From sequence record LR756502.1: a DNA stretch of 64,000 nucleotides; one strand, written 5' to 3'. Below the pieces are notes generated by a model. That model had not been told where the DNA came from and made no database searches. It worked only from the letters and a program-made list of their open reading frames with translations. A program made the translations under genes and the position numbers. This document shows, piece after piece, positions 1 to 64,000 of the stretch; positions within the stretch are counted from its first letter, which is position 1, and the number at the start of each line of letters is the position of its first letter.

Positions 1-402
1 GTGAAGATGGAAATGGTTTATTATTAAATACAAATATACTAAAAATTTATTAGCTATAATAATAAAGGTTAAAAAATTTGACAATATAGTTATTTTTATA
101 CCAGTTTTAATTTTATTTAATACAAGTGATATAATTAAAACAAATAAAAAAACATACCAGCTTTGTGTTAAAATACCAAGCATCATCCACATAAAATCTA
201 TTGCCATTATACCAGATGCTCCTATAAATGTTGTGTATTCACTATCTGTCCTGAAATCAGACTTAATAGGCTTTATTTTAGTTACCTCTTCAAATTTAAT
301 ATACCACTCTTTCACTCTATTGTATTCTTTTAACTTTATTAGTAGTGCAAGTGTCATAAATAAAGGAATAAGACCGAGTGTGTAGTATATATCTCCTAAC
401 AT
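1..402 (-). CDS. membrane protein, partial (runs off the window start)
   Basis: Hand-translated from ATG at 402: MLGDIYYTLGLIPLFMTLALLIKLKEY...; several hydrophobic segments; no stop before position 1; absent from the ORF track. Confidence 0.7.
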   Translation of the reverse strand, partial: MLGDIYYTLGLIPLFMTLALLIKLKEYNRVKEWYIKFEEVTKIKPIKSDFRTDSEYTTFIGASGIMAIDFMWMMLGILTQSWYVFLFVLIISLVLNKIKTGIKITILSNFLTFIIIANKFLVYLYLIINHFHLH

Positions 403-517
403 AGATTTAGATGTTTTTCAATTATATACAAAAGTTTTCTTTTTGTTTGAGAATATTAGAGAAACAGAAAGTAAAAATAATTATATATAGTTATATAAAA
501 TAATAATAGGATAGTAA

Positions 518-3244
518 ATGGCATCGACACCCTTGTATAAATCACTAAAATCAAATGGTACCTCATTCTATGCATTTCCTGGAGCAGCTGAGGATATATC
601 AGCAGCTTATCAGAATGAAAATTATAAGATGTACTTTTCAAAGTATACATTACTGAATCTACCAAAGCAACAGTTGGTAAATCTTGGTGGTACACAAGCT
701 ACTCCTACTTATTGGGATTTTGATGCTTTTCAAAAGTCAACAAATGCTACTCCACCTGCATCATATCAGGAACAGATTATTGAGTCACTTAGAAACTATG
801 TTGCTAACCAAGAGGTTGTTATAAGAGAATCTAGGTTAAATAACACACAGTATTATTATGATACTAAGGCCTTGGAAACTGTTAGTGAGAAATTATTTTT
901 CAAATGGTGTAAAGAACTTAATATAATCGACTTTGAACCGGCTCTTCCGGATGATGAGTATTTTTCTAATCTTGCTGAATTTCAAAGTAAGAATATAAAT
1001 GATGATACCTATTTTCCAGAATATCTTTGGAGAGAAAGAGAGGTTATTCAATGGGACACACAGTATTTCTATGAAACAGCATATCCTTTATTCCCTGGTA
1101 AACTAGAGGTTCAGTTTAATGGAACAACTAACTTTAGAGTTGGTGATATAGTTAGACTATTTGATGTTAGTAACTCAACAATAAGTTCAGATCCATACCT
1201 TGGTGGTATTGGTACATCAGATGGTATTAGCTCAACAATTCTTTCTATAATACCAGCAGTTGGTGCTACACAGGGACAAAAAGCTATATTTGATTTATCG
1301 TCTAGTTTATCAGTTGAGTATGAGACTACTGGTAAGGCAGAATTGGTATATCATAGACTTGTTCAGTATATTGGTGATGTTAATGGTATTAGTAATGTAC
1401 AAGAGGCTAATAGATCATATACTGAGGTATATGCTCATATCCCTGATCATACTGGTAGAACTCCTGATATGTTATTTAGAACATTAGTTGATGTAAACTA
1501 TAAGCCAAATATGGCATTTCCTATAATACCAAGTCAGTACCAGCCAGAAATAATGGGTGCTGAATTATTTAATTCTCCTATTGTTAGTACTCCTCAAAAT
1601 TATCCAGGAAGTTATTTTGGACAATTTGATACGTTAGATTTTACTTATGAAACATCAACCGGTGACTCTGTAAGAAGAAGTGGTGATTACTACGGTGTTA
1701 GTGGTGATATAAATACTACTATTGTTGATGGGTCTACTATCGATGGTATATCAATGGATTTTAATACAGATCACTATGTTAAGATGAATATTCAGGATAG
1801 AGTTTTAACAAATTTTGATCAGTTTAATGCACTTGAAGTAAATAATCTACCACCTGAGGATTTTGAATTTAATGCCATACTTTGGTATTATACAGTTAAA
1901 GATGATGTTAATAATATTGTTAAGACTAACTTATATGGTATAACATTTCTTGATAACCCAGATAATAACCCAAAGGATGAAGAGATTGGAATAAGATTTC
2001 CCGTATATAAGAAACTTGTCACAAATGGTGTACAAGATGGTACATCCTATGCTTTTAGTCTTAATTTAAATTTTAATATAATTAATGAGAATCCTCAAGA
2101 CTCATACAATCCAGAGGCTATTAACTCAATATTTAGTATGAATCTATTTAATGAGGCAATGAGAAGATTAGCATCTACAAATGATAGTTTCATGAATATT
2201 CTAGCTGAAAATATAGTATTGAAGAATGAGATACTTAATATTAAGCAATTAATATACACACAAACCGATTTAAATACTATAAATGCAAAAATAAATAGTT
2301 TAGAAAATCTATTAAAGCTATATAGTACTAATCAGATGGTTTCAAGTGATAGTATTACAGTTAATACAAATAATCAGACATCTCCACCACAGATATATCT
2401 AGAGAATATTGATCCTACTTATATTAAGATAGAACAAGTTGATACTACTGATATGTATAATGCTCAGGGTGTTATCCCAATTAATGTTAGTGTTCCTGAG
2501 AATAAAAACTTCTTAGTTTATATAACTAATAATGATGAGGTTGAATTGGTATTAGCTAATGATGATAAATTAATACTTGTGTTGGATAAGGATTTATATT
2601 GGAAACAAAGTGTTGATATACTTATTACTCCTGGTGATCTTTCATCTCAGAACAAGAAGTTGGATATCTATATGGTTTCTGATCCAGGATCTACTTCAAG
2701 TACGTTAACTACTACTATAAATGCTGGTGTTGAGACTTTATTGATTGGTGGTATTGATTTGCCAGTCTTCTATAATTCGGTAACGCAATTACCAAATTCG
2801 GCTAAATCTTGGAAAGATTTTAAGTTTGAAATTGACTTTGACCAACCAATAACACTTATAACTGGTGGTATACTACAAGTTCCATTAGTTGGTAATACAT
2901 CAATGATATACAACTCTGTTAAGAGTGGTGATGCTTTGGTTCTTAATAATTTATTTGTTGGAACTTCTTCTACATTTGATTTTTCTGGACAGTATCAGGT
3001 TGATTCATTGGGTGGTGTTGGTAGCTCTTATGTTATGTTGGATGTGAATAGTAATAGTGATCTCATTGCTTATGGCTCTTCCGCATCACTACCATTGGTA
3101 ATTCATGGTACTGCTTCTACATTGTTGTCTAATCTTCCTTACTTCTCACTTAATAAAGGAAAGAAGATAAGAATTACAAGAGTTGACCAAACAACATCTC
3201 CTTTAAATGAAAGATATCATATCGATATCGAGGATGTTAAATAA
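518..3244 (+). CDS. large putative virion structural protein (baseplate/tail-associated)
   Basis: 908 aa, rich in T/S/N/D and beta-type sequence; TATATA-type element upstream (479-490); no enzyme motif. Confidence 0.6.
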   Translation: MASTPLYKSLKSNGTSFYAFPGAAEDISAAYQNENYKMYFSKYTLLNLPKQQLVNLGGTQATPTYWDFDAFQKSTNATPPASYQEQIIESLRNYVANQEVVIRESRLNNTQYYYDTKALETVSEKLFFKWCKELNIIDFEPALPDDEYFSNLAEFQSKNINDDTYFPEYLWREREVIQWDTQYFYETAYPLFPGKLEVQFNGTTNFRVGDIVRLFDVSNSTISSDPYLGGIGTSDGISSTILSIIPAVGATQGQKAIFDLSSSLSVEYETTGKAELVYHRLVQYIGDVNGISNVQEANRSYTEVYAHIPDHTGRTPDMLFRTLVDVNYKPNMAFPIIPSQYQPEIMGAELFNSPIVSTPQNYPGSYFGQFDTLDFTYETSTGDSVRRSGDYYGVSGDINTTIVDGSTIDGISMDFNTDHYVKMNIQDRVLTNFDQFNALEVNNLPPEDFEFNAILWYYTVKDDVNNIVKTNLYGITFLDNPDNNPKDEEIGIRFPVYKKLVTNGVQDGTSYAFSLNLNFNIINENPQDSYNPEAINSIFSMNLFNEAMRRLASTNDSFMNILAENIVLKNEILNIKQLIYTQTDLNTINAKINSLENLLKLYSTNQMVSSDSITVNTNNQTSPPQIYLENIDPTYIKIEQVDTTDMYNAQGVIPINVSVPENKNFLVYITNNDEVELVLANDDKLILVLDKDLYWKQSVDILITPGDLSSQNKKLDIYMVSDPGSTSSTLTTTINAGVETLLIGGIDLPVFYNSVTQLPNSAKSWKDFKFEIDFDQPITLITGGILQVPLVGNTSMIYNSVKSGDALVLNNLFVGTSSTFDFSGQYQVDSLGGVGSSYVMLDVNSNSDLIAYGSSASLPLVIHGTASTLLSNLPYFSLNKGKKIRITRVDQTTSPLNERYHIDIEDVK

Positions 3245-3261
3245 TTACATACTTTAGATTT

Positions 3262-3270
3262 TAATATATA
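3262..3270 (+). promoter_or_regulatory. TAATATATA element (putative phage late promoter)
   Basis: Exact motif recurs upstream of many late-type genes; analogous to T4 TATAAATA. Confidence 0.6.
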
Positions 3271-3291
3271 CATAAAATAAAAGGGATAATT

Positions 3292-4428
3292 ATGTCATGT
3301 GAAGGTTCTTTATTTGGCCCTAGTGCTCAGTATATAAAGTTATACGGAGGGGATTTTATATCAGTTGAGGGATCTAATACAAGAGATAGATTAATAACTT
3401 CTGATCTTAGAATGCCATATAAGCAAATACTTAAGAGTAGAGTTATTTTAAAAGCTGGTCAAGTAAATTATTTATTGAACCATTTGGGTCTTGGTGATAA
3501 TGCTACATTCTTAGCTATGAAAGCTTTATACGATCCAAAATCTGTTATTGAAGAGGATAACTATGTAAATTGGAGCTTCTATACAGACCCTAATAAGATA
3601 TACACAATGGCTCAATTACTTGTTTTAACAGGTAATTCTACTAATAGAATTCAACAACTATATTTATCAAACCCTAATGCAAACTACCCAGTTTATATTG
3701 ATGTTATGATTGCTGTTATTGATGATGACTATTCATTTTTTCAAGACGCTACAAATCAAGCAGGTTTATCATTTACAGGACTTAGATATACTGATATATT
3801 AACATATGTTGTTAATGAGTCCATTGTTATTATGAGTAATAACACAATACCATCACCAATTGCTTATTTAGTTATAGATAATATTAACTCATTTGAGAGG
3901 GTTGGTAAGATAATAATAATAGATGACTCTGGAGTTGGTACTATATTTTTAGAGTTTAATACTGAGAATGATGCTTTACAGGCTCTATCACTTATTAACT
4001 GGGTTACTAGTGGAGTTGGTAGGATAATTCAAGACTTGGATCCTGTTGCTGATCTAGTTCCCCCAGTTGTTTATTTTACTCCAATTGTGGGTCTAACTGG
4101 ATCTACATTCTCTTTACCATTTGATACATCACAGGGAGTTACCTTTTCTGCGAGTTTTGCACTTACTGCATATGGTGGAACAAGTAGTGAGATTATAGTT
4201 CACGGTACAGAGAGCTCAACTTTGGTTTCTATATTGATAGATAATGTTACTGATAATAGAGATGGTCTTATCTTACTATCAACTAGTAATGTTACTGTAA
4301 AAGATTATACAAGTGCGACTGTATCATTAGTAAATGCTACGGGTACATACTCAATGAAGTTTAGTATTAGTGATATCGCTGGTAACTATATTAGTCCATT
4401 AGAAAATGTAGTTATAATTGTAACATAA
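3292..4428 (+). CDS. putative virion structural protein
   Basis: 378 aa, beta-rich, Ig-like C-terminus (YSMKFSISDIAGN); follows the TAATATATA element. Confidence 0.55.
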   Translation: MSCEGSLFGPSAQYIKLYGGDFISVEGSNTRDRLITSDLRMPYKQILKSRVILKAGQVNYLLNHLGLGDNATFLAMKALYDPKSVIEEDNYVNWSFYTDPNKIYTMAQLLVLTGNSTNRIQQLYLSNPNANYPVYIDVMIAVIDDDYSFFQDATNQAGLSFTGLRYTDILTYVVNESIVIMSNNTIPSPIAYLVIDNINSFERVGKIIIIDDSGVGTIFLEFNTENDALQALSLINWVTSGVGRIIQDLDPVADLVPPVVYFTPIVGLTGSTFSLPFDTSQGVTFSASFALTAYGGTSSEIIVHGTESSTLVSILIDNVTDNRDGLILLSTSNVTVKDYTSATVSLVNATGTYSMKFSISDIAGNYISPLENVVIIVT

Positions 4429-4429
4429 T

Positions 4430-5389
4430 ATGAAGATAAAGAATTACATACAATTTATAAAAGAATCCTCTGTTAATGACTATCATTCATTAGGTGAATG
4501 GGTAGTTTCTCTTATTGATGATGAATATGTAAGAGATATTGTTGCTAGATATACAAAAGATATTGAACATGATGTTGATTTATCAAATGCTATAAACGTT
4601 TTGGATGAAAGAACTAAACTTGATATAACTCAGCAAATAGAGAACTACATAAAAAATGGCATTGAAGATAAAGAACCAGATATTATAGTATCTTCTGTTA
4701 CCGAAGAACTGTTATCCGAAATAGCAACTGCTGGCAAAGGTATATTCTCTTCATTTATGAAGACACTTACTGCACTTGGTCTTAAAGAATCATCTCCAAA
4801 TTGGGAAAAGTGTCCAGAGGATTATTTAGTATTTTACTATTACTCGGATGTAGATGCTCAGGCTGTTAAGCAGGTCTTTGAGAGATTCAAATCACTTTTA
4901 AGATATTCTGGTATGATAGATAATGGTAAGAATGAGGTTAATCTATATTATGGTATTAAGTGTGATGGTACATTTGAATATGGGTTATCTTATGATGAAT
5001 TAAATAAAATTGGGCAATTTAGATTATCTCAATCAATAGTTAAGTGGATTGTTTCTATGGATCTATCTGCAGCATCATCATTAAAGAAGGAGTTGGTGAA
5101 TTTAACATATACTGACATAGTTACACTTGGTAAGATAAAGATTGATATGAGTACATTCAATCCAGGGTATAGTGAAAAGAGGTCTTTTCCGATAATTAAA
5201 GATAAGGTTATATCATTTGGTTATTATGGTATTGGTAAGTGGGATAATGGTAAATTAGATGAGGGAGAGTTTATGAATATTAAGAGTAAGTTCACAACTT
5301 GGTTATTATCAAAGAAATGGGGTAGTAAGGTGTTAATTAGTGTTAAGCCAAGTTCTTTTTGGTTATACATTCATATAAAATTAAAATAG
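4430..5389 (+). CDS. putative internal head protein
   Basis: N-terminus MKIKNYIQFIKE resembles the T4 capsid-targeting sequence MKTYQEFIAE. Confidence 0.55.
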   Translation: MKIKNYIQFIKESSVNDYHSLGEWVVSLIDDEYVRDIVARYTKDIEHDVDLSNAINVLDERTKLDITQQIENYIKNGIEDKEPDIIVSSVTEELLSEIATAGKGIFSSFMKTLTALGLKESSPNWEKCPEDYLVFYYYSDVDAQAVKQVFERFKSLLRYSGMIDNGKNEVNLYYGIKCDGTFEYGLSYDELNKIGQFRLSQSIVKWIVSMDLSAASSLKKELVNLTYTDIVTLGKIKIDMSTFNPGYSEKRSFPIIKDKVISFGYYGIGKWDNGKLDEGEFMNIKSKFTTWLLSKKWGSKVLISVKPSSFWLYIHIKLK

Positions 5390-5392
5390 TCT

Positions 5393-5725
5393 ATGAAATA
5401 TTTAAGAAGATATAATGAAGATGTGTCTGAGTTAGAATTTGACTTAGATTTTTCTATAGCGAAGATAAGAGAACATTTCCCGGAAGATACAGTAATTGAT
5501 ATGTTTGATAATGAAGTCTTGGAGTGGGTTGATTCTGATTGGGCTGACGAATCTGAATCTGAATATGATTGGTATATGGATCATAATAATGGTGAGGCTC
5601 AAGATGTTGTAATTGATACACTTTTAAACTGGTTTACATCCGAATTTAAAAAGAAACTTAATATGGATCAACATTGTGAACTATACGATGCTATTAAGGA
5701 AGAATATGACTTTTTACGTTTCTAA
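5393..5725 (+). CDS. acidic putative internal head protein
   Basis: N-terminus MKYLRRYNE; very acidic body. Confidence 0.5.
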   Translation: MKYLRRYNEDVSELEFDLDFSIAKIREHFPEDTVIDMFDNEVLEWVDSDWADESESEYDWYMDHNNGEAQDVVIDTLLNWFTSEFKKKLNMDQHCELYDAIKEEYDFLRF

Positions 5726-5772
5726 TCTAAAACAATTTCTTTATAATTTCTATAATTAAAAAGAAATTTCTA

Positions 5773-6270
5773 ATGACACAAAGTAAAAATCTCAAAGAAG
5801 AAGCTTTTGAAAAATGGAAGCCTATTATACAATCACTTGGTGTGACTGGTAGTAGAGCAGATTGGCTCTCAAAATATACAAATAGTCATCAATCCGGAAT
5901 ATTAGACTCAGAAAATGTAAATAGTTTATATACAGAAGAATCATTCCCATCACTTTTGCCAATCGCTAAACAAGTTGCTTCTAAAACCATTGGATTGGAT
6001 TTAGTTTCAGTATCACCAATCGGTGGTGGTAATTCAGGAGATGAGATTAGGAAAATAGATGCTGAATTAAAATCAGATAATCGTGATGGTAAAATTGACT
6101 CGATAATTGAGGGAACGGAATATGTTGAGAAAACAAGAGAAGATCATCCAGATTATATAAAACCAAAAGGACCAAGTGGTGCGCTATTTTATCTTGACTA
6201 CCAATATGGTAGTACATCTTCCCCTATTACTACTAGCATTGATGAAGATAAATTAAAAAGAATAATATGA
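5773..6270 (+). CDS. truncated gp23-like major capsid N-terminal fragment with an inserted RxxKI segment
   Basis: EKWKPII and PSLLPIAKQVASKTIGLDLVSVSPI...GPSGALFYLDYQYG align by eye to T4 gp23 NKWKPLL and VRRAIPNLIAFDICGVQPMNSPTGQVFALRAVYG; only 165 aa. Confidence 0.7.
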   Translation: MTQSKNLKEEAFEKWKPIIQSLGVTGSRADWLSKYTNSHQSGILDSENVNSLYTEESFPSLLPIAKQVASKTIGLDLVSVSPIGGGNSGDEIRKIDAELKSDNRDGKIDSIIEGTEYVEKTREDHPDYIKPKGPSGALFYLDYQYGSTSSPITTSIDEDKLKRII

Positions 6271-6464
6271 GATTTGTAAGTCCAGGTGTTTATACCAAAG
6301 AAGTAGATATTTCTGGGTATAGTATTTCAAAGAACCAAATTAGGAGAGGTAAAATATGTCGACTATTGGGTATAAAAAACACCAACCCAATTGTTGGTAT
6401 GTCTTATGGATGTACAAGTGGATTTATCTTATCCAATACTTACGAAGAATTTAAAAATACCTAA
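6267..6464 (+). CDS. mini-protein with a tail-sheath (gp18-like) N-terminal motif plus RxxKI motif
   Basis: MRFVSPGVYTKEVDIS matches the SPGVYxxExD start of contractile tail sheath proteins; followed by RRGKICRLL; 65 aa. Confidence 0.65.
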   Translation: MRFVSPGVYTKEVDISGYSISKNQIRRGKICRLLGIKNTNPIVGMSYGCTSGFILSNTYEEFKNT

Positions 6465-6478
6465 GGAACATAATGAAG

Positions 6479-6487
6479 TAATATATA
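6479..6487 (+). promoter_or_regulatory. TAATATATA element
   Basis: Exact motif 5 nt before the ATG at 6493. Confidence 0.55.
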
Positions 6488-6492
6488 ACTTC

Positions 6493-6846
6493 ATGATATT
6501 TAATGTTTATTTGGTGTGTGCTGAAATTGGTGACGAGAAATTGTATAAAATAGGATATACTAGAAGGGAGATAGAGGTTAGAATTAAGGAATTCAAAACC
6601 GGAAATGCTTCTGATTTCTTTATAGTTGATTCCTTTCAATCAAAATGGGGAACTAAAATAGAAGCAAGACTACATAAGGCTTTTAATCATAAAAGAATAA
6701 ATGGTGAATGGTTTTGTTTGAATGATGGTGATATATTTGAATTTAAGAGACTTTGTGAAATGATTCATAATAATTTTGAAATGATGTTGGAAGATAATAC
6801 TTATATAATGGATAGAGTGGAAAAAGGAAAACAAAGAATATTTTAA
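6493..6846 (+). CDS. GIY-YIG family (T5orf172/MUG113-like) nuclease
   Basis: YKIGYT..IEVR, EARLH..F..KRINGEWF motifs; start moved from 6391 to the ATG after the TAATATATA element. Confidence 0.8.
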   Translation: MIFNVYLVCAEIGDEKLYKIGYTRREIEVRIKEFKTGNASDFFIVDSFQSKWGTKIEARLHKAFNHKRINGEWFCLNDGDIFEFKRLCEMIHNNFEMMLEDNTYIMDRVEKGKQRIF

Positions 6847-6848
6847 TT

Positions 6849-7310
6849 ATGAGTGACTTGGAAATAAAAAACTTTATTTATAAAATAAAGGACTACAATA
6901 TACGCAATCATTGTTTTGATATATATATTTCTTATCAATGGAAATATGGAAGACCAGAAACTTATAAAGAGATATATAAAAGAGTAAATAGAATATCAAA
7001 AATAAAAAACATAATGTCAAAAGAAATAATACATGATGGGTCTCAACCATTAGATTGGAGTAAAATTGGACCTCAAGATAGGATAAAATTTATAATTCCA
7101 GTTGGTGGACTGTCTAAAAATAAATGGTGGCAGTTTTGGAAAAAGGATGATCTTAAGAAATCAGAAGATCAAATCTGTAAATTAATTTATGAGTATAAAG
7201 AAGAAGTTGATTGGGATAATAATACTGGTGAACTAACAATCAATAGAAAATTACCATATAATAAAGAATATTGGTTTCCTGATAATAATAGTCATAAACT
7301 ATACGAATAA
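6849..7310 (+). CDS. protein carrying a gp20-like portal fragment plus RxxKI motif
   Basis: GPQDRIKFIIPVGGLSK..K...YKEEVDWDNNTGE...KEYWFP aligns by eye to the T4-like portal segment APERRIFYIDVGNLPK.K...YRNKLVYDA.TGE...EDFWLP; 153 aa. Confidence 0.65.
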   Translation: MSDLEIKNFIYKIKDYNIRNHCFDIYISYQWKYGRPETYKEIYKRVNRISKIKNIMSKEIIHDGSQPLDWSKIGPQDRIKFIIPVGGLSKNKWWQFWKKDDLKKSEDQICKLIYEYKEEVDWDNNTGELTINRKLPYNKEYWFPDNNSHKLYE

Positions 7311-7326
7311 AAATAAATATAACAAT

Positions 7327-7596
7327 ATGAGCTCAATGAAAGAAATGGCTATTAAAGATTATATAGCTAATGTAGATTTTAGAGGTGATTGGTCAATATC
7401 TAAAATTAAAGAAGAGATGAGAAAATTCTTAGGAGAAGAACCAGGAATTGACATAATCTATAAAAAGGATGTTATGGTAAATGAGGTTTCTGGTGAGGCT
7501 AAAGAGTTTGTTGGTGTTAGTAAAGTACAAATTATTTTTACTGATACTGATGATAAGTTTAGAAAGATAGAGTTTCTTGTAGGAGATAAAATTTAA
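7327..7596 (+). CDS. hypothetical protein
   Basis: 89 aa ORF in tight operon spacing. Confidence 0.6.
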   Translation: MSSMKEMAIKDYIANVDFRGDWSISKIKEEMRKFLGEEPGIDIIYKKDVMVNEVSGEAKEFVGVSKVQIIFTDTDDKFRKIEFLVGDKI

Positions 7597-7616
7597 TTGC
7601 TAAAAATATAACACAA

Positions 7617-7979
7617 ATGGAAGTTAAATCATCAGTATTAGATTACTTGGGTAAATTTGAAGGTGGTATTATGGTACTTATTGCATTAACTTGTGATGAT
7701 GAGTATTATGAAGGTGTTTTCTTTTATACTTCTGAGAGTATTGTGTTTAGTGCTGATGAGAGACTTGAACAAAAACTTGGTTGTAAAATTGAGGATTGGA
7801 TTGGATATTCTGACCTATTAAAGGGTATTCTGAAAAATATTGTCCCATATAGTCAAATGATTAATAAGATAGATGATGTTGATTTCTCTGAGTATTTGGA
7901 AAATAAACAATCTACATCTGAAGAGGCTGAGGATATCGATTCATCTCAAATCACACAAGCTACACAGTCGTCTATTTAA
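7617..7979 (+). CDS. hypothetical protein
   Basis: 120 aa acidic ORF. Confidence 0.6.
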   Translation: MEVKSSVLDYLGKFEGGIMVLIALTCDDEYYEGVFFYTSESIVFSADERLEQKLGCKIEDWIGYSDLLKGILKNIVPYSQMINKIDDVDFSEYLENKQSTSEEAEDIDSSQITQATQSSI

Positions 7980-8373
7980 GTAGATCACTATCAGTCATCT
8001 TACCTTGTTTATCAAAAAATAAGTAGACTTTATCACTAAATCCTGATTTTCTTCTTATTCCCATTCCGTATGATTTTAGAGTTTCTTCAAAATCTAATAT
8101 TTCTTTCTTATCTTTTAATTCATTTTCATAATAGCTTTCTTCATCCAATATATCATCAATATCTTCTATCATCATAATAATACATTTAGATGCTGGATGT
8201 GATGATAAACTACTACCATAGTGGTCATTATCTTTCCAAGAACCATTCCAGATATCAATCTTTAATCCCATATCGGATAGATCTATAGATAAATCTTTTA
8301 ATAATTCAATTTTGGATTGAATCTTACTACCATAAACTTTAGCTTCGTTGAATTCTGACCACTTTTTAATCAT
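7972..8373 (-). CDS. putative internal head protein
   Basis: N-terminus MIKKWSEFNE. Confidence 0.55.
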   Translation of the reverse strand: MIKKWSEFNEAKVYGSKIQSKIELLKDLSIDLSDMGLKIDIWNGSWKDNDHYGSSLSSHPASKCIIMMIEDIDDILDEESYYENELKDKKEILDFEETLKSYGMGIRRKSGFSDKVYLFFDKQGKMTDSDLLK

Positions 8374-9133
8374 AACATAACTTATCCTTTTTGATGTATC
8401 TGTTTGTATGTGAACATAGAGGTTGTAAATTGCTGTGGTGATTGAGATTTATAACATCATCTTCTATAATAGCGGATGATATTGGTATGATGTGATCAAT
8501 GTCCCATCCATAGTTTAGTTCTCCATTATGCTTTCCGTAGTTTTCCCAAGTCATCCAAGGTTCAAATTTTGACTCTAAATATATTCTAAATTCGTTATAT
8601 GAACATCCAAGTATTGTTTGTGTTTTGGTTTTCTTTTTTAGACCTTTTGATTTTATACAATACCTTATATATGTTCTGATATTTTGTGATATTCTATATA
8701 CGGGGTCATTTATCCTTCTCTCCCTCTGCTTTTCGTTTATAACCTCATTATTGTCTTTATTTCTTCTTTTTCTTATGATATTTAGGTTTTCTCTGTTTTC
8801 TATAGCGTATTTTTTATTCCTCATATCCAATTCCTCCTTATTCTCAAGATAATAGTTATGCATGTATCTATATAATTTATCTTTATTATCGATAGCGTAT
8901 CTTCTTTTATATTCCGATACCTTATCTATATTTTCATTATAGTACTCTTTAGATTTATTTAGTAACTCTTCTTTATTTTCTGTATAGTATTTCCTACTAT
9001 ATTCTTTGGATTTATCTTTGTGTGATTTTCTATACTCCTTCTGATATTCGGATATACATGAGTTACATCTATTTGAATTTTCTTTAAATTCAGTGTTCTC
9101 TTTTTTATTTTTACAATTTAAACATTCCTTCAT
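8366..9133 (-). CDS. HNH endonuclease (free-standing, homing-type) with YYxxNKE helical repeats
   Basis: N-terminal CxxC...CxxC; repeats YYTENKE/YYNENID/YYLENKE; WDIDHIIP...NLQPLC..TN HNH core. Confidence 0.8.
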   Translation of the reverse strand: MKECLNCKNKKENTEFKENSNRCNSCISEYQKEYRKSHKDKSKEYSRKYYTENKEELLNKSKEYYNENIDKVSEYKRRYAIDNKDKLYRYMHNYYLENKEELDMRNKKYAIENRENLNIIRKRRNKDNNEVINEKQRERRINDPVYRISQNIRTYIRYCIKSKGLKKKTKTQTILGCSYNEFRIYLESKFEPWMTWENYGKHNGELNYGWDIDHIIPISSAIIEDDVINLNHHSNLQPLCSHTNRYIKKDKLCYD

Positions 9134-9139
9134 AATAAT

Positions 9140-9148
9140 TATATATTA
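9140..9148 (-). promoter_or_regulatory. TAATATATA element
   Basis: Exact motif on the - strand, 6 nt before the start at 9133. Confidence 0.55.
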
Positions 9149-9151
9149 ATT

Positions 9152-10894
9152 ATGATAATATGTGAAATAGGAATTCGAGGATATAAGTCGTTTGGTAACA
9201 ATGAGCAGGTCTTAAATCTCAAGACTGATAAAGGTGAATTATTACTCTTGGTTGGTAATAATGGGAATGGTAAGTCATCTCTCTTGGAGTCATTTGAGTA
9301 TTGTTTATATGGTAAAGTTAAATCAGGTAAAGCTAAAAAATGGAATAAACTATCATCATTACCAAATAGGATAAATGGTGAATTGCAGAATAGAATTAAG
9401 TTTATTTCAAATGGTGTAGAGATTGAGGTAAAAAGGGGTATATCTCCTAGTATTCTTGAGTTATGGGAGAATGGCATTTTAAATGAGAGAGCTGGTAAAG
9501 CTAATCTTGATGAGAAGATAGAGAAGTATATAGGATTGGATGTTGAGACATTTAAATCATTTATATCTTTAAGTGTGAATGACTTTAAAAACTTTATATC
9601 TCTATCAAATGAAGAAAAACAATTACTTCTTGATAAGTTATTTAACCTTGAGGTTATTAACATATTAAACAATATTCTAAAGGATATCAATAAGAATAAT
9701 AAAATAAGAATGGCTTCCTTGGATTCAGAAATTAGAACACTAGATGAGTCTGTTGATTCTATTAAGAGGTCTATTCAGAAGGCTATTGAAAGAGAGAAGG
9801 AAGAAGCTAAAATTCTACTTGAAAGAGAGAAGGTTGATATTCAACTTGAAATTGATAAACTTACCGAAGAGATGAACTCTAAGAAAGATGATTATAAATC
9901 ATTGAAGGAGAAAATTGATAAGATAAAGGAGAAGGAGAATGAATTAAATGAAGAAATTGATAAGGAGAAGAAACAGTATATAAATACTCAAAACGATATC
10001 AAAAACGTTCAGAAAGAGATTGACTTATATGATTCTGGTAAATGCCCAACTTGTAAAACAGATTTTACTGAATCAGAACACTTTTCAAATTTAAGAAGCG
10101 CTTTGGTTGAGAAAAAAGTCGGGTTTGAATCTATCAAAGTAGAGATAGAAGAAAACATTAGACTAGTTAAAGAAAAACAAGTTAAGTTGAAATCAATATC
10201 TGATAAAACTACAACTTCTTTTAATGATCTAAACTTTCTTCTTAGAAACTATAAGTCTCAAATAGATAAACTAGTTCAAAAGAAATCAGATGAGTCTACT
10301 CCTCTTGTCACAAAACCATCTATTAATATTCAAGAGTTTCAAAATACAATTGATGAACTTACTCAAAAGAGATCTATTGGTTTTGATAACTCTACTATCT
10401 GTAAAGAGAAGGAAATGTTTTATAAGGAGTTGAATAAGATATTTGGTGAAGATGGTGTTAAGAAATCGATAATATCTGGTATTATTAAGCCAATTAATCA
10501 TTTTATTGCCGAGAATACTAAGAAGATGGGTCTACCATTTGATGTTAGATTGGATGAGACATTTACTGCTGAGATAAGACAACTCGGTTCAATAATAGAA
10601 CATGATTCACTATCAACAGGTGAGACTAAGAAGGTAAATATTGCTATATTAATAGCTTATTTAAAGTTAATACGAACTAAGAAGCATATAAATATTCTAT
10701 TTTTGGATGAGGTATTCTCTTCAATAGATATTGAGGGCATTGATTCAATATTGGCTTTGTTGAAGTCATTTGCTAATGATTATAATATAAATATACTTGT
10801 AGTTCATCATGCTATTCTAAATCAGGAAATGTTCGATAGGATATTGAAGATAAACAAAGAGATATTCTCTTCAATAGAAGAGATAGTATATTAA
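9152..10894 (+). CDS. sbcC: gp46/SbcC/Rad50-like recombination ATPase
   Basis: Walker A GNNGNGKSS, coiled coils, CPTC zinc hook, LSTGE signature, LFLDE Walker B, H-loop. Confidence 0.92.
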   Translation: MIICEIGIRGYKSFGNNEQVLNLKTDKGELLLLVGNNGNGKSSLLESFEYCLYGKVKSGKAKKWNKLSSLPNRINGELQNRIKFISNGVEIEVKRGISPSILELWENGILNERAGKANLDEKIEKYIGLDVETFKSFISLSVNDFKNFISLSNEEKQLLLDKLFNLEVINILNNILKDINKNNKIRMASLDSEIRTLDESVDSIKRSIQKAIEREKEEAKILLEREKVDIQLEIDKLTEEMNSKKDDYKSLKEKIDKIKEKENELNEEIDKEKKQYINTQNDIKNVQKEIDLYDSGKCPTCKTDFTESEHFSNLRSALVEKKVGFESIKVEIEENIRLVKEKQVKLKSISDKTTTSFNDLNFLLRNYKSQIDKLVQKKSDESTPLVTKPSINIQEFQNTIDELTQKRSIGFDNSTICKEKEMFYKELNKIFGEDGVKKSIISGIIKPINHFIAENTKKMGLPFDVRLDETFTAEIRQLGSIIEHDSLSTGETKKVNIAILIAYLKLIRTKKHINILFLDEVFSSIDIEGIDSILALLKSFANDYNINILVVHHAILNQEMFDRILKINKEIFSSIEEIVY

Positions 10895-10905
10895 ATATTT
10901 TTTAT

Positions 10906-10913
10906 TATATTTG
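10906..10913 (+). promoter_or_regulatory. Bacteroidota-type -7 element TATATTTG
   Basis: Matches TAnnTTTG, 5 nt before the ATG at 10919; no clear -33. Confidence 0.45.
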
Positions 10914-10918
10914 TAATT

Positions 10919-11134
10919 ATGATTGAGTTGCCAAACGTAAAGGATTTGATGTATCTTATTGAAATCTTTGATAGGAAAAAATTAGCTATATATAGTCAGA
11001 AATATCAAGATGCTGCTAAGTTAAGAGATATAGAGAGGGATTTTCTTAAAAGGTTTGGTATGTCATTTTCATCAACAAGACAAGATATTGTTATCTTGAT
11101 AAGAGAATTAAAATTGAATGATGTAATTGGTTAG
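10919..11134 (+). CDS. UVR-motif mini-protein with a C-terminal RxxKL motif
   Basis: AIYSQKYQDAAKLRDIE (UvrB/C-type coiled coil); ends RELKLNDVIG. Confidence 0.65.
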   Translation: MIELPNVKDLMYLIEIFDRKKLAIYSQKYQDAAKLRDIERDFLKRFGMSFSSTRQDIVILIRELKLNDVIG

Positions 11135-12663
11135 CAGTTATCACAGCTTATCATACCATTACCATTACACTCTTCACAGGTAGTTCTTCCATTTCCATCA
11201 CAATTGTCACATTCAACCTCACCATCACCACCACATTTTGAGCATTTTATTATACCCTCAACACAATAGGGGTTATTACATGATATAGATATTCCATCAT
11301 CTTCAATTTTTCCTGTTCCTTTACACACTGCACATGCCTCCTCACCATCACCACTGCATTTATCACACTCTATTACTTCATTTCCATCACAAACAGAGCA
11401 TATAACATCTCCTCTTCCATCACATTCACCGCACTCATATTCACCATCACCACCACATCTTTCACACTCACCTCCAGAGTACCCGCCATCAGTATCTTCT
11501 AAGGTAAGAGAACCACTACTTCTGCAATTTCCAATCTCACCTTTTTCTGGATTATAGTATTTTAGTGTATCTAAATATGGGTAATTATCATATCTTCTTG
11601 GTTTTAGTTTAACATCTAATTCTATCCTTCTTACACTTCCATCTGGTGCAAATGTATCATTTCCTGTTCCACTTGAGTTTTGATATTTGCAATAGAATCC
11701 ATTCTTTTTAGCATATTGTCTAAATAGTTCAACATCGGAATCTTCGTGTGTGTAGATTCTATCCATGAACATCTTGTCATCATTAAGCTTCCAAACTAAA
11801 GCTCTTCCCCTTATTTTATTTGGACTATCCGGTGATTTGTATATAACTAGGCTAATCTTATCTGGATTTGAACAATAGATGTCAAAGAAATCATCACTTA
11901 CATTAGCCATACAAGATGATCCAAGAGTACCTCTATCAGTACCTTTTTCATATCTTTCATAATCATACCACTCAGCTATACTATATCCATTAACTATTTC
12001 GAAGTTTGAGAATATATCATTTATAGAATCAATTGTTGCTTTGTATTTATTTACAAAATCTTCAATTTCTTTATCCGATATTTCTACCTTTGCTGTGTTT
12101 AATAATGTTCTAACTCCTCTTCCAACTCTTATAATTTGTCTACTTATTTTAAAGAAATCTGAAGGATCTTCTCCACTTCCTAATCTAAGAGCTTCTATGT
12201 TTACTGGGATTGGCTTATATTCTGTATCGTCTGGTATAAATACGACAAATTTCTTTTGACTAACTGGTGATATTACTTCCTTACCAAGGGTACCCATTGT
12301 GCCTATTGGTGGTTCTGTCTCAATTTGCTTTCTCTCTAATTCCAGAGGCTCCCATAGATAATTAAATCTAGAATCAGAGTCTAAGAATTTACCAGTTATT
12401 GAATATCTCCATTTATTTTTGTTATTATCTAATATTTCTTTAACTTTTCTATCTGGAGTGAATGATATTGTATCATTTGCATCACTTATGTCGAAATAGT
12501 TTGATTGAACTGGATAATCTTTATTCTCTATATCTAATAGAGAATCCGATACTGGTCCTCCAATCTTTTTAAGAACCTTTCTAAGCTTTTCAGAGTATTT
12601 AACATCTGATTCAAGAATAAGTTCAAAATTTTCATTTATAAATTCAAAGTACTTCTTCACCAT
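11131..12663 (-). CDS. putative internal head protein with a C-terminal array of CxxCxGxG zinc-finger repeats
   Basis: N-terminus MVKKYFEFINE; central SSCM...GRALVW...MDRIY block; about 10 CxxC units, most followed by xGxG. Confidence 0.7.
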   Translation of the reverse strand: MVKKYFEFINENFELILESDVKYSEKLRKVLKKIGGPVSDSLLDIENKDYPVQSNYFDISDANDTISFTPDRKVKEILDNNKNKWRYSITGKFLDSDSRFNYLWEPLELERKQIETEPPIGTMGTLGKEVISPVSQKKFVVFIPDDTEYKPIPVNIEALRLGSGEDPSDFFKISRQIIRVGRGVRTLLNTAKVEISDKEIEDFVNKYKATIDSINDIFSNFEIVNGYSIAEWYDYERYEKGTDRGTLGSSCMANVSDDFFDIYCSNPDKISLVIYKSPDSPNKIRGRALVWKLNDDKMFMDRIYTHEDSDVELFRQYAKKNGFYCKYQNSSGTGNDTFAPDGSVRRIELDVKLKPRRYDNYPYLDTLKYYNPEKGEIGNCRSSGSLTLEDTDGGYSGGECERCGGDGEYECGECDGRGDVICSVCDGNEVIECDKCSGDGEEACAVCKGTGKIEDDGISISCNNPYCVEGIIKCSKCGGDGEVECDNCDGNGRTTCEECNGNGMISCDNC

Positions 12664-12668
12664 ATTCT

Positions 12669-12677
12669 TATATATTA
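12669..12677 (-). promoter_or_regulatory. TAATATATA element
   Basis: Exact motif 5 nt before the start at 12663. Confidence 0.6.
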
Positions 12678-12717
12678 ATTGTTATAAACCAAATTGATTA
12701 TTTTTTATATAAAAAGT

Positions 12718-13191
12718 ATGGATAAAATTACAAAAACGTATTTGATAATATCAGATACTACGGATTATCAAAACCCTTTAATTGGTACGCAATCATTCTA
12801 TTATGCTGTGGAACAGTCCACACTCCCAGATTTTAATTTGTCTCCGATTGCAATGAGTCCTAATCATGATGAAATTGTCTTAGTTTTTAATATTGATACT
12901 ACTGAGATATTTAATATGTTTGCGGATTCTAAAAAAAGAAGAAGAGTTGCCTGTGTTGTTCAATTTTGGGGGAATGTTAGTCAGGTATTTATATATATAA
13001 ATCCATTATTGGTAAGTAGAGAGTATTCTTCTCTATTGAGATCTAGATCAACTCTTAGGTTCAGGTTTGATCAGCAATCATTTTCTGAAAAAAGTAAAGA
13101 CAATACTAAATACTGGGTTAGGCAATTAGTACATCATAGAAGAGAAGAAAGGCTTGAGGAATTACTTGGTAATGATATTGATAAGATATGA
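12718..13191 (+). CDS. hypothetical protein with a RxxKI-like motif near the C-terminus
   Basis: REERLEELLG; ATG at 12718 preferred over TTG at 12694. Confidence 0.6.
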   Translation: MDKITKTYLIISDTTDYQNPLIGTQSFYYAVEQSTLPDFNLSPIAMSPNHDEIVLVFNIDTTEIFNMFADSKKRRRVACVVQFWGNVSQVFIYINPLLVSREYSSLLRSRSTLRFRFDQQSFSEKSKDNTKYWVRQLVHHRREERLEELLGNDIDKI

Positions 13192-13400
13192 AGTTTAAAG
13201 TTGGTGATATAGTATCACATGTGAATTCCTTTAATAGATTTTATGTTGTTATTGCTGACTATAAGAATGGTCAGTATGAAGTTGAAGACTATGACCCTAT
13301 ACTTGAAAATAAAGAGAAACATGTTTTTATTGGTAAGTATTTATTGACAAAGTCTTATAGAAGAAACTATGTTATTGATGACCTAATTAATAAGAAATAA
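13188..13400 (+). CDS. small SH3/KOW-like protein with a C-terminal RxxKI-like motif
   Basis: MKFKVGDIV start; ends RRNYVIDDLINKK. Confidence 0.6.
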   Translation: MKFKVGDIVSHVNSFNRFYVVIADYKNGQYEVEDYDPILENKEKHVFIGKYLLTKSYRRNYVIDDLINKK

Positions 13401-13429
13401 ACTTTTAAATAAAAAGTAATAAGAATAAT

Positions 13430-13636
13430 ATGGCAATACCAATTATGGGTCCAGTTGGACCAATGGGACCTCCCGGAGCTCCTGGATTATCAGTTGATGC
13501 GCTTGTTGAGTATACAGATATTCTATTTAGTTTAATGGGTGTTGATATAACCTTTGATAGATTTCAATCGATGTCTACTGGTGAGAGACTTCAATTTGTA
13601 AGAGATTTAAAAATTAATAAAATAATAAATGAATAA
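13430..13636 (+). CDS. mini-protein with a collagen-like start and C-terminal RxxKI motif
   Basis: GPV-GPM-GPP-GAP-GLS triplets; ends RDLKINKIINE. Confidence 0.65.
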   Translation: MAIPIMGPVGPMGPPGAPGLSVDALVEYTDILFSLMGVDITFDRFQSMSTGERLQFVRDLKINKIINE

Positions 13637-13871
13637 TAATATGATAATTTCTTTTGATCCAGCAAATTCTACTGGAGGCCTTGCTTTATCTCAAGTGGGT
13701 ACTGGTACTAGTTGGGTAAAAATGCCATCTGATAATGATATGGTAGATTTTTGTGAATTAGTTTTAGCTGTATTGGGACATGATATTACGTATCAAGATT
13801 TTCAAAAAATGTCTAAAGTAGAAAGAAATTCTTTACTTAGAGATATAAAAATTAAAAGAGTATTAGACTAA
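13629..13871 (+). CDS. paralog of 13430-13636 with a different N-terminus
   Basis: Shared C-half (LGHDITYQDFQKMS..ER...RDIKIKRVL vs MGVDITFDRFQSMS..ER...RDLKINKII). Confidence 0.65.
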   Translation: MNNNMIISFDPANSTGGLALSQVGTGTSWVKMPSDNDMVDFCELVLAVLGHDITYQDFQKMSKVERNSLLRDIKIKRVLD

Positions 13872-14068
13872 TGTTAATAATAAAAGTGGATGAAAAAGAG
13901 ACTATTGAGAAGGCTCTTAAGAGATATAAGAGAAAATTTGATAAGTCTCAAGTAGTTAAACAACTTCGTGAAAGGAAGCAATTTACTAAAAAGTCAATAA
14001 GAAAAAGAGAACAACTTAAAAAGGCTATCTATGTTCAAGATAAGTTTGGGTCTCCAGAAAATGATTAA
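13871..14068 (+). CDS. rpsU: 30S ribosomal protein bS21 (Bacteroidota type)
   Basis: MLIIKV...IEKALKRYKRKFDK...LRERKQF.K.S..KR...KA.Y; Tyr at position 54. Confidence 0.95.
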   Translation: MLIIKVDEKETIEKALKRYKRKFDKSQVVKQLRERKQFTKKSIRKREQLKKAIYVQDKFGSPEND

Positions 14069-14073
14069 TTAAA

Positions 14074-14529
14074 ATGGGGTTCGGTAAAAGATACATCAGT
14101 AGAGATACAATAATTAACACACTAGTAAATGGTGGTAGTCTATCAAAACTAAGAAAAGCGGATGCTTTGATAGTTATGGATCCTTGGTCCTATAATTTTT
14201 TTGAAGATTATAACAATGACCAAAAATATATTACAGATAGAGACTTATTACTAGATGACACAAAATATTCATCTTTTCACGAATCAATACACACTCATAA
14301 GAACTTTCAAAATTTAAAAAATCTTCCTAATATTTTAGAAAATCTATATATTTCCCCAAGTTGGGTGGATATATTATTGACATTTGAAATACTTGGTAGT
14401 GATGGAGTTGATGAATCCTCTCGTGGTAAATTTGAAAATCTTAAGAATATCTGCATTGATAAAATTAAAAACTACTATATGGTTGAGTCAAGAAATAAAT
14501 CAATTAGTGAAATAATAAAAAAAGATTAG
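14074..14529 (+). CDS. hypothetical protein with a C-terminal RxxKI-like motif
   Basis: Ends RNKSISEIIKKD. Confidence 0.6.
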   Translation: MGFGKRYISRDTIINTLVNGGSLSKLRKADALIVMDPWSYNFFEDYNNDQKYITDRDLLLDDTKYSSFHESIHTHKNFQNLKNLPNILENLYISPSWVDILLTFEILGSDGVDESSRGKFENLKNICIDKIKNYYMVESRNKSISEIIKKD

Positions 14530-14548
14530 TATTTTTAATAAATAACTT

Positions 14549-15259
14549 ATGGATACTAAAAAGAACTACTACGGAATACTTGGAGTTAATCATGACTCAA
14601 CAGAAAAAGAGATAAAGAAAGCCTATTATAAGCTATCTTTTACACACCATCCTGATAAATCAGGTGATCCGGTGATATTTAATGAAATAAATGAAGCATA
14701 TAACATACTATGTGGTGAATCTAAAACAGATTACGACCTTAAAAGTAGATATGGTAAGAATTACAATGAGTATTTTGAGTTATTTGATATAAAGGTTGAC
14801 TTTACTCACGATGATGGTAAGGAGAAAATAGAAGCATTTAAGAGAAATTCAATACTAAATATACCAATAGAAGTAGATGATACTTTCAATGGGTCAATTG
14901 AGTATGAAAGATGGGTTAAATGTAAAACTTGTGATGGTAGTGGTAAGGATTTATCATCAAAAATAGTCATAAAGGATAATAACGGTAACGTATTAAAGAC
15001 CTTTGATGCTGATGATGGGTGTGACTTCTGTGAGGGTTCTGGTAAAGATTTTAGAGGTGGTCCTTGTTCTTTCTGCTCTGGTAAGGGTAAGGTAGGTCTA
15101 ACCCCTTGTAAGACTTGTAATGGTGAAAAGAGAGTATTGGGTAAGCAAAAACTAAAAGGTCTTAAGCTTGATGGTGTTGAAACTAAGATAGAGGCTATGG
15201 GTCACTACTCAAAGGATGAGGCTGGTAAGGCTGGATATGTTCTTTTAATTAAAAAGTAA
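14549..15259 (+). CDS. dnaJ: DnaJ-like co-chaperone (J domain plus zinc finger, shortened C-terminus)
   Basis: NYYGILGV...HPDK J domain; four CxxCxGxG/K repeats. Confidence 0.9.
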   Translation: MDTKKNYYGILGVNHDSTEKEIKKAYYKLSFTHHPDKSGDPVIFNEINEAYNILCGESKTDYDLKSRYGKNYNEYFELFDIKVDFTHDDGKEKIEAFKRNSILNIPIEVDDTFNGSIEYERWVKCKTCDGSGKDLSSKIVIKDNNGNVLKTFDADDGCDFCEGSGKDFRGGPCSFCSGKGKVGLTPCKTCNGEKRVLGKQKLKGLKLDGVETKIEAMGHYSKDEAGKAGYVLLIKK

Positions 15260-15264
15260 TTAAA

Positions 15265-15296
15265 TTTGGTGGATTGAAATAAGTTCCTTATATTTG
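15265..15296 (+). promoter_or_regulatory. Bacteroidota housekeeping-sigma promoter (-33 TTTG, -7 TATATTTG)
   Basis: TTTG 15265-15268, 20-nt spacer, TATATTTG 15289-15296. Confidence 0.8.
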
Positions 15297-15327
15297 TATA
15301 TAATTAACCACTTAAACTATAACCACT

Positions 15328-15534
15328 ATGTTTAACTCAAAATTAAAGGACTTCGGTGTCTTAAAAATCGATAGAAATATCGTGAAAGTGTTTGAAACAA
15401 CAACACAATACTCTAATCTTAATGTTGGTCAAGAAATTGTAGACGCTCGATGGGCAGGCAATTGTATTCTTGTAAACTTAAAAGACGGTAAGGTACGTAG
15501 ATACTCTACTCTTAGTGTATATACTACAATCTAA
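15328..15534 (+). CDS. hypothetical beta-rich protein
   Basis: 68 aa, first gene after a host-type promoter. Confidence 0.6.
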   Translation: MFNSKLKDFGVLKIDRNIVKVFETTTQYSNLNVGQEIVDARWAGNCILVNLKDGKVRRYSTLSVYTTI

Positions 15535-15582
15535 TCTAAATTTGAAATAATTAGTACTAACCAAATAAACCCACTAAATCCT

Positions 15583-16143
15583 ATGAAAATGATAAAAAAC
15601 TTGCTTATTGGTCTAATGACCTTGATTACGTTAAATTCCTTTGCTACACCTGTAGTACATGCTGTTATTCGTGGAACAACAATAAGTGTTACTTGTAATG
15701 TTGGTGATACTTTGAAATTCTATGCGACCACCGCTTCAATGTATGGTGTTACAATAAATACTACATTGGTAGTCACACCACACTCTGTAATAGCTCCGTT
15801 ATACTACATTGGGTATTATGTTATTGTTGGTGGTGAGACATCATTTATTATTAATTCAAGTGTTAATTGGTCAGGAACAATCACAGTTAATTCTGGTGTT
15901 GGAATTAATGAGTTTTCTGATACTAATATTATTGAGATATTCCCAAACCCAGTTGTTGACTTCTTAAAAATTAAGACTACTGAAAAGACAAAGGTAAGTA
16001 TTTTTAATATCTCTGGCCAATTAGTATTATCTAAAGATATTGATGAAGCTGGAACCACCGAAATAGATATGACTACATTTACAAACGGTATCTACTTTGT
16101 TGTTGTTGGTGGTGATAAAGCAAAGAAGATTGTAAAACAATAA
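15583..16143 (+). CDS. secreted protein with a T9SS type-A C-terminal sorting domain
   Basis: Sec signal peptide MKMIKNLLIGLMTLITLNSFA; CTD IFPNPV.D.L.I...IFNISGQLV...IDMTTFTNGIYFV...KKIVKQ. Confidence 0.9.
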   Translation: MKMIKNLLIGLMTLITLNSFATPVVHAVIRGTTISVTCNVGDTLKFYATTASMYGVTINTTLVVTPHSVIAPLYYIGYYVIVGGETSFIINSSVNWSGTITVNSGVGINEFSDTNIIEIFPNPVVDFLKIKTTEKTKVSIFNISGQLVLSKDIDEAGTTEIDMTTFTNGIYFVVVGGDKAKKIVKQ

Positions 16144-16162
16144 CCTATTTGAATAAATTGAT

Positions 16163-16196
16163 AAAAAAGGAGACTAAATTAGTCTCCTTTTTTTTT
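16163..16196. terminator. bidirectional intrinsic terminator
   Basis: AAAAGGAGACT-AAATT-AGTCTCCTTTT with A/T tracts on both sides, between convergent genes. Confidence 0.85.
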
Positions 16197-16198
16197 AT

Positions 16199-19100
16199 TT
16201 AAGGTCCAACGAAGATATCTAACGCAGATGCTTCATAGGTTGGGTTTGTTACAATACCACCACCAATGCCTATACCAACTCCACTTATTGGTGTGAATGA
16301 TTGTTGTGTATGAACACTTCCTAATCCAATACTTATATTGTCTATGAAAGAGAAGTTAGAGTTTGTATAATCTATGAATGGTGCTATTCCTTGCCAAGGG
16401 ATAGATACTCCTTTATAAATATTGTCATCAAGGAAGTATTGGAAGAATGGTATCATATCCACCTCATAGTATTTTAGATTATCCATTACTACCTTAGACT
16501 GATAATATCCATCAGTTGTAGAATTGTCTGATATATCATCAAAACTAGTTCCCAAATCATCATTACCTAATAACTTCATTGATAGTGATGGTTTGTTATA
16601 GAAATATTCATACTTTTTAATACCTGGTGTTTCTAAGTGATTTACATTTTCATAGATTGGTAGATATGACATTACTGGGTAATATACATATGTTACTATT
16701 CCAAAAACTCCTAAATCGAATGATATAGTATTCCTAAATTGATTAATATTACTAAAATTTAGTACTGGTATAGGGTGTAAGTTTGATACCGGATCTATAT
16801 ATGTTATTCCTGTTGCTGTTGTTTCGGAATACTCTGATGCTTGATAATATGTCGAACTAGTTCCTGTTGAGTATGATTTTATATCAAGCTCAACAACAGT
16901 GTATCTGTTGTTACTTATATCAATATTGGTATTATTTAATATTGATCCACTCATTGTTGATGTTATTATTAGCTCCTCACCTTTTATTTGATACTCATCA
17001 CTAACACCACTATTGTATGTTGGGTCCTCAATACTTCTTTCAAACTTAGAGTATGTTCCTGAGAATGTCCATCCGAAGCTAAGGAATGTATTCAAACCAA
17101 TTCCTGTATCACCATTCATATCAAAAGGACTCTCAAACTCAGAACCTATTCCAATTTGGTCTTGGTATATCTTATACTTTGTGCCTAATTTGTAATTTTT
17201 CTTATTGAAAGTATATGAATCTCTGAATGTTGATATACTTGATAGTACATCATTTGTTGGATATCCATATAGATTATTCTGAGTATATTCTAACTTAGCA
17301 GTAGTATCATATAACCTAACAGGCTTGCCTATATTAACTGCACTTGTGTTATAGTAGTTGACATCAATCCATGAGTTAAACTGAAATACTTCTTCTGATG
17401 ATCCGGTATTTTGTGATGATACTTTACCAGCAATATTATTATCATAGAATCTAAAATTCTGAATAAGTCCAGTTGCTCTTGTATTAGAGGATGTTCCTCC
17501 TTCTAGTACCGATGAGTTTGCAAAAGCCTTGTCAAGTACTAGTAGATTATCATCCACTACATATGTTACATTTGCATTACCATCGTAGTTTGGATTTATT
17601 GACTTGTCGAATTTATCAATACTTATAACATCACCTACAACATACCCATGTGGTGTACTAAAAGATAGACCTAGTTTCCCATCAAATGTACTATCGATTC
17701 CAAAATCTGATCCTGTTATGTAGTATGTGTCATCAAAAACATATGATTCATATGTTGAGTTGAAGTGACCACCATCAAATATACCATCAATCCAGTGAGT
17801 ATCAACCATTTCAGTTATTCTAGGGAAGCCTTTGAATAGACCATAGTTCCAAATACCAGTATAGTATCCATTTAGGAACGCTCCACTTAACCAAACATTC
17901 TTTGTTACTTTAATCTTATGATTATCAGAGTCTTTTTCAATTCTTCTGAATGGGAAACTAACATCAGTTTCAACAATAATTGATGAGTCTGATTTGTTTA
18001 TTATAGTAAAGTAACCCTTTAATAGCTTTCTGGTCTCATTAATATCTATAGCTACAATATTACTAATAGAGATTCTGTCGCCTATTTCAAATTGACCAGC
18101 TGATGATGTAGGTCCAGTTAATTGAATTCTCCATCTTCTATCTGCTATTGTTCTAAATGCAACTCCAACATTATCAAACTCATATATCTGTGTATCAACT
18201 CTCCATCCACTATTCCATACACCATTTTCCCATACACCCGCTCTAAATGTTCCATTTCCGAATTGAGCATTTATTAGATTTAGGTTTGATGGTGTTCCAT
18301 TTATAGTTGACCCACTACCAACAATAAAACTAAAAGTCATACCATCAGTTGCTGTTCCTAATATTTGTAAATATGTTGGATCTGAGTATACATCACTTTC
18401 AGTGAATAAGAATTGTTCATTATTATTTGGATGGTATCCACCTTCAATTGTTGGATTTATAATACCCGCAACAAACCCACTGACATCACTTGTTGTTCCA
18501 CCAACAATGTATAAGAACTGACCATTTCCTTGCAATCCATATATTTGATGTGGTGTTGATTGAGTTGAAAATTGACTTTGAGTTAGTGTATATAGTGCTC
18601 CCGCTCCTATAGCCCCTGCGTATGAGTCTCCCTGATATATACTAAATCCATCACTAGCACTACCACCACTTGTTATATACTCAAAGTTTAGGTTATAGTA
18701 GCTATATATAACAGATTTTGAAATATAGTTTGTTGATATATCATTGTTTGTTGATAGTCCGGTTGCTCCCATTGTTGGGACTGGTTTATTTGTCCACCAA
18801 AATGTATTTATTGACTTTTCATATGACCAACCATCATAGTTAACATCATTTAATGACGCTGTTGTTCCTGGACTAAATCTTTTATAACCAGATATTTTCC
18901 AATCTAACTCATTGACCTTAATATTTGTTATTCTAGGAGATGTTGATGAATTACCACACATTGATCCGGTTGCAAATATAGATATTGAGTATACTGTTGA
19001 TGTGTTTGATGAAGGACTTGAATAGAAGAAGTATCTAGCACCAGCCGCTGCATCAACACTAACCACTCTATCAATTCTAGCATCAGAGAATATTGAGTTG

Positions 19101-19345
19101 CTTGACCAGTTATATGACGCTGATAGACCCATTGTAGTAAAGTCTCCTTTTACTTCCAACTCAAATTGATACATCTTGTTGCTCTTAAATGTGTGTGATG
19201 CGGTTAGGGCATATCTTAGTGTGCCATTTGACGCTGATGCTGCTAAAAGAGTACCTGTATTTCTTCTTTGTATACCAAGTACTGATACATTGGCGTTATA
19301 TCCCCAATATGCATTAGTTACTAAGTATGATGTTATCCATGCCAT
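16199..19345 (-). CDS. large putative virion structural protein
   Basis: 1048 aa, S/T/G-rich; central [WF]xxGx repeats (FRAGVWENGVWNSGW, WLSGAFLNGYYTGIWNYGLF). Confidence 0.6.
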   Translation of the reverse strand: MAWITSYLVTNAYWGYNANVSVLGIQRRNTGTLLAASASNGTLRYALTASHTFKSNKMYQFELEVKGDFTTMGLSASYNWSSNSIFSDARIDRVVSVDAAAGARYFFYSSPSSNTSTVYSISIFATGSMCGNSSTSPRITNIKVNELDWKISGYKRFSPGTTASLNDVNYDGWSYEKSINTFWWTNKPVPTMGATGLSTNNDISTNYISKSVIYSYYNLNFEYITSGGSASDGFSIYQGDSYAGAIGAGALYTLTQSQFSTQSTPHQIYGLQGNGQFLYIVGGTTSDVSGFVAGIINPTIEGGYHPNNNEQFLFTESDVYSDPTYLQILGTATDGMTFSFIVGSGSTINGTPSNLNLINAQFGNGTFRAGVWENGVWNSGWRVDTQIYEFDNVGVAFRTIADRRWRIQLTGPTSSAGQFEIGDRISISNIVAIDINETRKLLKGYFTIINKSDSSIIVETDVSFPFRRIEKDSDNHKIKVTKNVWLSGAFLNGYYTGIWNYGLFKGFPRITEMVDTHWIDGIFDGGHFNSTYESYVFDDTYYITGSDFGIDSTFDGKLGLSFSTPHGYVVGDVISIDKFDKSINPNYDGNANVTYVVDDNLLVLDKAFANSSVLEGGTSSNTRATGLIQNFRFYDNNIAGKVSSQNTGSSEEVFQFNSWIDVNYYNTSAVNIGKPVRLYDTTAKLEYTQNNLYGYPTNDVLSSISTFRDSYTFNKKNYKLGTKYKIYQDQIGIGSEFESPFDMNGDTGIGLNTFLSFGWTFSGTYSKFERSIEDPTYNSGVSDEYQIKGEELIITSTMSGSILNNTNIDISNNRYTVVELDIKSYSTGTSSTYYQASEYSETTATGITYIDPVSNLHPIPVLNFSNINQFRNTISFDLGVFGIVTYVYYPVMSYLPIYENVNHLETPGIKKYEYFYNKPSLSMKLLGNDDLGTSFDDISDNSTTDGYYQSKVVMDNLKYYEVDMIPFFQYFLDDNIYKGVSIPWQGIAPFIDYTNSNFSFIDNISIGLGSVHTQQSFTPISGVGIGIGGGIVTNPTYEASALDIFVGP

Positions 19346-19349
19346 TATC

Positions 19350-19358
19350 TATATATTA
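19350..19358 (-). promoter_or_regulatory. TAATATATA element
   Basis: Exact motif 4 nt before the start at 19345. Confidence 0.6.
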
Positions 19359-19373
19359 CTTTATTTCTTCTCA

Positions 19374-22300
19374 TTATCTTGGGCCGGATGATGGTGGTAA
19401 TATTACAGCTGCTGCCGCATCTATCAATGTAGGTGCATCTGTAGCATCTTCTGTGAATATATTCCAAACGTGACAAGATGATGTACCTGACCAAGACATA
19501 CCTCTAAATAAAATTTGTCTTATATAATCATCTGTTACTTGACCATCTCCAGTCAATGTAAATGATGATCCATACCAGTTACCATTTCTCCAAGTACCAT
19601 TTTCCCAGAACACATTAAATGCGTTCATGTAGTTTGCGACACCATTCTTCCATATCATACCAATTCCTGTTCCAAGTAGGAATTTACCATCATTCCACTT
19701 TGAAATATAAAAATCACTACTATCTAAATTTCCATTTTCCCAATAACAGTTATCATCAAAATTAAATGTTGATTGAGTTGACCCATTTCTCTTCACATAT
19801 GGATTGAAGGAGCTAGCTTTAAATGTTCCAGATGTGAACCTACCATCCAACCAAACAGAGTTTAACATTTCACCAGATGGATGACTAAATGTTCCAGTTG
19901 TCCAAAGTATGTTTTTAAGATTGGCCTTTTTAGTTATCTTTTTCTCTGTAAACGCTCTTTGTAACTCTGTAAATATCTTTTTGTCTTTAACAAATTTATC
20001 TTTAACATCTGTAACTGTTCCGTTTCTCCATAATCCATAGTATGAACTACTGAATGAATCTACGAAATTTGATGGATTTGAACATGTTGTTCCTAAAAGT
20101 GATATTGTTGAGTATGTTCCACTTCCTTCAAACTCACCTGATGTTAGAACACCATTGTTCCAAACTCTTCCTTTGAATTTTCCTCCATTGAACTCTCCTG
20201 TATACCAAGTTGAGTTTGTTAACCCGCTTCCGTTTCCAAATTCACCACCATTAAATATACCATCTGCCCAAGAGTAATCTGTTGAGTATGTTGATGTGCT
20301 CATAGTATATCCATATCCTGATATGAATTTTCCACCATTGAATGTTCCATTTAACCACTTGGCGTTATTTGATTCAAAAGATCCTCCATTGAAGTATCCT
20401 CCATTCCAAATCGATTCAGAGAATTCATCACTACCATCTTCTGTATAGATATTCGCTCCAAATCTACCCGCCTTGAATATTCCATTATTCCAAGTTACTA
20501 ATCTTGGTGGTTTTGATCCAGAGAATATCCAGTCTGTATTTGTTGCAAAAATATTAGCATTTTCTACAATACCATCATTGAATATACCACCATAGAAATT
20601 GGTATCTGTTGATGATATACCAACATCACCTAATACCCCATTACTAAATGTTCCATTAAACCAATCTGATAAGTACATCTTACCGCTCTTAAATGTTCCA
20701 TTTTCCCACCCACTCTTATAAAAACTACCTCCATTAAATGTACCATTTATCCAAGAATATCTATTATTATAGAAGTGACCAACTATATTACCAGATCTCC
20801 AAGATGATTGGAACTTCTCTGATTGATAAGTTATTGCTCCTGTTGATCCACCGCCAGCATTTGACTTATAAAATAATCCATTTTGGAAATTACCATCTTC
20901 CCATCTAGACTCTCTAAATACACCATTTGAGAATGTTTGTCCAAGCCAAGAGGAGTTATAATAAATACCATCTCTCCATGTGTCATTGCCACTTGTTAGA
21001 AAGCTATATACGAATAGACCAGAGTTTATATTATTACCAGTCTTTCTTAATATCATTTCAGTGAACATTAGGTCCTTTATTGCTGGTAAGTCTGTGAAGT
21101 CAATATCCCTATTATCATAAGATTGATTATAAACTACTGAATCTTTCATATATGCTCTTCTGAACATACCAGATTTTATATTTGACTTATTTACTTTTAC
21201 ATTATGTATGTAATTATATCTATTTCTAACTTCAACTCCATCTATTGCTGTTGTGAAATATGATGATGCTGTTAGTGTTGATATAACAGATGATGTTACT
21301 GATATTTCCTCCAAAATAAGTGATCTTGGTGGTAAAATGTCAATAACCTTATATGTGTCAGGTAAAGTTGTTGTATTTGATAGAATATCAACTTGGTCAA
21401 TAGAGTTTAAATACACTATAGATCCAACCTTTATCATATCGTCATCTATTGATACTGGAGATGGCATTGATATTGTCAACTTATTATCACCAATACTTGT
21501 TATTGATATATCATAATCACCTCCATATGTGGATAGATTTGGTATAACATTGTCGTAGTTATGACTTATATTACTTCCACTGTTCCAATCGGATGTCTCG
21601 AATAAACCACTTCTGAAATCAGAGTCTATTATATAAGCATCCGTTGTATCAACAGTTCCATTAGCAACTCCTAAATTATCTATGTGATCTGATGTTGTTA
21701 TAATATCTATTGATGGTAGTTGGTTAGTATTAATTACTACCGATGTGTCACCTGACATTATGTATTCATTCTCTTTTGATGTACTTAGTACTACTGTGTA
21801 CTCAAAAGAGTGTTTACCTGATAAACGATCATCATGATAAACTGCGTCATTTAGTATGAACTTTCTATCAAGAAAGTTTAAAACACTATTGTCGCTAACT
21901 AAAGCTCCTTTTATATAAAACTGATCCTTGTGTCTAAGTCTATTGTAACTATCCTCTGATATATAAAACTTATATGCTATATAGTTTATTGATGTATCTG
22001 ATGAGTCTGGTGTAATAGTCCATTCATCATATGCTAATACCTTCATAATACGGTCACTATTAAACTTTGATCCATAGAATAAAGACTCTATATAGTGTGA
22101 GTTAACAGATTTCGTTCTTATAACTCTAGAATTATTTAACCTAGAATTCTTTATTTCTGATGTTTTAATATCAGCACTTTCGAATGAACAGTTGTTAAAC
22201 TCACCACCTAGAATATTAATATTTAGTGATTGTGTTAGTGATAGTATATATGATTCAACTGTTGAAAATGCTGCTGATTGAGTTCCTAATAAACTATGAA

Positions 22301-23348
22301 AGAAATTTCCATTTAATATAAGTGACTTATCTATTTCTGAGTCAATAACATAGTTATATCCAAATCCTTTATTATTTGATTGATTTATTTTCTGGAATGG
22401 TAGTCCATATTCATCAATATCAGCGAAATAGCTTTCATTTGAATTTGAAACCGAATTCATACTACCAGTAGCCCATATTGTATTAAGTAGAGTACCTGTA
22501 TTCCAATTAGAATCAACGCCCTCCCACTTAATTTTCTTATCTTGTCTACCAAAAAGGCCTGCATTCCAGTCTCCTTTGAAGTTACCATCTCTGAAATTTG
22601 CCTTTGATATAATTGGTCTGAAATATGTTACATCAACAACCCAGTTACCATCTTCAAACTTATATACATATCCTTCTTTGAACTCCATTCCACCATAGGT
22701 AAATGTAGCGTTCATTATTTTAATTCTTTCGTTTGAAAGAGATGAAGAGTATGTACCTAAGAATGATGTGAAGTTTGTTGAGAAATCACTTGTTACATTT
22801 GTCCAACTATATGTACCTCCTTTTATAAAGAATCCTGGTGACCCTGTTAGTCCTGTATTTTCTCCAAATCCAACTGTTCCTGCATAATCGTTATCTGTGT
22901 AGATAACATTATCCTGGTATTGGTCAAATCTAAAACCAAATGAACCTCCTTCTGAGGTTAGCATTCTATTTACATATTTGAATTCAGTATCATCTCTTAC
23001 TGGATAAACTCTGACAAAACTATCTATACTATCATCATTCCAAATAGAATCACCTGTATAATCTATATCTAGTGTTATTTTACACTTATCTACTTCAAGT
23101 ACTTTATATCCATCTCTGCCTTTCTTATACTTATCATCTTTTATAAGAAGGTCACTATCATAATTTCCATTTAGTATGAAAACTCTATCACCTACTCTTA
23201 TATTAGAATTAACCTCTGTATAGATTCCAGTTTTTAAATATCCTTTAATATCAATTGGCTCTACCCAATTGACAAGTCTGGTACTGAATGGTTTATTAGA
23301 CAGATTTTTTTTAATTTCTAAAGGATTTACTGAAATTAACTTCGCCAT
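19374..23348 (-). CDS. large putative virion protein with WxxGxFxxG pentapeptide repeats (beta-helix)
   Basis: 1324 aa; dozens of [WF]xxGx units in the C-terminal 40%. Confidence 0.65.
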   Translation of the reverse strand: MAKLISVNPLEIKKNLSNKPFSTRLVNWVEPIDIKGYLKTGIYTEVNSNIRVGDRVFILNGNYDSDLLIKDDKYKKGRDGYKVLEVDKCKITLDIDYTGDSIWNDDSIDSFVRVYPVRDDTEFKYVNRMLTSEGGSFGFRFDQYQDNVIYTDNDYAGTVGFGENTGLTGSPGFFIKGGTYSWTNVTSDFSTNFTSFLGTYSSSLSNERIKIMNATFTYGGMEFKEGYVYKFEDGNWVVDVTYFRPIISKANFRDGNFKGDWNAGLFGRQDKKIKWEGVDSNWNTGTLLNTIWATGSMNSVSNSNESYFADIDEYGLPFQKINQSNNKGFGYNYVIDSEIDKSLILNGNFFHSLLGTQSAAFSTVESYILSLTQSLNINILGGEFNNCSFESADIKTSEIKNSRLNNSRVIRTKSVNSHYIESLFYGSKFNSDRIMKVLAYDEWTITPDSSDTSINYIAYKFYISEDSYNRLRHKDQFYIKGALVSDNSVLNFLDRKFILNDAVYHDDRLSGKHSFEYTVVLSTSKENEYIMSGDTSVVINTNQLPSIDIITTSDHIDNLGVANGTVDTTDAYIIDSDFRSGLFETSDWNSGSNISHNYDNVIPNLSTYGGDYDISITSIGDNKLTISMPSPVSIDDDMIKVGSIVYLNSIDQVDILSNTTTLPDTYKVIDILPPRSLILEEISVTSSVISTLTASSYFTTAIDGVEVRNRYNYIHNVKVNKSNIKSGMFRRAYMKDSVVYNQSYDNRDIDFTDLPAIKDLMFTEMILRKTGNNINSGLFVYSFLTSGNDTWRDGIYYNSSWLGQTFSNGVFRESRWEDGNFQNGLFYKSNAGGGSTGAITYQSEKFQSSWRSGNIVGHFYNNRYSWINGTFNGGSFYKSGWENGTFKSGKMYLSDWFNGTFSNGVLGDVGISSTDTNFYGGIFNDGIVENANIFATNTDWIFSGSKPPRLVTWNNGIFKAGRFGANIYTEDGSDEFSESIWNGGYFNGGSFESNNAKWLNGTFNGGKFISGYGYTMSTSTYSTDYSWADGIFNGGEFGNGSGLTNSTWYTGEFNGGKFKGRVWNNGVLTSGEFEGSGTYSTISLLGTTCSNPSNFVDSFSSSYYGLWRNGTVTDVKDKFVKDKKIFTELQRAFTEKKITKKANLKNILWTTGTFSHPSGEMLNSVWLDGRFTSGTFKASSFNPYVKRNGSTQSTFNFDDNCYWENGNLDSSDFYISKWNDGKFLLGTGIGMIWKNGVANYMNAFNVFWENGTWRNGNWYGSSFTLTGDGQVTDDYIRQILFRGMSWSGTSSCHVWNIFTEDATDAPTLIDAAAAVILPPSSGPR

Positions 23349-23407
23349 TTCTTTACTTGCATTATATCTTTAGACTATATATAAATATAATTATACTTTC
23401 TAACTGA

Positions 23408-23439
23408 TTTGGTAATATATTTTATTATCCTTATATTTG
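23408..23439 (+). promoter_or_regulatory. Bacteroidota housekeeping-sigma promoter
   Basis: TTTG 23408-23411, 20-nt spacer, TATATTTG 23432-23439. Confidence 0.8.
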
Positions 23440-23464
23440 TATATTAACCACTAAAAATATACAT

Positions 23465-23836
23465 ATGAGTTACGCAGTTCAACATAATCTACCAATATTC
23501 CATAAGAATCAAGTAACCCCGTCTGATGGTAAATTCTATATAAATGCTATTGTTGGGTTTGAATCTTATTTAGGTGTTATGAATACGAGTCCTAGAAAGG
23601 ATTATTTTGCATCCATTGATGTTGGTGGTCAATTAAAGATTGGACGCCTTGATTCTATGGATGTTATGAAGAAAATTAAAAAAGATTCAATATTTGTTGA
23701 GGTTATTCCAAATAGATATGGAACAATAGATGATTTTACAGAGTTTGTTCCGAGAATGAAATCCGGATATCTTGTGTTTAGTACTAATGATCCAGAGCTT
23801 ACATTCTTTGATTGGCTTAGATTTTTAAAAAAATAA
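23465..23836 (+). CDS. hypothetical early protein
   Basis: 123 aa after a host-type promoter. Confidence 0.6.
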   Translation: MSYAVQHNLPIFHKNQVTPSDGKFYINAIVGFESYLGVMNTSPRKDYFASIDVGGQLKIGRLDSMDVMKKIKKDSIFVEVIPNRYGTIDDFTEFVPRMKSGYLVFSTNDPELTFFDWLRFLKK

Positions 23837-23842
23837 TAAAAT

Positions 23843-24592
23843 ATGAATAAAAAGAAGATATTAATATTTAGTGGTGCTGGTGTATCCGCTGAAAGTGGAA
23901 TAAAAACCTTTAGAGATTCACTAAATGGCCTTTGGTATAATTTTGATGTAAAGGAAGTGGCTTCAATTGAAGGATGGAGGAAAGATAAATCAAAAGTACT
24001 TGACTTTTACAACAAAAGAAGGTCTGAGATGAAGTCTGTTGATCCAAATAAGGCACATACTACTATTGCTGACTTGGAAAAATATTTCGATGTTACTATT
24101 GTAACACAAAATGTTGATAACCTTCATGAGAGAGCTGGGTCTAGTAATATTATACATTTACATGGCGAATTATCTAAGGCTAGAGGATCACTATATGAGA
24201 ATAAAACATCACCACTTGATACAGTAGTTGATATTGGATATAATGATATTAAAATTGGTGATAAGTGTTCGGTAACTGATTCCCAATTACGACCACATAT
24301 AGTTTGGTTTGGTGAGGTACTAGATAGTACTAATTTAGATAATGCTAAAAAGGCAGCTGTCGATGCTGATGTTTGTATTGTTGTTGGTACTTCAATGCAG
24401 GTTTCTCCAGCAAATACTATACCATTTTTGACAAAAGAAAGTTCTATAATCTACTATGTTGATCCAAGTGAGATTAACTTCTATGTTCCTGAGTTCAGAT
24501 CCCAAAATTTTCACCACTTAAACGAACCTGCCTCAACTGGTATGGTTAAAGTGTATAATGAATTGTTAGAAACATTTATTAATAAAAAATAA
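23843..24592 (+). CDS. cobB: Sir2/CobB NAD-dependent deacylase
   Basis: GAGVSAESGIKTFRD, TQNVDNLHERAG, HGEL, RPHIVWFGE, VGTS motifs. Confidence 0.93.
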   Translation: MNKKKILIFSGAGVSAESGIKTFRDSLNGLWYNFDVKEVASIEGWRKDKSKVLDFYNKRRSEMKSVDPNKAHTTIADLEKYFDVTIVTQNVDNLHERAGSSNIIHLHGELSKARGSLYENKTSPLDTVVDIGYNDIKIGDKCSVTDSQLRPHIVWFGEVLDSTNLDNAKKAAVDADVCIVVGTSMQVSPANTIPFLTKESSIIYYVDPSEINFYVPEFRSQNFHHLNEPASTGMVKVYNELLETFINKK

Positions 24593-25008
24593 TGGATACA
24601 CAACAGCAAATTATTTTAGAGTCAGAGATATCTGACTTTATTAAACGAGACAATGGTTGTATAACACATTTTGACTATAATAGGTCAAATGAAAACTCTT
24701 TGAAGTCAATAAGAGTAACAACCTATAATCCGAAGAAGCAAGAGACTTTCTTGTTAATTGAGATTCCTTGTAAAGATGAGGATATGATTATTGAATCATT
24801 GAAACAAATTTCAAGTTGGGTTAAAACTCACAGTATTTCAGACCAAGAGTTTTCACATACAATTTTATGGGGTAAAAGGGGAGAGCCACAGACCTACAAA
24901 TCTTATTTTTACTCAACTAATGCTAGAAAGGCACTGGATAAGTTCTTCTATGATAAGAGTGAGTTGGAGTATATTATCTATCAAGTTAAGCTAAACCCAA
25001 TATCATAG
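24592..25008 (+). CDS. hypothetical protein
   Basis: 138 aa, translationally coupled to the upstream gene. Confidence 0.6.
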   Translation: MDTQQQIILESEISDFIKRDNGCITHFDYNRSNENSLKSIRVTTYNPKKQETFLLIEIPCKDEDMIIESLKQISSWVKTHSISDQEFSHTILWGKRGEPQTYKSYFYSTNARKALDKFFYDKSELEYIIYQVKLNPIS

Positions 25009-25032
25009 AAAAAATAAAAATTATCAGAATTT

Positions 25033-25185
25033 ATGAAAGATGTATTTATGAAAGATGTTTATAAGAATCTTGGCCTTGATAGTGTTGGTAGTGACAAAAG
25101 CTACCTTGAAGTTTGGATGAAAATTATTTATGATGGTAGAATAAAAACCAGAAGGATTAACAAAATCAAAAAGATATTAGGTTAA
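25033..25185 (+). CDS. 50-aa protein with a C-terminal RxxKI motif (not in the ORF track)
   Basis: Hand translation MKDVFMKDVYKNLG...KTRRINKIKKILG*. Confidence 0.55.
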   Translation: MKDVFMKDVYKNLGLDSVGSDKSYLEVWMKIIYDGRIKTRRINKIKKILG

Positions 25186-25186
25186 T

Positions 25187-25195
25187 TAATATATA
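25187..25195 (+). promoter_or_regulatory. TAATATATA element
   Basis: Exact motif 24 nt before the ATG at 25220. Confidence 0.5.
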
Positions 25196-25219
25196 CCACT
25201 AATAAAAAAGAAATAAAAT

Positions 25220-25780
25220 ATGAACTTACAAGAACTTCTTAATAAATGGAATATCAAATGTGATATTAATACTGTATTGGCTATGTGGAATGAATCACAT
25301 AGACATTATCATAGTTTAGATCATCTTAACGATTTGATTGGTCAAATAAATGAAGGTAAGTCTAAATTCTCTGAAAAGGAATATGAGAAGCTACTAATCG
25401 CGTCTATCTTTCATGATATTGTTTATGATCCAATGAAAGGTGATAATGAAGAAAAGAGTGCTGAGTTTTTCATGAATTGTGCTCTTGAAAAAGATAATTC
25501 TGATATTCTTGATATCAACCAAATGATTCTTGATACAAAGACTCACAAAGCAAATACTAAACTATCTGAATCATTCAATCACTATGATATGAATATCGTA
25601 GAAAGAGATTATAACTCTCTTTTAGATTGGGAAAACGGTATCCACGAAGAATATAAAGGATATGGAGACGAAGCCTATAAAATGGGTAGATTAAAGTTCC
25701 TTGAGTCTCTACTTGATAAGTATGTAGACAATACTGATAACTTATTGAAGTTAATTGAGTGGGTTAAAACTAACTACTAA
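25220..25780 (+). CDS. HD-superfamily metal-dependent phosphohydrolase
   Basis: RHYHSLDHL, FHDIVYDP, DNEEKSA motifs. Confidence 0.85.
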   Translation: MNLQELLNKWNIKCDINTVLAMWNESHRHYHSLDHLNDLIGQINEGKSKFSEKEYEKLLIASIFHDIVYDPMKGDNEEKSAEFFMNCALEKDNSDILDINQMILDTKTHKANTKLSESFNHYDMNIVERDYNSLLDWENGIHEEYKGYGDEAYKMGRLKFLESLLDKYVDNTDNLLKLIEWVKTNY

Positions 25781-25781
25781 A

Positions 25782-26267
25782 ATGAGTCAATATGATAAAA
25801 ATCAAACCTATTTTACAACTGGTGTAGATTTGATACCATATGGTATTCTATATGCTAGACCTGCTTTTCCAAAAGGTCATAGACTTGAATGGTTAAACCA
25901 CTGCGCTATGACTAATATTTTACCAAAAGATATTCAAAAGAAAATAAAAGAATTATCCACATTTATTAATGATAAGTATAAGGATAGTATTATTGTCCCA
26001 ATGGATAATAGAATAGTACCTGGTTGTGTATCGACTCCAGAATCAATAGATGAGATTGCTAAAGAAATATATGAGGGTATGAATAGTATCTTCAAGAAAC
26101 TAATTGGTGAAGATAACTGTACTCGTCTTGTTTATAGTGTTGGTGATATGCATGAAAATTGGATAATAAAATCTAAAACAGCTCATGAGATTGGAAATTA
26201 TCCAGTTATGGTTAAGGTTGGAAGAACTTTAGATTCCTCTAATGATCCAGGATTCTTCAAAGTCTAA
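25782..26267 (+). CDS. hypothetical protein
   Basis: ATG at 25782 directly after the upstream stop. Confidence 0.55.
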   Translation: MSQYDKNQTYFTTGVDLIPYGILYARPAFPKGHRLEWLNHCAMTNILPKDIQKKIKELSTFINDKYKDSIIVPMDNRIVPGCVSTPESIDEIAKEIYEGMNSIFKKLIGEDNCTRLVYSVGDMHENWIIKSKTAHEIGNYPVMVKVGRTLDSSNDPGFFKV

Positions 26268-26986
26268 TAGTTTAATATTAAATGTTCAGTTCCCATTATT
26301 GTCTTCATAGATTCAAATCTACATTTTGGATATAGATCCTCTAGTCCATCAAACCAAGAATAGCTAAGAGCAAATCTTCCTTTAATATTGTTAAGAGTGT
26401 CTGCTAGTTCATTATGACTTTCCTCTGTGAAATTGTGGTCAATATATAGTTTCTCTTTACCATAGTATGGTGGGTCGATATAGAAGAATGTGCTATCCGA
26501 GTCATTATTCTTTATAATATCCTTATAATCTAAGTTAGAGATCTCTGATATCTTATCTAGATGATATTTATAGGCTTTGTACTTCAATTTAAATACTTCA
26601 AACTCATTATCTCCTCTGTATAGTTCAGTTCCTACTTCATATGGTGAACTACAACACAATACTATTAACCAGTTGAGTGATATATCCATCTCATCACTGT
26701 TGTTTACTAATCTTTTTAATGCTGATTTGTATATAGATTTATTAACCGATGTTGATTTGACTAAATCTATAAATTCTGGCTTTCTTATGTTATTAAATAG
26801 TGTGTAGTTAAATCTATTTAAATCGTTGTATATGAACTTTACATTTTTGAACTTCGAGTGGTCTAGTGAAAAGAAAACACCAAACATTCCTCCAAATGGT
26901 TCTACATAAGTAGAAATATCTTTTGGTATATTTGGTGTTATAAAGTCAGCGAATCTTGTCTTTTCTCCTAAATATGGTATAAGCAT
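26264..26986 (-). CDS. dam: Dam-family (D12) DNA adenine methyltransferase
   Basis: PYLGEK, YVEPFGG, YNDLN, FFYIDPPY. Confidence 0.88.
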   Translation of the reverse strand: MLIPYLGEKTRFADFITPNIPKDISTYVEPFGGMFGVFFSLDHSKFKNVKFIYNDLNRFNYTLFNNIRKPEFIDLVKSTSVNKSIYKSALKRLVNNSDEMDISLNWLIVLCCSSPYEVGTELYRGDNEFEVFKLKYKAYKYHLDKISEISNLDYKDIIKNNDSDSTFFYIDPPYYGKEKLYIDHNFTEESHNELADTLNNIKGRFALSYSWFDGLEDLYPKCRFESMKTIMGTEHLILNY

Positions 26987-26990
26987 ATAC

Positions 26991-26999
26991 TATATATTA
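26991..26999 (-). promoter_or_regulatory. TAATATATA element
   Basis: Exact motif 4 nt before the start at 26986. Confidence 0.55.
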
Positions 27000-27007
27000 T
27001 TTTGTAT

Positions 27008-27850
27008 CTAGTAGTTCTTTATAATTACTTCGGTTGTTTCCTTTTCGCCTTTTCTGGATACCTTATTATAGTCAAATTTTAATTCTTTGCAACTAAACCC
27101 ATCTTTAATAAGCTTATCCAACATCCAACATATTTTGTTATCATGTCTAAGTACACCAGATACCATGAAAGATGATCCCTTTTCGTTTATAGAGTGTAGG
27201 TAGTTGTATAATTTTATATCATCATCTTCTTTCCAGAAAGCATTATACCCAGCCTCTGATATCTGTTTCTTACCAATGGTACCATCTTCATTTTTTATTC
27301 TACCATAAGGTGGATCACAGTAGAACATTATCTTGTCAGAAGATATCTCAATCTCATTAAATGGTTTGGAGATATATTTTATCTTATCTTTATATTTTCT
27401 GATGTGATTGGTAAATATTTCTACTTTCCTATCTGTGTTAGCATTCCATCCCCTATCACCATATGTTTGGTTGTACTTGAACTTCTGATTAAACCTCATC
27501 ATATTATTTGTTGATGATAGCATAAGAGCCCACAAACTAGATGGTGTTGGTATCTCATTGTAACTACTTCTTAAAGAAGCAAATCCTCCAGGATTTAGCT
27601 TTCCTGGGCATAGAGATTTCGTCTCTAATATAATGTTGTCGCTTTCTGATAGATCCTTATGAATACTCATTAGGTCTTTTATAACATCATTTGCTATAAT
27701 TTTCTCATACTTATCAACTACATTAGTATAGACTGATCCACCCCCTGTAAATAGGTCTACAAAATATGGCTTAGTGTAATCAAACTCTGGAAGGATTTGA
27801 TCCAGTAGTTTAAATTTTGAGCCAGTGTAATTAAAAGGAGTTTCAATCAC
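27008..27850 (-). CDS. dam: Dam-family DNA adenine methyltransferase
   Basis: PFNYTGSKFKL, DLFTGGGSV, AND, RFN...YN..YG, FYCDPPY. Confidence 0.9.
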   Translation of the reverse strand: MIETPFNYTGSKFKLLDQILPEFDYTKPYFVDLFTGGGSVYTNVVDKYEKIIANDVIKDLMSIHKDLSESDNIILETKSLCPGKLNPGGFASLRSSYNEIPTPSSLWALMLSSTNNMMRFNQKFKYNQTYGDRGWNANTDRKVEIFTNHIRKYKDKIKYISKPFNEIEISSDKIMFYCDPPYGRIKNEDGTIGKKQISEAGYNAFWKEDDDIKLYNYLHSINEKGSSFMVSGVLRHDNKICWMLDKLIKDGFSCKELKFDYNKVSRKGEKETTEVIIKNY

Positions 27851-28071
27851 TACTTTTTAGTAGATTTCTTTACTTCTTTATGAAGTTTTATGAACATTTC
27901 CTTAACCTCACTGAACTTAATCTTACCACTAATAGCTGATGTATACGCATCACTGATCTTTGATAATTCAGAACCTACATTAATTGTGTTCTTCTTTACA
28001 GCTTTTACAGCCTTTACTTTTGGAGCTACTTTAGTTGTTGTCTTTTTCACTGCCGGTTTTTTACTTTTCAT
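27850..28071 (-). CDS. small Lys/Ala/Val-rich basic (histone-H1-like) protein
   Basis: MKSKKPAVKKTTTKVAPKVKAVKAVKK. Confidence 0.6.
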   Translation of the reverse strand: MKSKKPAVKKTTTKVAPKVKAVKAVKKNTINVGSELSKISDAYTSAISGKIKFSEVKEMFIKLHKEVKKSTKK

Positions 28072-28076
28072 ATGTT

Positions 28077-29189
28077 TTATTTATTTTTGAATTCTTTTTT
28101 ATCATTTGATATGTAGAACTTATCGAAGTCATAGTATTTATCATAAACTTCTCTAATCTTCTTAAGAGTAACCTTATCTAGAATCTCGTTGACTGTCCAT
28201 CCTTCTGGATTGATCCATTGATTAACATTCTTATATCTTAATATTTCATCTTTTTGCATTCTAACCTTGTAATATTCCTTAACAAGATCAAATCTCTCTT
28301 TTGTTAAATACTTATCTGGATTTGATATTACATCTTTAACACATGCAATAACCTCATCCGCATTCTTATTTGATGTTTGTGTTGATATTGTGTTAAGTCC
28401 TTGACCATTCATTCTTGATTGATAACAACTTACATAGTATACAAGACCTCTTTTTTCTCTAATTTCTTGGTATAATGGTGACATCAATCCTAATGATAAC
28501 ATAGCATTTATGTAGTGTACATATGCGAAGTCCTCTTCAATTACAGGTGATAGAATCGCAATTGAACTTTTATCTTTGAAATCATTATTAAGTTCTAAAT
28601 CTACCTTGTGATTGCCGAATTCAATTTTATTTTCAAATTTCCTAACGGCGAAATCAAGATCATCATTTTTATATTTCTTGTTCTTTGATACATTTATTAT
28701 TTTTGAAGGCTTAGCATATTGTAGCTCAAAGTAGTTAAGACAATCCATATACTTTAGGTTTTCTAGATCACTTCTAAGTCCAATAGGATCATAGTCTTTA
28801 AATAGCTTTCTTGATAGATTTAACATATGTGATTGTGTTTGGTCATTAAAGCAATCCATGTATTCTTCTAATACAATTTTTCTCTCATTCTCGAATTGTT
28901 CTTTAGTCACATTAAATTGACCAAGTAAATCCATAAACTCACCTTTCCATTTGTTTACTTTTTCATCAAGTCCTTGTATATAGAATACAATTTCATTTGA
29001 CGATGTGTACGCATTCCAATCAATACCATCCTTATCAAAGGCTTCTTGTAGATGATCGAAGTTTTTACACATTAAATGTTCCATTAAATGTGATATTCCA
29101 TAAATTCCTGGTTTCTCTAGATTTGTAGATCCCTCATAGATAACGTAGAATCCAGATAAATCAGTTTGTGACTTTAAATTAGTAATCAT
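28077..29189 (-). CDS. M16 family zinc peptidase
   Basis: Inverted zincin GISHLMEHL, NAYTS, ERKIVLEE; C-domain LYQEIREKRGLVY. Confidence 0.9.
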   Translation of the reverse strand: MITNLKSQTDLSGFYVIYEGSTNLEKPGIYGISHLMEHLMCKNFDHLQEAFDKDGIDWNAYTSSNEIVFYIQGLDEKVNKWKGEFMDLLGQFNVTKEQFENERKIVLEEYMDCFNDQTQSHMLNLSRKLFKDYDPIGLRSDLENLKYMDCLNYFELQYAKPSKIINVSKNKKYKNDDLDFAVRKFENKIEFGNHKVDLELNNDFKDKSSIAILSPVIEEDFAYVHYINAMLSLGLMSPLYQEIREKRGLVYYVSCYQSRMNGQGLNTISTQTSNKNADEVIACVKDVISNPDKYLTKERFDLVKEYYKVRMQKDEILRYKNVNQWINPEGWTVNEILDKVTLKKIREVYDKYYDFDKFYISNDKKEFKNK

Positions 29190-29241
29190 ATATAGATATT
29201 ATTAGTTTAGGGTTATATAAAATATGATTGTTTAAGTTTAT

Positions 29242-29272
29242 TTTGTAGATATTTTATTTATCCTTATATTTG
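29242..29272 (+). promoter_or_regulatory. Bacteroidota housekeeping-sigma promoter
   Basis: TTTG 29242-29245, 19-nt spacer, TATATTTG 29265-29272; ATG only 4 nt downstream. Confidence 0.75.
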
Positions 29273-29276
29273 TCTC

Positions 29277-29840
29277 ATGATTTTAGACATATATACCGAT
29301 GCTCGTTCAGAGAACATACCAAATACTAAGCTGAAGAGGAACAAAGAGCTTAAGCAGATTGGTCTGCAAATTTCATCAATTTTTGTTGATGAAAATGATA
29401 ATGAATATAGTTTTGTTGAAGTTACCTCTGTTGATGAGTTGAAGAAAAAGTGGCCAGAGTTTGATAATATTGATTTTAAATCCGACTCTACTTGTGCTGA
29501 GATGTATTCAATTTATAAATCACTGACTGAGATAGTTTGGCTTGATTTTTTTGTTAAGAGAGTTAATATTTATACTGACTCTGAACAGGCATATAAGTTT
29601 ATAAATAAGGTTAGTAAGGATCCAAATGGTGATGTTGGGTTTAGACCATTAACACCAAAGAATAAACTTATATCAAAGATATATTATGATATTTTAGAAA
29701 AAATAGAATCTCTTAGAAAATATAACATTATTGTTGATGTAAGATGGATTAAAGGACATGACGCATGTTATTTCAACCTAAAGGCTGACTATCTATGTAA
29801 AAATACAGGATCTAACCCATTTACTACATTTACTACTTAA
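29277..29840 (+). CDS. rnhA: ribonuclease HI-like protein
   Basis: IYTDA, AEMYSI, YTDSE, WIKGH, NLKAD catalytic pattern. Confidence 0.85.
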   Translation: MILDIYTDARSENIPNTKLKRNKELKQIGLQISSIFVDENDNEYSFVEVTSVDELKKKWPEFDNIDFKSDSTCAEMYSIYKSLTEIVWLDFFVKRVNIYTDSEQAYKFINKVSKDPNGDVGFRPLTPKNKLISKIYYDILEKIESLRKYNIIVDVRWIKGHDACYFNLKADYLCKNTGSNPFTTFTT

Positions 29841-30048
29841 CTACTTTCCCGCAGTTATTGCATATATAGCAACCCTTCTTATCATGATATTCTATATCAC
29901 AAGATAAACAAGTTTCCGGCACATCACTACTTAATATAGTTAGGGTATTTTTAATATCCTTTCCAACTTCTTCTACAAAGTAGTCATCGAAATACCCAAT
30001 ATCACTATCATTATATGATAATTCAAAAGAGCTTGGTTTATCTTTCAT
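29833..30048 (-). CDS. small protein with a C-terminal zinc ribbon
   Basis: CLSC...YICNNCG. Confidence 0.55.
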   Translation of the reverse strand: MKDKPSSFELSYNDSDIGYFDDYFVEEVGKDIKNTLTILSSDVPETCLSCDIEYHDKKGCYICNNCGKVVK

Positions 30049-30064
30049 AGTTATTTTATTATTT

Positions 30065-30595
30065 TTAGTTATTAACACTTAAAGCTTCTATATTATAATC
30101 TAGAAATTTATCAAATCCCCCCTTTTTTATAAACGGTATGTAGAACCTTTTAATATAATTAACAAGTTCTGTGTATGTGATACCATTAAGATCAACTCCT
30201 GGATTCTTTGATGTATCATCTAGAAAAGAAAAGTCATCTAGATAGATGTAAACATCATAGTCATTTGTCTTATTTATCTTTATACCAAATGTTACTCTAT
30301 AGTTTTCTGATTCAACACAAAAAATATAAAACTCATCTTCATCAGTACTTGTATAGACAAAGAAGTTATCTATTTCAATATCACCATCACTTTCTTTAGA
30401 GGCTTTAATAAATGCCCTGAAGAATGGGAAGTGATAGTCTGATATTTTCGTTAGAAAATTACCTATTGTTTCCTTCTGGAAGTCATAGTCAATTTTCTTA
30501 CCAAGATCTTTGAAGTTTCCGGACAAATAGTCAATTTCGTTTTCCGCCTTGATATCAGTTGTATCAAAAAGCTCAAAAAATCTTTTAATTCTCAT
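30065..30595 (-). CDS. putative internal head protein
   Basis: N-terminus MRIKRFFE. Confidence 0.5.
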   Translation of the reverse strand: MRIKRFFELFDTTDIKAENEIDYLSGNFKDLGKKIDYDFQKETIGNFLTKISDYHFPFFRAFIKASKESDGDIEIDNFFVYTSTDEDEFYIFCVESENYRVTFGIKINKTNDYDVYIYLDDFSFLDDTSKNPGVDLNGITYTELVNYIKRFYIPFIKKGGFDKFLDYNIEALSVNN

Positions 30596-30647
30596 AAATT
30601 TGTTTTTTTGATTTATATGTTATATATTTGTATTTCAAAGCGAAATT

Positions 30648-31307
30648 ATGATTAAAGTAGGACTAACTGGTAATAGATTTTCAGGAAAGGATAGAGTTAC
30701 TAAGCTTTTTGGGCAAATTAGTATACCTGTCTTTCATGCTGATATAATTTTAAAATTTATTATCCAATATAACCTTGAGTTTGGTAGAAGAATTAAGTCC
30801 AAAATGGACCCGTCTATATATGATGCCAAAGGTCAGTTAGATCCATCTAAGATAGATAGTGATAAATTCAATCAGATAATTAATATTGTCCAACCAGAGT
30901 TATTCCGAGTATATCAAAAATTCCAATTAAATCAAAAGAACAAAAGCATTTATACAATATTCCATTCTTCTATTTTATTTGAAAGAGATTGGTATAAGGA
31001 TATGGATTTTAATATTAGTGTATTCTCTCCTAGACAGGATAGAATAAAAAGAGCGAAGGATAATACGGATCTTCCAACTGAAATTATATATGACCTTGTT
31101 TCAAAAGAAATGGATGAATTAGATAAAAACAAGTTATCCACATATATAATTCATAACTATGATGACGCTATTGATATTACTAAACAGGTTGATAATATTG
31201 ATCAACAGATAATAGATAGATATCTTAGAAGTGAGCATACCAAAAAGACGGATTCTGTATCAAGTGCTGTTAATAAGAAAATTCAAACAAAAATATATCC
31301 TTTATGA
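30648..31307 (+). CDS. coaE: dephospho-CoA kinase-like protein
   Basis: KVGLTGNRFSGKD P-loop, PVFHAD, ILFE, YIIHN. Confidence 0.8.
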   Translation: MIKVGLTGNRFSGKDRVTKLFGQISIPVFHADIILKFIIQYNLEFGRRIKSKMDPSIYDAKGQLDPSKIDSDKFNQIINIVQPELFRVYQKFQLNQKNKSIYTIFHSSILFERDWYKDMDFNISVFSPRQDRIKRAKDNTDLPTEIIYDLVSKEMDELDKNKLSTYIIHNYDDAIDITKQVDNIDQQIIDRYLRSEHTKKTDSVSSAVNKKIQTKIYPL

Positions 31308-31624
31308 TAAATTTATTTATTCTATTTCTATTAGGTTCACTATTCGGAATTTTTGCTTATATTTACATTCCGAAATTACTGGGTAGGTTTTTTCTTACTA
31401 TTAAGAAAGATTTTATTATTAATTTTACAATAACACACTTCTTCCACCCAACAGAATTGGCTAAAAGGGGTGAGTATGTAAGAGTTAAATCTATGTCAAT
31501 TAAAGTTAGTGCCAATAATGAGAATGATGCTATTGATATAGCAAATGATGTGGTTCATGATAATCTAAAGTTAGAGATTAACTCAATTGAAGAAATAACA
31601 AAAGAGATAAATGGAACAGAATAG
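31304..31624 (+). CDS. hypothetical membrane-anchored protein
   Basis: N-terminal hydrophobic helix. Confidence 0.55.
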   Translation: MINLFILFLLGSLFGIFAYIYIPKLLGRFFLTIKKDFIINFTITHFFHPTELAKRGEYVRVKSMSIKVSANNENDAIDIANDVVHDNLKLEINSIEEITKEINGTE

Positions 31625-32123
31625 GAATAGGAATATAAGAATATCTCAACGTAATACCGAAAATTGTAGATTGGCTTTTGTTAAAAATCTTAAAGATATT
31701 ACTGGATTTGGGTTAAAAGAGGCTAAGGATATCGCTGATAAACTAAATTACTCATTTAACGCTGGTGATAGAATATCAATTACCGTACCGGTCCAATTAT
31801 TAAATGTCCTTGGATCTTCAGACGTTACTACATTAGATTATGATTATTCTATACGAAATTTCACTAGGAAGATTGGTGAGTCTTGTACTGGTAATTATAT
31901 AGTAGATGTTGGAGTTGAGTGGGGTAGAGAGTCAAAATTGCTATCACTTGGTATAGGTTCTGATTCAGATTTCATATCATTCATTAAAAAAATGATTATG
32001 TATAAAAACTCTTCTGATATAGAGGATTTTATTGGTGAGTTGTTGTCTAGTAGAGATAGGGTTGAACTTGAAAAAATTTATAATAAATTAACTGAAAATG
32101 GCAAATGCATTGGTACACTCTAA
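31611..32123 (+). CDS. protein with a ribosomal bL12 (L7/L12) C-terminal-domain-like motif
   Basis: LAFVKNLKDITGFGLKEAKDIAD vs bL12 IAVIKxVRELTGLGLKEAKDLVE; also RESKLLSLGI. Confidence 0.7.
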   Translation: MEQNRNRNIRISQRNTENCRLAFVKNLKDITGFGLKEAKDIADKLNYSFNAGDRISITVPVQLLNVLGSSDVTTLDYDYSIRNFTRKIGESCTGNYIVDVGVEWGRESKLLSLGIGSDSDFISFIKKMIMYKNSSDIEDFIGELLSSRDRVELEKIYNKLTENGKCIGTL

Positions 32124-32493
32124 GTCGTCCGCTCGTAGGTTTGGTGGGACTCCTGATGATTATTTAGAACTACATATTAAAATGGACTGCTCTAAGGCTT
32201 ATGTTGCTGATAACAGACATAGGGCATTAACACACACAAGCTTTTGGATACATGAGGTAATGATACCTATATTTGGATATACTATGAAAAATTCAGATGG
32301 TAAGGATTTTTGTGTAAAAGATGTTTGTGAGCAACATATTCTGGAAGACTTTGGAATGAAGTTTATTCCAACTCCACAAGACTATCTTGAAAATATGTCA
32401 TTTGAGGATTGGATGCAGAATGGTATAAAGGGATGCCCATCATCATTCAAACTAATTAAAGAAAAAGGTAACATTAAAATAAACGCAGACTAA
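32098..32493 (+). CDS. conserved phage protein (DUF6915-like)
   Basis: HSKSSARRFGG.PDDY...HRALTH...HILED motif, recalled by eye. Confidence 0.6.
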   Translation: MANALVHSKSSARRFGGTPDDYLELHIKMDCSKAYVADNRHRALTHTSFWIHEVMIPIFGYTMKNSDGKDFCVKDVCEQHILEDFGMKFIPTPQDYLENMSFEDWMQNGIKGCPSSFKLIKEKGNIKINAD

Positions 32494-32494
32494 T

Positions 32495-33211
32495 ATGATA
32501 GTTATTGCTAAAAAGGGAACAACTAAACTTGTAAAGGGTGCTCGTTACGAAGTTCGTAGCTTATTTAATTCCACCAACAGGTCTAGGACTAACAGAGTAT
32601 ACCTAAAAGGTATTGGTGGTTATGTTGTTGATAATTTCACCACAACTGATGGACAACCACTGCCTAAAATTGATTGGCAGGAAGCTGCTGTTGTTCCTGA
32701 AAAAAGAATTGAATTTGAAGACTTAAAAGTTAACGATATTATTGTTTGTAAGAGTGATAGATATTCAACCTTAATACAAGGGGCTAAATATAGAATTGTT
32801 GATTTGAAATCTACTACCACACAAGCACCCGGTAAAAAATATATACGTACCGCAAAAAAGGTAAAATTTGAAGGATGTAATCGATACTTTGACTACTCTC
32901 ACTATAGGTTCAGAAAACTCACTATTGACGAGTCTCGTGAATTGCAATTATCTTCCGTATTGGATGATGAAGTAAACTCATGTTCTGTTGATGTAAATAT
33001 TAGAAAAATCGATGCTATTGATAATAAAAATGCCACTTTAATAAAGGTATTAGCTAAATCAATTATTGATGTGTATCGTCATGAGTTGGATGTGGTTGAT
33101 TGGGGTTGTCAAAAATCAGGATCCAAATTAAAAATCACAAGAGATGATTATAAAAAATTACTAAAAATGTCTCTAAAAGATATTCTAAATATTATTGAAA
33201 CATCAAATTAA
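32495..33211 (+). CDS. hypothetical protein with two SH3-like repeats and a RxxKI-like motif
   Basis: KLVKGARYEV / TLIQGAKYRI repeats; RELQLSSVL. Confidence 0.6.
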   Translation: MIVIAKKGTTKLVKGARYEVRSLFNSTNRSRTNRVYLKGIGGYVVDNFTTTDGQPLPKIDWQEAAVVPEKRIEFEDLKVNDIIVCKSDRYSTLIQGAKYRIVDLKSTTTQAPGKKYIRTAKKVKFEGCNRYFDYSHYRFRKLTIDESRELQLSSVLDDEVNSCSVDVNIRKIDAIDNKNATLIKVLAKSIIDVYRHELDVVDWGCQKSGSKLKITRDDYKKLLKMSLKDILNIIETSN

Positions 33212-33223
33212 AACAACAAATTA

Positions 33224-33733
33224 ATGAGCGAATTAAATAAAATAATTTTACAAGAGAAATTATCTATTATATCTGAAAAGAATAGTGAGATATTAAAACT
33301 AAAAATGGAATTATTTCAAGAGTCGTCAAAGGTATTTGATGACTTTAGAAAAGAGTTTTTCATCCAATGTCCTGATATAAAATCATTCTCATGGAGTCAA
33401 TATACACCATACTTTAATGATGGTGATACATGTACTTTTAGTGCTAATACTGACTACTTAACTGTAAATGGTGAACATATTGATGACTGTGATTGGTATC
33501 AAGAATACATTGTAACATCATATGGTACCTATGATAGAGATCTAAAAAAGTATGTTGGTAGAGTTGAGATACCAAATTTTAACTATAATAAAACAAATTC
33601 TGATAGTGTTGGTATTATCATTGAATTCCTATCTAAATTTGATAATGATTTCTATATGACTAGATTTGGTGACCACTGTGAAATTACGGTTACTGCTGAC
33701 GGTATAGAGACCGGTGACTATGAACACGATTAA
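33224..33733 (+). CDS. conserved hypothetical phage protein
   Basis: WSQYTPYFNDGDTCTF...FGDH..IT motif. Confidence 0.6.
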   Translation: MSELNKIILQEKLSIISEKNSEILKLKMELFQESSKVFDDFRKEFFIQCPDIKSFSWSQYTPYFNDGDTCTFSANTDYLTVNGEHIDDCDWYQEYIVTSYGTYDRDLKKYVGRVEIPNFNYNKTNSDSVGIIIEFLSKFDNDFYMTRFGDHCEITVTADGIETGDYEHD

Positions 33734-33801
33734 AATTAAATTTTTATAAAAAGGCGTATCCCGAAAAGCCTATCTAGAGTAGGGAAACTAAATTAAATTA
33801 A

Positions 33802-35697
33802 ATGAATAACATTTCAGAGTTTTTATCCTCCTATTGGTGGATTGGTGCTGTCGCAATGGCACTAGTACTTTACAAAGTAATTTTGCGAGTATTTTTTGGA
33901 CTAGTAATTGTTCCTGAGGACAAGATTGGTTTAGTAACAAAGAAGTTCGTGCTTTTTGGAGCAAATAAAGAACTTGGTGGTGGTCGTATCATCGCTACAA
34001 ATGGAGAAGCTGGTTTACAGGCTAAGACTCTTGGTGCTGGATTACACTGGGGTATGTGGGTTTGGCAAATTAGTGTGGATATGCAAGACTTCCTTGTTAT
34101 TCCTGAAGGACACATCGGACTTATCTCATCTAAGGATGGTTCGGTTCCTAAAACTGGTCGTATCTTGGGTCGTACAGTTGATTGTGAGAACTTTCAAGAT
34201 GCTGAGGCATTCTTAAAAAATGGAGGACAGAAAGGTCGTCAATCTTCCTTTATTCCAAATGGTGTTTATAAAATCAATACACATCTATTCGAAGTATCTA
34301 CTGTACCACAAGCTGTTATTCAAGAGAGTATGGTTGGTATTGTAACAACACTTGATGGTGAACCATTAGAGGTTGGACAAATTGCTGGTAAGAATGTTGA
34401 AGGACACAACAACTTCCAAGATTTTGATAAATTCCTTGAAGAAGGTGGTAATCGTGGATTACAACAACAAACAGTTCTTGCTGGTACTTATAACCTAAAC
34501 CCTTGGGCTGTTAGTGTAGAAGAGGTTCAAATGACTGAAATTCAAATTGGACACGTTGGTGTTATAATCTCCTTCGTAGGTGATGAGGGAGTTGATGTAA
34601 CAGGTGCTGGATTCAAACATGGTAACCTTGTTAGTAAAGGTCAAAAGGGTGTTTTGGCTGAACCATTAAACCCTGGTAAGTATGCAATCAATAAATACAC
34701 TACACGTGTAGAGATTGTTCCTACTACAAACTTAGTTCTTAACTGGGCAACTGCTCGTACAGAGTCACATAACCTTGATGCTAAGTTAAGTACAATTACC
34801 GTTCGTTCTAAAGATGGTTTCCCTTTCAACCTAGATGTCTCTCAAATCATTCACATACCAATGACTGAGGCACCTAAAGTAATTGCTAGATTCGGTAATA
34901 TGAATAACCTTGTTTCTCAGGTACTTGAGCCTACAATTGGTAACTATTTCCGTAACTCGGCTCAAGATTCTGATGTTATTGCTTTCTTAACAACACGTAA
35001 AGAACGTCAAATTTCAGCTAAAGAACATATCTCAGCTGTATTAGAAGAGTATAACGTTCATGCTGTTGATACTCTAATTGGTGATATTACACCTCCAGAG
35101 TCATTGATGAAGACACTTACTGATCGTAAAATTGCACAAGAACAAGAGGTAACTTTTGAGACACAAAAGAAAGCAGCTATCTCTCGTCAAGCATATGAGA
35201 AAGAAACTGCAGTTGCTGATATGCAAGCTGAGGTTGTTAAAGCTGACCAAGGAGTTCAAATCTCTGAAAGACACGCTGATGCGGCCGTTAAGAAAGCTAC
35301 AGGTGATGCTCGTTCAGTAAAAATTGAAGCTGAGGCAGCAGCAGAGTCAACTAAGTTAAGAGCTGAGGCAGATGCTACTAAAATAAATGTTGTTGGTAGA
35401 GCTGAGGCTGGTGTTGTCCTTGCAAAAGGAGAGGCTGATGCACAATCATATAAATTAGCTGTTGAAGCGATGGGTCCAGAAAACTTTACTACAATGAAGA
35501 CAATGGAACAAATTGGTAAGAATGGTGTGAAGATTATGCCTGATTTACTTATTAATGGTGGAGGGGCTGATAGTGGTCCTATCAGTGGTCTATTGGGACT
35601 TAAACTTCTTGGTATGATGGAAGATAAGGTTGGTGGTTTATCCAAATCCAAGGACGTGAAAGATATCCCGGTTGTGGATGTTACTAAGAAGAAGTAA
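33802..35697 (+). CDS. SPFH/band-7 flotillin-like membrane protein
   Basis: N-terminal TM helix, VRSKDGFPFNLDVS SPFH core, Ala/Glu-rich coiled coil AEAAAE..KLRAEADA. Confidence 0.88.
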   Translation: MNNISEFLSSYWWIGAVAMALVLYKVILRVFFGLVIVPEDKIGLVTKKFVLFGANKELGGGRIIATNGEAGLQAKTLGAGLHWGMWVWQISVDMQDFLVIPEGHIGLISSKDGSVPKTGRILGRTVDCENFQDAEAFLKNGGQKGRQSSFIPNGVYKINTHLFEVSTVPQAVIQESMVGIVTTLDGEPLEVGQIAGKNVEGHNNFQDFDKFLEEGGNRGLQQQTVLAGTYNLNPWAVSVEEVQMTEIQIGHVGVIISFVGDEGVDVTGAGFKHGNLVSKGQKGVLAEPLNPGKYAINKYTTRVEIVPTTNLVLNWATARTESHNLDAKLSTITVRSKDGFPFNLDVSQIIHIPMTEAPKVIARFGNMNNLVSQVLEPTIGNYFRNSAQDSDVIAFLTTRKERQISAKEHISAVLEEYNVHAVDTLIGDITPPESLMKTLTDRKIAQEQEVTFETQKKAAISRQAYEKETAVADMQAEVVKADQGVQISERHADAAVKKATGDARSVKIEAEAAAESTKLRAEADATKINVVGRAEAGVVLAKGEADAQSYKLAVEAMGPENFTTMKTMEQIGKNGVKIMPDLLINGGGADSGPISGLLGLKLLGMMEDKVGGLSKSKDVKDIPVVDVTKKK

Positions 35698-35719
35698 TAG
35701 TCTTCATCTAAAGAAAATT

Positions 35720-35757
35720 AAACCCTCTGAGTTGGTCACTCAGAGGGTTTTCTTTTT
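35720..35757 (+). terminator. intrinsic terminator
   Basis: 13-bp stem AAACCCTCTGAGT/ACTCAGAGGGTTT followed by TCTTTTT. Confidence 0.88.
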
Positions 35758-35772
35758 TAAATAAATTATCCT

Positions 35773-35780
35773 TATATTTG
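35773..35780 (+). promoter_or_regulatory. Bacteroidota-type -7 element TATATTTG
   Basis: Same TATCCTTATATTTG context as at 23427, 29260 and 48271. Confidence 0.65.
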
Positions 35781-35795
35781 TTAAAATAAGAAGTC

Positions 35796-35957
35796 ATGAT
35801 AGTAGGCAAAATAACAAAAGAGCAAATACTTAATATGGAGAGATCTGTTCGTAGATCAATTGATATTGAGAAAGGTTTTAGACCTATGGCTAATAAGGTT
35901 CATAGAAGCAAGAAATCTTATAATAGACAATCTTATAAGAGAGTTGATGCGATATAA
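35796..35957 (+). CDS. 53-aa basic protein, ArfA-like ribosome-rescue candidate (not in the ORF track)
   Basis: Hand translation MIVGKITKEQILNMERSVRRSIDIEKGFRPMANKVHRSKKSYNRQSYKRVDAI*; first gene after a promoter. Confidence 0.65.
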   Translation: MIVGKITKEQILNMERSVRRSIDIEKGFRPMANKVHRSKKSYNRQSYKRVDAI

Positions 35958-36198
35958 GTGTGGTGATATAGTTATTTGTTCTGAAAATCGTATCGGTGGT
36001 ATCATACTTGACCAGAAACTTGTAATTGGTGATAGTTATGAGGTAGTTTCGTCAATATTAGAGTGGCAAAAAACGGATGTTTTGGAACGTCTTGATGTGT
36101 ACTCTCCTTCCGTTGGAAATCTAATGTATCTACCACATTATTTATTCATACCTATTTCTGTTTATAGAGATTCAAAATTAAATGAAATATTAAAATAA
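35947..36198 (+). CDS. SH3/KOW-like protein with a C-terminal RxxKL motif
   Basis: MRYKCGDIVIC start (preferred over TTG 35860); ends RDSKLNEILK. Confidence 0.6.
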   Translation: MRYKCGDIVICSENRIGGIILDQKLVIGDSYEVVSSILEWQKTDVLERLDVYSPSVGNLMYLPHYLFIPISVYRDSKLNEILK

Positions 36199-36204
36199 TA
36201 TATA
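36196..36204 (+). promoter_or_regulatory. TAATATATA element
   Basis: Exact motif 4 nt before the ATG at 36209. Confidence 0.55.
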
Positions 36205-36208
36205 CTAA

Positions 36209-36949
36209 ATGTACCAAAAGATATATGATTTTTGTAAGGTTAGGAATATTGGAAACGTTTATGAAAACGATCCAGATGAACCAACCCCTCGTGTTAAATT
36301 TCTAATGGATCTACTTACCTCTGAAGGAATTGAGTATGAACTAGATAAATCAACAACAATAAGAACAACACTTTATAATATTATACTTAAGGGTACATCT
36401 AACCGTATGGTTGTTGCTCATCACGATATTAACAATCCAAATATCGACAATGCTAATGATAATTCTTGTTCTGTAATCAATGCGATTATGATTAAGAAAT
36501 TGATGCCATCAATGAATGTTGTTCTTTTAGATGGTGAAGAGTTTGGTGGACTTGGTTCACAAAGAGTATCTGATCAAATAAATGATGGATATTTTGGTGA
36601 TATTGAGTGGGTTCTTAACTTAGAGCTTACTGGTAAAGGTGGTAAATACTTCTTTATTGGTAATTATAAAGGAAGACTGTTTGATCATATTAAGTCAATA
36701 TTTGACTGTCCTGTTGTACATACTCCGTTTAATGACTCTGTAATTTTCAGAAAAAACGGAATTGATTCTTGTGTAATAAACCCATTACCTCCACTTAATG
36801 AGGGTAAATCTAGCGTTAAATATGATGATAAATATTTAGATTATAATATGTTGTTTAATTGTCATTCATCTGTTGATACCGTTGATACTATAGATCCTAA
36901 TGATATGAAAGAGTTTGTTGAGGATATCGTTATGAGCATATTAAAATAA
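36209..36949 (+). CDS. M28 family metallopeptidase
   Basis: VAHHD, NANDNSCSV, DGEEFG, NLELTG and a C-terminal His. Confidence 0.85.
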   Translation: MYQKIYDFCKVRNIGNVYENDPDEPTPRVKFLMDLLTSEGIEYELDKSTTIRTTLYNIILKGTSNRMVVAHHDINNPNIDNANDNSCSVINAIMIKKLMPSMNVVLLDGEEFGGLGSQRVSDQINDGYFGDIEWVLNLELTGKGGKYFFIGNYKGRLFDHIKSIFDCPVVHTPFNDSVIFRKNGIDSCVINPLPPLNEGKSSVKYDDKYLDYNMLFNCHSSVDTVDTIDPNDMKEFVEDIVMSILK

Positions 36950-36959
36950 TATATAATGA

Positions 36960-37139
36960 GTGAGATATATAAGGACATATGAAGAGTTTAGATTCAAAGA
37001 TGAAGTTGAGGTTTTAGAACCTGAGACAAAAGAAATTCTTGTTGATAGACCTGTTGATGATTCATTACTTGGTGTTGATAAAGATTCTTATATTGATTCT
37101 AGTGGTATTATTCATATAAAAAACTGGAATGTTTACTAA
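36960..37139 (+). CDS. 59-aa putative internal head protein (GTG start, not in the ORF track)
   Basis: Hand translation (M)RYIRTYEEFRFKDEVEVLEPE...KNWNVY*; TAATATATA at 36947-36955. Confidence 0.55.
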   Translation: MRYIRTYEEFRFKDEVEVLEPETKEILVDRPVDDSLLGVDKDSYIDSSGIIHIKNWNVY

Positions 37140-37480
37140 AGTTTGTAATTTTCAACCTCATAAACTATCTCCTTTATAATATTTAAGTTTTCAGGTGTTT
37201 CATATTTTTTGTCTCTGAAACCAAATTTACCCATACCACTATATTTTATAAGGTTGTTTGATATATCAAAATTTAACTTAATACCACTATTATAATCATT
37301 AGAGAAATACTGGTTTAGGCTTATTATATTTCTTTTACCAATAATAACTCCTTGTGCAGTAACTATATTGAATCCAATACTATTTAGGTGTTTTGCTATT
37401 TTATTAGCAAGATTCATTAATTTATCATCCACTTCTATTCCAAATATACTTGCCTCATTAAATTTTCTAAGGTGTTTCAT
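37136..37480 (-). CDS. putative internal head protein
   Basis: N-terminus MKHLRKFNE. Confidence 0.6.
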   Translation of the reverse strand: MKHLRKFNEASIFGIEVDDKLMNLANKIAKHLNSIGFNIVTAQGVIIGKRNIISLNQYFSNDYNSGIKLNFDISNNLIKYSGMGKFGFRDKKYETPENLNIIKEIVYEVENYKL

Positions 37481-37492
37481 GGTTTCTTTATT

Positions 37493-38197
37493 TTATTTAT
37501 CTTCTGAATTATTTCTAGCTCGATTAACTGTTGATCTTAAATTATTTCTATTAACATTAGTATTAATATCACTCGAAGGTTTTACTTGGTACATTTTTTC
37601 AAGATACATATAGATATACTTTCTATATCTTTTAATTGTCTTCTCATCACAATTATCTTTTATATCATTCCATACTTGTCTGAATTGACCAGGTGTTTTG
37701 CCTTTATCTAATTCTTTGAATGCGATATTTATATCATCACAAATCCTAAATAGGTCATTAGCTATTGTCCAAGAATAAGCCATAACTTCCTCTTTATTTG
37801 AAAGATATTCCTTTCTAATAGTAGGATTTGGGAGTACATAATTAGTCTTCATTCTTTTTGCTTGAGAAGCATGCACTTTTTCGTGCCCAATTATATCATC
37901 AACAATCTCTTTGAAATTTGGAATCATTTGTATTATTTTTTTAACACAGATAACGAACATAGGCTTTTTCCTTACTGGATTAAATAATGCAAAGAAAGGA
38001 ACCTTTCCATTATTAGGAGGAGCAGTTTTTTTATCAACATCATTTAGAGAATCATAGAACTCATCATATTCAACAACATCAAATCCATTTTTCTCACCAT
38101 ATTTAACAAGACCTTTGAAGTCTCTAAAGTCTCCTTCATTAATACCATTTGGCATTATAACCGCCTCAAATAAGTTAAATTTCTTTAGATGTTTCAT
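37493..38197 (-). CDS. putative internal head protein, possible zincin-like motif
   Basis: N-terminus MKHLKKFNLFE; HEKVH...EEVMAY resembles HExxH...E. Confidence 0.55.
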   Translation of the reverse strand: MKHLKKFNLFEAVIMPNGINEGDFRDFKGLVKYGEKNGFDVVEYDEFYDSLNDVDKKTAPPNNGKVPFFALFNPVRKKPMFVICVKKIIQMIPNFKEIVDDIIGHEKVHASQAKRMKTNYVLPNPTIRKEYLSNKEEVMAYSWTIANDLFRICDDINIAFKELDKGKTPGQFRQVWNDIKDNCDEKTIKRYRKYIYMYLEKMYQVKPSSDINTNVNRNNLRSTVNRARNNSEDK

Positions 38198-38212
38198 ATA
38201 GTATATATATAA

Positions 38213-38244
38213 ATAAAAAAAACCTCGGATTTCTCCGAGGTTTT
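38213..38244 (-). terminator. intrinsic terminator for the bS1-like gene
   Basis: AACCTCGGA-GAAA-TCCGAGGTT followed by a T-tract on the - strand. Confidence 0.85.
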
Positions 38245-38264
38245 AATTTTTAACCAATTTAATA

Positions 38265-39341
38265 TTAAGCGATAGTTAAGAAGATTTTGCGATTCGCTCT
38301 ATCAACTGATAATACTTTCACTTTTTGTTCCTGACCAGGAGTGAATTTCTTACCAAGTTTCTCCATTTCTGAAGTGTGAATCAAACCAACAGTTTCATCA
38401 TCTAGATTAACTAGAGTTCCGAATTGTTTGGTATCTCTTATTTTACCATCTAGAACTTGACCATTTTTAATGTTATCCCAAAGTGTTTCTCTAAGAATTT
38501 GAGTAAGGATAATTTTATCCTTAATTACCTCCTTAATGTAAAACTCGATTACAAATCCCGGTGAGATTGATGTAAGTTTGTCTTGCCATTCTGGGTTAAC
38601 ATTTGCTTTGTGAATCATCCCTGTTAAACATTCGCTGAATTCAACAAATACACCAAATGGTGTTGTTCCTGTTACATGTCCACTATAAACATCACCATAG
38701 GTTAATTTCTTAATTGCTGATGGGATTAGTGTTTTTAGATACTTACGTCTACTTACGATGTAAGTCCCTTCTTCTTGTGAGAAGGATTCGATCATTACCT
38801 CAAATGTCTTGTTGACAATTGATGATGGATCATGTAGTTTATTAATACCAGCTAGTGTGTTTGGCATAAACCCTGGAAGAGTTACACCATCATGTAATAT
38901 GTCTATATCAAATCCTGCAGGATTTAACGATCTAACATATGCCATAACTGGTTGGTTTAGGTCGATAGTTTGACGAGCTTTACTTTCGTAAAGTGTGCTA
39001 ACACTACCTTTAATCATGTAATTGTCATTATCAACATCAGAGATTATTACATCTATAATGTCACCAATAACAGTGTTCTTGAGGTATCGAGCCTCACTTT
39101 GTTTGACGTCAATTCTGACATCATCCTTGTATCCACTTACATGAAGTAAATACTGATCTCCTTGTATACCCATGAATTTAGCTGTTACAACAGCGCCTTT
39201 TTCAGGAGCCTGTACATCATCTAATTTGTAAAGTTTTAGGATTTCTTCTTTTTCTTTCGCTGATTTGCCGTTCTTATCATATTCATCAAATAAGTAAGCT
39301 AATTCATCGTTTGCGTAAACTGTTGTGTTGTTCATATTCAT
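38265..39341 (-). CDS. rpsA: ribosomal protein bS1-like (four S1 domains)
   Basis: Repeated S1 motifs: G.V.G.VTGTTPFGVFVEF...GMIH; GKIRDTKQFGTLVNL...GLIHTSE; YIVSRRKYL; RKIFLT. Confidence 0.85.
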   Translation of the reverse strand: MNMNNTTVYANDELAYLFDEYDKNGKSAKEKEEILKLYKLDDVQAPEKGAVVTAKFMGIQGDQYLLHVSGYKDDVRIDVKQSEARYLKNTVIGDIIDVIISDVDNDNYMIKGSVSTLYESKARQTIDLNQPVMAYVRSLNPAGFDIDILHDGVTLPGFMPNTLAGINKLHDPSSIVNKTFEVMIESFSQEEGTYIVSRRKYLKTLIPSAIKKLTYGDVYSGHVTGTTPFGVFVEFSECLTGMIHKANVNPEWQDKLTSISPGFVIEFYIKEVIKDKIILTQILRETLWDNIKNGQVLDGKIRDTKQFGTLVNLDDETVGLIHTSEMEKLGKKFTPGQEQKVKVLSVDRANRKIFLTIA

Positions 39342-39393
39342 ATTTTTAGAAGTTACAAGATGTTATAAGGTAAAATAAATTAAAGTTTTAAGG

Positions 39394-39810
39394 TTATTGA
39401 AAATTATTTAGTCTTTGTATTCCATTTCTAGTCATGTAATCTCTTATCCTAGCAGCGTCCTCAAAGTTTTCACTTTTTATACATCCATCTAGTTTAATAT
39501 TTAGATCCTTTGTTAACTCTTCCATTGATGAGTCTTTTGATAATTTTGCCTCCTCAACAATAGAATTGTAGAAATCGTTCATTTGACTTATATCAATGAA
39601 ATGTATAGGTACTATATTTGGATTCTCATCAAGTTCATCCTCTTTGGATATGTCTTTTAGCTTATCACTATCTAATATTTTCTTTATAAACTTTTGATCA
39701 AAAGCTGAATTATCTGTTAGATACTTAGCTAGATGATATGGTCTATTCTTAAACATTTTAAGTAGAATAACTAGGTTTCGATATAGTTGATCTTTATCTT
39801 CTTGACTCAT
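39394..39810 (-). CDS. protein with a C-terminal UVR motif
   Basis: CIKSENFEDAARIRD; start at MSQED (39810) follows a TATATA element. Confidence 0.65.
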   Translation of the reverse strand: MSQEDKDQLYRNLVILLKMFKNRPYHLAKYLTDNSAFDQKFIKKILDSDKLKDISKEDELDENPNIVPIHFIDISQMNDFYNSIVEEAKLSKDSSMEELTKDLNIKLDGCIKSENFEDAARIRDYMTRNGIQRLNNFQ

Positions 39811-39841
39811 AAAGAATATATAATTTATTTGACTAAATGTT

Positions 39842-40531
39842 TTAAATCTTTTCAAAAATCAAGTTGAAAAAATATTCAAATGAATACTGGTCACTTGGTT
39901 TCTCTTGTGAGAACATGACCTTTATGGATGTTTCATCATATGCTGTTTCTGTTTGAACTTTTTTCAAAATATTCTCAGCTTTTATTGCATTTGAATTCCA
40001 AACATTACTATACCTTAGTACATTTTGGTCTTTAATATCTTTATACTCAACGTATAGTTCAATAGTTTTGTATTTATATCTATTCATTATATTGCTTTTT
40101 ATATAATCCTTTATTGCAAAGTCAATATCGTTATATATCGTCATATTATTCTTCACACCCTCGAATGTTCTATACTGTTTGAGTATTGCGAATAAATAGT
40201 TGAATAATATATTCTCAAGATTTATATCCATTATCCATTTAGTATTCGTATTTAATTGATAAGATGATTGTGAATCATCTTTTAATAGTGTGTGATTTAG
40301 TAATTTATCATCAGATGAGATATACACAATAGATGGTAGACTGCTCTCAACCGATACATCCAATTGTTCCTTTTCTAGTGTTTGGTAATACAGAATACTT
40401 TGATTTGATATTGATATTGAATCTTCTATATCAAGCATCTTGGATCCAAAAAATGAACTTTGTTCCAACATGTTATATGTTCCATAAACCTTTTCGTATT
40501 TAAATTCCGGACTTATATATGTTCTTCTCAT
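39842..40531 (-). CDS. putative structural protein
   Basis: 229 aa, end of the structural operon. Confidence 0.5.
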   Translation of the reverse strand: MRRTYISPEFKYEKVYGTYNMLEQSSFFGSKMLDIEDSISISNQSILYYQTLEKEQLDVSVESSLPSIVYISSDDKLLNHTLLKDDSQSSYQLNTNTKWIMDINLENILFNYLFAILKQYRTFEGVKNNMTIYNDIDFAIKDYIKSNIMNRYKYKTIELYVEYKDIKDQNVLRYSNVWNSNAIKAENILKKVQTETAYDETSIKVMFSQEKPSDQYSFEYFFNLIFEKI

Positions 40532-43500
40532 AGACTTAGGTTTGTATTTGTATTTATTATTTGCGGCACGCTTCTATCTGTACTGCCATTATTAACACTA
40601 TTATTTGTATTTAAAATATCAACCTTATTACATTCAATATGATATTCGTAGTCCCAAGTAGACTTAAATATAAAGAAATCTGTGTAAGTGTATCCAAATT
40701 CATCAATCATCGGGTACATAGACTTATAGCTGTTATTATCTCTTAGCTTTAATACATTACCATTTCTATTAACTTTTGATATAACTCTCTGTTTAATTAC
40801 TCCAAAGTTGTTATATGATGTATCAAATTTATAATTACCTATTGGGGATGATGTTAATCCTGGTTTTGTGAATAATTCAACATTATAAAATAAAGGCATG
40901 TAATAACCACTGTGTCTATATATCTGATTCTCTGTTATATTAGTCATGCCATGGTATGTTGTTACAACATTCGAGTCATCTTTATCAAACGATATATCAA
41001 CTCCAAATGGAATATCATTATAATAGTTTAGACTAGATGTGTTAATTATTTTACCATCTCTAAGCATGTTAACTACTTTTAGTATATTCTTACCAACTGA
41101 TATTGGATTATATTTTATGGATTTTATCTTAGTAAATAGCTCATCTGGTGTCTCACAAAATAACATATACTTAAGATCTGATATATTATCAATATTATAA
41201 GTAGTTGCTACTCCACTCTCATCTATTACTACATAATTAAGGTAATCTGAGAATCCAAATTTATTCGAAACGTCATTTATACAATGAATAAAGTTATTAG
41301 CAGTTAGCTTTTTATTCAAATCTGAATATAATAAATCCCTATCAGCTCCTGATAAATATGGTGTTGTGTTGTCATTTATAAATATATTTATAAATATATT
41401 CTTCCACTTCTTATTTATGTATATGTTAATACCATTTTCTAATGTAGATCCAATATCATTTGACTCTATCATATAAATCTTATTATTAATTCCAACAAAT
41501 GGGTTAGAACCTGTTGCATAAACATAACTTGTATCTTGACTTATACTATAAACTCTTACCCATCCAGATGATATGCCTGGCTCATCACCTGTTGATCCAT
41601 CACCATAGTATACTATGTTGTTATGTATAACATATTGAACTGTGTATGTAATGCTAGGATTCCAAAGATCAATTGGTAACCACTTAGGTGTGTTTGATTC
41701 AGATGGTTCCCAATAGTTTTGCCATGTTGATGTTCCTCTGAATTGAATTCCTATATTTGGTGGAAATATATTACTTGATACATTTGATGTATAATATTCT
41801 CCTTTGAAAAACACCATATCTCCATTTGAATAGGTTATATTTGGATTCCAAAAAGAATTTGTTGACCCTGAATCATAGCAGTAGTAATATTCACTGTTAT
41901 TATATACAACATCTGTTAGTGTGGTGTATAATGTATCATAATTTGGATTCCAAAATGGAGTACCACTGTTTGATGTATTTACAATGCCATAAGAATATGT
42001 ATATGTCATCCAATTTTGATCATTATATGGTGCTGACTTTACTTGAACTCCAGATACTGTAACAACCGGTACATCTATTAAAGAGTCTTGTGTAGCTTTA
42101 TATAATATGTCGTCTAGAAGAACAACAGATCCACTTGCGTATGTTTTATCCATTTCCCAATTCTCAATTATATCCCATTGCATTGTATTTACTGTTGTCA
42201 AGCTCATATTTGTTATACAAATAGTTCCTGAACAATTTGCAATTAGAGCGACATCAGCACCTATAGAATCAACTAGTGTTACAATTGTACTTGATCCATA
42301 TGGTGTTACTGTTCCAATAAGTATTGGGTATATGGTCCCGTCAGGAAATTTACATGCTGATGTTATTTCTGCTATATCACCAACATGAATATCATCTGTA
42401 CTAGAAAAATAAATAGTGAAGTTAATAAAAATTTTACCAGGACTTAATGTTTCAAATGAGTAACAAGTGGTTGGTGTTATGTGTGATTTGTTATCTGATA
42501 GCAGTATTGAGAATTTATAGTCTTCAAATGCATTAGAATTCTTAAGGTTTATATTATCTATAACCCCTTGATTAACTTTTATAGTCTCAACATCATATAT
42601 TCTAAATTTTAGACCTCTGAATACTGTAGTATTTGGTATAATATTATCCCCGATATTTAAAAGAGAATACTTTCTAACTCCTTTTGTAATTGACCCATTA
42701 TCAAATGTAGTTTTTCTATCAAAGAAATATGAAAAATAGTCAAAACTATATGTTCCGCCTGAATATGTCCCAGTATTTAGATACTTATCAAACTCAAAGC
42801 TAAACGCATTATCTGGTACACCACCTGTATTATTCTCAACATGTAGCGTATGGTGTATATATGATGTAGTTCCAGCATTTATTGTATAAAAATAATCTAG
42901 ATTTCTTTCTATTCTTTTAGGATCTGGATCAAATGGATTAACTGATCTATTGAAATCCTCAAATAGAACTGAGTTATTCATTAGATATGGATAATCATTA
43001 GCTGATAAAGAGTCTTGATATACCCATCTACAATATGTAGCATTTTTTCTCCATAGTTCAGTAAGTCCCTTATCAACTATTCTAAATGTTTCATAGTCCG
43101 CAGTATATTCAGAAGATACTGGAATATTAACCACTTTGTCCTTGTAGTTATAATCATTCAAATCTTTTGGATTTGAATTGCTTCTAAGATCAACAGTGTA
43201 CATTTTTGTTTCATCCGTAACCGTTAGATCTTCTTTGTTCTCATATTCAAATTTAGAATATTCGGTATCTACTATACTTGTATCAAAATCCTTAATATCA
43301 GTTAGCTCTAGTCTATAGATTTTAAAATTCTTTGGTGGATTGTTAGAATCAATTACTAAACTAACAGTCTTGCTATAAGATGAATCTGATTCATTTACCC
43401 AATATATGTATCTATCTACTGGAAACTTAAATGCGTAGTCGGTATATACCTTTAGTTTTGTGCCATCCTTAACCAATTTATGGTATACTCCATCAATTTC

Positions 43501-44754
43501 AATTATCCAAATATCGGCTGACTCGAATCCATCAATTTGATAGTCGGATCCATCTAGCTTAACTAATGAGTTTGACTCATTTATGTATACTATTTTATTG
43601 TTTAATAGAGATTCTTTACCTGTTAAGTCAATATCTGATATAATTCTATATTTCGTTACTTCTAATTGAACTGGCTCGTCAATAATAACAAGTGAGTTAG
43701 AGATTCTTGATGCCCCAATTGTTGTTGGTTGTGTTTCAGTAAACTTTTCTACTTTATAAAGATTGCCTCCATACTCAACATAGTAAACCAAAGCATCTTT
43801 CCAATCTTCAACAAATGGATTTCCTGATACTGATGATATTACATTACCTGTTGATATAGATATGTCGCTTTTTAACTCATGTAGGACATGTGGCGTTACT
43901 GCGTCATACAACTCCATATCATCTATATAGAATCCAAAGTATCTATTTATACTCCATTTTCTAAGTGATATTGGTGTTGCTGGTGTGTCATCAAAAAGAA
44001 ATGATAAGTTTAATATACTTGGAAATACGACCTTATTATTTCTATATCCATCAAATACAAACTTATCAAGATCAAATAGTGGATTTCCCTTTTCCAAAGT
44101 TTCATCTAAGAAAAATGACTTATATGTATATCCTCCAGTATCATAATTAATTCCATTCCATTTGGAAAACTCTAGCCTTTTGTAGTCTAGTTCAAATGGT
44201 GTTGCTGGGAAGTTTTTATTTGATATGAAGTTATTATCCATCCACTCACCTATTGGTGTTTTCTTGGATAGGTCAAAAAATTTAACACACTTGAATTTGT
44301 CTAGAATTTCCATTCTAAAATTATCCTTTGACATAGATAGTAGACCGGGTCCATCCACTCTAAATACAATAAACCCACTAGGTATTCCTGACTTACTAAC
44401 ATATAATGGTGCAAAACATTCAAACTCCTCAACATAGTTTTTATTATCTATGATATTTCTAGCACCCATTTGATATAAGTCATCATACTGCTTAGAAAAT
44501 TTATTTGACATATTGTCATTATCATTATCATACTTTATAGTAAATGCTGTGTCGGTTGGTAGTCCATTATAAAAGTAAGGAACCAACTCATCAAAAAAGT
44601 TATCTTTGTTGAATGGTGATTTTTTATACTTTGATGATGCCAACTCTGGAGCAGAGTCAATACTCTCCAAATACATTCCGTATTTAGAATCAACCATAAT
44701 TTTTAGGTTTGTAGTTAATCCTGTATTGGTTCTTAGTAATGAAAAGCTTTTCAT
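40528..44754 (-). CDS. large putative virion structural protein
   Basis: 1408 aa; carbohydrate-binding-like repeats (WNPNITYSNGDMV, WNPSITY..V.HNNIVY). Confidence 0.6.
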   Translation of the reverse strand: MKSFSLLRTNTGLTTNLKIMVDSKYGMYLESIDSAPELASSKYKKSPFNKDNFFDELVPYFYNGLPTDTAFTIKYDNDNDNMSNKFSKQYDDLYQMGARNIIDNKNYVEEFECFAPLYVSKSGIPSGFIVFRVDGPGLLSMSKDNFRMEILDKFKCVKFFDLSKKTPIGEWMDNNFISNKNFPATPFELDYKRLEFSKWNGINYDTGGYTYKSFFLDETLEKGNPLFDLDKFVFDGYRNNKVVFPSILNLSFLFDDTPATPISLRKWSINRYFGFYIDDMELYDAVTPHVLHELKSDISISTGNVISSVSGNPFVEDWKDALVYYVEYGGNLYKVEKFTETQPTTIGASRISNSLVIIDEPVQLEVTKYRIISDIDLTGKESLLNNKIVYINESNSLVKLDGSDYQIDGFESADIWIIEIDGVYHKLVKDGTKLKVYTDYAFKFPVDRYIYWVNESDSSYSKTVSLVIDSNNPPKNFKIYRLELTDIKDFDTSIVDTEYSKFEYENKEDLTVTDETKMYTVDLRSNSNPKDLNDYNYKDKVVNIPVSSEYTADYETFRIVDKGLTELWRKNATYCRWVYQDSLSANDYPYLMNNSVLFEDFNRSVNPFDPDPKRIERNLDYFYTINAGTTSYIHHTLHVENNTGGVPDNAFSFEFDKYLNTGTYSGGTYSFDYFSYFFDRKTTFDNGSITKGVRKYSLLNIGDNIIPNTTVFRGLKFRIYDVETIKVNQGVIDNINLKNSNAFEDYKFSILLSDNKSHITPTTCYSFETLSPGKIFINFTIYFSSTDDIHVGDIAEITSACKFPDGTIYPILIGTVTPYGSSTIVTLVDSIGADVALIANCSGTICITNMSLTTVNTMQWDIIENWEMDKTYASGSVVLLDDILYKATQDSLIDVPVVTVSGVQVKSAPYNDQNWMTYTYSYGIVNTSNSGTPFWNPNYDTLYTTLTDVVYNNSEYYYCYDSGSTNSFWNPNITYSNGDMVFFKGEYYTSNVSSNIFPPNIGIQFRGTSTWQNYWEPSESNTPKWLPIDLWNPSITYTVQYVIHNNIVYYGDGSTGDEPGISSGWVRVYSISQDTSYVYATGSNPFVGINNKIYMIESNDIGSTLENGINIYINKKWKNIFINIFINDNTTPYLSGADRDLLYSDLNKKLTANNFIHCINDVSNKFGFSDYLNYVVIDESGVATTYNIDNISDLKYMLFCETPDELFTKIKSIKYNPISVGKNILKVVNMLRDGKIINTSSLNYYNDIPFGVDISFDKDDSNVVTTYHGMTNITENQIYRHSGYYMPLFYNVELFTKPGLTSSPIGNYKFDTSYNNFGVIKQRVISKVNRNGNVLKLRDNNSYKSMYPMIDEFGYTYTDFFIFKSTWDYEYHIECNKVDILNTNNSVNNGSTDRSVPQIINTNTNLSL

Positions 44755-44756
44755 AA

Positions 44757-47700
44757 TTATCTAACAGATGTATTTATTGCTTGTACGTTCTTTTTAAGAA
44801 TTACCTTATTTCTATTAATATTAAACTTTATAGTAAATGTGAATGGTCTATTCTCAGCCTCATTTTCTAAGAAGAACTTTAGCTTTTTAATATGCTTAAC
44901 TGTTTGTGTTGTTCCATTCAGGTTAATATATTGATAGTTAAGACCAGTTTGATTTATATCAAGTGCGTTCATCTTAAAGTAAATATTTATAGGTATAATA
45001 ATAGCATTTTTCTCACCACCATTTACAGTTCTAATTTTATCGGTGTTATTCTCGACAATTTTTTCTAACTCCTGAACAATTGGGTGTATAGTTGTTAGAA
45101 GCTTTGTTGTAGAAGCAACACTTACTGTAGAATCAACCCATTTTGATGGGTCAAGTAGTGAAGTATTATTTCCAACAAATGAAAGTATTGATGTTTCATT
45201 GTATCCAACATTATATTCTGTTGATGAAAGTACATCAGTAATTGAGTTTTTATTATCAGTTACAAATAAATTTCCAATATTTTCCGATAGCTTAACAACA
45301 GTTGATTGGTTAATTGTGTCGTAGTTAACATTCCAAATGAATTGGTTGTCCAACTGAGACCTTGTTTGTCCACTTGTTGATGATGACATCATCTCATCTT
45401 GGTCATTTACCCAAAATGTCTGAGGTGCACTTGTGCTATAAACATCAGAATTATTTAAGTATGTTCTACCAGATAGTAATCCAAGTGGTGATTCAACTGC
45501 TTTATTTCTAACTTTTAATACAAAGTCTTTAATTACATATATGTTATTTGTGAAAACTCGACCGGTAGGAACTCCAGTTCCTGTGAATTGATCTAAGTAA
45601 TCCTCACATTCAACATTAAATACTTGTTCAGAATTATTACTTATAACAAACTCTTGGTTATTTCTAAGAAGTATAACCTCAAGTTCACCTTTAGCTCTTT
45701 TGATTTTCTCTTCTAATGCAACTATTCTATTTGTTAGACTAGTAAGATAATCAAATAAATCAAGAGCAACTCCATTCGCATCCTTGAATCCTGATAGTAT
45801 CTTATTAGCATCATGATGAATTGTCTTGTTATTTATGACTGTTGTATCTGATAAGTGGTCATCTAACCCCTTAGCTGATAAATCATTATTCATTCTAACT
45901 CTTAAGTCTTCTTTATTAGCTTCTTGAAGTATGAAATCATTTTCATTTAAAACATTATTAAGATCATCAGGAAACTCAACAGTTAATACCTCAGACCAGT
46001 CTGACTCAACTGCTGATTCTGGCCAACCAACCTCTGATATGGATTTTATTCTCATCTCAATTTTTTCATTGACATTAATAGTAAGATCCACTTGGTTTAT
46101 ATTTGGGGTATCAGCACTCTCTATATCTTCAATTTCCCAAGTATATTCTCCAGTTTGTGGATCATAAGTTCTTTTTCTAGCATCAGTCTTAAATTCGTTC
46201 CAATTTGAGAATGCTCCAGTTTTATCTTGACCATCATTGTTCTTTATTTTGAAGGTTTCAACTGGTGTTTCTCTACCATCTTTGCTAGTATATCTATATT
46301 GTACTCTGAATTGTACAATCTCTTGAGGTGTTGTTCCTCTTGTTATAATAGCCTCCGGCATATTCCAGAATCCTCTAACACTGAACTTTGGATCTACTTT
46401 ACTCATAGGTGATTTAGATAAATCTATTATCTCCTGAGTTGTTGTTGAAAGTAATTTTGATTTACTATCTTTTTTAGTTTGTAGTTCAGTCAGTTCTAAT
46501 TCAAATTGCTTTTTAGCAGCATCAGAAGTGAATTTAGTAACCTTAGATTTCTTATTTCTATCATCTACCGCCTCTGATATCTGTCTTACTTCAGACTGAA
46601 GAGCCTGTTGGAAGTTATGCTTAGTCTTAATTAGGTTAGCATTTGGTGTATCAGTTAAGTGTTTATTTATTTGAACAACTTTGAAGTTGGTTGTATTTAG
46701 TGTAGGAGCTACTGGTGTTCCTGCCAATTTATTTGGCGTTTTCTTAGCGACCAAATCTTGTAGAACTGTTCCATAGTCATAAACAAAGTCAATATAAAAC
46801 TGCTCCATTGTTAGTCCATTTTCAGAAGTATCTGATGTTAATCTTAAGTCATTTGACCAAAATCCAGTACCAAGACTCCAGTTTTTAGCTAGTAAATAGT
46901 TATCGGTATTTAATGGTTTTATAAAAACAACATTTCTTTCATTATACCCAATACTTATTTTAAGTGTTTTGGTGTATATGACTGGTGAGTATATCTTAAG
47001 AACTCCAATACCAACAGGTATTGGATCTAGTCCCTCAACTCTTTCAAGTCTAACTCTAAACGCCGACTCAGCTGTTGATACTTCAATTACCTTATATCTT
47101 GAATTTGTTATGTCCTTATTTATAATAACTTCATCATCTATTGATAATTGTTTAATATCATTAGTTCCAGTAACTAGATAGTCTAATGTATCCATTACAT
47201 ACCAAAGTTTTCTGTTTATTCTATCCTCTTCCATTCTTAGAACACTAAATTGACCATCATATAGTAGGTCATTAGGGTCTAAATCAAATACCTGTTCATC
47301 AAAGTTTGGGTTATTTGGCTCAACTACACCTGGTGTTGCTTTATGCCATCTTTCAAACTCATCTAAGTTTATATCAGTCTTTCCTCTAAATAGCTCATTG
47401 AAGCTATTAAGTGCGGACTGACCAAGTGGTGTATAATTTCCTGCTTGATCCTTCGCAAAGTCAACAATATATCTTCTATTTAAACATTTTCTTACATTAT
47501 TCTCAATTTTACCAGTTAAATCAATGGATATCCAAAGCATTGGGTTTAATAGACCATCAAAAAACCAATTTTTAGTAGATCTGAAAGATGTTACATTATT
47601 TAGTTGTTGTATAGAGTTTGGTTCCTTGTTTAGATCAACTGTTATAATCTTCTTAAACTTATTCTGACTAGACGGTTGTATAAGTGACCCAGGAGCATCT

Positions 47701-47933
47701 ATGCTATATAATGAGTTTATATTATTATTTAGTCTATCAATTTCTGATTTCAAGAAACTAAATGATGGTAGTGAGTATGTTGTCAATACTCCTTGCTCAT
47801 CATACACTTGTACAGTAACCGATGAGTCTTGTGTTGATGTTAGAGAGCTTATCTTAGATAATATTTCAACAAGATTCTTATTGAATGTTAAGACTTGCTC
47901 CGCTACTGTTGGAAATGAACTTTGAATAGGCAT
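44757..47933 (-). CDS. large putative virion structural protein with a coiled coil and an Fn3-like segment
   Basis: 1058 aa; TAATATATA at 47956-47964; N-terminus resembles an internal segment of ORF 518-3244 (..NINSL/..INSLE). Confidence 0.55.
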   Translation of the reverse strand: MPIQSSFPTVAEQVLTFNKNLVEILSKISSLTSTQDSSVTVQVYDEQGVLTTYSLPSFSFLKSEIDRLNNNINSLYSIDAPGSLIQPSSQNKFKKIITVDLNKEPNSIQQLNNVTSFRSTKNWFFDGLLNPMLWISIDLTGKIENNVRKCLNRRYIVDFAKDQAGNYTPLGQSALNSFNELFRGKTDINLDEFERWHKATPGVVEPNNPNFDEQVFDLDPNDLLYDGQFSVLRMEEDRINRKLWYVMDTLDYLVTGTNDIKQLSIDDEVIINKDITNSRYKVIEVSTAESAFRVRLERVEGLDPIPVGIGVLKIYSPVIYTKTLKISIGYNERNVVFIKPLNTDNYLLAKNWSLGTGFWSNDLRLTSDTSENGLTMEQFYIDFVYDYGTVLQDLVAKKTPNKLAGTPVAPTLNTTNFKVVQINKHLTDTPNANLIKTKHNFQQALQSEVRQISEAVDDRNKKSKVTKFTSDAAKKQFELELTELQTKKDSKSKLLSTTTQEIIDLSKSPMSKVDPKFSVRGFWNMPEAIITRGTTPQEIVQFRVQYRYTSKDGRETPVETFKIKNNDGQDKTGAFSNWNEFKTDARKRTYDPQTGEYTWEIEDIESADTPNINQVDLTINVNEKIEMRIKSISEVGWPESAVESDWSEVLTVEFPDDLNNVLNENDFILQEANKEDLRVRMNNDLSAKGLDDHLSDTTVINNKTIHHDANKILSGFKDANGVALDLFDYLTSLTNRIVALEEKIKRAKGELEVILLRNNQEFVISNNSEQVFNVECEDYLDQFTGTGVPTGRVFTNNIYVIKDFVLKVRNKAVESPLGLLSGRTYLNNSDVYSTSAPQTFWVNDQDEMMSSSTSGQTRSQLDNQFIWNVNYDTINQSTVVKLSENIGNLFVTDNKNSITDVLSSTEYNVGYNETSILSFVGNNTSLLDPSKWVDSTVSVASTTKLLTTIHPIVQELEKIVENNTDKIRTVNGGEKNAIIIPINIYFKMNALDINQTGLNYQYINLNGTTQTVKHIKKLKFFLENEAENRPFTFTIKFNINRNKVILKKNVQAINTSVR

Positions 47934-47955
47934 TATTTAGGTCTATTGTTTTTCT

Positions 47956-47964
47956 TATATATTA
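47956..47964 (-). promoter_or_regulatory. TAATATATA element
   Basis: Exact motif heading the 39842-47933 structural operon. Confidence 0.6.
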
Positions 47965-48019
47965 AAATATTCTTATTTCTTTAGACTTGTTTTTTCATTT
48001 TATTTTTGTATTTTTGTAT

Positions 48020-48268
48020 ATGGATAAATTACACATATATAAAGTAACACATATGCATGGTGGATGGGTTACTGACGGATACCCTAATGAGGAGGTTATT
48101 ACTTTTTCAAAGGATGAGGCTATTAATATTGCATTATTTAATAACCCTTCTTGGGATAGAAGAAACACATCTGCATCCGAATTCATTATAAAGGGTTATG
48201 TTATTGAGGTGTATGATGAAAAGTCATATAATCGAGATAAAAATATAGAAAAGCTTGATATTAAATAA
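48020..48268 (+). CDS. hypothetical protein with a C-terminal RxxKI-like motif
   Basis: Ends RDKNIEKLDIK. Confidence 0.55.
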   Translation: MDKLHIYKVTHMHGGWVTDGYPNEEVITFSKDEAINIALFNNPSWDRRNTSASEFIIKGYVIEVYDEKSYNRDKNIEKLDIK

Positions 48269-48284
48269 ATTATCCTTATATTTG
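48254..48284 (+). promoter_or_regulatory. Bacteroidota housekeeping-sigma promoter
   Basis: CTTG, 19-nt spacer, TATATTTG 48277-48284; ATG 4 nt downstream. Confidence 0.7.
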
Positions 48285-48288
48285 TAAT

Positions 48289-50151
48289 ATGATAGAAAAA
48301 TTACGCGAAAAAATTATAGAAGCAAATAGGGCATATCGATTAGGTAGTCCTGTTATATCAGATGCAAGATATGACCAACTTGTTGATGAATTATCGTTAT
48401 TGGAGCCAGATGATGAATTGTTGGATGTTGTTGGTGTGTCTGTCATTGATGATACTCGTAAGAGTAAATTGCCAATAGAAATGGCATCAATGAATAAGAT
48501 TAAAACAATGGAGGACATTAACGACTGGGTTAGACTTAAAGGGATAAGTCGTAATGAACTAGTTGTAATGACTCCTAAGTTTGATGGATTATCTCTTTGT
48601 GTTAAAGAAGATGATAATGAAGCTTGGACTCGTGGTGATGGAACATTTGGTCAAAAATCAGATGAACACTACAAGTTAATTCAAAACCACTTATACGAAG
48701 ATATCTTCGAAAATGGAGATCCGTTCGGACCCATTGAATTCAAATATACATACGGTGAAGTTATGATGTCTAAGAAGTCTTTCTTAGATAAATATGCCGC
48801 TGATTTTGCTAACCCAAGAAATTTAGTAGCTGGTCTTATTAATAATAAAGAATCTACAAATCCATTATCAGATTGTCATTATATTAAATACGGTGGAATA
48901 CCTTCAAATGTATTCAATCCAAAAACAAAACAAGAAATACTTGACACTCTTAACAATGGTCAGAGAAGTAAAGTAAATTATCATATATGTAAAATATCCG
49001 AATTAACAGAAGAACTACTAGTTGGTTTATTCCATAAATGGTCTGTTGATTTTGAGATTGATGGTGTTATTATTGAAATTAATGACCTATCTAAACAAGA
49101 TTCCCTTGGACGTGAGCGTTCAAGTAATAACCCAGTTTGGGCTCGCGCCTTCAAACACGCTAGCTTTGAACAATGTGCCGAGACAGAAGTTATTGGTATA
49201 TCTTGGAATATATCTAAACAAGGCTTATTAAAGCCAATCCTACATATTAAACCTGTTAAACTTGATGGAGTTACCGTTTCTAATGTTACTGGAAACAATG
49301 CTAGATTCGTAAAAGACTCTGGTCTTGGTATTGGCGCTATTGTTGTTGTTAAGCGTTCTGGTATGGTTATACCACTTATCTGTGATGTCCTAAAAAGTGT
49401 TGACTTTATTCAGCCTGTAATCGAAGGTGTTGAAATTGATTGGAATGAAAACGGTATTGAGTTAATTACTCTTACTGAGACAGATGATCAAAAACTAAAG
49501 CAAATCATATCATTCTTTGAAATACTTGAAGCAGATAATGTTGGTGAAGGAGTTATTACCCAACTATGGGAAGCTGGTCATAGAACAATAAAAGACATAC
49601 TAAATCTTAAGCCATCTGATATGGAAAAGTTAGATAGATTTGGTAAGAGAAAGTCCACTATTGTTTATAACTCAATTCAAGGTTCGGTTAAAGATGTTAG
49701 TTTATCTAAACTACAACATGCTACTGGTATATTTCGCGGGTTAGGAAGTAAAAAACTTATTTTACTTGAACACTTTACATCAAAGCCAAGCATTAATCAA
49801 GTAATGTCTATTGATGGGTTTGCTGAAACTTCAGCAAATACTTATTTAGATAGTTATGATGTATTTTTTGACTTCATAAAAGATTTACCCGTTAGTATAG
49901 AAGAGAAAGTTGAGACAGTTGCTACTGGATCAGATTTAGAGGGCCAATCATTTGTATTTACTGGTGTTCGTAGAGGTGATCTAGAGGAGGTAATTGAATC
50001 TAGAGGAGGTAAGATTGGGTCAGGTGTTTCTAAAAACACAACCTATCTTGTTATGAAGTCTATCGGTAGTGGATCTTCTAAAGAGAAGAAAGCAGTTGAA
50101 GTTGGTGCTAAGATTATTACGGTTGAACAATTAGAAAATATATTGAAATAA
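48289..50151 (+). CDS. ligA: NAD-dependent DNA ligase
   Basis: KFDG adenylation motif, TRGDG, NPRNLVAG, DGVII, HhH motifs, C-terminal BRCT. Confidence 0.95.
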   Translation: MIEKLREKIIEANRAYRLGSPVISDARYDQLVDELSLLEPDDELLDVVGVSVIDDTRKSKLPIEMASMNKIKTMEDINDWVRLKGISRNELVVMTPKFDGLSLCVKEDDNEAWTRGDGTFGQKSDEHYKLIQNHLYEDIFENGDPFGPIEFKYTYGEVMMSKKSFLDKYAADFANPRNLVAGLINNKESTNPLSDCHYIKYGGIPSNVFNPKTKQEILDTLNNGQRSKVNYHICKISELTEELLVGLFHKWSVDFEIDGVIIEINDLSKQDSLGRERSSNNPVWARAFKHASFEQCAETEVIGISWNISKQGLLKPILHIKPVKLDGVTVSNVTGNNARFVKDSGLGIGAIVVVKRSGMVIPLICDVLKSVDFIQPVIEGVEIDWNENGIELITLTETDDQKLKQIISFFEILEADNVGEGVITQLWEAGHRTIKDILNLKPSDMEKLDRFGKRKSTIVYNSIQGSVKDVSLSKLQHATGIFRGLGSKKLILLEHFTSKPSINQVMSIDGFAETSANTYLDSYDVFFDFIKDLPVSIEEKVETVATGSDLEGQSFVFTGVRRGDLEEVIESRGGKIGSGVSKNTTYLVMKSIGSGSSKEKKAVEVGAKIITVEQLENILK

Positions 50152-50333
50152 TGGAAGAAGATAAATTTAAAATATGGTATGACGACCAGCCTAATGATGT
50201 TGTAAATAAAATATCATCCTGTCTAAAGAAATTTGGATTAACTATCGATGAACTCGATGGTGGTGATGGTTTTAATGAATATAAAATAGTAGATGTTTAT
50301 ATCACAAAAATTGATAAAGATGACAACACTTAA
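50151..50333 (+). CDS. hypothetical protein
   Basis: 60 aa, coupled to ligA. Confidence 0.5.
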   Translation: MEEDKFKIWYDDQPNDVVNKISSCLKKFGLTIDELDGGDGFNEYKIVDVYITKIDKDDNT

Positions 50334-50928
50334 AGAGATTAGAAAACATATGCTCGATTATATGAGTTATGTGCCAACAGATGATGAAATCTATGATGAA
50401 GATGGCCATTGTGGTGGTGAATTGTGGAATAATGTAAAGGGATTTTGGGAATACTTTAACACAGATGATGATTTCAGGTTTGTTGTATCATGTCAATGGG
50501 TTAGTGACTTAGACTTAGATGGTGGAAGAGATTATATCTTATCTAGCTCAAAAGTTACTCCACTGTTATTTGACTATATGTATAACACACTTGGTTGGAG
50601 AAGTAAAGACTATGAGAAAGTAATTTTCAATTCTACAAATTTGACCGAGGAATTGGAGGATATGTTTGATAATATACCGGTTATTAGAGATACTAAGATA
50701 GAAGAAATTCTAAAGAAAGAAGTTGATAATGTTGAGTCGTGTTTTGAAAATGAAGATGATTATTGGTCAAATATGATTATTAAATTTCCAATGAATAGGA
50801 AATCCGCATGTGATGGACAAGATAACTTAACTTTCGTTGGATATTCTAAATTGGATGGTAATCCTATATATAAAATGAATTTACCAAATGGATTTGAAGT
50901 TATTAAATCAGTTAATAGTTATTTATAA
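50320..50928 (+). CDS. hypothetical protein with an internal RxxKI motif
   Basis: RDTKIEEIL; ATG at 50320. Confidence 0.6.
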   Translation: MTTLKEIRKHMLDYMSYVPTDDEIYDEDGHCGGELWNNVKGFWEYFNTDDDFRFVVSCQWVSDLDLDGGRDYILSSSKVTPLLFDYMYNTLGWRSKDYEKVIFNSTNLTEELEDMFDNIPVIRDTKIEEILKKEVDNVESCFENEDDYWSNMIIKFPMNRKSACDGQDNLTFVGYSKLDGNPIYKMNLPNGFEVIKSVNSYL

Positions 50929-51419
50929 TGGAATCGGATAAAATTAAAATGGTTAGACTGCAGATAAAAAGAGCAGTAAGTAGTAAAAAATGGAGTACTA
51001 GAAGTGATGCATATTCAAGTCTTGGAGAAATGTACACTTCTTATACTTACATAGACTCAATAAATCCAGATAAGTCAATAAATCCAGATAAATGTGCCAC
51101 TATAAAAATAGTTGTGCGTCCTGGTCGTAAATGGATATCTATTGATGATAATGGTGGTGTCTGTGATAATTATGTGTCTATATCGATAAAAAATGGTACA
51201 TCCTGGTCCGAATTCAACGCCCTTTATTATGGATTCTCAAAGTTTGATATTTTCTTATTAAGAGTCAAGTTATTTTTTAAGGCTATTGATAGTAAAAACC
51301 TTAAATATGAACATAGAAAGCAAATATCAATTGATAAGCTTAGTTTGTGCTCGAGTAGATTTATTGAGGAGAATAGGGGTGATTTTAGAGACGCTACAAT
51401 TGATAAAATTATTAATTAA
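50928..51419 (+). CDS. hypothetical protein with a C-terminal RxxKI-like motif
   Basis: Ends RDATIDKIIN; contains an 18-nt tandem duplication (SINPDK x2). Confidence 0.6.
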   Translation: MESDKIKMVRLQIKRAVSSKKWSTRSDAYSSLGEMYTSYTYIDSINPDKSINPDKCATIKIVVRPGRKWISIDDNGGVCDNYVSISIKNGTSWSEFNALYYGFSKFDIFLLRVKLFFKAIDSKNLKYEHRKQISIDKLSLCSSRFIEENRGDFRDATIDKIIN

Positions 51420-51433
51420 TAAAAAATAAAAAT

Positions 51434-51826
51434 ATGTTTATACTTGGGTTAATTATTGGATTTGTTGCTGGTATTGTATCAGTGATTTTCGCACATAAAT
51501 GGGTAAAAATTAAAAGTAAGAACGATAGTATTGTCTACTCTAGAAGAGGTTTATACTATCAGGATTATAATATATCACAAGGTGGTGTACCAGGTGGTAC
51601 CCTCTCGGTTACTTTTGAGGTTGGTGAGATTGATTATAGTGATACAAAGTCTAAGATCGAAGTAATATCAATTAAGACGAATAGGTCTGAATATAATAAG
51701 AGCTCTGATGATTTAGAAAGGGTTACTAAAATGGCTGATCAGTCTTGGGTAGATTCCAAAGAAATTGAATGGATACAATCAGCTAGTAAGAGTAGAAATG
51801 ATAAAATTGATAAAATATTAGCATAA
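51434..51826 (+). CDS. membrane-anchored protein with a C-terminal RxxKI motif
   Basis: N-terminal TM helix; ends RNDKIDKILA. Confidence 0.65.
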   Translation: MFILGLIIGFVAGIVSVIFAHKWVKIKSKNDSIVYSRRGLYYQDYNISQGGVPGGTLSVTFEVGEIDYSDTKSKIEVISIKTNRSEYNKSSDDLERVTKMADQSWVDSKEIEWIQSASKSRNDKIDKILA

Positions 51827-52566
51827 TGAGAGAGGAATTAGTAAAAATATACCAAGACACAAAACAAATATGTTCTGGTATACCAGTACCCAAAAGTGAA
51901 AAGTTTAACTGGGACACTGATGAAATTTATACAAATTACAATTACAATACAAAAAAAGCTGGAAATATTATTGTTGAACCAATGGATACGGTATCAGCAC
52001 TTGTAAAATATAGTAAAAGTGGAAAGACTGCTGTTCTGAATATGGCGTCCGCCAAGAGAAAAGGTGGTGGTGTTGAGAATGGTGCTATGGCACAAGAAGA
52101 ATGTCTTTTCAGATGTTCTAATCTATTCACAATATCAGATGATTTTTACCCACTTAGTGATTATCATTACATTTATACCTATGATGCGACTTTTATAAAG
52201 GACGTTAACTATGGTGTTATGCAACCAGTAACTGCTGACGTAATAACAATTCCAGCAATAAACTTAAACGGATCTCACATTGATTTTTCCCAGCCAGGAT
52301 TCAATGATCAATATGAGAGTGTAATATTGGATAAAATGTTTTGGATGATAAACTCCGCTATTATGAGTGGTTGTGATAATATTATACTTGGTGCTTGGGG
52401 ATGTGGAGTATTCAAAAATGATCCAAATGTTGTATCTAGACTATTCAAAGAGGTATTAGAAGGTGGTTTAAAAGACTCTTTTAATAATGTAGTATTTGCT
52501 GTTATTAATGATAGAAATTCGGTTGGTAATAATTACGAGATATTTAAAAAAACTTTAGAAAATTAA
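51826..52566 (+). CDS. TIGR02452-type bacterial PARG/macrodomain ADP-ribose hydrolase
   Basis: VLNMAS...GGGVENGAMAQEECLFRCSNL; ILGAWGCGVFKNDP. Confidence 0.88.
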   Translation: MREELVKIYQDTKQICSGIPVPKSEKFNWDTDEIYTNYNYNTKKAGNIIVEPMDTVSALVKYSKSGKTAVLNMASAKRKGGGVENGAMAQEECLFRCSNLFTISDDFYPLSDYHYIYTYDATFIKDVNYGVMQPVTADVITIPAINLNGSHIDFSQPGFNDQYESVILDKMFWMINSAIMSGCDNIILGAWGCGVFKNDPNVVSRLFKEVLEGGLKDSFNNVVFAVINDRNSVGNNYEIFKKTLEN

Positions 52567-52574
52567 AATTAAAA

Positions 52575-52925
52575 ATGAAAACTATGATAGAGATGGATTA
52601 CACAAAAATTAGAGGCAAATGGGACAATATTGATCAAACATTGAAGACTATAATAGAGAATAAATTCGATTATATAGTCGAGGACTTGGAGTGTGGTGAA
52701 GTTGTTGCTACTAAGGTAAATACACCATTTATTTTAGCAGATAATGAATTTGATTTAAGAGAGGGAAATAATGACAGGGAATCATTAAATGTCTATATTA
52801 CAGAACAAGGATCATTTACTGGTGGAGGATTCTATGATATCTATGAGGTTGTTGATAAAACAAAACCTGCGTTGATATTACATGGAAATGGAGAAGAGGG
52901 GTATAACATTTTTATCTTGAACTAA
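52575..52925 (+). CDS. hypothetical protein
   Basis: 116 aa acidic ORF. Confidence 0.55.
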   Translation: MKTMIEMDYTKIRGKWDNIDQTLKTIIENKFDYIVEDLECGEVVATKVNTPFILADNEFDLREGNNDRESLNVYITEQGSFTGGGFYDIYEVVDKTKPALILHGNGEEGYNIFILN

Positions 52926-52926
52926 T

Positions 52927-53439
52927 ATGGGATGCGATATACATTTTTTTGTAGAAAAATATTCTACAGATAATTACGAAGGTCCAAAAGACCTACAGGA
53001 GGATAGAGAAGAGAAACTAGGTGTCGTTTTGTCAGATGGTAAGTTTGAGCCAAGATGGATAACCGCTGATAAGTGGGTATATGAAAATCCATATGGAGAT
53101 GGATCTGAGTGGAGTGTAGATTATAATACTAGATTCTATAATGGTAGAAATTATTATTTATTCGGAGTTCTCGCTGGTGTGAGGGGAGATACTAATATTA
53201 TTTCTGAGCCTAGGGGTGTACCTGATGATGCTTCTTATGCATATAAGAAAGAAGTGGAAAGATGGGATGGTGATGGTCATTCAAATTCATACTATACTCT
53301 AGATGAATTATTAGCAGTTGATTGGGATAAAATAAATACTGATGGTTGGATAGATGAATGGCTGAATACCATTGAGAATATGAAAAAAATTGATCCAGAT
53401 CCAAGTAAAGTAAGATGTGTATTCTTTTTTGATAACTAA
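52927..53439 (+). CDS. conserved phage protein with an inserted RxxKL segment
   Basis: MGCDIH.FVE...RNY.LF..LAGVRG...PRG.PDDAS...H..SY.TL.EL family pattern; REEKLGVVL near the N-terminus. Confidence 0.7.
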   Translation: MGCDIHFFVEKYSTDNYEGPKDLQEDREEKLGVVLSDGKFEPRWITADKWVYENPYGDGSEWSVDYNTRFYNGRNYYLFGVLAGVRGDTNIISEPRGVPDDASYAYKKEVERWDGDGHSNSYYTLDELLAVDWDKINTDGWIDEWLNTIENMKKIDPDPSKVRCVFFFDN

Positions 53440-53662
53440 ACAAACAAACAAGTTAATAGGACCGATTGTCAGTTTTGGAAAAATTTAAAATACTGGCATA
53501 AATTTTGTAATAAACAGTGGTTATTTAATTTAAAATTAATCTAAACAGAAGATAAACTTTTAGATATATATTTATATAAGATTAGATTAACGGCAATTAA
53601 ATGAATTAAAAAGTATTGAATCTTAGTTAAGGTTCAAAATAAAAAAAAATAAATGGCAAACT

Positions 53663-54265
53663 ATGGAACAATCAAAGGCAATTTTATTTTCCGAACAGGA
53701 AAAGGTCTTTAAAGAGAGAACGGGTAAAGATTTCTCTTCACTTTACACAAAATACTACCCAAAACTAATTTACTTCACCGCTAAAATGTGCAACAATCAG
53801 CAAAAAGCTGAGGACATTTCAACAGATTCATTTCTTATAGCTTTCGAGAAAGTCGAAAAGTATGATAGGGAAAAATCACAATTTTCAACATGGCTATTCA
53901 CGATAGCCAAAAATCTAGTACTACAAGATATTAAAAACTCAAAAAAGACAATGTCATTAGATATTGAACTCGATGAAGAAGGCACAACTATGAAGGATTT
54001 CATGCCAGAAGATGAGAGTGATGAGTATCTACATGAGGTTATTTCAAAGAAATCGGATATAATGAGAAAACATATATCCAATCTAAAGAATCCTTATAAG
54101 AAGGTAATAGAGATGAGAGAAATTAAGAAAATGGCATACAAAGATATTGCTGATGAATTGAGATTAAACTTATCAACAGTGAAGTCACAAATAAGAAATG
54201 GTAGAGCTATTCTAATAAGAGATACTCAGAAGGAATTTGATGATCTTGAGGAAATGCACATGTAA
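53663..54265 (+). CDS. ECF-type sigma-70 RNA polymerase factor
   Basis: Region 2 (AEDISTDSF..AFEK...FSTWLFTIAKN) and region 4 (YKDIADELRLNLSTVKSQIRNGR). Confidence 0.9.
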   Translation: MEQSKAILFSEQEKVFKERTGKDFSSLYTKYYPKLIYFTAKMCNNQQKAEDISTDSFLIAFEKVEKYDREKSQFSTWLFTIAKNLVLQDIKNSKKTMSLDIELDEEGTTMKDFMPEDESDEYLHEVISKKSDIMRKHISNLKNPYKKVIEMREIKKMAYKDIADELRLNLSTVKSQIRNGRAILIRDTQKEFDDLEEMHM

Positions 54266-54436
54266 CAAACAATTAGCAAGGATTTTCAATGCCATTAACA
54301 AAACGCGAAGAAGAAGTATGTCAGCGTTATTGGTGTTGTAATTTCTATGAAGCCCTGTCTTTTAATACTTTCGTAGGGTGGAGAAAACGAAATCTTGCAA
54401 ATTTACTTTTAATTAAAACTAACAACAAAAAAATTT

Positions 54437-55003
54437 ATGTCAGAAGCACTAAAACTCCCTAAGGCTAGGGACTTATTTTTCATCAAACAGGTAGACCAGG
54501 CGTCTATTGGTGATCTAACTCAAAAAATAATTGAAATAAATAAAGATGATGATCATCTTAAAAAGTTATACTCTGTTTATGGCTTGGATTATACTCCAGA
54601 TCCAATAAAAGTATACATAGATTCATATGGTGGGTCGGTATATCAGTGTTTTGGACTACTTTCTGTGATAGAAAGATCTCAAACACCTATTCATACAATT
54701 GTTACTGGATGTGCTATGTCTGCTGGATTTATGATATTGATATGTGGTCATAAGAGATTTGCTCATAAGCTATCAACACCTTTATATCATCAAGTGTCTG
54801 GTGGTGCTTTTGGTACAGCTAAAGAGATGGAAGAGAAGATGGAAGAAGTTAAAAGACTTCAAGGTCAATTGGAAAATATTGTTAAGGATAAAACTAAGAT
54901 ATCAAAGAAGAAATTAAGAGAAATATTTGATAATAAAGTTGACTGGTATATGACTTCAGATGAAGCTGAAGAATTGGGAGTAGTTGACGAAATACTTAAC
55001 TAA
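54437..55003 (+). CDS. clpP: ClpP-family protease subunit
   Basis: YIDSYGGSV, GCAMSAG (Ser), YHQ (His), DWYMTSDEAEELGVVD. Confidence 0.9.
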   Translation: MSEALKLPKARDLFFIKQVDQASIGDLTQKIIEINKDDDHLKKLYSVYGLDYTPDPIKVYIDSYGGSVYQCFGLLSVIERSQTPIHTIVTGCAMSAGFMILICGHKRFAHKLSTPLYHQVSGGAFGTAKEMEEKMEEVKRLQGQLENIVKDKTKISKKKLREIFDNKVDWYMTSDEAEELGVVDEILN

Positions 55004-55004
55004 G

Positions 55005-55337
55005 ATGAAACACATAGAGTTATCAATGCAAAATGGGGAAATGACACTTGTGTCAAATCTTCCTGATGAAGTTAAAGGACTAATAACAGATGACAATGAA
55101 TCTGTTATGGTTATTAACTATCCATTGTCTGATACTAATAACTTAATAATATCACCAGCTTTAGACTGGGATATGGGTGATGAGAATATCAGTAGGTCGA
55201 TTATTAATCTAAAAGTAGTTGCATCTGTTGGTGTGTTTAATGGACCATCTTGTGATGTTTATCAAAAAATAGATGATAATGATTCCGCTTGGATATTTTA
55301 TCAATTAATGGATGAGGCTATTCTAATTAAAATATAA
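55005..55337 (+). CDS. hypothetical protein
   Basis: ATG 1 nt after the clpP stop. Confidence 0.55.
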   Translation: MKHIELSMQNGEMTLVSNLPDEVKGLITDDNESVMVINYPLSDTNNLIISPALDWDMGDENISRSIINLKVVASVGVFNGPSCDVYQKIDDNDSAWIFYQLMDEAILIKI

Positions 55338-56617
55338 TGGATATTGAGTCATTAGCTAGAAAGGCTATTAATATAATAAAAGAATCCTGGACACTACCGG
55401 AAAGTGGATTCATTGCTGGTGGATCAATTTCAAATATAATATGGGAAATTGTATCTGGTAACAAGGCTATTGTTAATGATATTGATGTATTTATATTTGA
55501 TGGGATATTGGATAAGGACTCATCTATCGATATTCTATCAAGTGGTAGAAAACTAAGTTATGTTGATAAAGAATTAGTATACCATGAAGATTATGGTGGT
55601 CTTAACTTCTCTACAACTCCAAAGGAATACTATACAATAGATTCATCATCAAAAGATGGAATATTTAACTACATACACTATAGATCAAGTGTATGTGACC
55701 CAACTATTGTTATAAACTCATTTGATATAAACTGTACAACTATTGGATATAGTATAGAAGAAGATAAATTCTATTGGTTAAAGTCGTTTGAGGATTTTTT
55801 AAGTACTGGTGATCTGAAGATTTGTAGCCTAACGACACCTTGTCATACAGCGGTTAGAATATGTAAGAAACAAGATGAGTTAAATGCCAAACTTGCTGAG
55901 TTTGAACATTCATTATTGAGTTATTGTATAGGAAGCAGATTTCTAGATACTAATAAAACAAAATTTAGCACTAGATATTCAGATATGTTTGATAAGTATA
56001 GTGATAAAATGCCAAAGTATATAAAGGTTAGACAAGAGGAATCAGAAGAATTTCTAAAAACAAAGGGTATTGATATTGAATTATACACACTTTTTATTAA
56101 AAATGATATAAGTGTTGATGCGCTTTTTGAAGATCATGGGTCATTAATATTTAATGACCCAAATATATCAAAGATCTTTAGTTCTAAACACTTCTTGTTC
56201 TATATGAGAAACATTTATAATAATGATAGGCTAAAACAAATATGGGAAAAAACTAAATACTTTTTCACAACAGAGGATTATATAGATGTTACTATTGTTG
56301 ATAGTGTTAGTGTGGATAGACTCGCTAGGCTTACTGAATATGCACCAAATACAATTGAAAATCTAAGAGGACATAGGATATCAAAACAGCTTGAATTTGT
56401 TAATAAATTATTTGATAGATTTAAGGAAGATCCTATTATTGGAATATCCATACTTGAAAAACACAAACTTGAAGATATTGACCTAGATGACGACTCTTCC
56501 CTATTGGTTCTTGAACTAAGCGTTAGAAAGCTTATAATAAATGATGTAAACATGAAGGCCAATAAGATAGTTAATAAGGATCATGTTGGTATTGACAATG
56601 TATCCGAGTGGTTCTAA
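55337..56617 (+). CDS. nucleotidyltransferase-like protein (poly(A) polymerase/CCA-adding head-like)
   Basis: FIAGGSI...NDIDVF and FDINCTTIG resemble class II NTase GG..RD/DxD and DFTIN motifs. Confidence 0.6.
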   Translation: MDIESLARKAINIIKESWTLPESGFIAGGSISNIIWEIVSGNKAIVNDIDVFIFDGILDKDSSIDILSSGRKLSYVDKELVYHEDYGGLNFSTTPKEYYTIDSSSKDGIFNYIHYRSSVCDPTIVINSFDINCTTIGYSIEEDKFYWLKSFEDFLSTGDLKICSLTTPCHTAVRICKKQDELNAKLAEFEHSLLSYCIGSRFLDTNKTKFSTRYSDMFDKYSDKMPKYIKVRQEESEEFLKTKGIDIELYTLFIKNDISVDALFEDHGSLIFNDPNISKIFSSKHFLFYMRNIYNNDRLKQIWEKTKYFFTTEDYIDVTIVDSVSVDRLARLTEYAPNTIENLRGHRISKQLEFVNKLFDRFKEDPIIGISILEKHKLEDIDLDDDSSLLVLELSVRKLIINDVNMKANKIVNKDHVGIDNVSEWF

Positions 56618-56663
56618 ACTTATTCCTCTGTTTATAATATAATGTAAAAATAAAACAATAAAT

Positions 56664-56984
56664 ATGGTAGCTTTTGTAATAGAATTGAATGATAGTAACT
56701 ATCAAGATATTATCAAAAATGATTTAGTATTAGTTGATATATGGGCTGAATGGTGTGGTCCTTGTAAAATGGTTGCACCTATCGTTGATGAGATTTCAAT
56801 TGACTATCAAGGTCGTTTAACCGTTGGTAAATTGGATGCTGATGCAAACAAAGAAACACTTAGTCAACTTGGTGTTAGAAATATACCAACTCTTCTTCTT
56901 TATAAGAATGGTGAAGTTGTTGATAAATTAGTTGGTGCAGTTTCTAAACAGAAACTATCTGATATGATTAATACACATATCTAA
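56664..56984 (+). CDS. trxA: thioredoxin
   Basis: WAEWCGPCK, NIPTL, LVGA. Confidence 0.95.
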   Translation: MVAFVIELNDSNYQDIIKNDLVLVDIWAEWCGPCKMVAPIVDEISIDYQGRLTVGKLDADANKETLSQLGVRNIPTLLLYKNGEVVDKLVGAVSKQKLSDMINTHI

Positions 56985-57580
56985 TGGATATCGAAAGTAA
57001 AATTAATAACCTTTACCTGGGTAAGAGAATGATAAATCCTTTATTTCAACTCTATGAAATAATTGGTCAATCAGACTTAACTTTGATTGGGTATTCTCAT
57101 AAAGATGAGAGAATAAAAGATGCATTACTTTCCAAAATCAATCCTTTATCGATTGGGAGAGTAAAGGCATCTTTTAGCATTAAACAACATCTGAGAGATA
57201 TTAAAATAGATGGGGTATTATCCGATAAGCCATTTTTAAATGGTAAAGTAATACACATAGACCTTAATGATGTTGAAATTGATAGTGGTGAAGGTAAGTC
57301 AGCTAGCTTGGGTAGAGCTAAGATTCTTCAATCCTTTGTTGAGGAGTTAAGAGAACAATGTATTAGTTTTGGATATAAAGCGATAATGACTTCGGCTTTG
57401 TATCAAACAGCTAATGATACACCGATTCATAATTTTATGGGAGGGAGTGCACCGATGTACGCAAGTGACTTGGTTATTAAATTAAGTGGTGATCTTAAGA
57501 TCATTAAGAATAGATATTGTGGGGACTCTAAAAATTTTGATATATCTACTGATGAATTGAAAAAATTATTGTATATTTGA
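56984..57580 (+). CDS. degenerate RecA/DnaB-like fragment with an internal RxxKI motif
   Basis: IMTSALYQT...GGSAPMYASDLVIKL...IIKNRY resembles the RecA-fold helicase C-terminus; no Walker A; RDIKIDGVL. Confidence 0.5.
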   Translation: MDIESKINNLYLGKRMINPLFQLYEIIGQSDLTLIGYSHKDERIKDALLSKINPLSIGRVKASFSIKQHLRDIKIDGVLSDKPFLNGKVIHIDLNDVEIDSGEGKSASLGRAKILQSFVEELREQCISFGYKAIMTSALYQTANDTPIHNFMGGSAPMYASDLVIKLSGDLKIIKNRYCGDSKNFDISTDELKKLLYI

Positions 57581-57584
57581 TACT

Positions 57585-58022
57585 ATGTTAAAAATTGTAA
57601 ATAGAAAAGCATATCACGAATTCGCAGTATTACAAGACTATACTGCTGGTATAGTGTTGGTTGGTACTGAGGTTAAGTCTATACGAAAAGGTGATGCGAC
57701 AATTTCTGATTCATTTATATTTTTAAAAAATGGGGAAGTATTCATTAAGAATATGAAAGTTGCTAAATATAAAGAGAGTCACGTTGCTGAAAAACATGAG
57801 GAATCAAGAGATAAGAAGTTATTACTAAGTAGAAAAGAAATATTACAAATTGAGAAGTTACTACAAGATAAAGGAACAACAATGGTTCCGCTTGAAGTAT
57901 TCTCTTATAGGAATATGATAAAGGTTAAAATCGGCGTTGTTAAGGGCAAGAAGCTCTGGGACAAAAGAGAAACCATTAAGAAAAGGGATGTTGATCGAGA
58001 ACTTCGTAGATCCCAAAGTTAA
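57585..58022 (+). CDS. smpB: SsrA-binding protein SmpB
   Basis: NRKAYHEF...AGIVLVGTEVKSIR...R.KKLLL.RKEI...T.VPL...KGKK.WDKR..IK.R. Confidence 0.95.
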   Translation: MLKIVNRKAYHEFAVLQDYTAGIVLVGTEVKSIRKGDATISDSFIFLKNGEVFIKNMKVAKYKESHVAEKHEESRDKKLLLSRKEILQIEKLLQDKGTTMVPLEVFSYRNMIKVKIGVVKGKKLWDKRETIKKRDVDRELRRSQS

Positions 58023-58037
58023 ACTAAACTAATTATT

Positions 58038-58385
58038 ATGAGTCAAAATCTTGAACTAATTATTGAAAGCCTTGAGAAGTCAACGACCGAAGAGGATATT
58101 ATAGATAATCTTATGAAGATTATTAAGGGGTTTAATATAGATCAATACAAAAATAGGATCTTATCAAATCCATATTTTAAGTCTTTAATCCCAGATGTTA
58201 AAGATATTATATTAAAAGATATTCAGTTCTATCGAGACAGTATAAAGGAAGAGATAGAAGAAATAGATAAAGAATTAGTTAGCTCCGAGGATAAATATAT
58301 TGATAAGTTAAAATCTTTGAGAAGAGACTGTGTTTCATTACTATATGAAATAGACCAGAGAGAAAAGGACATTAAGACCTTATAG
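58038..58385 (+). CDS. hypothetical helical protein
   Basis: 115 aa. Confidence 0.55.
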   Translation: MSQNLELIIESLEKSTTEEDIIDNLMKIIKGFNIDQYKNRILSNPYFKSLIPDVKDIILKDIQFYRDSIKEEIEEIDKELVSSEDKYIDKLKSLRRDCVSLLYEIDQREKDIKTL

Positions 58386-60014
58386 AATAGATTTTATATA
58401 CGTTTCAATAACATCCATTTTTTTATTAGACTCAGTTATTTGTGATTCACTCATTCTAGAAATTGAGTGATAACTATCATTGTCTGTATATCTAAGATTA
58501 TCAATAAATGCAAGAATACTACCACTAAATGTTAAATGTTCATTAGTTAAAATTTCTTTAATAGAAGATATTTTAATACCTATTATTCTAAGATCGTTCA
58601 AAGTTTCTATCTTAGATGAAGAAATCTTATCTGATATATATTGTCCAATAGAAAGAAATCTTTCAACTAACTTCACCTCTTCATTCTTGTTATTTAATTT
58701 TAGCTTATCAATAATTTCAATAATCTTAGTTCTGTATGTTGATGGCTCTTTATCTTGAAAAATATTAGTAATTAGTAAAAGTATTTGATCATATCTCTGT
58801 TTAATAGTTTCCTTCCTTCTAATAGAAAGTGGTTTTTCTGAGCTATTATACTCCTCAATTAACCTACTTAAAATGGTTATAATATCATTTATCTTTCCAG
58901 AAACACCCTTCCACCCAATGTAGTATATTGATAATTCCCCAGTAAGTATTCTACTTAATACCCTTTCTAAGTTTTTTGTATTTATTGCACTAGGTTCATT
59001 TTCATAGTCTAGCCCCAATCCAATACAAATTCTATTCATATATCTATCGATGTTTGCCTTTCTAATCTTATCATCGCCTAATAGAGCATATGCTCCTTCT
59101 TTGGTATCTTTCCTGATTTTAATTAAATCAGATGGTCTTTTAATTTCTGAACTTACCAGTCTGTCATAATATAGTATAATAGCAAAATCTGATTGTTTAA
59201 ATTCCTCTTCATGTATTGAGTTGTATGAATCCTCCCACCATGATTTTGGATTTTTGTTATTACCTGATAGTGGTAGGTTAAATTCCATTGGTTCTGTAGT
59301 GTTTGTAGTATTTTTGTCTGACATCCCTATGCCATCTATATTTAAAATACTTCCGTCATCAATATACTGACATAGATTTGCATTATCACTACTCTTTGCT
59401 CCATCACTGCCTATTGTCCAAGAATGGTTACCATATTGTTTCCAGTCATCACCTGAAGGTGTATTTCCTCTTGAAAGGCTTTGTATAGCGTATAAGCGAC
59501 CTCCTTGTTTGTATGCTGTTGCTATTTGATATGGTCTAGAAGAATCACTATCAAATATACCAACTAGTTTATCTCCTGTTTTAATATCACTAATATCACG
59601 AGTCAACTTCTTAAGTGTTCCTTTAGTAATACCAAGATCTATTAAGTTATTATATGTTATTGATCCTGTATTAGTTGGTCTTCGAATATTTTTTTGTTTT
59701 GATATGTTACCTGTGTATGTGTATCCTTGATATCCCTTATCAATTGAAAACCAAAATTTTAGGCAAAATACACCATCCGCATTCTCAACCGGTGATTCAT
59801 TTCTTACTAAAAGAGCATCTTTCCTACCGAGATATTCAAAATAACTATCATCGATATTACTAATTGGTAAATCATATATATCCTTCACCTTTACTATTGA
59901 TCCAAGAAATCTATCTCTAGCTACTTTACCAACTTGTTTATCCAAAAAATTAATAGTTTTGGATATAGTTTTTGATGTAAATGCCTCAAATAATAATATA
60001 TGTTTGTTTTTCAT
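58380..60014 (-). CDS. putative internal head protein
   Basis: N-terminus MKNKHILLFEAF. Confidence 0.55.
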   Translation of the reverse strand: MKNKHILLFEAFTSKTISKTINFLDKQVGKVARDRFLGSIVKVKDIYDLPISNIDDSYFEYLGRKDALLVRNESPVENADGVFCLKFWFSIDKGYQGYTYTGNISKQKNIRRPTNTGSITYNNLIDLGITKGTLKKLTRDISDIKTGDKLVGIFDSDSSRPYQIATAYKQGGRLYAIQSLSRGNTPSGDDWKQYGNHSWTIGSDGAKSSDNANLCQYIDDGSILNIDGIGMSDKNTTNTTEPMEFNLPLSGNNKNPKSWWEDSYNSIHEEEFKQSDFAIILYYDRLVSSEIKRPSDLIKIRKDTKEGAYALLGDDKIRKANIDRYMNRICIGLGLDYENEPSAINTKNLERVLSRILTGELSIYYIGWKGVSGKINDIITILSRLIEEYNSSEKPLSIRRKETIKQRYDQILLLITNIFQDKEPSTYRTKIIEIIDKLKLNNKNEEVKLVERFLSIGQYISDKISSSKIETLNDLRIIGIKISSIKEILTNEHLTFSGSILAFIDNLRYTDNDSYHSISRMSESQITESNKKMDVIETYIKSIL

Positions 60015-61741
60015 TATAGTACTAATCCTTTTAATATTACGGATATACCGTTGCTCTTTAATTTATCTATATATTCTTTATTATCTTTATTCTTAATAAC
60101 ATCACCTGATATAGTTAATTTTTTAAGATTTAACAACCCTATTATATCTTCTAGTTTTTCTTTAGTGGATATAGTATACAATAACTCAAGATCTTCTAAC
60201 TCAGTAAATATAGATAGCTTTTCTAAACTATCAACATCAACACTACCAAGTGATAAACTTTTTAATCCAGGTGATACTTTATATAAGTCCTCCAGGAAGT
60301 TATTATTTAACTTACATTGGTATAATGATACTGAATTTGTCATTATATTATTAAATAAACTGAAATCATTTATGGATATGTATTTAAACTTTATCCAATC
60401 TGGTTTAAATTTAACATCAAAGAAGTTCTTAGGTATATCTGGTGTCTCTATAATTAGCTCTTTAATATCAACGTCTTTATCAATTATTACATTTGACCAA
60501 TCATAGTTATTACTTAAGTATAGAACTTTGGTATTTTTACCTATTCTAGTGCCTTTAACTATGTCTAAATTATCCATATATGGATCTCCTAAAGTGTCCC
60601 AATCTTTTATCTGAACATCTGGAGCAAATGGGTATTTTCTTATGTAGTCTGTGTCAGCTGGTTCATTTTCACTATACTTCATTATCATCTTCTGTAGAAT
60701 ATCTCTCATCCTCTCTGGATATGTCTTATCAAAGTAAAGTTTGGTCTCACTATTTGATTCACTAAATGGTTCAATAGATCTAATAAGTAATCTACAAAGT
60801 GGAAGAACATCTGATAGTTTCTCAGGATCTCCTCCACTTTCGGTTATATTATAATATGGTGTGTTAAATATCAAGAATGCTGGTATTGTATTTGGGTCAA
60901 ATACATTCGCCAGTAATCCTTTCATATATTGCTCACCATGTCCACCTCCAAAATACAATTCTTGACAAGACTTATAGAACTTAGAAACCGACATATTCAT
61001 TATATTAACCGCATTATGTTCTATTAGAAGATACATTTCATGATCTCCAAATAGGTCAAAGTCGATTATATCAGGATTATCATCTATCATGTTAGTTATA
61101 TTTTGAATATTACTATTTAGGAAAATGGAACCATCTACTTTATTATCAGGGTAAGATGAATTGAATCCAGATATAAACGTATTTATATTAGCAACATTTG
61201 CTGAAAATGATGGATCACCTGGTTCCTTAGATACTTTTATAATGTTATTATCATCATCCCTAACAGGAAGACCAGTTTTCTCATCCTTTAATACTTTTGT
61301 GTCAGCCTTTGTCTCCGCTGAATTTAATTGCTTGAATATTGGATAGTTTAAACATGATATTTGACTTATTTTAAGCTTTTTAATATCAAATCCGTCTTTG
61401 AATCCTTCAGATACCCTCTCCCTTTGGTCTCTACTAAGGTTGGTGTTGTTTTCCATGGATAGACTTTTTGATAGAACCTCAGAAAACTTATCAGGTAGGC
61501 TTGCTAACATTTCCCTTACCCAAGAATAATTAGTTTTGAAAAATCTGTTTATAACAGCATCTTTATCCTCTTCGGTTAATTTCCATCTACCTTGTTTTAT
61601 TCTATCAGTTGGTAATACCTCTTCATAATCCAAATACTTCTCACCCCATACTCTTAGAAGAACCTTCTTTTGTGGTGCTGATAGTACATCTCTTAGCTTT
61701 GCTTCATTAATAAATCTGTTTCTTGGTAATATCCATTTCAT
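60014..61741 (-). CDS. putative internal head protein with a C-terminal LRR-like region
   Basis: N-terminus MKWILPRNRFINE; LKSLSL/LEDLEL/LKKLTI repeats. Confidence 0.6.
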   Translation of the reverse strand: MKWILPRNRFINEAKLRDVLSAPQKKVLLRVWGEKYLDYEEVLPTDRIKQGRWKLTEEDKDAVINRFFKTNYSWVREMLASLPDKFSEVLSKSLSMENNTNLSRDQRERVSEGFKDGFDIKKLKISQISCLNYPIFKQLNSAETKADTKVLKDEKTGLPVRDDDNNIIKVSKEPGDPSFSANVANINTFISGFNSSYPDNKVDGSIFLNSNIQNITNMIDDNPDIIDFDLFGDHEMYLLIEHNAVNIMNMSVSKFYKSCQELYFGGGHGEQYMKGLLANVFDPNTIPAFLIFNTPYYNITESGGDPEKLSDVLPLCRLLIRSIEPFSESNSETKLYFDKTYPERMRDILQKMIMKYSENEPADTDYIRKYPFAPDVQIKDWDTLGDPYMDNLDIVKGTRIGKNTKVLYLSNNYDWSNVIIDKDVDIKELIIETPDIPKNFFDVKFKPDWIKFKYISINDFSLFNNIMTNSVSLYQCKLNNNFLEDLYKVSPGLKSLSLGSVDVDSLEKLSIFTELEDLELLYTISTKEKLEDIIGLLNLKKLTISGDVIKNKDNKEYIDKLKSNGISVILKGLVL

Positions 61742-61748
61742 ACTTTGT

Positions 61749-61757
61749 TATATATTA
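61749..61757 (-). promoter_or_regulatory. TAATATATA element
   Basis: Exact motif 7 nt before the start at 61741. Confidence 0.6.
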
Positions 61758-61884
61758 ATATCTACTATTCAAAAATTCAAAAAATTTTAAATTGATTTTT
61801 AATTTCAAAACTTTTGCTATATCTTTGTATAAGAATAAAGTTAGTTATCTAAACAACAATTGTGGTGAGGATTTCTAATATTAT

Positions 61885-62043
61885 ATGGAGAAAGGCAGAA
61901 TGGTAACACTGCAAAACCAAGGGACAACTAGATTCGATCGAAAGTCTTTTAAGAAGAGGCAATTAGATCACCAAAAGTAATGTCCCTGGTGCAACAGGGA
62001 AGGTTCTAGACTTCTGACCTAGCATTACAGACGTTCCCTCCAT
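61885..62043 (+). ncRNA. candidate structured ncRNA (family unidentified)
   Basis: GC-richer intergenic island; ATGGAG/CTCCAT closing stem, GCAG/CTGC, GTAATGT/GCATTAC and CCCTG-GTGCAA-CAGGG hairpins; downstream of TATCTTTG (61820-61827). Confidence 0.45.
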
Positions 62044-62063
62044 TTTATTTATATTTAAAGAAA

Positions 62064-62456
62064 ATGACACAGAAAGAGAAAATAGAAAAAGACTACATTG
62101 TTGCTTTCAAGGCAAAGAACACTGTAGCAAAAAACCTTTTATCAGTAGTAAAGGGAGAAATTCAAAATACAGAAAAGAATGTTGGACAAACATCACTTTC
62201 AGATGAGGATGTAAATAAAATATTATCAAAGATATCTAAAAGTCTGAAAGAAACTAATGATGAAGAGTCTAAACAGCAATTAATAATTGTGGATGGATAT
62301 CTTCCTACTCAAATGTCTAAAGAGGAAATTACAAAGAAAGTATCCGAAATTGTAAATTCTGGCATCACTAATATTGGTGGCATAATGAAGGAGTTTGCAT
62401 CATTGCCAGCCGACAAGAAGATGGTGTCTGAGGCTATTAAAGAAATTGTAAAATAA
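62064..62456 (+). CDS. yqeY: GatB/YqeY domain protein
   Basis: A.KAK....NLL..VKGEI...; YLPTQMSKEEI; IGGIMK; ADKKMVS. Confidence 0.88.
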   Translation: MTQKEKIEKDYIVAFKAKNTVAKNLLSVVKGEIQNTEKNVGQTSLSDEDVNKILSKISKSLKETNDEESKQQLIIVDGYLPTQMSKEEITKKVSEIVNSGITNIGGIMKEFASLPADKKMVSEAIKEIVK

Positions 62457-62470
62457 AAAAGAAAAATAGA

Positions 62471-62689
62471 ATGGAAAAAAAACCACTTAAGAATTTTGGA
62501 ATGATTACCGAAAAGGATTTCCTTGGTAAGACACTAGAAGAAGCAACTGAAAAAGCAGTTAATGACGGATACTCAACAAGAGTAACGGAGAGAGATGGTG
62601 ATTCATTTATATTAACAATGGATATTAGAGTGGATAGAATGAATTTCAGAATTAATAAAAATATAGTAATCGGTGTTTATGTTGGTTAA
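62471..62689 (+). CDS. I78/potato-inhibitor-like small protein
   Basis: FLGKT.EEA...RV...TMDIRVDRMNF.I...V.G. Confidence 0.6.
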   Translation: MEKKPLKNFGMITEKDFLGKTLEEATEKAVNDGYSTRVTERDGDSFILTMDIRVDRMNFRINKNIVIGVYVG

Positions 62690-62843
62690 TAATAAGATAC
62701 CAAATTTCTGGAAAATATATCAATCATTAATAGATGAGTGGGTAGCTGATAATAGAGAAATCACTTGTAATGAGGACTATGAAGTAGCTATTTTATATAC
62801 ATTGGAAAGAGTATATGAAATGACAAAAAAAGGAGAAATTTAA
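62679..62843 (+). CDS. 54-aa hypothetical protein (not in the ORF track)
   Basis: Hand translation MLVNNKIPNFWKIYQSLIDEWVADNRE...MTKKGEI*. Confidence 0.45.
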   Translation: MLVNNKIPNFWKIYQSLIDEWVADNREITCNEDYEVAILYTLERVYEMTKKGEI

Positions 62844-62913
62844 AATAAATTTGGTGGAATTAAAACTTTACCATATATTTGTACTAATAATAAAAAAAGG
62901 GACTTAAAAAGTT

Positions 62914-62922
62914 TAATATATA
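62914..62922 (+). promoter_or_regulatory. TAATATATA element heading the tRNA unit
   Basis: Exact motif 7 nt before the ATG at 62930. Confidence 0.6.
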
Positions 62923-62929
62923 AGAAATA

Positions 62930-63016
62930 ATGAGAACAATTAACAAACATAAACATTTTAGTAAATTGAATAAGTGGTTTAGTAACCATCGATTCGAAGC
63001 TAAAGCGTTTTGCTAA
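62930..63016 (+). CDS. 28-aa candidate leader peptide of the tRNA cluster
   Basis: Hand translation MRTINKHKHFSKLNKWFSNHRFEAKAFC*. Confidence 0.5.
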   Translation: MRTINKHKHFSKLNKWFSNHRFEAKAFC

Positions 63017-63050
63017 ATTGTTAATAAACATAAAGGCATAAACTTACTTG

Positions 63051-63087
63051 AACTCTCGAATTGAAAAATTCGAGAGTTTTTTATTTT
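63051..63087 (+). terminator. intrinsic terminator/attenuator upstream of the tRNAs
   Basis: 12-bp stem AACTCTCGAATT-GAAA-AATTCGAGAGTT followed by TTTTATTTT. Confidence 0.85.
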
Positions 63088-63096
63088 AAATTATAT

Positions 63097-63168
63097 GGTG
63101 GTTATCGTCCAAAGGAAGGATGTGTCCCTGTGAAGGACAAGATGTGGTATCGAGATCCATTAACCACC
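63097..63168 (+). tRNA. tRNA-His (GTG)
   Basis: G-1, acceptor GTGGTTA/TAACCAC, anticodon arm TGTCC-CTGTGAA-GGACA, C73. Confidence 0.85.
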
Positions 63169-63173
63169 CAAAA

Positions 63174-63246
63174 GGATCCTAAGCTAACTTGGTAGAAGCG
63201 TATGCCTGAAGAGCATGAGGATTTGGTTCGAAACCAAAAGGATCCA
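63174..63246 (+). tRNA. tRNA-Phe (GAA)
   Basis: Acceptor GGATCCT/AGGATCC, TATGC-CTGAAGA-GCATG, T arm TTTGG-TTCGAAA-CCAAA. Confidence 0.9.
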
Positions 63247-63256
63247 CAAAAAATAT

Positions 63257-63333
63257 GGTGATTGTAGCTCAATTGGTAGAGCGCTTGACTGTGAGTCAAG
63301 AGGTAGTGGGATCGAATCCCACCTTTCACCCCA
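63257..63333 (+). tRNA. tRNA-His (GTG), second copy, CCA encoded
   Basis: CTTGA-CTGTGAG-TCAAG; acceptor GTGATTG/CTTTCAC has two T:T mismatches. Confidence 0.85.
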
Positions 63334-63335
63334 AT

Positions 63336-63407
63336 GGAGGATTAGCTGAGATGGTTTAGCGTCTGGTTGAAGACCAGAAGACCTCGGTTCGATTCCGGGA
63401 TTCTCCA
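63336..63407 (+). tRNA. tRNA-Phe (GAA), second copy
   Basis: GGAGGAT/ATTCTCC, TCTGG-TTGAAGA-CCAGA, TTCGATT T loop. Confidence 0.9.
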
Positions 63408-63416
63408 CAAAAATAT

Positions 63417-63495
63417 ACACTCGCTCATTGGCGTGACCAGTCGGTTCCCCGATAAAGCGTAAGCGTGGTTAAGAGTTCGAATCTCTTCGGGTGTT
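63417..63495 (+). tRNA. aberrant tRNA-like element (anticodon undetermined)
   Basis: Acceptor ACACTCG/CGGGTGT and T arm AAGAG-TTCGAAT-CTCTT are intact; anticodon arm GTCGG-TTCC-CCGAT has a 4-nt loop; long variable region. Confidence 0.55.
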
Positions 63496-63500
63496 CAAAT

Positions 63501-63571
63501 ACGTGATACTGGCAAGGTGTCGGTCAGGTCTCCAAAACCTCGATGGGTGGGTTCAATTCCTACATCACGTG
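63501..63571 (+). tRNA. tRNA-Trp (CCA)
   Basis: ACGTGAT/ATCACGT, AGGT-CTCCAAA-ACCT, GTGGG-TTCAATT-CCTAC. Confidence 0.85.
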
Positions 63572-63589
63572 CTAAAAGAAAGAAAAGAA

Positions 63590-63619
63590 ATGAAAACAAA
63601 ACGAAAATATAAAAGATAA
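63590..63619 (+). other. 9-codon Lys-rich micro-ORF (MKTKRKYKR*) followed by a hairpin
   Basis: AAA at every second codon; hairpin 63620-63645; directly before three tRNA-Lys genes. Confidence 0.35.
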
Positions 63620-63660
63620 CTGCTCACTGGATTTTCCATGGGCAGTATAATATAACACAA

Positions 63661-63746
63661 GTGTCCGTGAGTGAATGGTTGAAACTACCAGTCTTTTAAA
63701 CTGGCTACCGAAAGGTACAATGTGGGTTCGAATCCCACCGGGCACA
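63661..63746 (+). tRNA. tRNA-Lys (TTT) with a long variable arm and type-II-like body
   Basis: GTGTCCG/CGGGCAC, CCAGT-CTTTTAA-ACTGG, V arm TACC-GAAA-GGTA, A73. Confidence 0.85.
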
Positions 63747-63758
63747 CAAACATACAAT

Positions 63759-63847
63759 GTTTCTGTCGCTCAGCGGTCGAGAGCATCGGTCTTTTAAACC
63801 GAAGGATTTATATCCCATCGTGAGTTCAAATCTCACCAGGAACACCA
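63759..63847 (+). tRNA. tRNA-Lys (TTT) with a long variable arm, CCA encoded
   Basis: GTTTCTG/CAGGAAC, TCGGT-CTTTTAA-ACCGA, V arm GGAT-TTAT-ATCC. Confidence 0.88.
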
Positions 63848-63848
63848 A

Positions 63849-63929
63849 GGATCTGTCGCTTAGCGGCTATAGCAACTGGCTCTTAACCAGTCGAGAAATC
63901 AACCGTGGGTTCGAGTCCCACCAGATCCA
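63849..63929 (+). tRNA. tRNA-Lys (CTT) with an extended variable region
   Basis: GGATCTG/CAGATCC, ACTGG-CTCTTAA-CCAGT, 13-nt variable region CGAGAAATCAACC. Confidence 0.88.
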
Positions 63930-63933
63930 CAAA

Positions 63934-64000
63934 ATGATACTATACAGACCAGTAAACGGAAAGGAATTGGATTTGATAATCGAAAGTGGATATACAAAAT
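63934..64000 (+). CDS. CDS start, partial (possibly ADP-ribosylation/crystallin J1-like family)
   Basis: MILYRPVNGKELDLIIESGYTK; only 22 codons visible. Confidence 0.5.
   Translation, partial: MILYRPVNGKELDLIIESGYTK

What the first reader, a model, noticed from the sequence alone, without database searches (positions are those of the whole stretch)
5773..57580. One short peptide tag (R-[DEN]-x-K-[IL]-x-x-[IL]-[LI]) is appended to about 19 unrelated accessory proteins
Seen, by ORF start: 5773 RDGKIDSII, 6267 RRGKICRLL, 6849 RISKIKNIM, 10919 RELKLNDVI, 12718 REERLEELL, 13188 RNYVIDDLI, 13430 RDLKINKII, 13629 RDIKIKRVL, 14074 RNKSISEII, 25033 RINKIKKIL, 31611 RESKLLSLG, 32495 RELQLSSVL, 35947 RDSKLNEIL, 48020 RDKNIEKLD, 50320 RDTKIEEIL, 50928 RDATIDKII, 51434 RNDKIDKIL, 52927 REEKLGVVL, 56984 RDIKIDGVL. 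About 11 lie at or near the C-terminus. In 5773 and 52927 the tag is inserted in an otherwise conserved domain. Codons vary synonymously, so conservation is at the protein level. By eye it is absent from the core enzymes and from the capsid-targeted proteins. Inference: an amphipathic docking helix that recruits many different payload domains (structural fragments, bL12-like, SH3-like, helicase-like, membrane anchor) to one shared hub, such as a protease/unfoldase, a scaffold or a phage compartment. That would be a modular adaptor system.
Basis: partly seen in the sequence, partly recalled or inferred. Interest (0 to 1): 0.85.

Follow-up and report, generated by a model that had tools for sequence, protein, structure and literature searches.

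The report
Shared C-terminal address tag on phage proteins
About one in six proteins of this 642 kb uncultured phage, mostly small unrelated accessory proteins, ends in the same conserved ~10-15-residue helical peptide, which looks like an undescribed protein "address label" for one shared but still unidentified partner.

Summary
The window is positions 310001-374000 of LR756502.1, a 642 kb Mahaphage-clade phage predicted to infect Bacteroidetes. All 19 peptides exist; 17 pass a position-specific model and 11 lie 1-7 residues from a stop.

Genome-wide, 168 of 987 predicted proteins (17%) end in K-S-x-Φ-R-[DEN]-x-K-[IL]-[ND]-x-[IL]-[LG]-x-COOH. A stricter pattern gives 99 C-terminal hits against 0.5 in shuffles.

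Conservation is at the protein level:
- 82 in-frame against 4 off-frame matches.
- Near-normal codon usage.
- No dependence on the downstream gene.

Carriers are unrelated (158 clusters). They include an HK97-fold capsid-like protein, a riboflavin kinase and membrane-anchored proteins. Homologs keep the tag while bodies diverge.

Distribution:
- The tag recurs on about 100 metagenomic viral contigs.
- It is absent from cellular genomes and from four AT-rich relatives.
- The 636 kb relative LR756504 carries a concertedly shifted consensus (R-K-x-I-I-x-[DE]-L-L-COOH), the signature of co-evolution with one shared partner.

Tagged genes are depleted from late, structural-type transcription units.

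The partner is unidentified. Phage ClpC-ClpP, DnaK/DnaJ and the capsid interior are candidates, and none is shown. No prior description was found.

The parts
11102..11128 (+). C-terminal tag RELKLNDVI of ORF 10919-11134 (71 aa); 1 residue follows
   Evidence: PSSM 18.3
13141..13167 (+). C-terminal tag REERLEELL of ORF 12694-13191 (165 aa); 7 residues follow
   Evidence: PSSM 21.0
13362..13388 (+). C-terminal tag RNYVIDDLI of ORF 13188-13400 (70 aa); 3 residues follow
   Evidence: PSSM 18.5
13601..13627 (+). C-terminal tag RDLKINKII of ORF 13430-13636 (68 aa); paralog of the next gene
   Evidence: PSSM 23.2; the sister-genome homolog has RDIKIKRVL
13839..13865 (+). C-terminal tag RDIKIKRVL of ORF 13629-13871 (80 aa)
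   Evidence: PSSM 19.9; the tag is identical in the sister ortholog, whose body is 51% identical
14491..14517 (+). Weak C-terminal tag RNKSISEII of ORF 14074-14529 (151 aa)
   Evidence: PSSM 12.1, just above threshold; the sister ortholog (40% identity) lacks a tag, an example of tag gain or loss
25153..25179 (+). C-terminal tag RINKIKKIL of ORF 25033-25185 (50 aa)
   Evidence: PSSM 18.3
36166..36192 (+). C-terminal tag RDSKLNEIL of ORF 35860 (or ATG 35947)-36198; best-scoring tag in the window
   Evidence: PSSM 25.8
48233..48259 (+). C-terminal tag RDKNIEKLD of ORF 47987-48268 (93 aa); degenerate
   Evidence: PSSM 15.0
51387..51413 (+). C-terminal tag RDATIDKII of ORF 50928-51419 (163 aa)
   Evidence: PSSM 16.7
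51794..51820 (+). C-terminal tag RNDKIDKIL of ORF 51434-51826 (130 aa; N-terminal TM helix + beta domain + linker + tag helix)
   Evidence: The tag is kept in 7 of 8 homologs at 40-89% identity; the eighth, the fused P0111, has a degenerate copy; R121 is invariant. AF2: the tag is a separate terminal helix (122-129) after a low-confidence linker. Sister ortholog: RNDKIDQIL.
6082..6108 (+). Internal tag RDGKIDSII in ORF 5773-6270, a paralog of the major capsid protein's N-terminal ~85 residues; the tag lies in a ~45-residue insert
   Evidence: (PSSM 21.3); conserved in the sister ortholog as RDRKIDSIT
6990..7016 (+). Internal motif RISKIKNIM in ORF 6849-7310; status uncertain
   Evidence: PSSM 14.8; no ortholog was found to test conservation; the C-terminal half resembles part of the portal protein
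32936..32962 (+). Internal tag RELQLSSVL in ORF 32495-33211 (238 aa)
   Evidence: PSSM 18.1; the motif positions are kept in the sister ortholog (REISLNHIL, 40% body identity)
50686..50712 (+). Internal tag RDTKIEEIL in ORF 50293-50928 (211 aa); 71 residues follow
   Evidence: PSSM 22.7; no homolog available
53005..53031 (+). Internal tag-like helix REEKLGVVL in ORF 52927-53439; a native conserved element of a widespread family, not an appended tag
   Evidence: PSSM 14.5; present in all 20 aligned homologs; R27 invariant
57194..57220 (+). Internal tag RDIKIDGVL in ORF 56984-57580 (198 aa), between two modules
   Evidence: PSSM 24.0; conserved as RDIKINQIL in the sister ortholog at 32% body identity and as RDIRIEQIL in the syntenic gene of L262
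6342..6368 (+).
   Evidence: PSSM 4.8
31926..31952 (+).
   Evidence: PSSM 6.3
54437..55003 (+). Context only: divergent ClpP paralog (one of three in the genome); candidate partner machinery, not shown to be linked to the tag
   Evidence: PF00574, E 7e-27; closest relative is in tag-free LR756500
14549..15259 (+). Context only: DnaJ-like protein immediately downstream of a run of tagged genes; candidate partner, not shown
   Evidence: (relatives also occur in tag-free genomes)

Best explanation
The motif is a genuine, modular peptide tag of about 10-15 residues. Its consensus is K-S-x-Φ-R-[DEN]-x-K-[IL]-[ND]-x-[IL]-[LG]-x-COOH, and it forms a short terminal helix.

It has been appended to the C-terminus of roughly 17% of this phage's proteins, and occasionally sits between modules. 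The carriers are mostly small, fast-evolving accessory proteins encoded in non-late, early-type gene arrays.

Shown:
- Selection acts on the peptide, not on the DNA.
- The carriers are unrelated.
- Homologs keep the tag.
- The consensus changes in concert within a related lineage.

Inferred:
- The tag is an address or docking signal. Its conserved face (R0, D1, K3, I/L4, N/D5, I/L7, L8) and near-terminal position are read by one shared partner that co-evolves with it. The partner is therefore most likely phage-encoded.

My favoured specific outcome, at about 0.3 probability, is that the tag hands early accessory proteins to the phage's own proteostasis machinery. That machinery comprises an N-domain-less ClpC-type unfoldase with a ClpP-docking-type loop, three ClpP paralogs and DnaK/DnaJ. 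The tag would thus act as a C-terminal recognition signal for regulated turnover or remodelling.

The confidence figure refers to the core claim only: a functional, modular tag read by one shared partner.
For: Enrichment:
- 99 C-terminal hits against 0.5 in shuffles with a regex.
- 168 of 987 proteins with a PSSM.

Protein-level selection:
- 82 in-frame against 4 off-frame matches.
- Codon usage close to genome-wide.
- Equal tag strength whether the next gene abuts, is distant or is convergent.

Modularity:
- 158 clusters among 168 carriers.
- Carriers include an HK97-fold protein, a TM-anchored protein, a riboflavin kinase and a BtpA-like protein, and an HNH endonuclease.
- One tagged/untagged ortholog pair exists, 14074.

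Purifying selection:
- 4 of the 8 invariant columns of a 48-sequence family lie in the tag, while bodies are 26-44% identical.
- Tags are kept in 35 of 46 homolog pairs, and most of the rest carry the LG[IL] variant.
- Window orthologs keep their tags, including internal ones.

Structure: the tag is a terminal helix in two unrelated AF2 models, with confidence falling toward its end.

Breadth and specificity:
- 90 of 124 pattern matches on about 100 IMG/VR contigs are in frame within 8 codons of a stop.
- 109 further tags that do not match the seed pattern occur in their neighbourhoods.
- Only 2 of 120 matches in cellular genomes show the signature.
- Four AT-rich relatives have none in 100 kb each.

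Shared partner: LR756504 has 26 of 146 genes tagged, in 16 unrelated clusters, with a concertedly shifted consensus R-K-x-I-I-x-[DE]-L-[LI]-COOH.

Timing: 5% of genes in units behind the motif that also precedes portal, protease and MCP are tagged, against 21-29% elsewhere (Fisher p = 2e-9).

Candidate machinery:
- ClpC-like protein with a GVGF loop and no N-domain.
- ClpP x3, DnaK and DnaJ.
- Nonpolar C-termini in two of the three tag flavours: LG[IL]-COOH and [DE]-L-[LI]-COOH.
Against: - No partner was identified, and no binding was tested.
- The candidate machines do not track the tag. ClpC-like genes are also present in tag-free LR756501/3 and in many cultured jumbo phages. DnaJ-like genes occur in tag-free genomes. 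The window's ClpP paralog is closest to one in tag-free LR756500.
- Against a pore-threaded degron: the most conserved residues are polar and helical (R, D, K, N), the last residue of the main flavour is variable and polar, and conserved internal copies exist.
- An invariant tag on an HK97-fold, capsid-like protein is odd for a degradation signal.
- The temporal classes rest on sequence motifs only, not on expression data.
- The gene set is a mechanical ORF call.
- The negative relatives were each sampled over only 100 kb.
Confidence: 0.6

Rival explanations
1. Capsid or prohead loading peptide. The tag docks to the inner surface of the T4-like HK97-fold shell (or its core), as scaffolding-protein C-termini and encapsulin cargo peptides do. 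Many small effectors would then be packaged and injected with the DNA.
For: - The architecture matches known shell-docking tails. In 80alpha SP and SaPI1 CpmB the last 16 residues form an 11-residue amphipathic helix plus a hook with an RIIK motif that binds the capsid N-arm. Encapsulin cargo proteins carry short C-terminal targeting peptides.
- From my own knowledge, P22 scaffolding protein uses R293 and K296, an i/i+3 basic pair like R0/K3 here.
- The phage has a T4-like portal, gp21-like protease and gp23-like MCP.
- A conserved HK97-fold protein near the head module carries an invariant tag.
- The only paralog of the MCP N-arm (window 5773) carries the tag.
Against: - Tagged genes are strongly depleted from the transcription units that share the upstream motif of the head genes: 5% against 21-29%.
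- About 10% of carriers have TM-like segments, and the 51434 family has a conserved N-terminal TM helix.
- Carriers include a riboflavin kinase.
- 168 cargo species would be unprecedented.
- There is no general gp21-type [LIVM]-x-E site upstream of the tag: 53 against 43±5.
- The protease/scaffold candidate and the MCP lack the tag.
Confidence: 0.15
2. Self-association or scaffold-condensate tag. The helices bind one another (tag to tag), or bind a multivalent scaffold. This would gather early accessory proteins into one assembly or cellular location, with no enzymatic receptor.
For: - A concerted lineage shift is also expected for a homotypic interface.
- The charge pattern K3/D5 flanking I4 could pair antiparallel (inference from the logo).
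- Some proteins carry two copies (G274, G587).
- Internal copies are tolerated.
Against: - Two and a half helical turns is short for a stable coiled coil.
- The strong preference for the extreme C-terminus, with 81 of 168 having exactly one trailing residue, is not needed for helix-helix pairing.
- There is no direct evidence.
Confidence: 0.12
3. No function as a tag. The motif reflects AT-rich composition, a DNA or RNA signal at gene ends (promoter, terminator, translational coupling, recombination site), or shared descent of one diverged small-protein family.
For: - The genome is 30% GC and rich in K, I, N, D and L.
- Tagged genes abut the next gene more often: median gap -1 against 12 nt.
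- There is an A-ending codon bias at position 7.
Against: - Shuffles preserving composition give 0.5 hits against 99 observed.
- Off-frame matches are 4 against 82 in frame.
- Synonymous codons are used freely.
- Tags are equally strong in convergent and distant contexts.
- Four equally AT-rich relatives and cellular genomes lack it.
- Carriers have unrelated folds and fall into 158 clusters.
Confidence: 0.03
4. Docking to a conserved host hub (for example the clamp, RNA polymerase, ribosome, or host ClpX/Lon/FtsH) and not to a phage protein.
For: - Early-type small proteins are the class that usually targets host machines (general knowledge).
- No phage-encoded candidate tracks the tag.
- The tag sits at the C-terminus, as many hub-binding tails do.
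Against: - A conserved host hub does not predict a consensus shift between two related phages, unless their hosts differ.
- Nothing resembling the tag was found at protein C-termini in cellular genomes, so no host motif is being mimicked.
- It is hard to see why about 170 different proteins should bind a single host site.
Confidence: 0.1

Closest known systems
Encapsulin Family 1 cargo-loading (targeting) peptides
   Same: A short peptide at the C-terminus of otherwise unrelated proteins acts as an address. The receptor there is an HK97-fold shell. This phage has both an HK97-type MCP and a small HK97-fold paralog.
   Different: - The sequences are unrelated (encapsulin consensus SDGSLGIGSLKRS).
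- Encapsulin cargo genes sit next to the shell gene, whereas here the carriers are spread over 640 kb and number about 170.
- The small HK97-fold protein itself carries the tag.
- The tag is predicted to be helical.
C-terminal capsid-binding tails of scaffolding proteins (80alpha SP / SaPI1 CpmB RIIK motif; P22 scaffolding protein)
   Same: A C-terminal ~16-residue element consisting of an ~11-residue amphipathic helix and a few trailing residues, with essential R/K and I residues.
   Different: There it occurs on one or two late scaffolding proteins. Here it occurs on about 17% of the proteome, mostly in non-late units, and includes membrane-anchored proteins and enzymes.
C-terminal degrons (ssrA tag, ClpX C-motifs) read by AAA+ proteases
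   Same: A near-terminal position. Nonpolar C-termini in two of the three flavours. The phage encodes a ClpC-type unfoldase, three ClpPs and SmpB.
   Different: Conserved polar helical residues, a variable last residue in the main flavour, and conserved internal copies. The Clp genes are not specific to tag-bearing genomes.
Phage T4 capsid targeting sequence (CTS) of internal proteins
   Same: A short peptide shared by unrelated proteins of a phage with a T4-type head and a gp21-type protease.
   Different: The T4 CTS is N-terminal and is removed at [LI]-x-E (own knowledge). This tag is C-terminal and has no enriched cleavage motif upstream.
Proteome-scale C-terminal sorting signals (peroxisomal PTS1; Dot/Icm type IV effector C-terminal signals; poxvirus PRANC/F-box-like C-terminal domains)
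   Same: One short C-terminal signal is shared by tens to hundreds of unrelated, fast-evolving accessory proteins and is read by one receptor (own knowledge).
   Different: Different organisms, sequences and receptors. No peroxin, type IV coupling protein or SCF component is implicated here. The resemblance is conceptual only.

Membership tests
Encapsulin Family 1 targeting peptide | Short peptide at the extreme C-terminus of cargo proteins | tested here: met
   168 proteins carry the tag within 8 residues of the C-terminus
Encapsulin Family 1 targeting peptide | GSL-type consensus (SDGSLGIGSLKRS) | tested here: not met
   The logo is R-[DEN]-x-K-[IL]-[ND]-x-[IL]-[LG], against the consensus quoted
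Encapsulin Family 1 targeting peptide | Cargo genes adjacent to an untagged encapsulin shell gene | tested here: not met
   Carriers are genome-wide. The only small HK97-fold protein found is itself tagged.
Scaffolding-protein C-terminal capsid-binding helix | C-terminal amphipathic helix of ~11 residues plus a short tail | tested here: met
   AF2 gives terminal helices; 0-3 trailing residues in 138 of 168
Scaffolding-protein C-terminal capsid-binding helix | Carried by a head-module scaffolding protein expressed with the capsid genes | tested here: not met
   Tagged genes are depleted from head-type units. The protease/scaffold candidate G347 and the MCP lack the tag.
Scaffolding-protein C-terminal capsid-binding helix | Binds the capsid protein N-arm | not testable with these tools
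   No multimer prediction or binding assay was available
T4-type capsid targeting sequence | N-terminal location and removal at [LI]-x-E by the prohead protease | tested here: not met
   The tag is C-terminal. [LIVM]-x-E occurs upstream in 53 of 168 carriers against 43±5 in controls.
C-terminal degron of AAA+ proteases | Located at the free C-terminus with nonpolar terminal residues | tested here: inconclusive
   Met for the LG[IL]-COOH flavour (40 proteins) and the LR756504 flavour. Not met for the main I-L-x flavour, whose last residue is K/D/N/G. Conserved internal copies exist.
C-terminal degron of AAA+ proteases | Cognate unfoldase and peptidase present | tested here: met
   ClpC-like protein with a GVGF loop, and three ClpP paralogs. 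They are not specific to tag-bearing genomes.
C-terminal degron of AAA+ proteases | Tag-dependent degradation | not testable with these tools
   Requires an experiment
Bacterial microcompartment encapsulation peptide | Amphipathic helix separated by a linker from the cargo, together with BMC shell genes (Pfam PF00936/PF03319) | not tested
No BMC shell hit appeared among the roughly 70 proteins scanned.

The most novel reading that the evidence does not exclude
These huge phages run a protein-addressing system of their own. A single phage-encoded receptor reads a C-terminal helical 'postcode' on more than 150 unrelated early or accessory proteins. It sorts them to a common destination, which could be a phage-built compartment or assembly, the capsid interior for injection, or a dedicated protease. 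Tag and receptor co-evolve so that each lineage has a private code. That would be the first proteome-scale sorting signal described in a virus of bacteria, and a ready-made portable targeting tag.
Probability: 0.3. Interest if true: 0.95.

Novelty: new variant of a known kind. Interest (0 to 1): 0.8.

Why it matters
Short C-terminal address peptides are known for single systems, such as encapsulin cargo, scaffolding proteins and degrons. A tag shared by about one sixth of a viral proteome has not been described for phages, and five literature searches found nothing.

If one receptor reads it, several things follow:
- It would give a single experimental handle on more than 150 proteins of unknown function in the largest known phages.
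- It would reveal how such phages organise, time or deliver their accessory arsenal.
- It would provide a compact, portable tag for targeting proteins.
- The lineage-specific variants offer a natural specificity-swap experiment.
- The tag is a simple sequence marker for recognising fragments of this phage clade in metagenomes.

Tried and rejected
- **Composition or chance.** Rejected by within-protein shuffles, by off-frame counts, by cellular-genome matches and by AT-rich tag-free relatives.
- **DNA-level element.** Rejected by near-normal synonymous codon use and by frame specificity.
- **Translational-coupling or RBS artefact of the downstream gene.** Rejected because tags are equally strong in convergent and distant contexts.
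- **One diverged paralog family.** Rejected by BLAST and phmmer clustering and by the unrelated folds of the carriers.
- **Mimicry of a phage tmRNA tag.** No tmRNA was found by ARAGORN in the genome or by Rfam in the window.
- **ClpX next to ClpP in the window.** The 426-aa ORF is not ClpX.
- **Cleavable T4-type CTS.** No enriched cleavage motif.
- **Host-type promoter box directly upstream of tagged genes.** No difference per gene. A difference appears only at the level of transcription units.
- **Phylogenetic profiling of DnaJ, the window's ClpP, the 510-aa multi-copy protein and the ClpC-like protein.** None tracks the tag.
- **Database searches.** Pfam and PHROGs gave nothing for most carriers. 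A PDB sequence search with the 52927 family gave nothing.
- **Cultured model phage.** Tenacibaculum phage PTm1 has no tags in 100 kb.
- **Structural limits.** I could not inspect model coordinates, so whether the tag helix contacts the body is inferred only from the pLDDT trend.

Full report
**Identity of the window.** The window is identical to positions 310001-374000 of LR756502.1. This is an unannotated 642,428 bp 'uncultured phage'. It is one of the four largest circularised genomes of Al-Shayeb et al. 2020, which place all genomes above 634 kb in the Mahaphage clade with predicted Bacteroidetes hosts (PMC7162821). GC content is about 30%. It is a virus of bacteria, so I fetched the whole record in 50 kb tiles to test the claim on the full proteome. 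The gene set was 987 greedy non-overlapping ORFs covering 95% of the genome.

**Checking the observation.**
- Eleven lie 1-7 residues from the stop.
- In the window's 83 genes the core pattern occurs 9 times against 0.10 in shuffles. A looser pattern gives 9 C-terminal hits against 0.045.
- Genome-wide, R[DEN]..[IL]..[ILV][IL] gives 142 hits against 9.7, and 99 within 8 residues of the C-terminus against 0.5.
- Homolog comparisons revealed a second flavour ending ...K-L-x-x-[LI]-G-[IL]-COOH. I then built a 15-column PSSM, with a threshold at the 99.5% quantile of shuffled per-protein maxima. It finds 215 sites in 211 proteins, 168 of them C-terminal, which is 17% of the proteome.
- The commonest spacing is exactly one residue after position 8, in 81 cases.
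6267 and 31611 do not.

**Level of selection.**
- The strict motif is found 82 times in the coding frame and 4 times in the other five frames.
- Arg uses AGA/AGG/CGT and Leu uses six codons in genome-typical proportions. The only deviation is an A-ending preference at position 7.
- Tag strength is the same whether the next gene abuts, is more than 50 nt away or is convergent, with median scores of 21.0, 20.1 and 19.7.
- The signal is therefore in the peptide.
- The logo extends upstream (K at -4, S at -3, E at -2, I/L at -1). The information lies in R0, D/N/E1, K3, I/L4, N/D5, I/L7 and L/G8.
- On a helical wheel these residues form one broad conserved face in which R and K are interspersed with the hydrophobic residues.

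**Carriers.**
- With the tag trimmed, 168 carriers fall into 158 phmmer clusters.
- They are small, with a median of 112 aa. Between 28% and 34% of 75-150 aa proteins are tagged, against 2% of proteins above 300 aa.
- Most have no Pfam or PHROG hit.
- The exceptions are a riboflavin kinase, a BtpA-like protein and an HNH endonuclease.
- About 10% have TM-like segments, the same proportion as untagged small proteins.
- A conserved 250-aa family (genome 234417-235202; 103 homologs on contigs of up to 817 kb) gives a confident AF2 model with pLDDT 88.8. The model has an HK97 fold. Its matches are T4-type gp23/gp24 capsid proteins and encapsulins, at probability 1.0 with E down to 2e-9.
- In that family the tag is the distal half of an extra C-terminal helix (239-259), and four of the eight invariant columns lie in the tag.
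- The window carrier 51434-51826 has an N-terminal TM helix, a beta domain, a low-confidence linker and then the tag as a separate short helix.

**Conservation and turnover.**
- Of 46 homolog pairs between this genome and 1 Mb of related metagenomic sequence, 35 keep the tag by regex. Most of the rest carry the LG[IL] variant.
- In the sister genome LR745206.1 (MCP 76% identical), 22 of 138 genes in the syntenic 99 kb are tagged.
- Window orthologs there keep their tags. This includes the internal tags of 5773, 32495 and 56984, the last at only 32% body identity.
- The ortholog of 14074 lacks the tag, and ten of the 17 tagged window genes have no ortholog in the fetched region.
- In the more distant syntenic locus L262, the ligase is followed directly by the 52927 homolog, without the block of small tagged genes present in the window. 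Tagged genes therefore behave as accessory insertions.

**Internal copies.**
- Some are a tag plus a short extension, and their homologs end at the tag.
- Others sit between two modules and are conserved.
- 5773 is a paralog of the MCP N-terminal region with a ~45-residue insert that holds the tag.
- In 52927 the motif is a native element of a large uncharacterised family.

**Distribution.**
Of 124 matches on about 100 contigs (GC 0.21-0.40, many of 100-480 kb), 90 are in frame with a stop within 8 codons.
- The fetched loci hold 185 tagged ORFs out of 1608 in all, and 109 of these do not match the seed.
- The same pattern in cellular genomes gave only 2 of 120 matches with that signature.
- By MCP similarity the relatives are LR745206 (76%), LR756504 and LR756501/3 (51%), LR756500 (36%), the Lak phages (30%) and cultured jumbo phages of Bacteroidetes and others (about 25%).
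- LR756504 is tag-rich. LR756501, LR756500, Lak-B5 and Tenacibaculum phage PTm1 show none in two 50 kb tiles each, either with the PSSM, with a relaxed pattern or in a C-terminus-anchored logo.
- These negatives are samples, not whole genomes.

**Evidence for one shared partner.** In LR756504, 26 of 146 genes (0.9 expected), falling into 16 unrelated clusters, end in [FW]-x-T-[LI]-x-E-[YH]-R-K-x-I-I-x-[DE]-L-[LI]-COOH. Relative to LR756502, position 1 changes from acidic to basic, position 3 from K to I, position 6 becomes acidic, and the protein ends at position 8. A consensus that changes in concert across unrelated carriers within a lineage is what co-evolution with a single reader, or with itself, predicts. 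This is inference, not demonstration.

**Timing (inference from motifs).**
- Two upstream motifs are enriched. AATATATA precedes portal, prohead protease and MCP. TAnnTTTG matches the Bacteroidetes -7 box (own knowledge).
- Only 20 of 403 genes in AATATATA units are tagged. This compares with 48 of 231 in TAnnTTTG units and 91 of 313 in units with neither motif (p = 2e-9).
- Tag density peaks across the circular junction: 35 of 55 genes at 620-640 kb on the minus strand and 19 of 54 at 0-20 kb on the plus strand.
- On the minus strand, a TAnnTTTG box in the junction spacer heads a long array of tagged genes.
- The LG[IL] flavour is almost confined to this block, with 38 of 40 there.

**Candidate partners.**
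- The phage encodes a ClpC/ClpA-type double-AAA+ protein without the N-domain and with a GVGF loop at the position of the ClpP-docking loop (the loop assignment is from my own knowledge).
- It also encodes three ClpP paralogs, a full-length Hsp70, a DnaJ-like protein and SmpB.
- None tracks the tag. ClpC-like genes are in all three tag-rich genomes, but also in tag-free LR756501/3 and in many cultured jumbo phages.
- DnaJ-like genes occur in LR756501 and the Lak phages.
- The window's ClpP paralog is closest to one in LR756500.
- The capsid-loading alternative has good structural precedent and two suggestive carriers. It conflicts with the timing classes, with the TM-anchored carriers and with the lack of a cleavage motif.

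**Verdict.** The reading 'a modular tag that recruits many unrelated proteins to one hub' is the best-supported explanation, but the hub is unknown. I put 0.6 on the core claim. Within it I put roughly 0.3 on delivery to the phage's own proteostasis machinery, 0.15 on capsid loading, and the remainder on a scaffold or self-association, a host hub, or something not considered. I found no description of this tag in the searchable literature.

Noticed in passing
window 57585-58022: The phage encodes SmpB (PF01668, E 2e-49). No tmRNA gene was found by ARAGORN in the whole genome or by Rfam in the window, so it would have to work with the host's tmRNA.
   Followed up: partly
window 5773-6270 and 6849-7310: These two are small 'fragment' paralogs of structural genes. 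5773 copies the N-terminal ~85 residues of the gp23-like MCP (genome 227452). The C-terminal half of 6849 resembles residues ~277-335 of the gp20-like portal (genome 222545).
   Followed up: partly
window 52927-53439: Member of a large uncharacterised family with more than 480 homologs and no Pfam or PDB match. It has invariant D/H-rich motifs (MGCDIHFF..., GDGHSHSY, ...VRCVFFFDN) that look like a metal-dependent enzyme. The gene is conserved next to the sigma-factor gene in relatives.
   Followed up: partly
window 33751-33785: Rfam DUF805b cis-regulatory RNA motif (39.4 bits, gathering threshold 35.6), immediately upstream of the SPFH/Band-7 gene at 33802-35697.
   Followed up: no
window 63098-63929 (and genome 373-435 kb): The start of large tRNA arrays. 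Rfam finds 7 tRNAs at the window's end, and ARAGORN finds 46 in the genome, many as near-duplicate pairs.
   Followed up: no
genome-wide; e.g. upstream of genome 222545, 225272, 227452: The motif (T)TAATATATA is enriched about 16-fold in upstream intergenic regions (187 genes), typically 10-40 nt before the start codon. It precedes portal, protease and MCP, so it is a candidate late promoter of this clade.
   Followed up: partly
window 11131-12663 (minus strand): A 510-aa protein with a Cys-rich CxxCxGxG-like tail and no Pfam hit. It belongs to a multi-copy family (7-15 places per genome in LR756502, LR745206, LR756504 and LR756501), with partial relatives in Cellulophaga phages.
   Followed up: no
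tag position 7 codons, genome-wide: The third base of the codon at tag position 7 is A in about 80% of cases (ATA 0.78 against 0.50 genome-wide; GTA 0.67 against 0.32). This minor nucleotide-level bias, superimposed on the peptide signal, is unexplained.
   Followed up: no
genome 150950 (683 aa), 273831 (641 aa), 521487 (506 aa): The phage encodes a TonB-dependent receptor (Plug + beta-barrel), a PrkA-type kinase and a glutamate-synthase-domain protein. These are unusual cargo for a phage.
   Followed up: no
protein P0111 (metagenomic, 213 aa): The body of a 51434-type protein is fused to the C-terminal two-thirds of a 52927-type protein. This is either a natural fusion or an assembly chimera. 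The junction lies at the tag position.
   Followed up: no
L262 (Logan SRR27675935 contig, 51.6 kb): A distant relative with the same core order as window 40528-58022: two large genes, ligase, 52927-like, sigma, thioredoxin, 56984-like, SmpB. It has no genes between the ligase and the 52927 homolog, which marks that interval of the window (50151-52925) as an insertion hot spot for accessory genes.
   Followed up: partly

Follow-up and report, generated by a model that had tools for sequence, protein, structure and literature searches.

Related systems

MicroProteins of plants and animals, such as LITTLE ZIPPER and Id, are small single-domain proteins derived from larger interaction partners. 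They keep only the interaction element of the larger protein and are thought to act by occupying its partners. They are eukaryotic transcription regulators with shown dominant-negative action. The locus described here also encodes short proteins that keep only an interaction element of a larger protein, as shown by sequence for the capsid and portal and weakly for the sheath. Their parents are virion proteins of a phage, each copy has an added conserved insertion, and their action is inferred only.

A peptide of T4 portal gp20 residues 288-311 binds terminase gp17 and inhibits DNA packaging in vitro (PMC4493910). It covers the same region of the portal, the clip domain, as the segment retained in the portal-like gene of this locus. 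It is a laboratory peptide. Here, a natural gene family encodes the clip segment, mostly with a 12-residue Trp-rich insertion at the tip that contacts terminase in T4.

The Gol region of T4 gp23 binds EF-Tu and triggers the Lit protease (PMC3014915). It involves the first quarter of a T4-type capsid protein acting as a ligand on its own, and it is part of the full-length capsid gene. The capsid-like gene of this locus is a separate gene. Its retained block is the most conserved part of the N-terminal region and is split by an insertion.

Satellite proteins such as P4 Sid, SaPI CpmB and Ppi, and PLE TcaP are small proteins that bind capsid or terminase proteins and redirect or block helper-phage assembly. 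They are encoded by satellites, are not fragments of the proteins they bind, and have known phenotypes. T4 gp24 is a vertex paralogue of gp23, a duplicate of a capsid gene kept in the same genome. It keeps the whole HK97 fold and is built into the shell, while the capsid-like gene here keeps only the first ~130 residues' worth. Free-standing GIY-YIG/T5orf172 homing endonuclease genes of T4-like phages lie between conserved genes and are usually sporadic. A gene of this type lies within this locus in a local high-identity tract that may reflect gene conversion, but it is present in every syntenic locus and is under strong constraint.

Overview of the locus

The window analyzed is a 64,000-nucleotide stretch of LR756502.1, a 642-kb uncultured freshwater "huge phage." Sequences and loci that were compared are given L numbers. 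All features of the locus at 4430-7979 described below are on the plus strand. The first-pass annotation reported three short, intact, tightly packed ORFs, each with a piece of a different T4-like virion protein and an RxxKI peptide. This observation was confirmed, although the sheath likeness is only partly supported. The ORFs are found at 5773-6270 (165 aa), 6267-6464 (65 aa), and 6849-7310 (153 aa). The annotation missed a T5orf172 nuclease-like gene between the second and third. Searches of Pfam, PHROGs, and NCBIfam found no family for the three ORFs or their neighbors except T5orf172. Literature searches for decoys, truncated portals, or packaging-inhibiting mimics found no description of such a system.

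Upstream genes and promoter-like box

The first gene of the syntenic module is at 4430-5389. It encodes a conserved 319-aa protein of unknown function. It is present upstream of the capsid-like gene in 16 syntenic loci (HMM E values of 1e-163 to 1e-189). The next gene, at 5393-5725, encodes a conserved acidic protein of ~110 aa of unknown function. It is syntenic in the same loci, and its median dN/dS is 0.39.

A promoter-like box (TTATAATTTCTATAAT) lies at 5741-5756, 17 to 32 nt upstream of the start of ORF 5773. A TATAAT-type box lies at a similar distance upstream of the orthologue in L001, L011, L013, and L014, with a looser AT-rich variant in L012. It differs from the ATATATA box found upstream of the major capsid protein (MCP), portal, protease/scaffold, and sheath genes and of window genes 518 and 3292. 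Its function is inferred. A sigma-70 and terminator scan was no better than shuffles. The operon lacks the late-gene upstream box but lies directly downstream of two large genes that carry it. We tested whether the 908-aa upstream gene is the sheath. It had no similarity to a candidate in phage PTm1 and no PDB or PHROG hit. The real sheath lies at L007:37222-41073.

Capsid-like gene

ORF 5773 (5773-6270) matches the N-terminal part of the phage's own 571-aa MCP (LR756502.1, locus L004:22453-24168). BLASTP gave an E value of 1e-14 over MCP residues 8-129. The family HMM gave an E value of 2e-25, and hhalign gave a probability of 99.6% (E value of 9e-25). The comparator is a true T4-type MCP, as its homologue in L003 hits PF07068 at 8e-34. 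Only MCP residues 4-131 are represented. ORF 5773 itself had no Pfam hit at E values up to 1, and the HK97-fold body of about 400 residues is absent.

Residues 4-83 match the MCP propeptide and N-arm. Residues 84-130 (nt 6022-6162) are a family-specific insertion of ~47 residues that contains R104-x-x-K107-I108. Residues 131-152 match the next MCP block. The insertion contains most of the invariant columns (K100, N103, R104, K107, I108, E119, H125, and P126). The family contains at least 172 clusters of ~148 aa, and the median dN/dS is 0.39. The top PDB profile hit was T4 gp23 residues 2-62, but only with an E value of 0.22. AF2 predicts helices only, with a low pLDDT of 61 and a pLDDT of 85 on the insertion helix. 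The absence of a predicted globular fold is as expected for a partner-dependent segment.

The first-pass annotation equated the retained block with the Gol region. Sequence searches of the PDB with the phage's own or related MCPs, made to map the block onto T4 gp23 numbering, returned no usable hit, and this claim was not supported.

Sheath-like gene

The start of ORF 6267 (6267-6464) overlaps the stop of ORF 5773. It had no profile hit to sheath domains (PF04984/PF17482), and BLASTP against the phage's own 1,283-aa sheath was not significant. The family HMM hit sheath residues 7-24 with an E value of 8e-4 among 678 ORFs. The family aligned weakly by hhalign to the first ~48 sheath residues (79%, E value of 1.6e-5 over 45 columns). 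A basic RxxKI segment (about residues 24-33) reads as an insertion relative to the real sheath. The family was found in 14 loci. P6, G7, R26, K29, and I30 are invariant, and the median dN/dS is 0.52. Its motif looks more generic than the N terminus of the phage's own sheath.

T5orf172 gene

The gene at 6493-6846 encodes a T5orf172/MUG113 (GIY-YIG-like) nuclease-domain protein of 117 aa from the ATG at 6493. The open frame begins at 6391. It matched PF13455 with an E value of 1.7e-18 (67.4 bits; cutoff, 22.3) and PF10544 with an E value of 3.6e-11 (43.9 bits; cutoff, 20). It is present at this position in all 17 syntenic loci, with a median dN/dS of 0.24, so the sporadic presence of a selfish homing gene was not seen.

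The protein is identical in the relative L009. It lies at the center of a DNA tract with 95 to 100% identity between the window and L009, against 72 to 90% in the flanks, and dS falls from 0.6-0.8 to 0.02-0.09. This is one pair only, and ordinary recombination could give the same pattern. Homing-type genes flank MCP and portal in relatives. These observations could fit recombination debris, in which pieces of structural genes were dragged here by the nuclease and persist without a function of their own. The evidence below makes this unlikely.

Portal-like gene

Residues 80-148 (nt 7086-7292) of ORF 6849 (6849-7310) match the phage's own portal residues 277-335 at 42% identity (E value of 5e-16). 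These residues align to about gp20 residues 284-341, within the T4 clip domain (residues 279-358; PMC4493910), the terminase and neck docking site. Only portal residues 258-335 are represented, and the ORF is not a full portal with wing, stem, clip, and crown domains. The window ORF alone does not hit PF07230 (Portal_T4), but 22 of 35 family members do.

Residues 1-56 form a variable helical extension that contains RISKI. This extension is lineage specific and varies fast. Residues 91-102 (nt 7119-7154, NKWWQFWKKDDL) are an insertion at the position of the clip tip. AF2 predicts three N-terminal helices followed by four short strands and two helices, with a pLDDT of 74. A fold search of this model against the PDB placed the T4 portal only at ranks 3 and 15 with E values above 1, which is not significant. 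The family contains 106 representatives, mostly of 45 to 224 aa and starting with Met, and it is very diverse.

Downstream genes

The gene at 7327-7596 encodes a conserved 89-aa protein of unknown function. It is syntenic in 18 loci and is the most constrained gene of the module, with a median dN/dS of 0.19. The gene at 7617-7979 encodes a conserved protein of ~120 aa of unknown function at the end of the small-gene run. Orthologues are found in L001, L009, L011, L012, and L014.

RxxKI motif

The RxxKI peptide is present in all three ORFs and is invariant in the capsid-like and sheath-like families. In these two it lies within the insertion, and in ORF 6849 it lies in the N-terminal extension. 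It belongs to a short motif enriched about 19-fold in the small proteins of this phage. The extended pattern occurs 14 times, against 0.75 expected. Many other small proteins of this phage carry the motif at their C terminus, and it also ends membrane proteins. We considered whether it is a repeated DNA element. This was rejected because the codons and flanks differ between copies, and the enrichment is at the protein level and not the DNA level. A fourth gene of the same build, an MCP C-terminal piece plus the motif, lies elsewhere in the genome (L006:22362-22547).

Conservation and selection

Operon order is kept in 17 diverged loci of huge phages, around the T5orf172 gene. The three mini-genes are intact in the window, belong to gene families with invariant residues, and have dN/dS values of 0.35 to 0.52. 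The insertions are the best-conserved parts. Identity to the parent genes is only 29 to 42%, so the copies are old. The capsid-like gene also occurs where no T5orf172 is nearby (L013, L022, and L025), and portal-like genes also occur in unrelated contexts (L039). T5orf172 itself is vertically conserved in every syntenic locus. Frameshifted or neutrally evolving homologs had been named beforehand as the sign of debris. Simple debris was rejected by family size, synteny, and dN/dS, and debris is already largely refuted for ORF 5773.

The three genes differ in evolutionary depth. The capsid-like gene is clade-wide, while the portal-like gene is patchy at this locus. The portal-like and sheath-like genes are missing or rearranged in some close relatives, and in one relative (L010:479-960) the portal-like gene is split by one frameshift. 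This argues against an essential assembly role. Fusions and permuted forms exist (the 84-aa ORF of L001, and L033). These forms and the split gene would fit debris.

In distant phages, the conserved insertion motif is combined with other MCP pieces and with scaffold-like repeats (L029 and L032). Scaffold-like small ORFs are found in the same operon in L009 and L014. The 65-residue T4 propeptide is assembly specific (PMC7136217), and its equivalent is retained here. The MCP propeptide may target the capsid-like protein, and its fusions, into the assembling head as prohead core or internal proteins. The other mini-genes would be minor virion or assembly-chaperone components. The position of the operon downstream of two genes with the late-gene box is consistent with this. 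However, the sheath piece has no place in a head, the motif also ends membrane proteins, and the operon lacks the late-gene box. We consider this reading unlikely.

Possible functions

The interpretation in the first-pass annotation, that these are immune decoys or baits or else regulators of virion assembly, was partly supported. The ORFs are fragments by homology of capsid and portal, and weakly of sheath, and they are not recombination debris. Regulation of virion assembly, its second option, is at least as likely as decoys.

We tentatively suggest that the cluster is a conserved operon of small interface-mimic proteins. Each gene would encode one detached contact-making element of a virion protein of this same phage, namely, the cleaved propeptide plus N-arm of the MCP, the N-terminal arm of the sheath, and the clip domain of the portal. 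Homology (only weak for the sheath), intactness, family size, synteny, and purifying selection were established by the analysis. The mode of action, including any binding, is only inferred from what the parent segments do in T4 and other phages. In this view, the proteins would act as competitive ligands in the manner of microProteins and would occupy the partner sites of the full-length proteins. The clip would occupy the large terminase or neck. The sheath arm would occupy the handshake sheet, as the sheath N terminus forms the intersubunit handshake strand (PMC10457771). The capsid N terminus would occupy scaffold, portal, or EF-Tu, as the first quarter of gp23 binds EF-Tu (PMC3014915) and its N-arm touches the portal (PMC7136217). 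The RxxKI helix would dock the proteins onto a shared, unidentified partner. The T5orf172 gene is a stable member of the module and in this view probably drives local gene conversion. The portal-like insertion lies exactly where the T4 clip touches terminase, so native-like terminase binding may be lost rather than kept. The short, weak sheath likeness, the nonsignificant fold search for the portal-like model, the missing, rearranged, or split genes in some relatives, and the lack of the late-gene box also count against this reading. Of the possible purposes, control of the phage's own head and tail assembly and packaging ranks slightly first.

Immune decoys rank second and are doubtful. The mini-proteins would present the most conserved epitopes of capsid, portal, and sheath to host sensors. 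They would either block the sensors without activating them or tether them through RxxKI to a phage factor. The copied blocks are the most conserved parts of the parent proteins. Lit and CapRel sense MCP through short motifs, and Avs families sense portal and MCP (PMC13581612). The Gol region is reported as the most conserved part of gp23 (PMC3014915). The sheath-like and portal-like genes have a patchy, accessory-like distribution, the box upstream of the operon is of a non-late type, and in L013 and L040 a mini-gene lies next to a DNA methyltransferase. However, no sensor, host, or defense system is linked to these genes, and no evidence for immune decoys was obtained. Avs sensors are reported to wrap whole folds (PMC13581612), which short fragments would not reproduce. 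No sensor of tail sheath is known, and the capsid propeptide is an assembly-specific element.

Interference with co-infecting T4-like phages ranks third and is unlikely. The detached pieces would act as poison subunits that block a rival's terminase docking, sheath polymerization, or prohead assembly, while the phage's own diverged proteins tolerate them. The inhibition of T4 packaging by a clip peptide, the satellite proteins described above, the more generic sheath-like motif, and the diversity of the families are consistent with this. However, the capsid-like N-arm block is nearly the same as in the phage's own MCP, so self-poisoning would be expected.

Implications

A further unlikely possibility is a phage-encoded mimic cassette of motif-tagged mini-proteins, each displaying one conserved docking element of a core virion protein. 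Through a shared RxxKI docking helix, they would tie whatever binds those elements, either host pattern-recognition sensors or a rival phage's assembly proteins, to a common phage hub and neutralize it. This would be the first multitarget structural-protein decoy system in viruses of bacteria. The stand-alone portal-clip family alone, with about 100 clusters at 50% identity, would be a new class of packaging or sensor modulators.

Independently of function, three uncharacterized protein families and one short motif are defined here. The families contain hundreds of members in huge phages, and all can now be annotated. Hypothetical small ORFs in huge phages may be recognizable as pieces of known structures. 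If these proteins act as inferred, phages would have a general way of making regulators or decoys by detaching the contact elements of their own virion proteins. This gives directly testable ligands for terminase-portal docking, sheath polymerization, and the poorly understood role of the capsid propeptide and its EF-Tu contact. It also bears on how bacterial sensors that recognize core virion proteins could be evaded.

Genome and location of the structural genes

The window covers positions 310001-374000 of LR756502.1, an unannotated uncultured phage of 642,428 bp. It contains no N. The phage is one of the huge phages from a French freshwater lake and is sister to LR745206 (PMC9723777). We located its own structural genes elsewhere in the same genome, on the segments here called L004 and L007. 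The portal gene is at L004:17546-19261, the protease/scaffold gene is at L004:20273-22372, and the major capsid protein (MCP) gene is at L004:22453-24168. The sheath gene is at L007:37222-41073 on the minus strand. Homologues in LR756500.1 (segment L003) matched PF07230 at 2.3e-70 and PF07068 at 8e-34. T4 gp20 structures were matched at 2e-25, and the sheath matched PF04984 at 7e-8.

The window also encodes an SbcC/Rad50-like ATPase (9152-10894), an M16 peptidase (28077-29189), and an SPFH/Band-7 protein (33802-35697). A Cys-rich ORF of 255 aa (8366-9133, minus strand) lies between the run of small genes and the SbcC-like gene. By eye, its C-terminal part looks like an HNH-type nuclease. A similar ORF lies near the portal of LR745206.1 (L002:9818-10507).

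Capsid-like, sheath-like, and portal-like ORFs

The first-pass annotation had reported three short ORFs starting at 5773, 6267, and 6849, each carrying a piece of a different virion protein. All three were found at those positions and are intact, so its observation held, although the sheath likeness is only suggestive. None was recognized by the profile libraries searched (Pfam, PHROGs, and NCBIfam). The direct profile hit to gp23, gp18, or gp20 that had been set as a test was therefore not obtained for the window ORFs taken alone. Comparison with the phage's own structural genes succeeded.

ORF 5773 is capsid-like. It aligns to MCP residues 8-129 (E 1e-14), and the profile comparison gives 99.6%. 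The alignment leaves ORF residues 84-130 unmatched. The insertion claimed in the first-pass annotation is real.

ORF 6849 is portal-like. Its residues 80-148 align to portal residues 277-335 at 42% identity (E 5e-16). It contains a 12-residue insertion after S89-K90.

ORF 6267 is sheath-like. It shows no BLASTP similarity to the sheath. The profile of its 14-member family finds sheath residues 7-24. Profile-profile alignment with hhalign extends this to about 48 residues, with the basic RxxKI segment as an insertion (79%). This is suggestive but not proven.

We compared 575 small ORFs with 73 large ORFs in the 264 kb examined. Six pairs passed the threshold. Besides the capsid and portal pairs, the one other structural-gene pair was L006:22362-22547, a 61-aa ORF in LR756502.1 outside the window. 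It joins a copy of MCP residues 513-546 (46% identity, E 1e-7) to a C-terminal RxxKI tail. It is a fourth gene of the same build, at another locus.

Gene families, synteny, and selection

ORF 5773 has at least 172 relatives of about 148 aa at 46-57% identity, on contigs up to 640 kb. Its invariant columns lie mostly in the insertion. An exhaustive profile search with ORF 6849 found 106 cluster representatives. About 95% of these are 45-224 aa, and only about five are full-length portals. The short ones begin with Met and end just after the clip block. Most share the Trp-rich insertion, and a minority lack it. Of 35 family members, 22 hit PF07230 on their own.

One gene order recurs in 17 diverged loci. 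It runs, in this order, through the 319-aa gene, the ~100-aa gene, the capsid-like gene, the sheath-like gene, T5orf172, the portal-like gene where present, and the 89-aa gene. The sheath-like gene is found in 12 of these loci. The portal-like gene is found in four (the window and relatives L009, L010, and L014). A fused, permuted variant is found in relative L001.

Median pairwise dN/dS was 0.39 for the capsid-like gene, 0.52 for the sheath-like gene, and 0.35 for the portal-like gene. It was 0.24 for T5orf172 and 0.19 for the 89-aa gene. In one relative, the portal-like gene (L010:479-960) is split by a single frameshift. These are gene families, and the reading as recombination debris is largely excluded.

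In two unrelated contexts (L013:6438-7166 and L040:326-1225), a capsid-like or portal-like mini-gene is followed directly by an N6/N4 DNA methyltransferase gene. Small ORFs at L009:2681-3016, L014:7920-8246, and L032:8187-8486 (the last in a more distant phage) carry repeats that, judged by eye only, resemble the repeat region of the L003 protease/scaffold protein. In L009 and L014, they lie in the same operon, between the 89-aa and 120-aa genes. The window lacks this stretch of ~560 bp.

Retained elements of the parent proteins

Residues 277-335 of the phage's own portal align to about residues 284-341 of T4 gp20, in the clip. The clip is exposed outside the capsid, docks the packaging ATPase gp17, and later docks the neck. 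In T4, the tip residues 291-296 contact gp17, and a peptide of residues 288-311 binds gp17 and inhibits packaging (PMC4493910). The insertion of the portal-like mini-protein sits at that tip.

The sheath N terminus is the strand of the intersubunit "handshake" (PMC10457771). The N-terminal 65 residues of the capsid protein are the cleaved propeptide, and the following N-arm touches the portal (PMC7136217). The first quarter of gp23, which contains Gol, binds EF-Tu and is the most conserved part of gp23 (PMC3014915).

Each mini-gene (the sheath-like one only on its suggestive similarity) thus keeps a contact element and drops the body of the protein. AF2 predicts helices but no globular fold for the capsid-like protein. 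For the portal-like protein, it predicts a confident three-helix N-terminal extension followed by a strand-and-helix unit.

RxxKI motif

The pattern R..KI..[IL][LFM] occurs 14 times in ORFs of the 264 kb. Within-ORF shuffles give 0.75 ± 0.9, with a maximum of 4 in 200. The motif is enriched about 19-fold over shuffles. It lies mostly at the extreme C terminus of unrelated small proteins of this phage, two of them with predicted membrane segments. Beyond the cluster, it was found in the window at 25033-25185, 51434-51826, and 50293-50928. It was also found in L004 at 6319-6783 (minus strand), 12466-12633, and 43017-43373, in L006 at 22243-22365 and 22362-22547, in L007 at 45640-45912, and in segment L008 at 24078-24347 and 31172-31534. 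Codons and flanks differ between copies, so the motif is selected at the protein level.

In more distant phages, the related motif of the capsid-like insertion is combined with other MCP pieces, with scaffold-like repeats, and, in L032, with a neighboring portal-like ORF. In L033 (4986-5252), an 88-aa ORF fuses the N terminus resembling the capsid propeptide directly to the sheath-like module. In the close relative L025, the two are separate, overlapping ORFs.

Nuclease-like genes

The T5orf172 gene at 6493-6846 was missed in the first-pass annotation. Its protein is identical in the window and in L009, the closest relative. DNA identity between the two is 95-100% from about 5967 to 6863, against 72-90% in the flanks, and dS falls accordingly. 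This fits local gene conversion of the homing type. The gene is nevertheless present and constrained in every syntenic locus, so it is a stable member of the module rather than a recent invader. The first ~35 codons of ORF 6849 (window 6864-6963) are only 77% identical to L009, inside a tract that is otherwise 96-100% identical. This is a local mosaic or fast-evolving patch.

In LR756500.1, two large paralogous ORFs with similar C-terminal halves (L003:4373-5986 and L003:12613-14412) bracket the portal-to-MCP block. In phage PTm1, the gene in the position after the MCP is annotated as a Hef-like homing endonuclease. This suggests that mobile nuclease genes often flank head genes in this group.

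Upstream boxes

The capsid, portal, protease/scaffold, and sheath genes share an ATATATA box about 25-35 nt before the start codon. It lies upstream of L004 positions 17546, 20273, and 22453 and of L007 positions 41073 and 44082 (both minus strand). The two large genes just upstream of the cluster (window 518 and 3292) also have it. The MCP, protease/scaffold, and sheath genes share a second box further upstream. This is probably the late-promoter signature of this phage group. ORF 5773 and five orthologues instead have a TATAAT-type box. This hints at separate regulation, but read-through from upstream is possible.

Interpretation

The first-pass annotation proposed that the three ORFs encode decoys for host sensors or regulators of virion assembly, and this was only partly supported. 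The analysis itself shows intact genes with homology to the phage's own capsid and portal proteins, conserved as families in a recurring gene order under purifying selection. That the proteins act as competitive ligands is inferred from T4 biochemistry. They may serve self-regulation, immune decoy, action against rival phages, or a role inside the head, and the evidence does not separate these. We found no description of such genes in the literature. The best-supported statement is structural. These are detached docking elements with conserved add-ons.

What the first reader, a model, noticed from the sequence alone, without database searches (positions are those of the whole stretch)
15265..16196. 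Phage-encoded cargo of the host Type IX secretion system in its own early transcription unit
Seen: a perfect Bacteroidota promoter, a 68-aa ORF, then a 186-aa protein with a Sec signal peptide, an approximately 85-aa beta-sandwich-like domain (SVTCNVGDTLKF, cupredoxin/Ig-like) and a textbook type-A T9SS CTD, closed by a terminator. Known: the CTD routes proteins through the T9SS of Bacteroidota to the surface or medium. Inference: the phage exports a minimal protein via the host T9SS, for example to mask its receptor (superinfection exclusion), jam secretion or gliding, or remodel the surface. This is rarely described for a phage and independently pins the host phylum.
Basis: partly seen in the sequence, partly recalled or inferred. 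Interest (0 to 1): 0.75.

Follow-up and report, generated by a model that had tools for sequence, protein, structure and literature searches.

The report
Megaphage gene for a T9SS-secreted protein
A 642-kb bacteriophage of Bacteroidota carries a small, conserved gene whose product has every sequence mark of a protein exported through its host's type IX secretion system; it is one of four such cargo genes in this phage, which suggests that the phage re-dresses the surface of the infected cell, but the function is untested.

Summary
Window 15265-16196 holds a Bacteroidota-type promoter, a conserved 68-aa ORF, a 186-aa ORF and a two-way terminator. The 186-aa protein has a Sec-type signal peptide, a roughly 85-aa beta-sandwich, a flexible linker and a type-A T9SS C-terminal domain (CTD). 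The CTD scores about twice the curated cut-offs (TIGR04183 46.3 vs 23; PF18962 50.9 vs 27).

The window is part of LR756502.1, a curated 642-kb megaphage with a predicted Bacteroidetes host, so a host-contig chimera is very unlikely. The same unit lies between a DnaJ-like gene and two convergent genes of about 1,000-1,400 aa in eight other megaphage loci, although the sister phage's copy lacks the 68-aa ORF and one short contig does not reach the DnaJ gene.

The passenger domain is an unnamed family with a weak cupredoxin-like fold and no copper ligands. It is not phage-specific: it also occurs in Bacteroidota chromosomes and on small integrative elements.

This is the phage's only type-A cargo, but the genome also encodes three type-B cargo proteins, including a SprB-like adhesin.

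Phage-borne T9SS cargo has been reported before (Bellas 2020; de Jonge 2019). "Early" timing and any exclusion or jamming role remain inference. Verdict: a new member of a known, rare kind, of moderate interest.

The parts
15265..15296 (+). Bacteroidota sigma-A-type promoter: -33 TTTG, 20-nt spacer, -7 TATATTTG
   Evidence: The consensus is taken from PMC6847099. The same extended motif (TTTGGTGGA...TTCC[G/T]TATATTTG) lies upstream of the 68-aa ORF in all 8 related loci that have that ORF.
15328..15534 (+). 68-aa ORF: a conserved small protein of unknown function with no signal peptide
   Evidence: It is 53-78% identical in 5 other megaphage loci. The family has 34 clusters of 55-104 aa, most of them 67-70 aa, on contigs of up to 642, 617 and 577 kb. 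There is no Pfam, NCBIfam, PHROG or PADLOC hit. It is absent from LR745206.1.
15583..16143 (+). Gene for the 186-aa T9SS type-A cargo protein (stop codon included)
   Evidence: There are 25 full-length homologues at 36-58% identity, all carrying PF18962. A profile search of a library clustered at 50% identity returned several dozen full-length representatives among its top 150 hits.
15583..15645 (+). Sec-type signal peptide, residues 1-21, with predicted signal peptidase I cleavage after NSFA (A21|T22). There is no lipobox cysteine.
   Evidence: Read by eye from the sequence. Conserved across the family. Modelled as helix 2-18. SignalP was not run.
15646..15897 (+). Passenger domain, residues 22-105: an eight-stranded beta-sandwich of an unnamed family, with C38, G41 and D42 invariant
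   Evidence: The domain-only model has pLDDT 93.5 and pTM 0.83. The best PDB fold matches are cupredoxin-type and weak: EfeO 7wgu_A at E 1.9e-3 and TM 0.51, and pseudoazurin, plastocyanin and amicyanin at E 0.01-0.05. There is no significant Pfam hit (the best, SMP_LBD at 17.6 bits, is below its cut-off of 27), no PDB-sequence hit and no BFVD hit better than E 1e-3.
15898..15936 (+). Flexible linker, residues 106-118
   Evidence: pLDDT is below 50 for residues 106-113 in the full-length model. Length varies across the family.
15937..16140 (+). Type-A T9SS C-terminal sorting domain, residues 119-186
   Evidence: TIGR04183 46.3 bits against a cut-off of 23. PF18962 50.9 bits against 27. Fold match to the CTD of Tannerella forsythia mirolase, 8qb1_A: TM on target 0.69, rmsd 2.1 A over 88 columns. 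P121, N122, P123, G145, G169 and Y171 are invariant.
16163..16193 (.). Two-way intrinsic terminator between the cargo gene and the convergent 1048-aa gene: A-run, 14-pair hairpin, T-run
   Evidence: The downstream 70 nt fold at -20.7 kcal/mol, and a hairpin with different stem letters sits at the same place in all 9 syntenic loci. Rfam gives only sub-threshold noise here.
14549..15259 (+). Context: the upstream syntenic neighbour, a DnaJ-like protein (J domain plus CXXCXGXG zinc finger, 236 aa). No functional link has been shown.
   Evidence: Synteny is shown.
16199..23348 (-). Context: two convergent, clade-specific large genes of unknown function (1048 aa at 16199-19345; 1324 aa at 19374-23348). 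No functional link has been shown.
   Evidence: There is no Pfam, PHROG, PADLOC or PDB hit. The only phage-record match is the sister phage LR745206.1. Both genes are syntenic in the related loci that extend far enough to show them.

Best explanation
The region is a compact accessory transcription unit of a 642-kb Bacteroidota megaphage (LR756502.1).

**Shown by sequence**
- A host sigma-A-type promoter drives a conserved 68-aa cytoplasmic protein and a 186-aa pre-protein, and a two-way terminator closes the unit.
- The pre-protein has a Sec signal peptide, a roughly 85-aa non-enzymatic beta-sandwich passenger, a flexible linker and a type-A T9SS CTD.

**Inferred from established T9SS biology**
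- Host RNA polymerase transcribes the unit.
- Sec exports the pre-protein and signal peptidase I cuts after A21.
- In the periplasm the CTD is recognised by the host T9SS (the SprA/Sov translocon with the PorV shuttle).
- The CTD is removed by the PorU-type sortase. The small passenger is then either released or anchored on the outer face of the outer membrane.

**Inferred, least certain**
- The passenger is a binding module that changes the surface of the infected cell. It would act alongside the phage's three type-B cargo proteins, which include a SprB-like adhesin.
- The most likely effect is to occupy or mask a surface structure, so that further phages adsorb less well, or adhesion and gliding of the infected cell change.

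**My probabilities**
- About 0.85 that it is a genuine T9SS-exported phage protein.
- About 0.3 that its role is exclusion or receptor masking specifically.
- The confidence given for this field (0.6) is for the composite claim: exported by the host T9SS and acting at or outside the cell surface.
For: - **CTD:** the HMM scores are about twice the curated cut-offs and the domain sits at the very C terminus. The CTD fold matches a solved T9SS CTD. The signal peptide is conserved.
- **Phage origin:** the window is 100% identical to LR756502.1. That record is a curated, circularised 642-kb genome with a predicted Bacteroidetes host. G+C is a uniform ~30%.
- **Conservation:** the gene occupies the same position in 9 megaphage loci from different samples, with intact ORFs, a conserved promoter and a structurally conserved terminator.
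- **Wider T9SS use:** the phage carries three more Sec-plus-CTD proteins, all type B (TIGR04131, 42-51 bits against a cut-off of 35). One has at least 10 SprB repeats, and the sister phage has matching genes.
- **Mobile accessory gene:** the same family is carried by small integrative elements (Cro/C1-type HTH gene, cargo gene, resolvase, tyrosine integrase) and is present as a second copy near an IS1595-family transposase gene in a 617-kb phage.
- **Diversification:** passenger and CTD identities are decoupled between homologues. One pair is 71% / 37% identical and another 40% / 63%. This pattern is expected of proteins exposed to surface conflicts.
- **Background:** mutations in gliding and T9SS-linked genes give phage resistance in Flavobacterium, so T9SS-dependent surface structures matter for adsorption (PMC9804748).
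Against: - No expression, localisation or secretion data exist, and the host is uncultivated and unidentified.
- The passenger has no recognisable function: there is no significant Pfam, PHROG or PADLOC match and no PDB-sequence match.
- The fold matches are weak (E > 1e-3, TM 0.4-0.6).
- The family also sits in ordinary chromosomal loci, so it has a cellular role that need not concern phages.
- No link to the neighbouring large genes could be shown, and their function is unknown.
- The signal peptide was judged by eye only.
Confidence: 0.6

Rival explanations
1. Nutrient or metal-acquisition helper. The passenger is a cupredoxin/EfeO-like ligand-binding module displayed outside the cell, which hands a metal or other nutrient to a TonB-dependent receptor and so boosts the infected cell's metabolism (an auxiliary metabolic gene).
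For: - The best fold match is the cupredoxin-like domain of the metal-binding protein EfeO, followed by blue copper proteins.
- One chromosomal homologue (L006) lies between a DtxR-type metal-dependent repressor and a TonB-dependent receptor.
- Related megaphages are reported to carry SusC/TonB-dependent receptor genes (PMC9723777).
Against: - The fold matches are weak (E 2e-3 to 5e-2).
- The only invariant residues are C38, G41 and D42. No conserved His or Met set exists for a copper site.
- There is no cupredoxin HMM hit.
- The receptor neighbourhood appears in only 1 of 3 chromosomal loci examined.
- No TonB-dependent receptor lies next to the phage copies.
Confidence: 0.13
2. Secretion jamming. 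The protein matters as a T9SS substrate and not through its passenger. Made in bulk, it competes for the translocon, PorV or the sortase, and lowers export of host adhesins, enzymes or receptors.
For: - The passenger is minimal and has no catalytic signature.
- The same phage encodes a 116-aa protein that is only a signal peptide plus a type-B CTD. That protein has no passenger at all and looks like a pure competitor.
Against: - The passenger is strongly conserved in its core, and the model is confident (pLDDT 93.5), which points to selection on the passenger itself.
- Cellular genomes keep the same family.
- The phage also exports large adhesin-like cargo, and blocking the system would defeat that.
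Confidence: 0.07
3. Passive hitch-hiker. The gene was picked up from a host or an integrative element and has no role for the phage.
For: The family occurs in chromosomes and integrative elements. In a neighbour-joining tree the phage copies are mixed with a chromosomal clade.
Against: The gene is in the same position in 9 divergent megaphage loci at 31-58% protein identity. All copies are intact, and the promoter and terminator are conserved. This indicates long retention under selection.
Confidence: 0.06
4. Virion decoration. The two beta-sandwich domains act as Ig-like decoration or adhesion modules on the phage particle, and the CTD is not used for secretion.
For: Ig-like domains are common on phage particles (general knowledge). 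The gene lies next to two very large genes of unknown function that could be structural.
Against: A cleavable Sec signal peptide sends the protein out of the cytoplasm, where virions assemble. The CTD matches the secretion-signal HMMs and fold specifically. There is no PHROG match to structural proteins.
Confidence: 0.03
5. Assembly artefact: a stretch of host DNA joined to a phage contig.
For: None was found beyond the fact that homologues exist in bacteria.
Against: The window is 100% identical to a curated circular phage genome. G+C is uniform. The same junctions on both sides occur in independent assemblies from other samples.
Confidence: 0.01

Closest known systems
Cellular T9SS type-A cargo proteins of Bacteroidota (TIGR04183 / PF18962), for example mirolase of Tannerella forsythia, whose CTD structure is 8qb1
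   Same: Sec signal peptide, passenger, then a terminal ~70-aa beta-sandwich CTD. The HMM scores pass the curated cut-offs and the CTD fold matches.
   Different: It is encoded by a phage. The passenger is a single ~85-aa domain with no enzymatic signature, whereas well-studied cargo are mostly proteases, glycosidases or adhesins.
T9SS-CTD genes of 'Cryophage' (Bellas et al. 2020, PMC7468147)
   Same: Phage-encoded proteins with type-A sorting domains, described as variable between phage variants and proposed to hijack the host T9SS.
   Different: Those are enzymes or PA14 proteins (an endoglucanase, a GH39 and a PA14 protein) located in variable islands. This one is a minimal passenger of an unnamed family at a fixed syntenic position in a megaphage lineage.
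T9SS sorting-domain proteins near crAss-BACON ORFs in gut phage cluster 2 (de Jonge et al. 2019, PMC6949934)
   Same: T9SS sorting domains in genomes of phages of Bacteroidetes.
   Different: Those are associated with BACON repeats and lie near head genes. No BACON domain is present here.
Small exported superinfection-exclusion proteins of phages, such as Llp of T5 and Cor of phi80/N15 (from my own knowledge, not tested here)
   Same: A possible functional analogy only: a small phage-encoded protein sent to the cell envelope, encoded as a separate accessory unit.
   Different: Those are lipoproteins of Enterobacteria that block FhuA. This protein has no lipobox, uses a different export route, and gave no PHROG or PADLOC hit. 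Homology could not be tested by name.
Cupredoxin fold (EfeO N-terminal domain 7wgu; pseudoazurin, plastocyanin, amicyanin)
   Same: The best structural neighbours of the passenger, with the same eight-stranded sandwich topology.
   Different: The scores are weak. There is no cupredoxin HMM hit and no conserved His/Cys/His/Met ligand set.

Membership tests
T9SS type-A cargo (TIGR04183 / PF18962 CTD) | The CTD profile HMM is matched above the curated cut-off | tested here: met
   TIGR04183 46.3 bits against 23. PF18962 50.9 bits against 27.
T9SS type-A cargo (TIGR04183 / PF18962 CTD) | The CTD lies at the extreme C terminus of the protein | tested here: met
   The match covers residues 119-186 of 186.
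T9SS type-A cargo (TIGR04183 / PF18962 CTD) | An N-terminal Sec signal peptide provides the first export step | tested here: met
   Positive n-region, 11-residue hydrophobic core and an NSFA|T cleavage motif, conserved across the family. Modelled as helix 2-18. Judged by eye; no SignalP run.
T9SS type-A cargo (TIGR04183 / PF18962 CTD) | The CTD has the beta-sandwich fold of solved CTDs | tested here: met
   8qb1_A (mirolase CTD): TM on target 0.69, rmsd 2.1 A, 88 columns, E 9.7e-4. CTD pLDDT is about 83-91.
T9SS type-A cargo (TIGR04183 / PF18962 CTD) | Export depends on the host T9SS and the CTD is cleaved | not testable with these tools
   The host is unidentified and there are no expression or proteome data.
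Phage-encoded gene (as opposed to host DNA) | It lies inside a bona fide phage genome, with conserved phage neighbours on both sides | tested here: met
   100% match to LR756502.1, a curated genome. Synteny in 8 further loci.
Cupredoxins (blue copper proteins) | A conserved type-1 copper ligand set (His, Cys, His, Met) | tested here: not met
   Only C38, G41 and D42 are invariant in the passenger, and no conserved His or Met exists.
Cupredoxins (blue copper proteins) | Membership by sequence profile | tested here: not met
   No cupredoxin family appears in Pfam or NCBIfam at E <= 1. There is no PDB sequence hit.
Cupredoxins (blue copper proteins) | Cupredoxin fold | tested here: inconclusive
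   The top Foldseek hits are cupredoxin-type, but only at E 1.9e-3 to 5e-2, TM 0.4-0.6 and rmsd 4-6 A.
Early phage gene | Transcribed at the start of infection | not testable with these tools
   Only a host-type promoter can be shown. Timing needs expression data.
Known anti-phage defence or exclusion families (PADLOC, PHROGs) | A profile match to a described family | tested here: not met
   No PHROG family matches. The only PADLOC hit is a noise-level Cas5f match at 14.3 bits.

The most novel reading that the evidence does not exclude
The unnamed passenger family is a dedicated surface-masking (superinfection-exclusion) factor of Bacteroidota mobile elements, delivered by the T9SS. In this reading these >600-kb megaphages carry a coordinated T9SS cargo set: this type-A protein, a SprB-like adhesin, an 898-aa type-B protein and a passenger-less type-B CTD. 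Together they would rebuild the gliding and adhesion surface of the infected cell. That would be a new class of phage-host surface takeover using a secretion system unique to this phylum.
Probability: 0.2. Interest if true: 0.75.

Novelty: new member of a known kind. Interest (0 to 1): 0.48.

Why it matters
How phages of Bacteroidota manipulate the cell surface is almost unknown, and the T9SS builds much of that surface: adhesins, gliding machinery and enzymes.

- **What is new here:** a single small type-A cargo gene kept at one position across a lineage of the largest known phages, alongside type-B cargo genes that include a SprB-like adhesin. This suggests that surface remodelling through the host's own secretion system is a regular part of the biology of these phages.
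- **Host range clue:** the cargo set narrows the likely host to T9SS-bearing Bacteroidota, and the SprB repeats and type-B CTDs suggest, from general knowledge, gliding lineages.
- **A domain family to characterise:** the ~85-aa passenger is unnamed and is shared by phages, integrative elements and chromosomes. It is small and well-modelled, which makes it a good target for structural work.

Tried and rejected
**Searches that led nowhere**
- IMG/VR scan with the passenger-domain alignment: 3 pattern matches, none confirmed.
- The first genome contigs attempt with the 43-sequence alignment failed because no stretch was conserved enough. A closer 12-sequence alignment found one locus.
- PHROGs, PADLOC, PDB sequence search and the BFVD fold search gave nothing useful for the passenger or the 68-aa protein.
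- The whole-protein fold search was dominated by generic two-domain beta-sandwich matches, so the passenger was modelled and searched alone.
- The two large convergent neighbours could not be identified. The idea that they are receptor-binding proteins, with the cargo gene paired to them as in the T5 llp/pb5 arrangement, has no support.
- Rfam shows no known RNA element in the unit.
- No PorP/SprF-like gene lies next to the type-B cargo genes.

**Ideas considered and set aside**
- The link to a TonB-dependent receptor seen in L006 did not recur in two other chromosomal loci.
- My first statement that this is the only CTD protein in the 642-kb genome was too broad. It rested on a home-built type-A HMM. 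A phmmer query with a type-B CTD from locus L024 then found three type-B cargo genes, confirmed by Pfam and NCBIfam. The claim now covers type A only, and even that rests on my own HMM, not on a full TIGR04183 scan of every ORF.
- The 73-aa ORF upstream of the cargo gene in the integrative elements is unrelated to the 68-aa ORF (24% identity). It gives a sub-threshold Trypco2 hit.

- I ran the promoter pattern TTTG-N-TANNTTTG before a paper confirmed it.
- None of the remembered protein strings was used as a query or as evidence.
Full report
**1. What is in the sequence**

Window 15265-16196 contains the elements below.
- A promoter made of TTTG, a 20-nt spacer and TATATTTG, at 15265-15296.
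- A 68-aa ORF at 15328-15534.
- A 48-nt gap with no second promoter and no terminator.
- A 186-aa ORF at 15583-16143.
- A 14-pair hairpin at 16163-16193, flanked by an A-run and a T-run. It sits between the 186-aa gene and a convergent 1048-aa gene.

The promoter fits the published consensus of the primary sigma factor of Bacteroidota, -33 TTTG and -7 TANNTTTG, refined to TAHHTTTG (PMC6847099; PMC9723704).
- It is not a chance match. The window has 12 matches against 2.1 expected, and 0 of 100 shuffles reached 12.
- The whole 642-kb genome has 83 matches against about 26 expected.
- The strict form TTTG-N18-21-TATATTTG occurs 44 times against about 3 expected.
- So a minority of transcription units in this phage carry a host-type promoter, and this unit is one of them.

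**2. The 186-aa protein**

- The C-terminal 68 residues match the type-A T9SS sorting domain at about twice the curated cut-offs: TIGR04183 46.3 against 23, and PF18962 50.9 against 27.
- The N terminus (MKMIK, then an 11-residue hydrophobic core, then NSFA|TP) reads as a signal peptidase I signal peptide and has no lipobox. It is conserved in all relatives.
- AlphaFold2 with the family alignment gives a helix at 2-18, a confident eight-stranded sandwich at 25-103 (pLDDT 92-96), a disordered linker at 106-113 and a second sandwich at 118-185.
- The second sandwich superposes on the solved CTD of Tannerella forsythia mirolase, 8qb1_A (TM 0.69 on the target, rmsd 2.1 A).
- The first sandwich was also modelled alone (pLDDT 93.5, pTM 0.83). 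Its nearest solved folds are cupredoxin-type: the EfeO N-domain, pseudoazurin, plastocyanin, amicyanin and CuA. The scores are weak (E 2e-3 to 5e-2, TM 0.4-0.6).
- The passenger has no significant Pfam hit, no PDB-sequence hit and no viral-structure hit better than E 1e-3.
- Only C38, G41 and D42 are invariant in the passenger, and there is no conserved His/Met ligand set. It is therefore cupredoxin-like in shape but not a copper protein by the tests available.

**3. Phage or host?**

- The window is 100% identical to LR756502.1 (window base 1 is record base 310001).
- LR756502.1 is the 642-kb genome that Al-Shayeb et al. curated to a closed circle. They predicted that it replicates in Bacteroidetes (PMC7162821; see also PMC9723777).
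- G+C is an even ~30%.
- The neighbours are typical of this phage group: an SbcC-like nuclease, an S21 homologue, a DnaJ-like protein and Sir2.
- The order (S21) - DnaJ - 68-aa ORF - cargo gene, followed by two convergent genes of about 1,000-1,400 aa, recurs in independent assemblies:
  - a 617-kb JGI contig (L002);
  - contigs of 104, 35, 25, 19, 13 and 7 kb (L003, L007, L010, L026, L028, L027); the 7-kb contig L027 does not reach the DnaJ gene;
  - the sister phage LR745206.1 (L001), where the 68-aa ORF is absent.
  
- In all nine loci a hairpin terminator with different stem letters follows the cargo gene.
- All eight loci that have the 68-aa ORF carry the promoter in front of it. In seven of the nine loci the cargo gene also has its own copy of the promoter; the window and L003 lack it.
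- A chimera is excluded for practical purposes.

**4. The family is not phage-specific**

- A word-indexed search found 25 full-length relatives at 36-58% identity.
- A profile search of 1.84 billion cluster representatives returned several dozen full-length members of 175-210 aa among its top 150 hits. Of the 169 proteins fetched, 81 match a passenger-only HMM.
- Besides the megaphage setting, two further genomic settings appear.
  - Small integrative elements next to housekeeping genes. Their order is a Cro/C1-type HTH gene, sometimes a 73-aa Trypco2-like ORF, the cargo gene, a resolvase and a tyrosine integrase (L004, L008, L009).
  - Plain chromosomal loci. One lies between a DtxR-type repressor and a TonB-dependent receptor in a Bacteroidetes MAG (L006). 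Two lie among other T9SS cargo genes (L024, L025).
- The 617-kb phage has a second copy of the integrative-element type, near an IS1595-family transposase gene (L005).
- In a neighbour-joining tree without support values, the phage copies are not cleanly separate from a chromosomal clade.
- Passenger identity and CTD identity are decoupled between homologues (71% / 37% in one pair, 40% / 63% in another), and two distinct CTD tail types exist among syntenic phage copies.
- This pattern fits a mobile accessory gene whose two modules are exchanged or evolve at different rates.

**5. Other T9SS cargo in the same phage**

- I read the rest of LR756502.1 in separate pieces and searched 2,272 stop-to-stop ORFs.
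- A type-A HMM built from 188 diverse CTDs found only the ORF of this finding.
- A type-B CTD taken from bacterial locus L024 then found three more genes. Pfam CHU_C (41-62 bits against 27) and TIGR04131 (42-51 bits against 35) confirmed them.
- Each of the three has a signal-peptide-like N terminus:
  - an 898-aa protein;
  - a protein of about 1,670 aa with at least 10 SprB repeats and a PKD domain;
  - a 116-aa protein that is only a signal peptide plus a type-B CTD.
- No PorP/SprF-like partner gene lies beside them.
- The sister phage has four places that match the type-B mini-protein.
- Among 50,697 deposited phage records, tblastn with these four proteins finds CTD-region matches only in the two megaphages and one 4.2-kb fragment; the SprB-like query additionally gave a weak repeat-region match to a tail protein of Escherichia phage EcS1. 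This search is limited to BLAST sensitivity.
- The finding is therefore one part of a wider use of the host T9SS by this phage.

**6. How it most likely works**

Shown:
- the gene structure;
- the export signals;
- conservation in a phage lineage.

Inferred from established T9SS biology:
- Sec export and cleavage after A21;
- recognition of the CTD by the host translocon and shuttle;
- removal of the CTD by the sortase;
- release or surface anchoring of an ~85-aa passenger.

Inferred with much less certainty:
- The passenger is a binding module that alters the infected cell's surface.
- Reduced adsorption of other phages is the leading idea. The reasons are the gene's distribution on phages and integrative elements, its diversification, and the known dependence of Flavobacterium phage susceptibility on gliding and T9SS-linked genes (PMC9804748).

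The rival explanations (a metal or nutrient helper, secretion jamming, a hitch-hiker, virion decoration, an artefact) are weighed in their own sections.

**7. Comparison with what is known**

- Phage-borne T9SS cargo has been described twice.
  - Bellas et al. called the three variable CTD genes of 'Cryophage' a unique occurrence (PMC7468147).
  - de Jonge et al. noted sorting-domain proteins in a gut phage cluster (PMC6949934).
- The main text of the paper that published this genome never uses the word 'secretion', and the record is unannotated.
- This is therefore a new member of a known, rare kind. Its distinguishing features are:
  - a minimal, unnamed passenger;
  - a fixed syntenic position in the largest known phages;
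  - relatives on integrative elements;
  - company from three type-B cargo genes.

**8. Limits**

- No SignalP run was possible.
- There are no expression or proteome data.
- The host is unknown.
- The genome-wide type-A count rests on my own HMM.
- The tree has no support values.
- The functions of the 68-aa protein and of the two large neighbouring genes remain unknown.
- A short disclosure about motif strings that I wrote from memory in my reasoning is in Tried and rejected.

Noticed in passing
L020 46378-50000 and L021 1-3390 (LR756502.1 about 514378-519390, + strand); outside the window: A phage-encoded protein of about 1,670 aa with a signal peptide, at least 10 SprB repeats (PF13573, 257 bits), a PKD domain and a type-B T9SS CTD (TIGR04131 50.5 bits against 35). 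It looks like a SprB-like gliding adhesin carried by a phage.
   Followed up: partly
L022 33508-33858, - strand (LR756502.1 597508-597858); outside the window: A 116-aa protein made only of a signal peptide plus a type-B T9SS CTD, with no passenger (TIGR04131 42.1 bits against 35). The sister phage LR745206.1 has a 37%-identical copy at a similar map position. It could be a competitor for the type-B export route.
   Followed up: partly
L018 43688-46384, + strand (LR756502.1 415688-418384); outside the window: An 898-aa protein with a signal peptide and a type-B CTD (CHU_C 61.7 bits; TIGR04131 51.2). Its Ig-like repeats are rich in Thr, Gly and Pro.
   Followed up: partly
window 15265-15296, 23408-23439, 29242-29272, 62850-62881; L001, L002, L003, L007, L010, L026-L028 upstream of the 68-aa and cargo genes: The host-type promoters share more than the -33 and -7 elements: TTTGGTGGA ... 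TTCC[G/T]TATATTTG. That is more conserved than sigma-A recognition alone would need, so a phage factor may read this promoter subclass.
   Followed up: partly
L004 7589-9593; L008 6366-8370; L009 430-3702; L005 7612-8768: A small integrative-element cassette in Bacteroidota genomes: a Cro/C1-type HTH gene, a 73-aa ORF with a sub-threshold Trypco2 match (22.3 bits against 24.2; absent in L004), the cargo gene, a resolvase and a tyrosine integrase. In the 617-kb phage the 73-aa ORF is called as an N-terminal extension of the second cargo copy.
   Followed up: partly
alignment A2 (family of the 186-aa protein): Passenger identity and CTD identity are decoupled between homologues. Two CTD tail types (...KIVKQ and ...KITITR) occur among syntenic phage copies, which suggests module exchange.
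   Followed up: partly
window 63098-63930: A tRNA cluster. ARAGORN genes and Rfam (the extra one is at 63098-63168). Three genes called tRNA-Lys are unusually long at 82-89 nt, which is atypical for Lys tRNAs.
   Followed up: no
window 13430-13871: Two adjacent small ORFs (68 and 80 aa) share a C-terminal motif (DIT[F/Y]..F[Q]...[S]..ER......[D][L/I]KI), and the first begins with a collagen-like Gly-Pro-X run. LR745206.1 has a homologous 89-aa ORF.
   Followed up: no
window 13871-14068; 14549-15259; 9152-10894; 23843-24592; 28077-29189; 33802-35697; 48289-50151: Other gene content of the window: a ribosomal protein S21 homologue, a DnaJ-like protein with a zinc finger, an SbcC-like nuclease, Sir2, an M16 peptidase, an SPFH/Band-7 protein in a locally G+C-richer stretch (0.38) and an NAD-dependent DNA ligase.
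   Followed up: no
L006 4860-8874 (MAG Bacteroidetes JADJDM010000001.1): A chromosomal family member lies between a DtxR-type metal-dependent repressor with a FeoA domain and a TonB-dependent receptor. This hints at a metal-related cellular role for at least this copy.
   Followed up: partly
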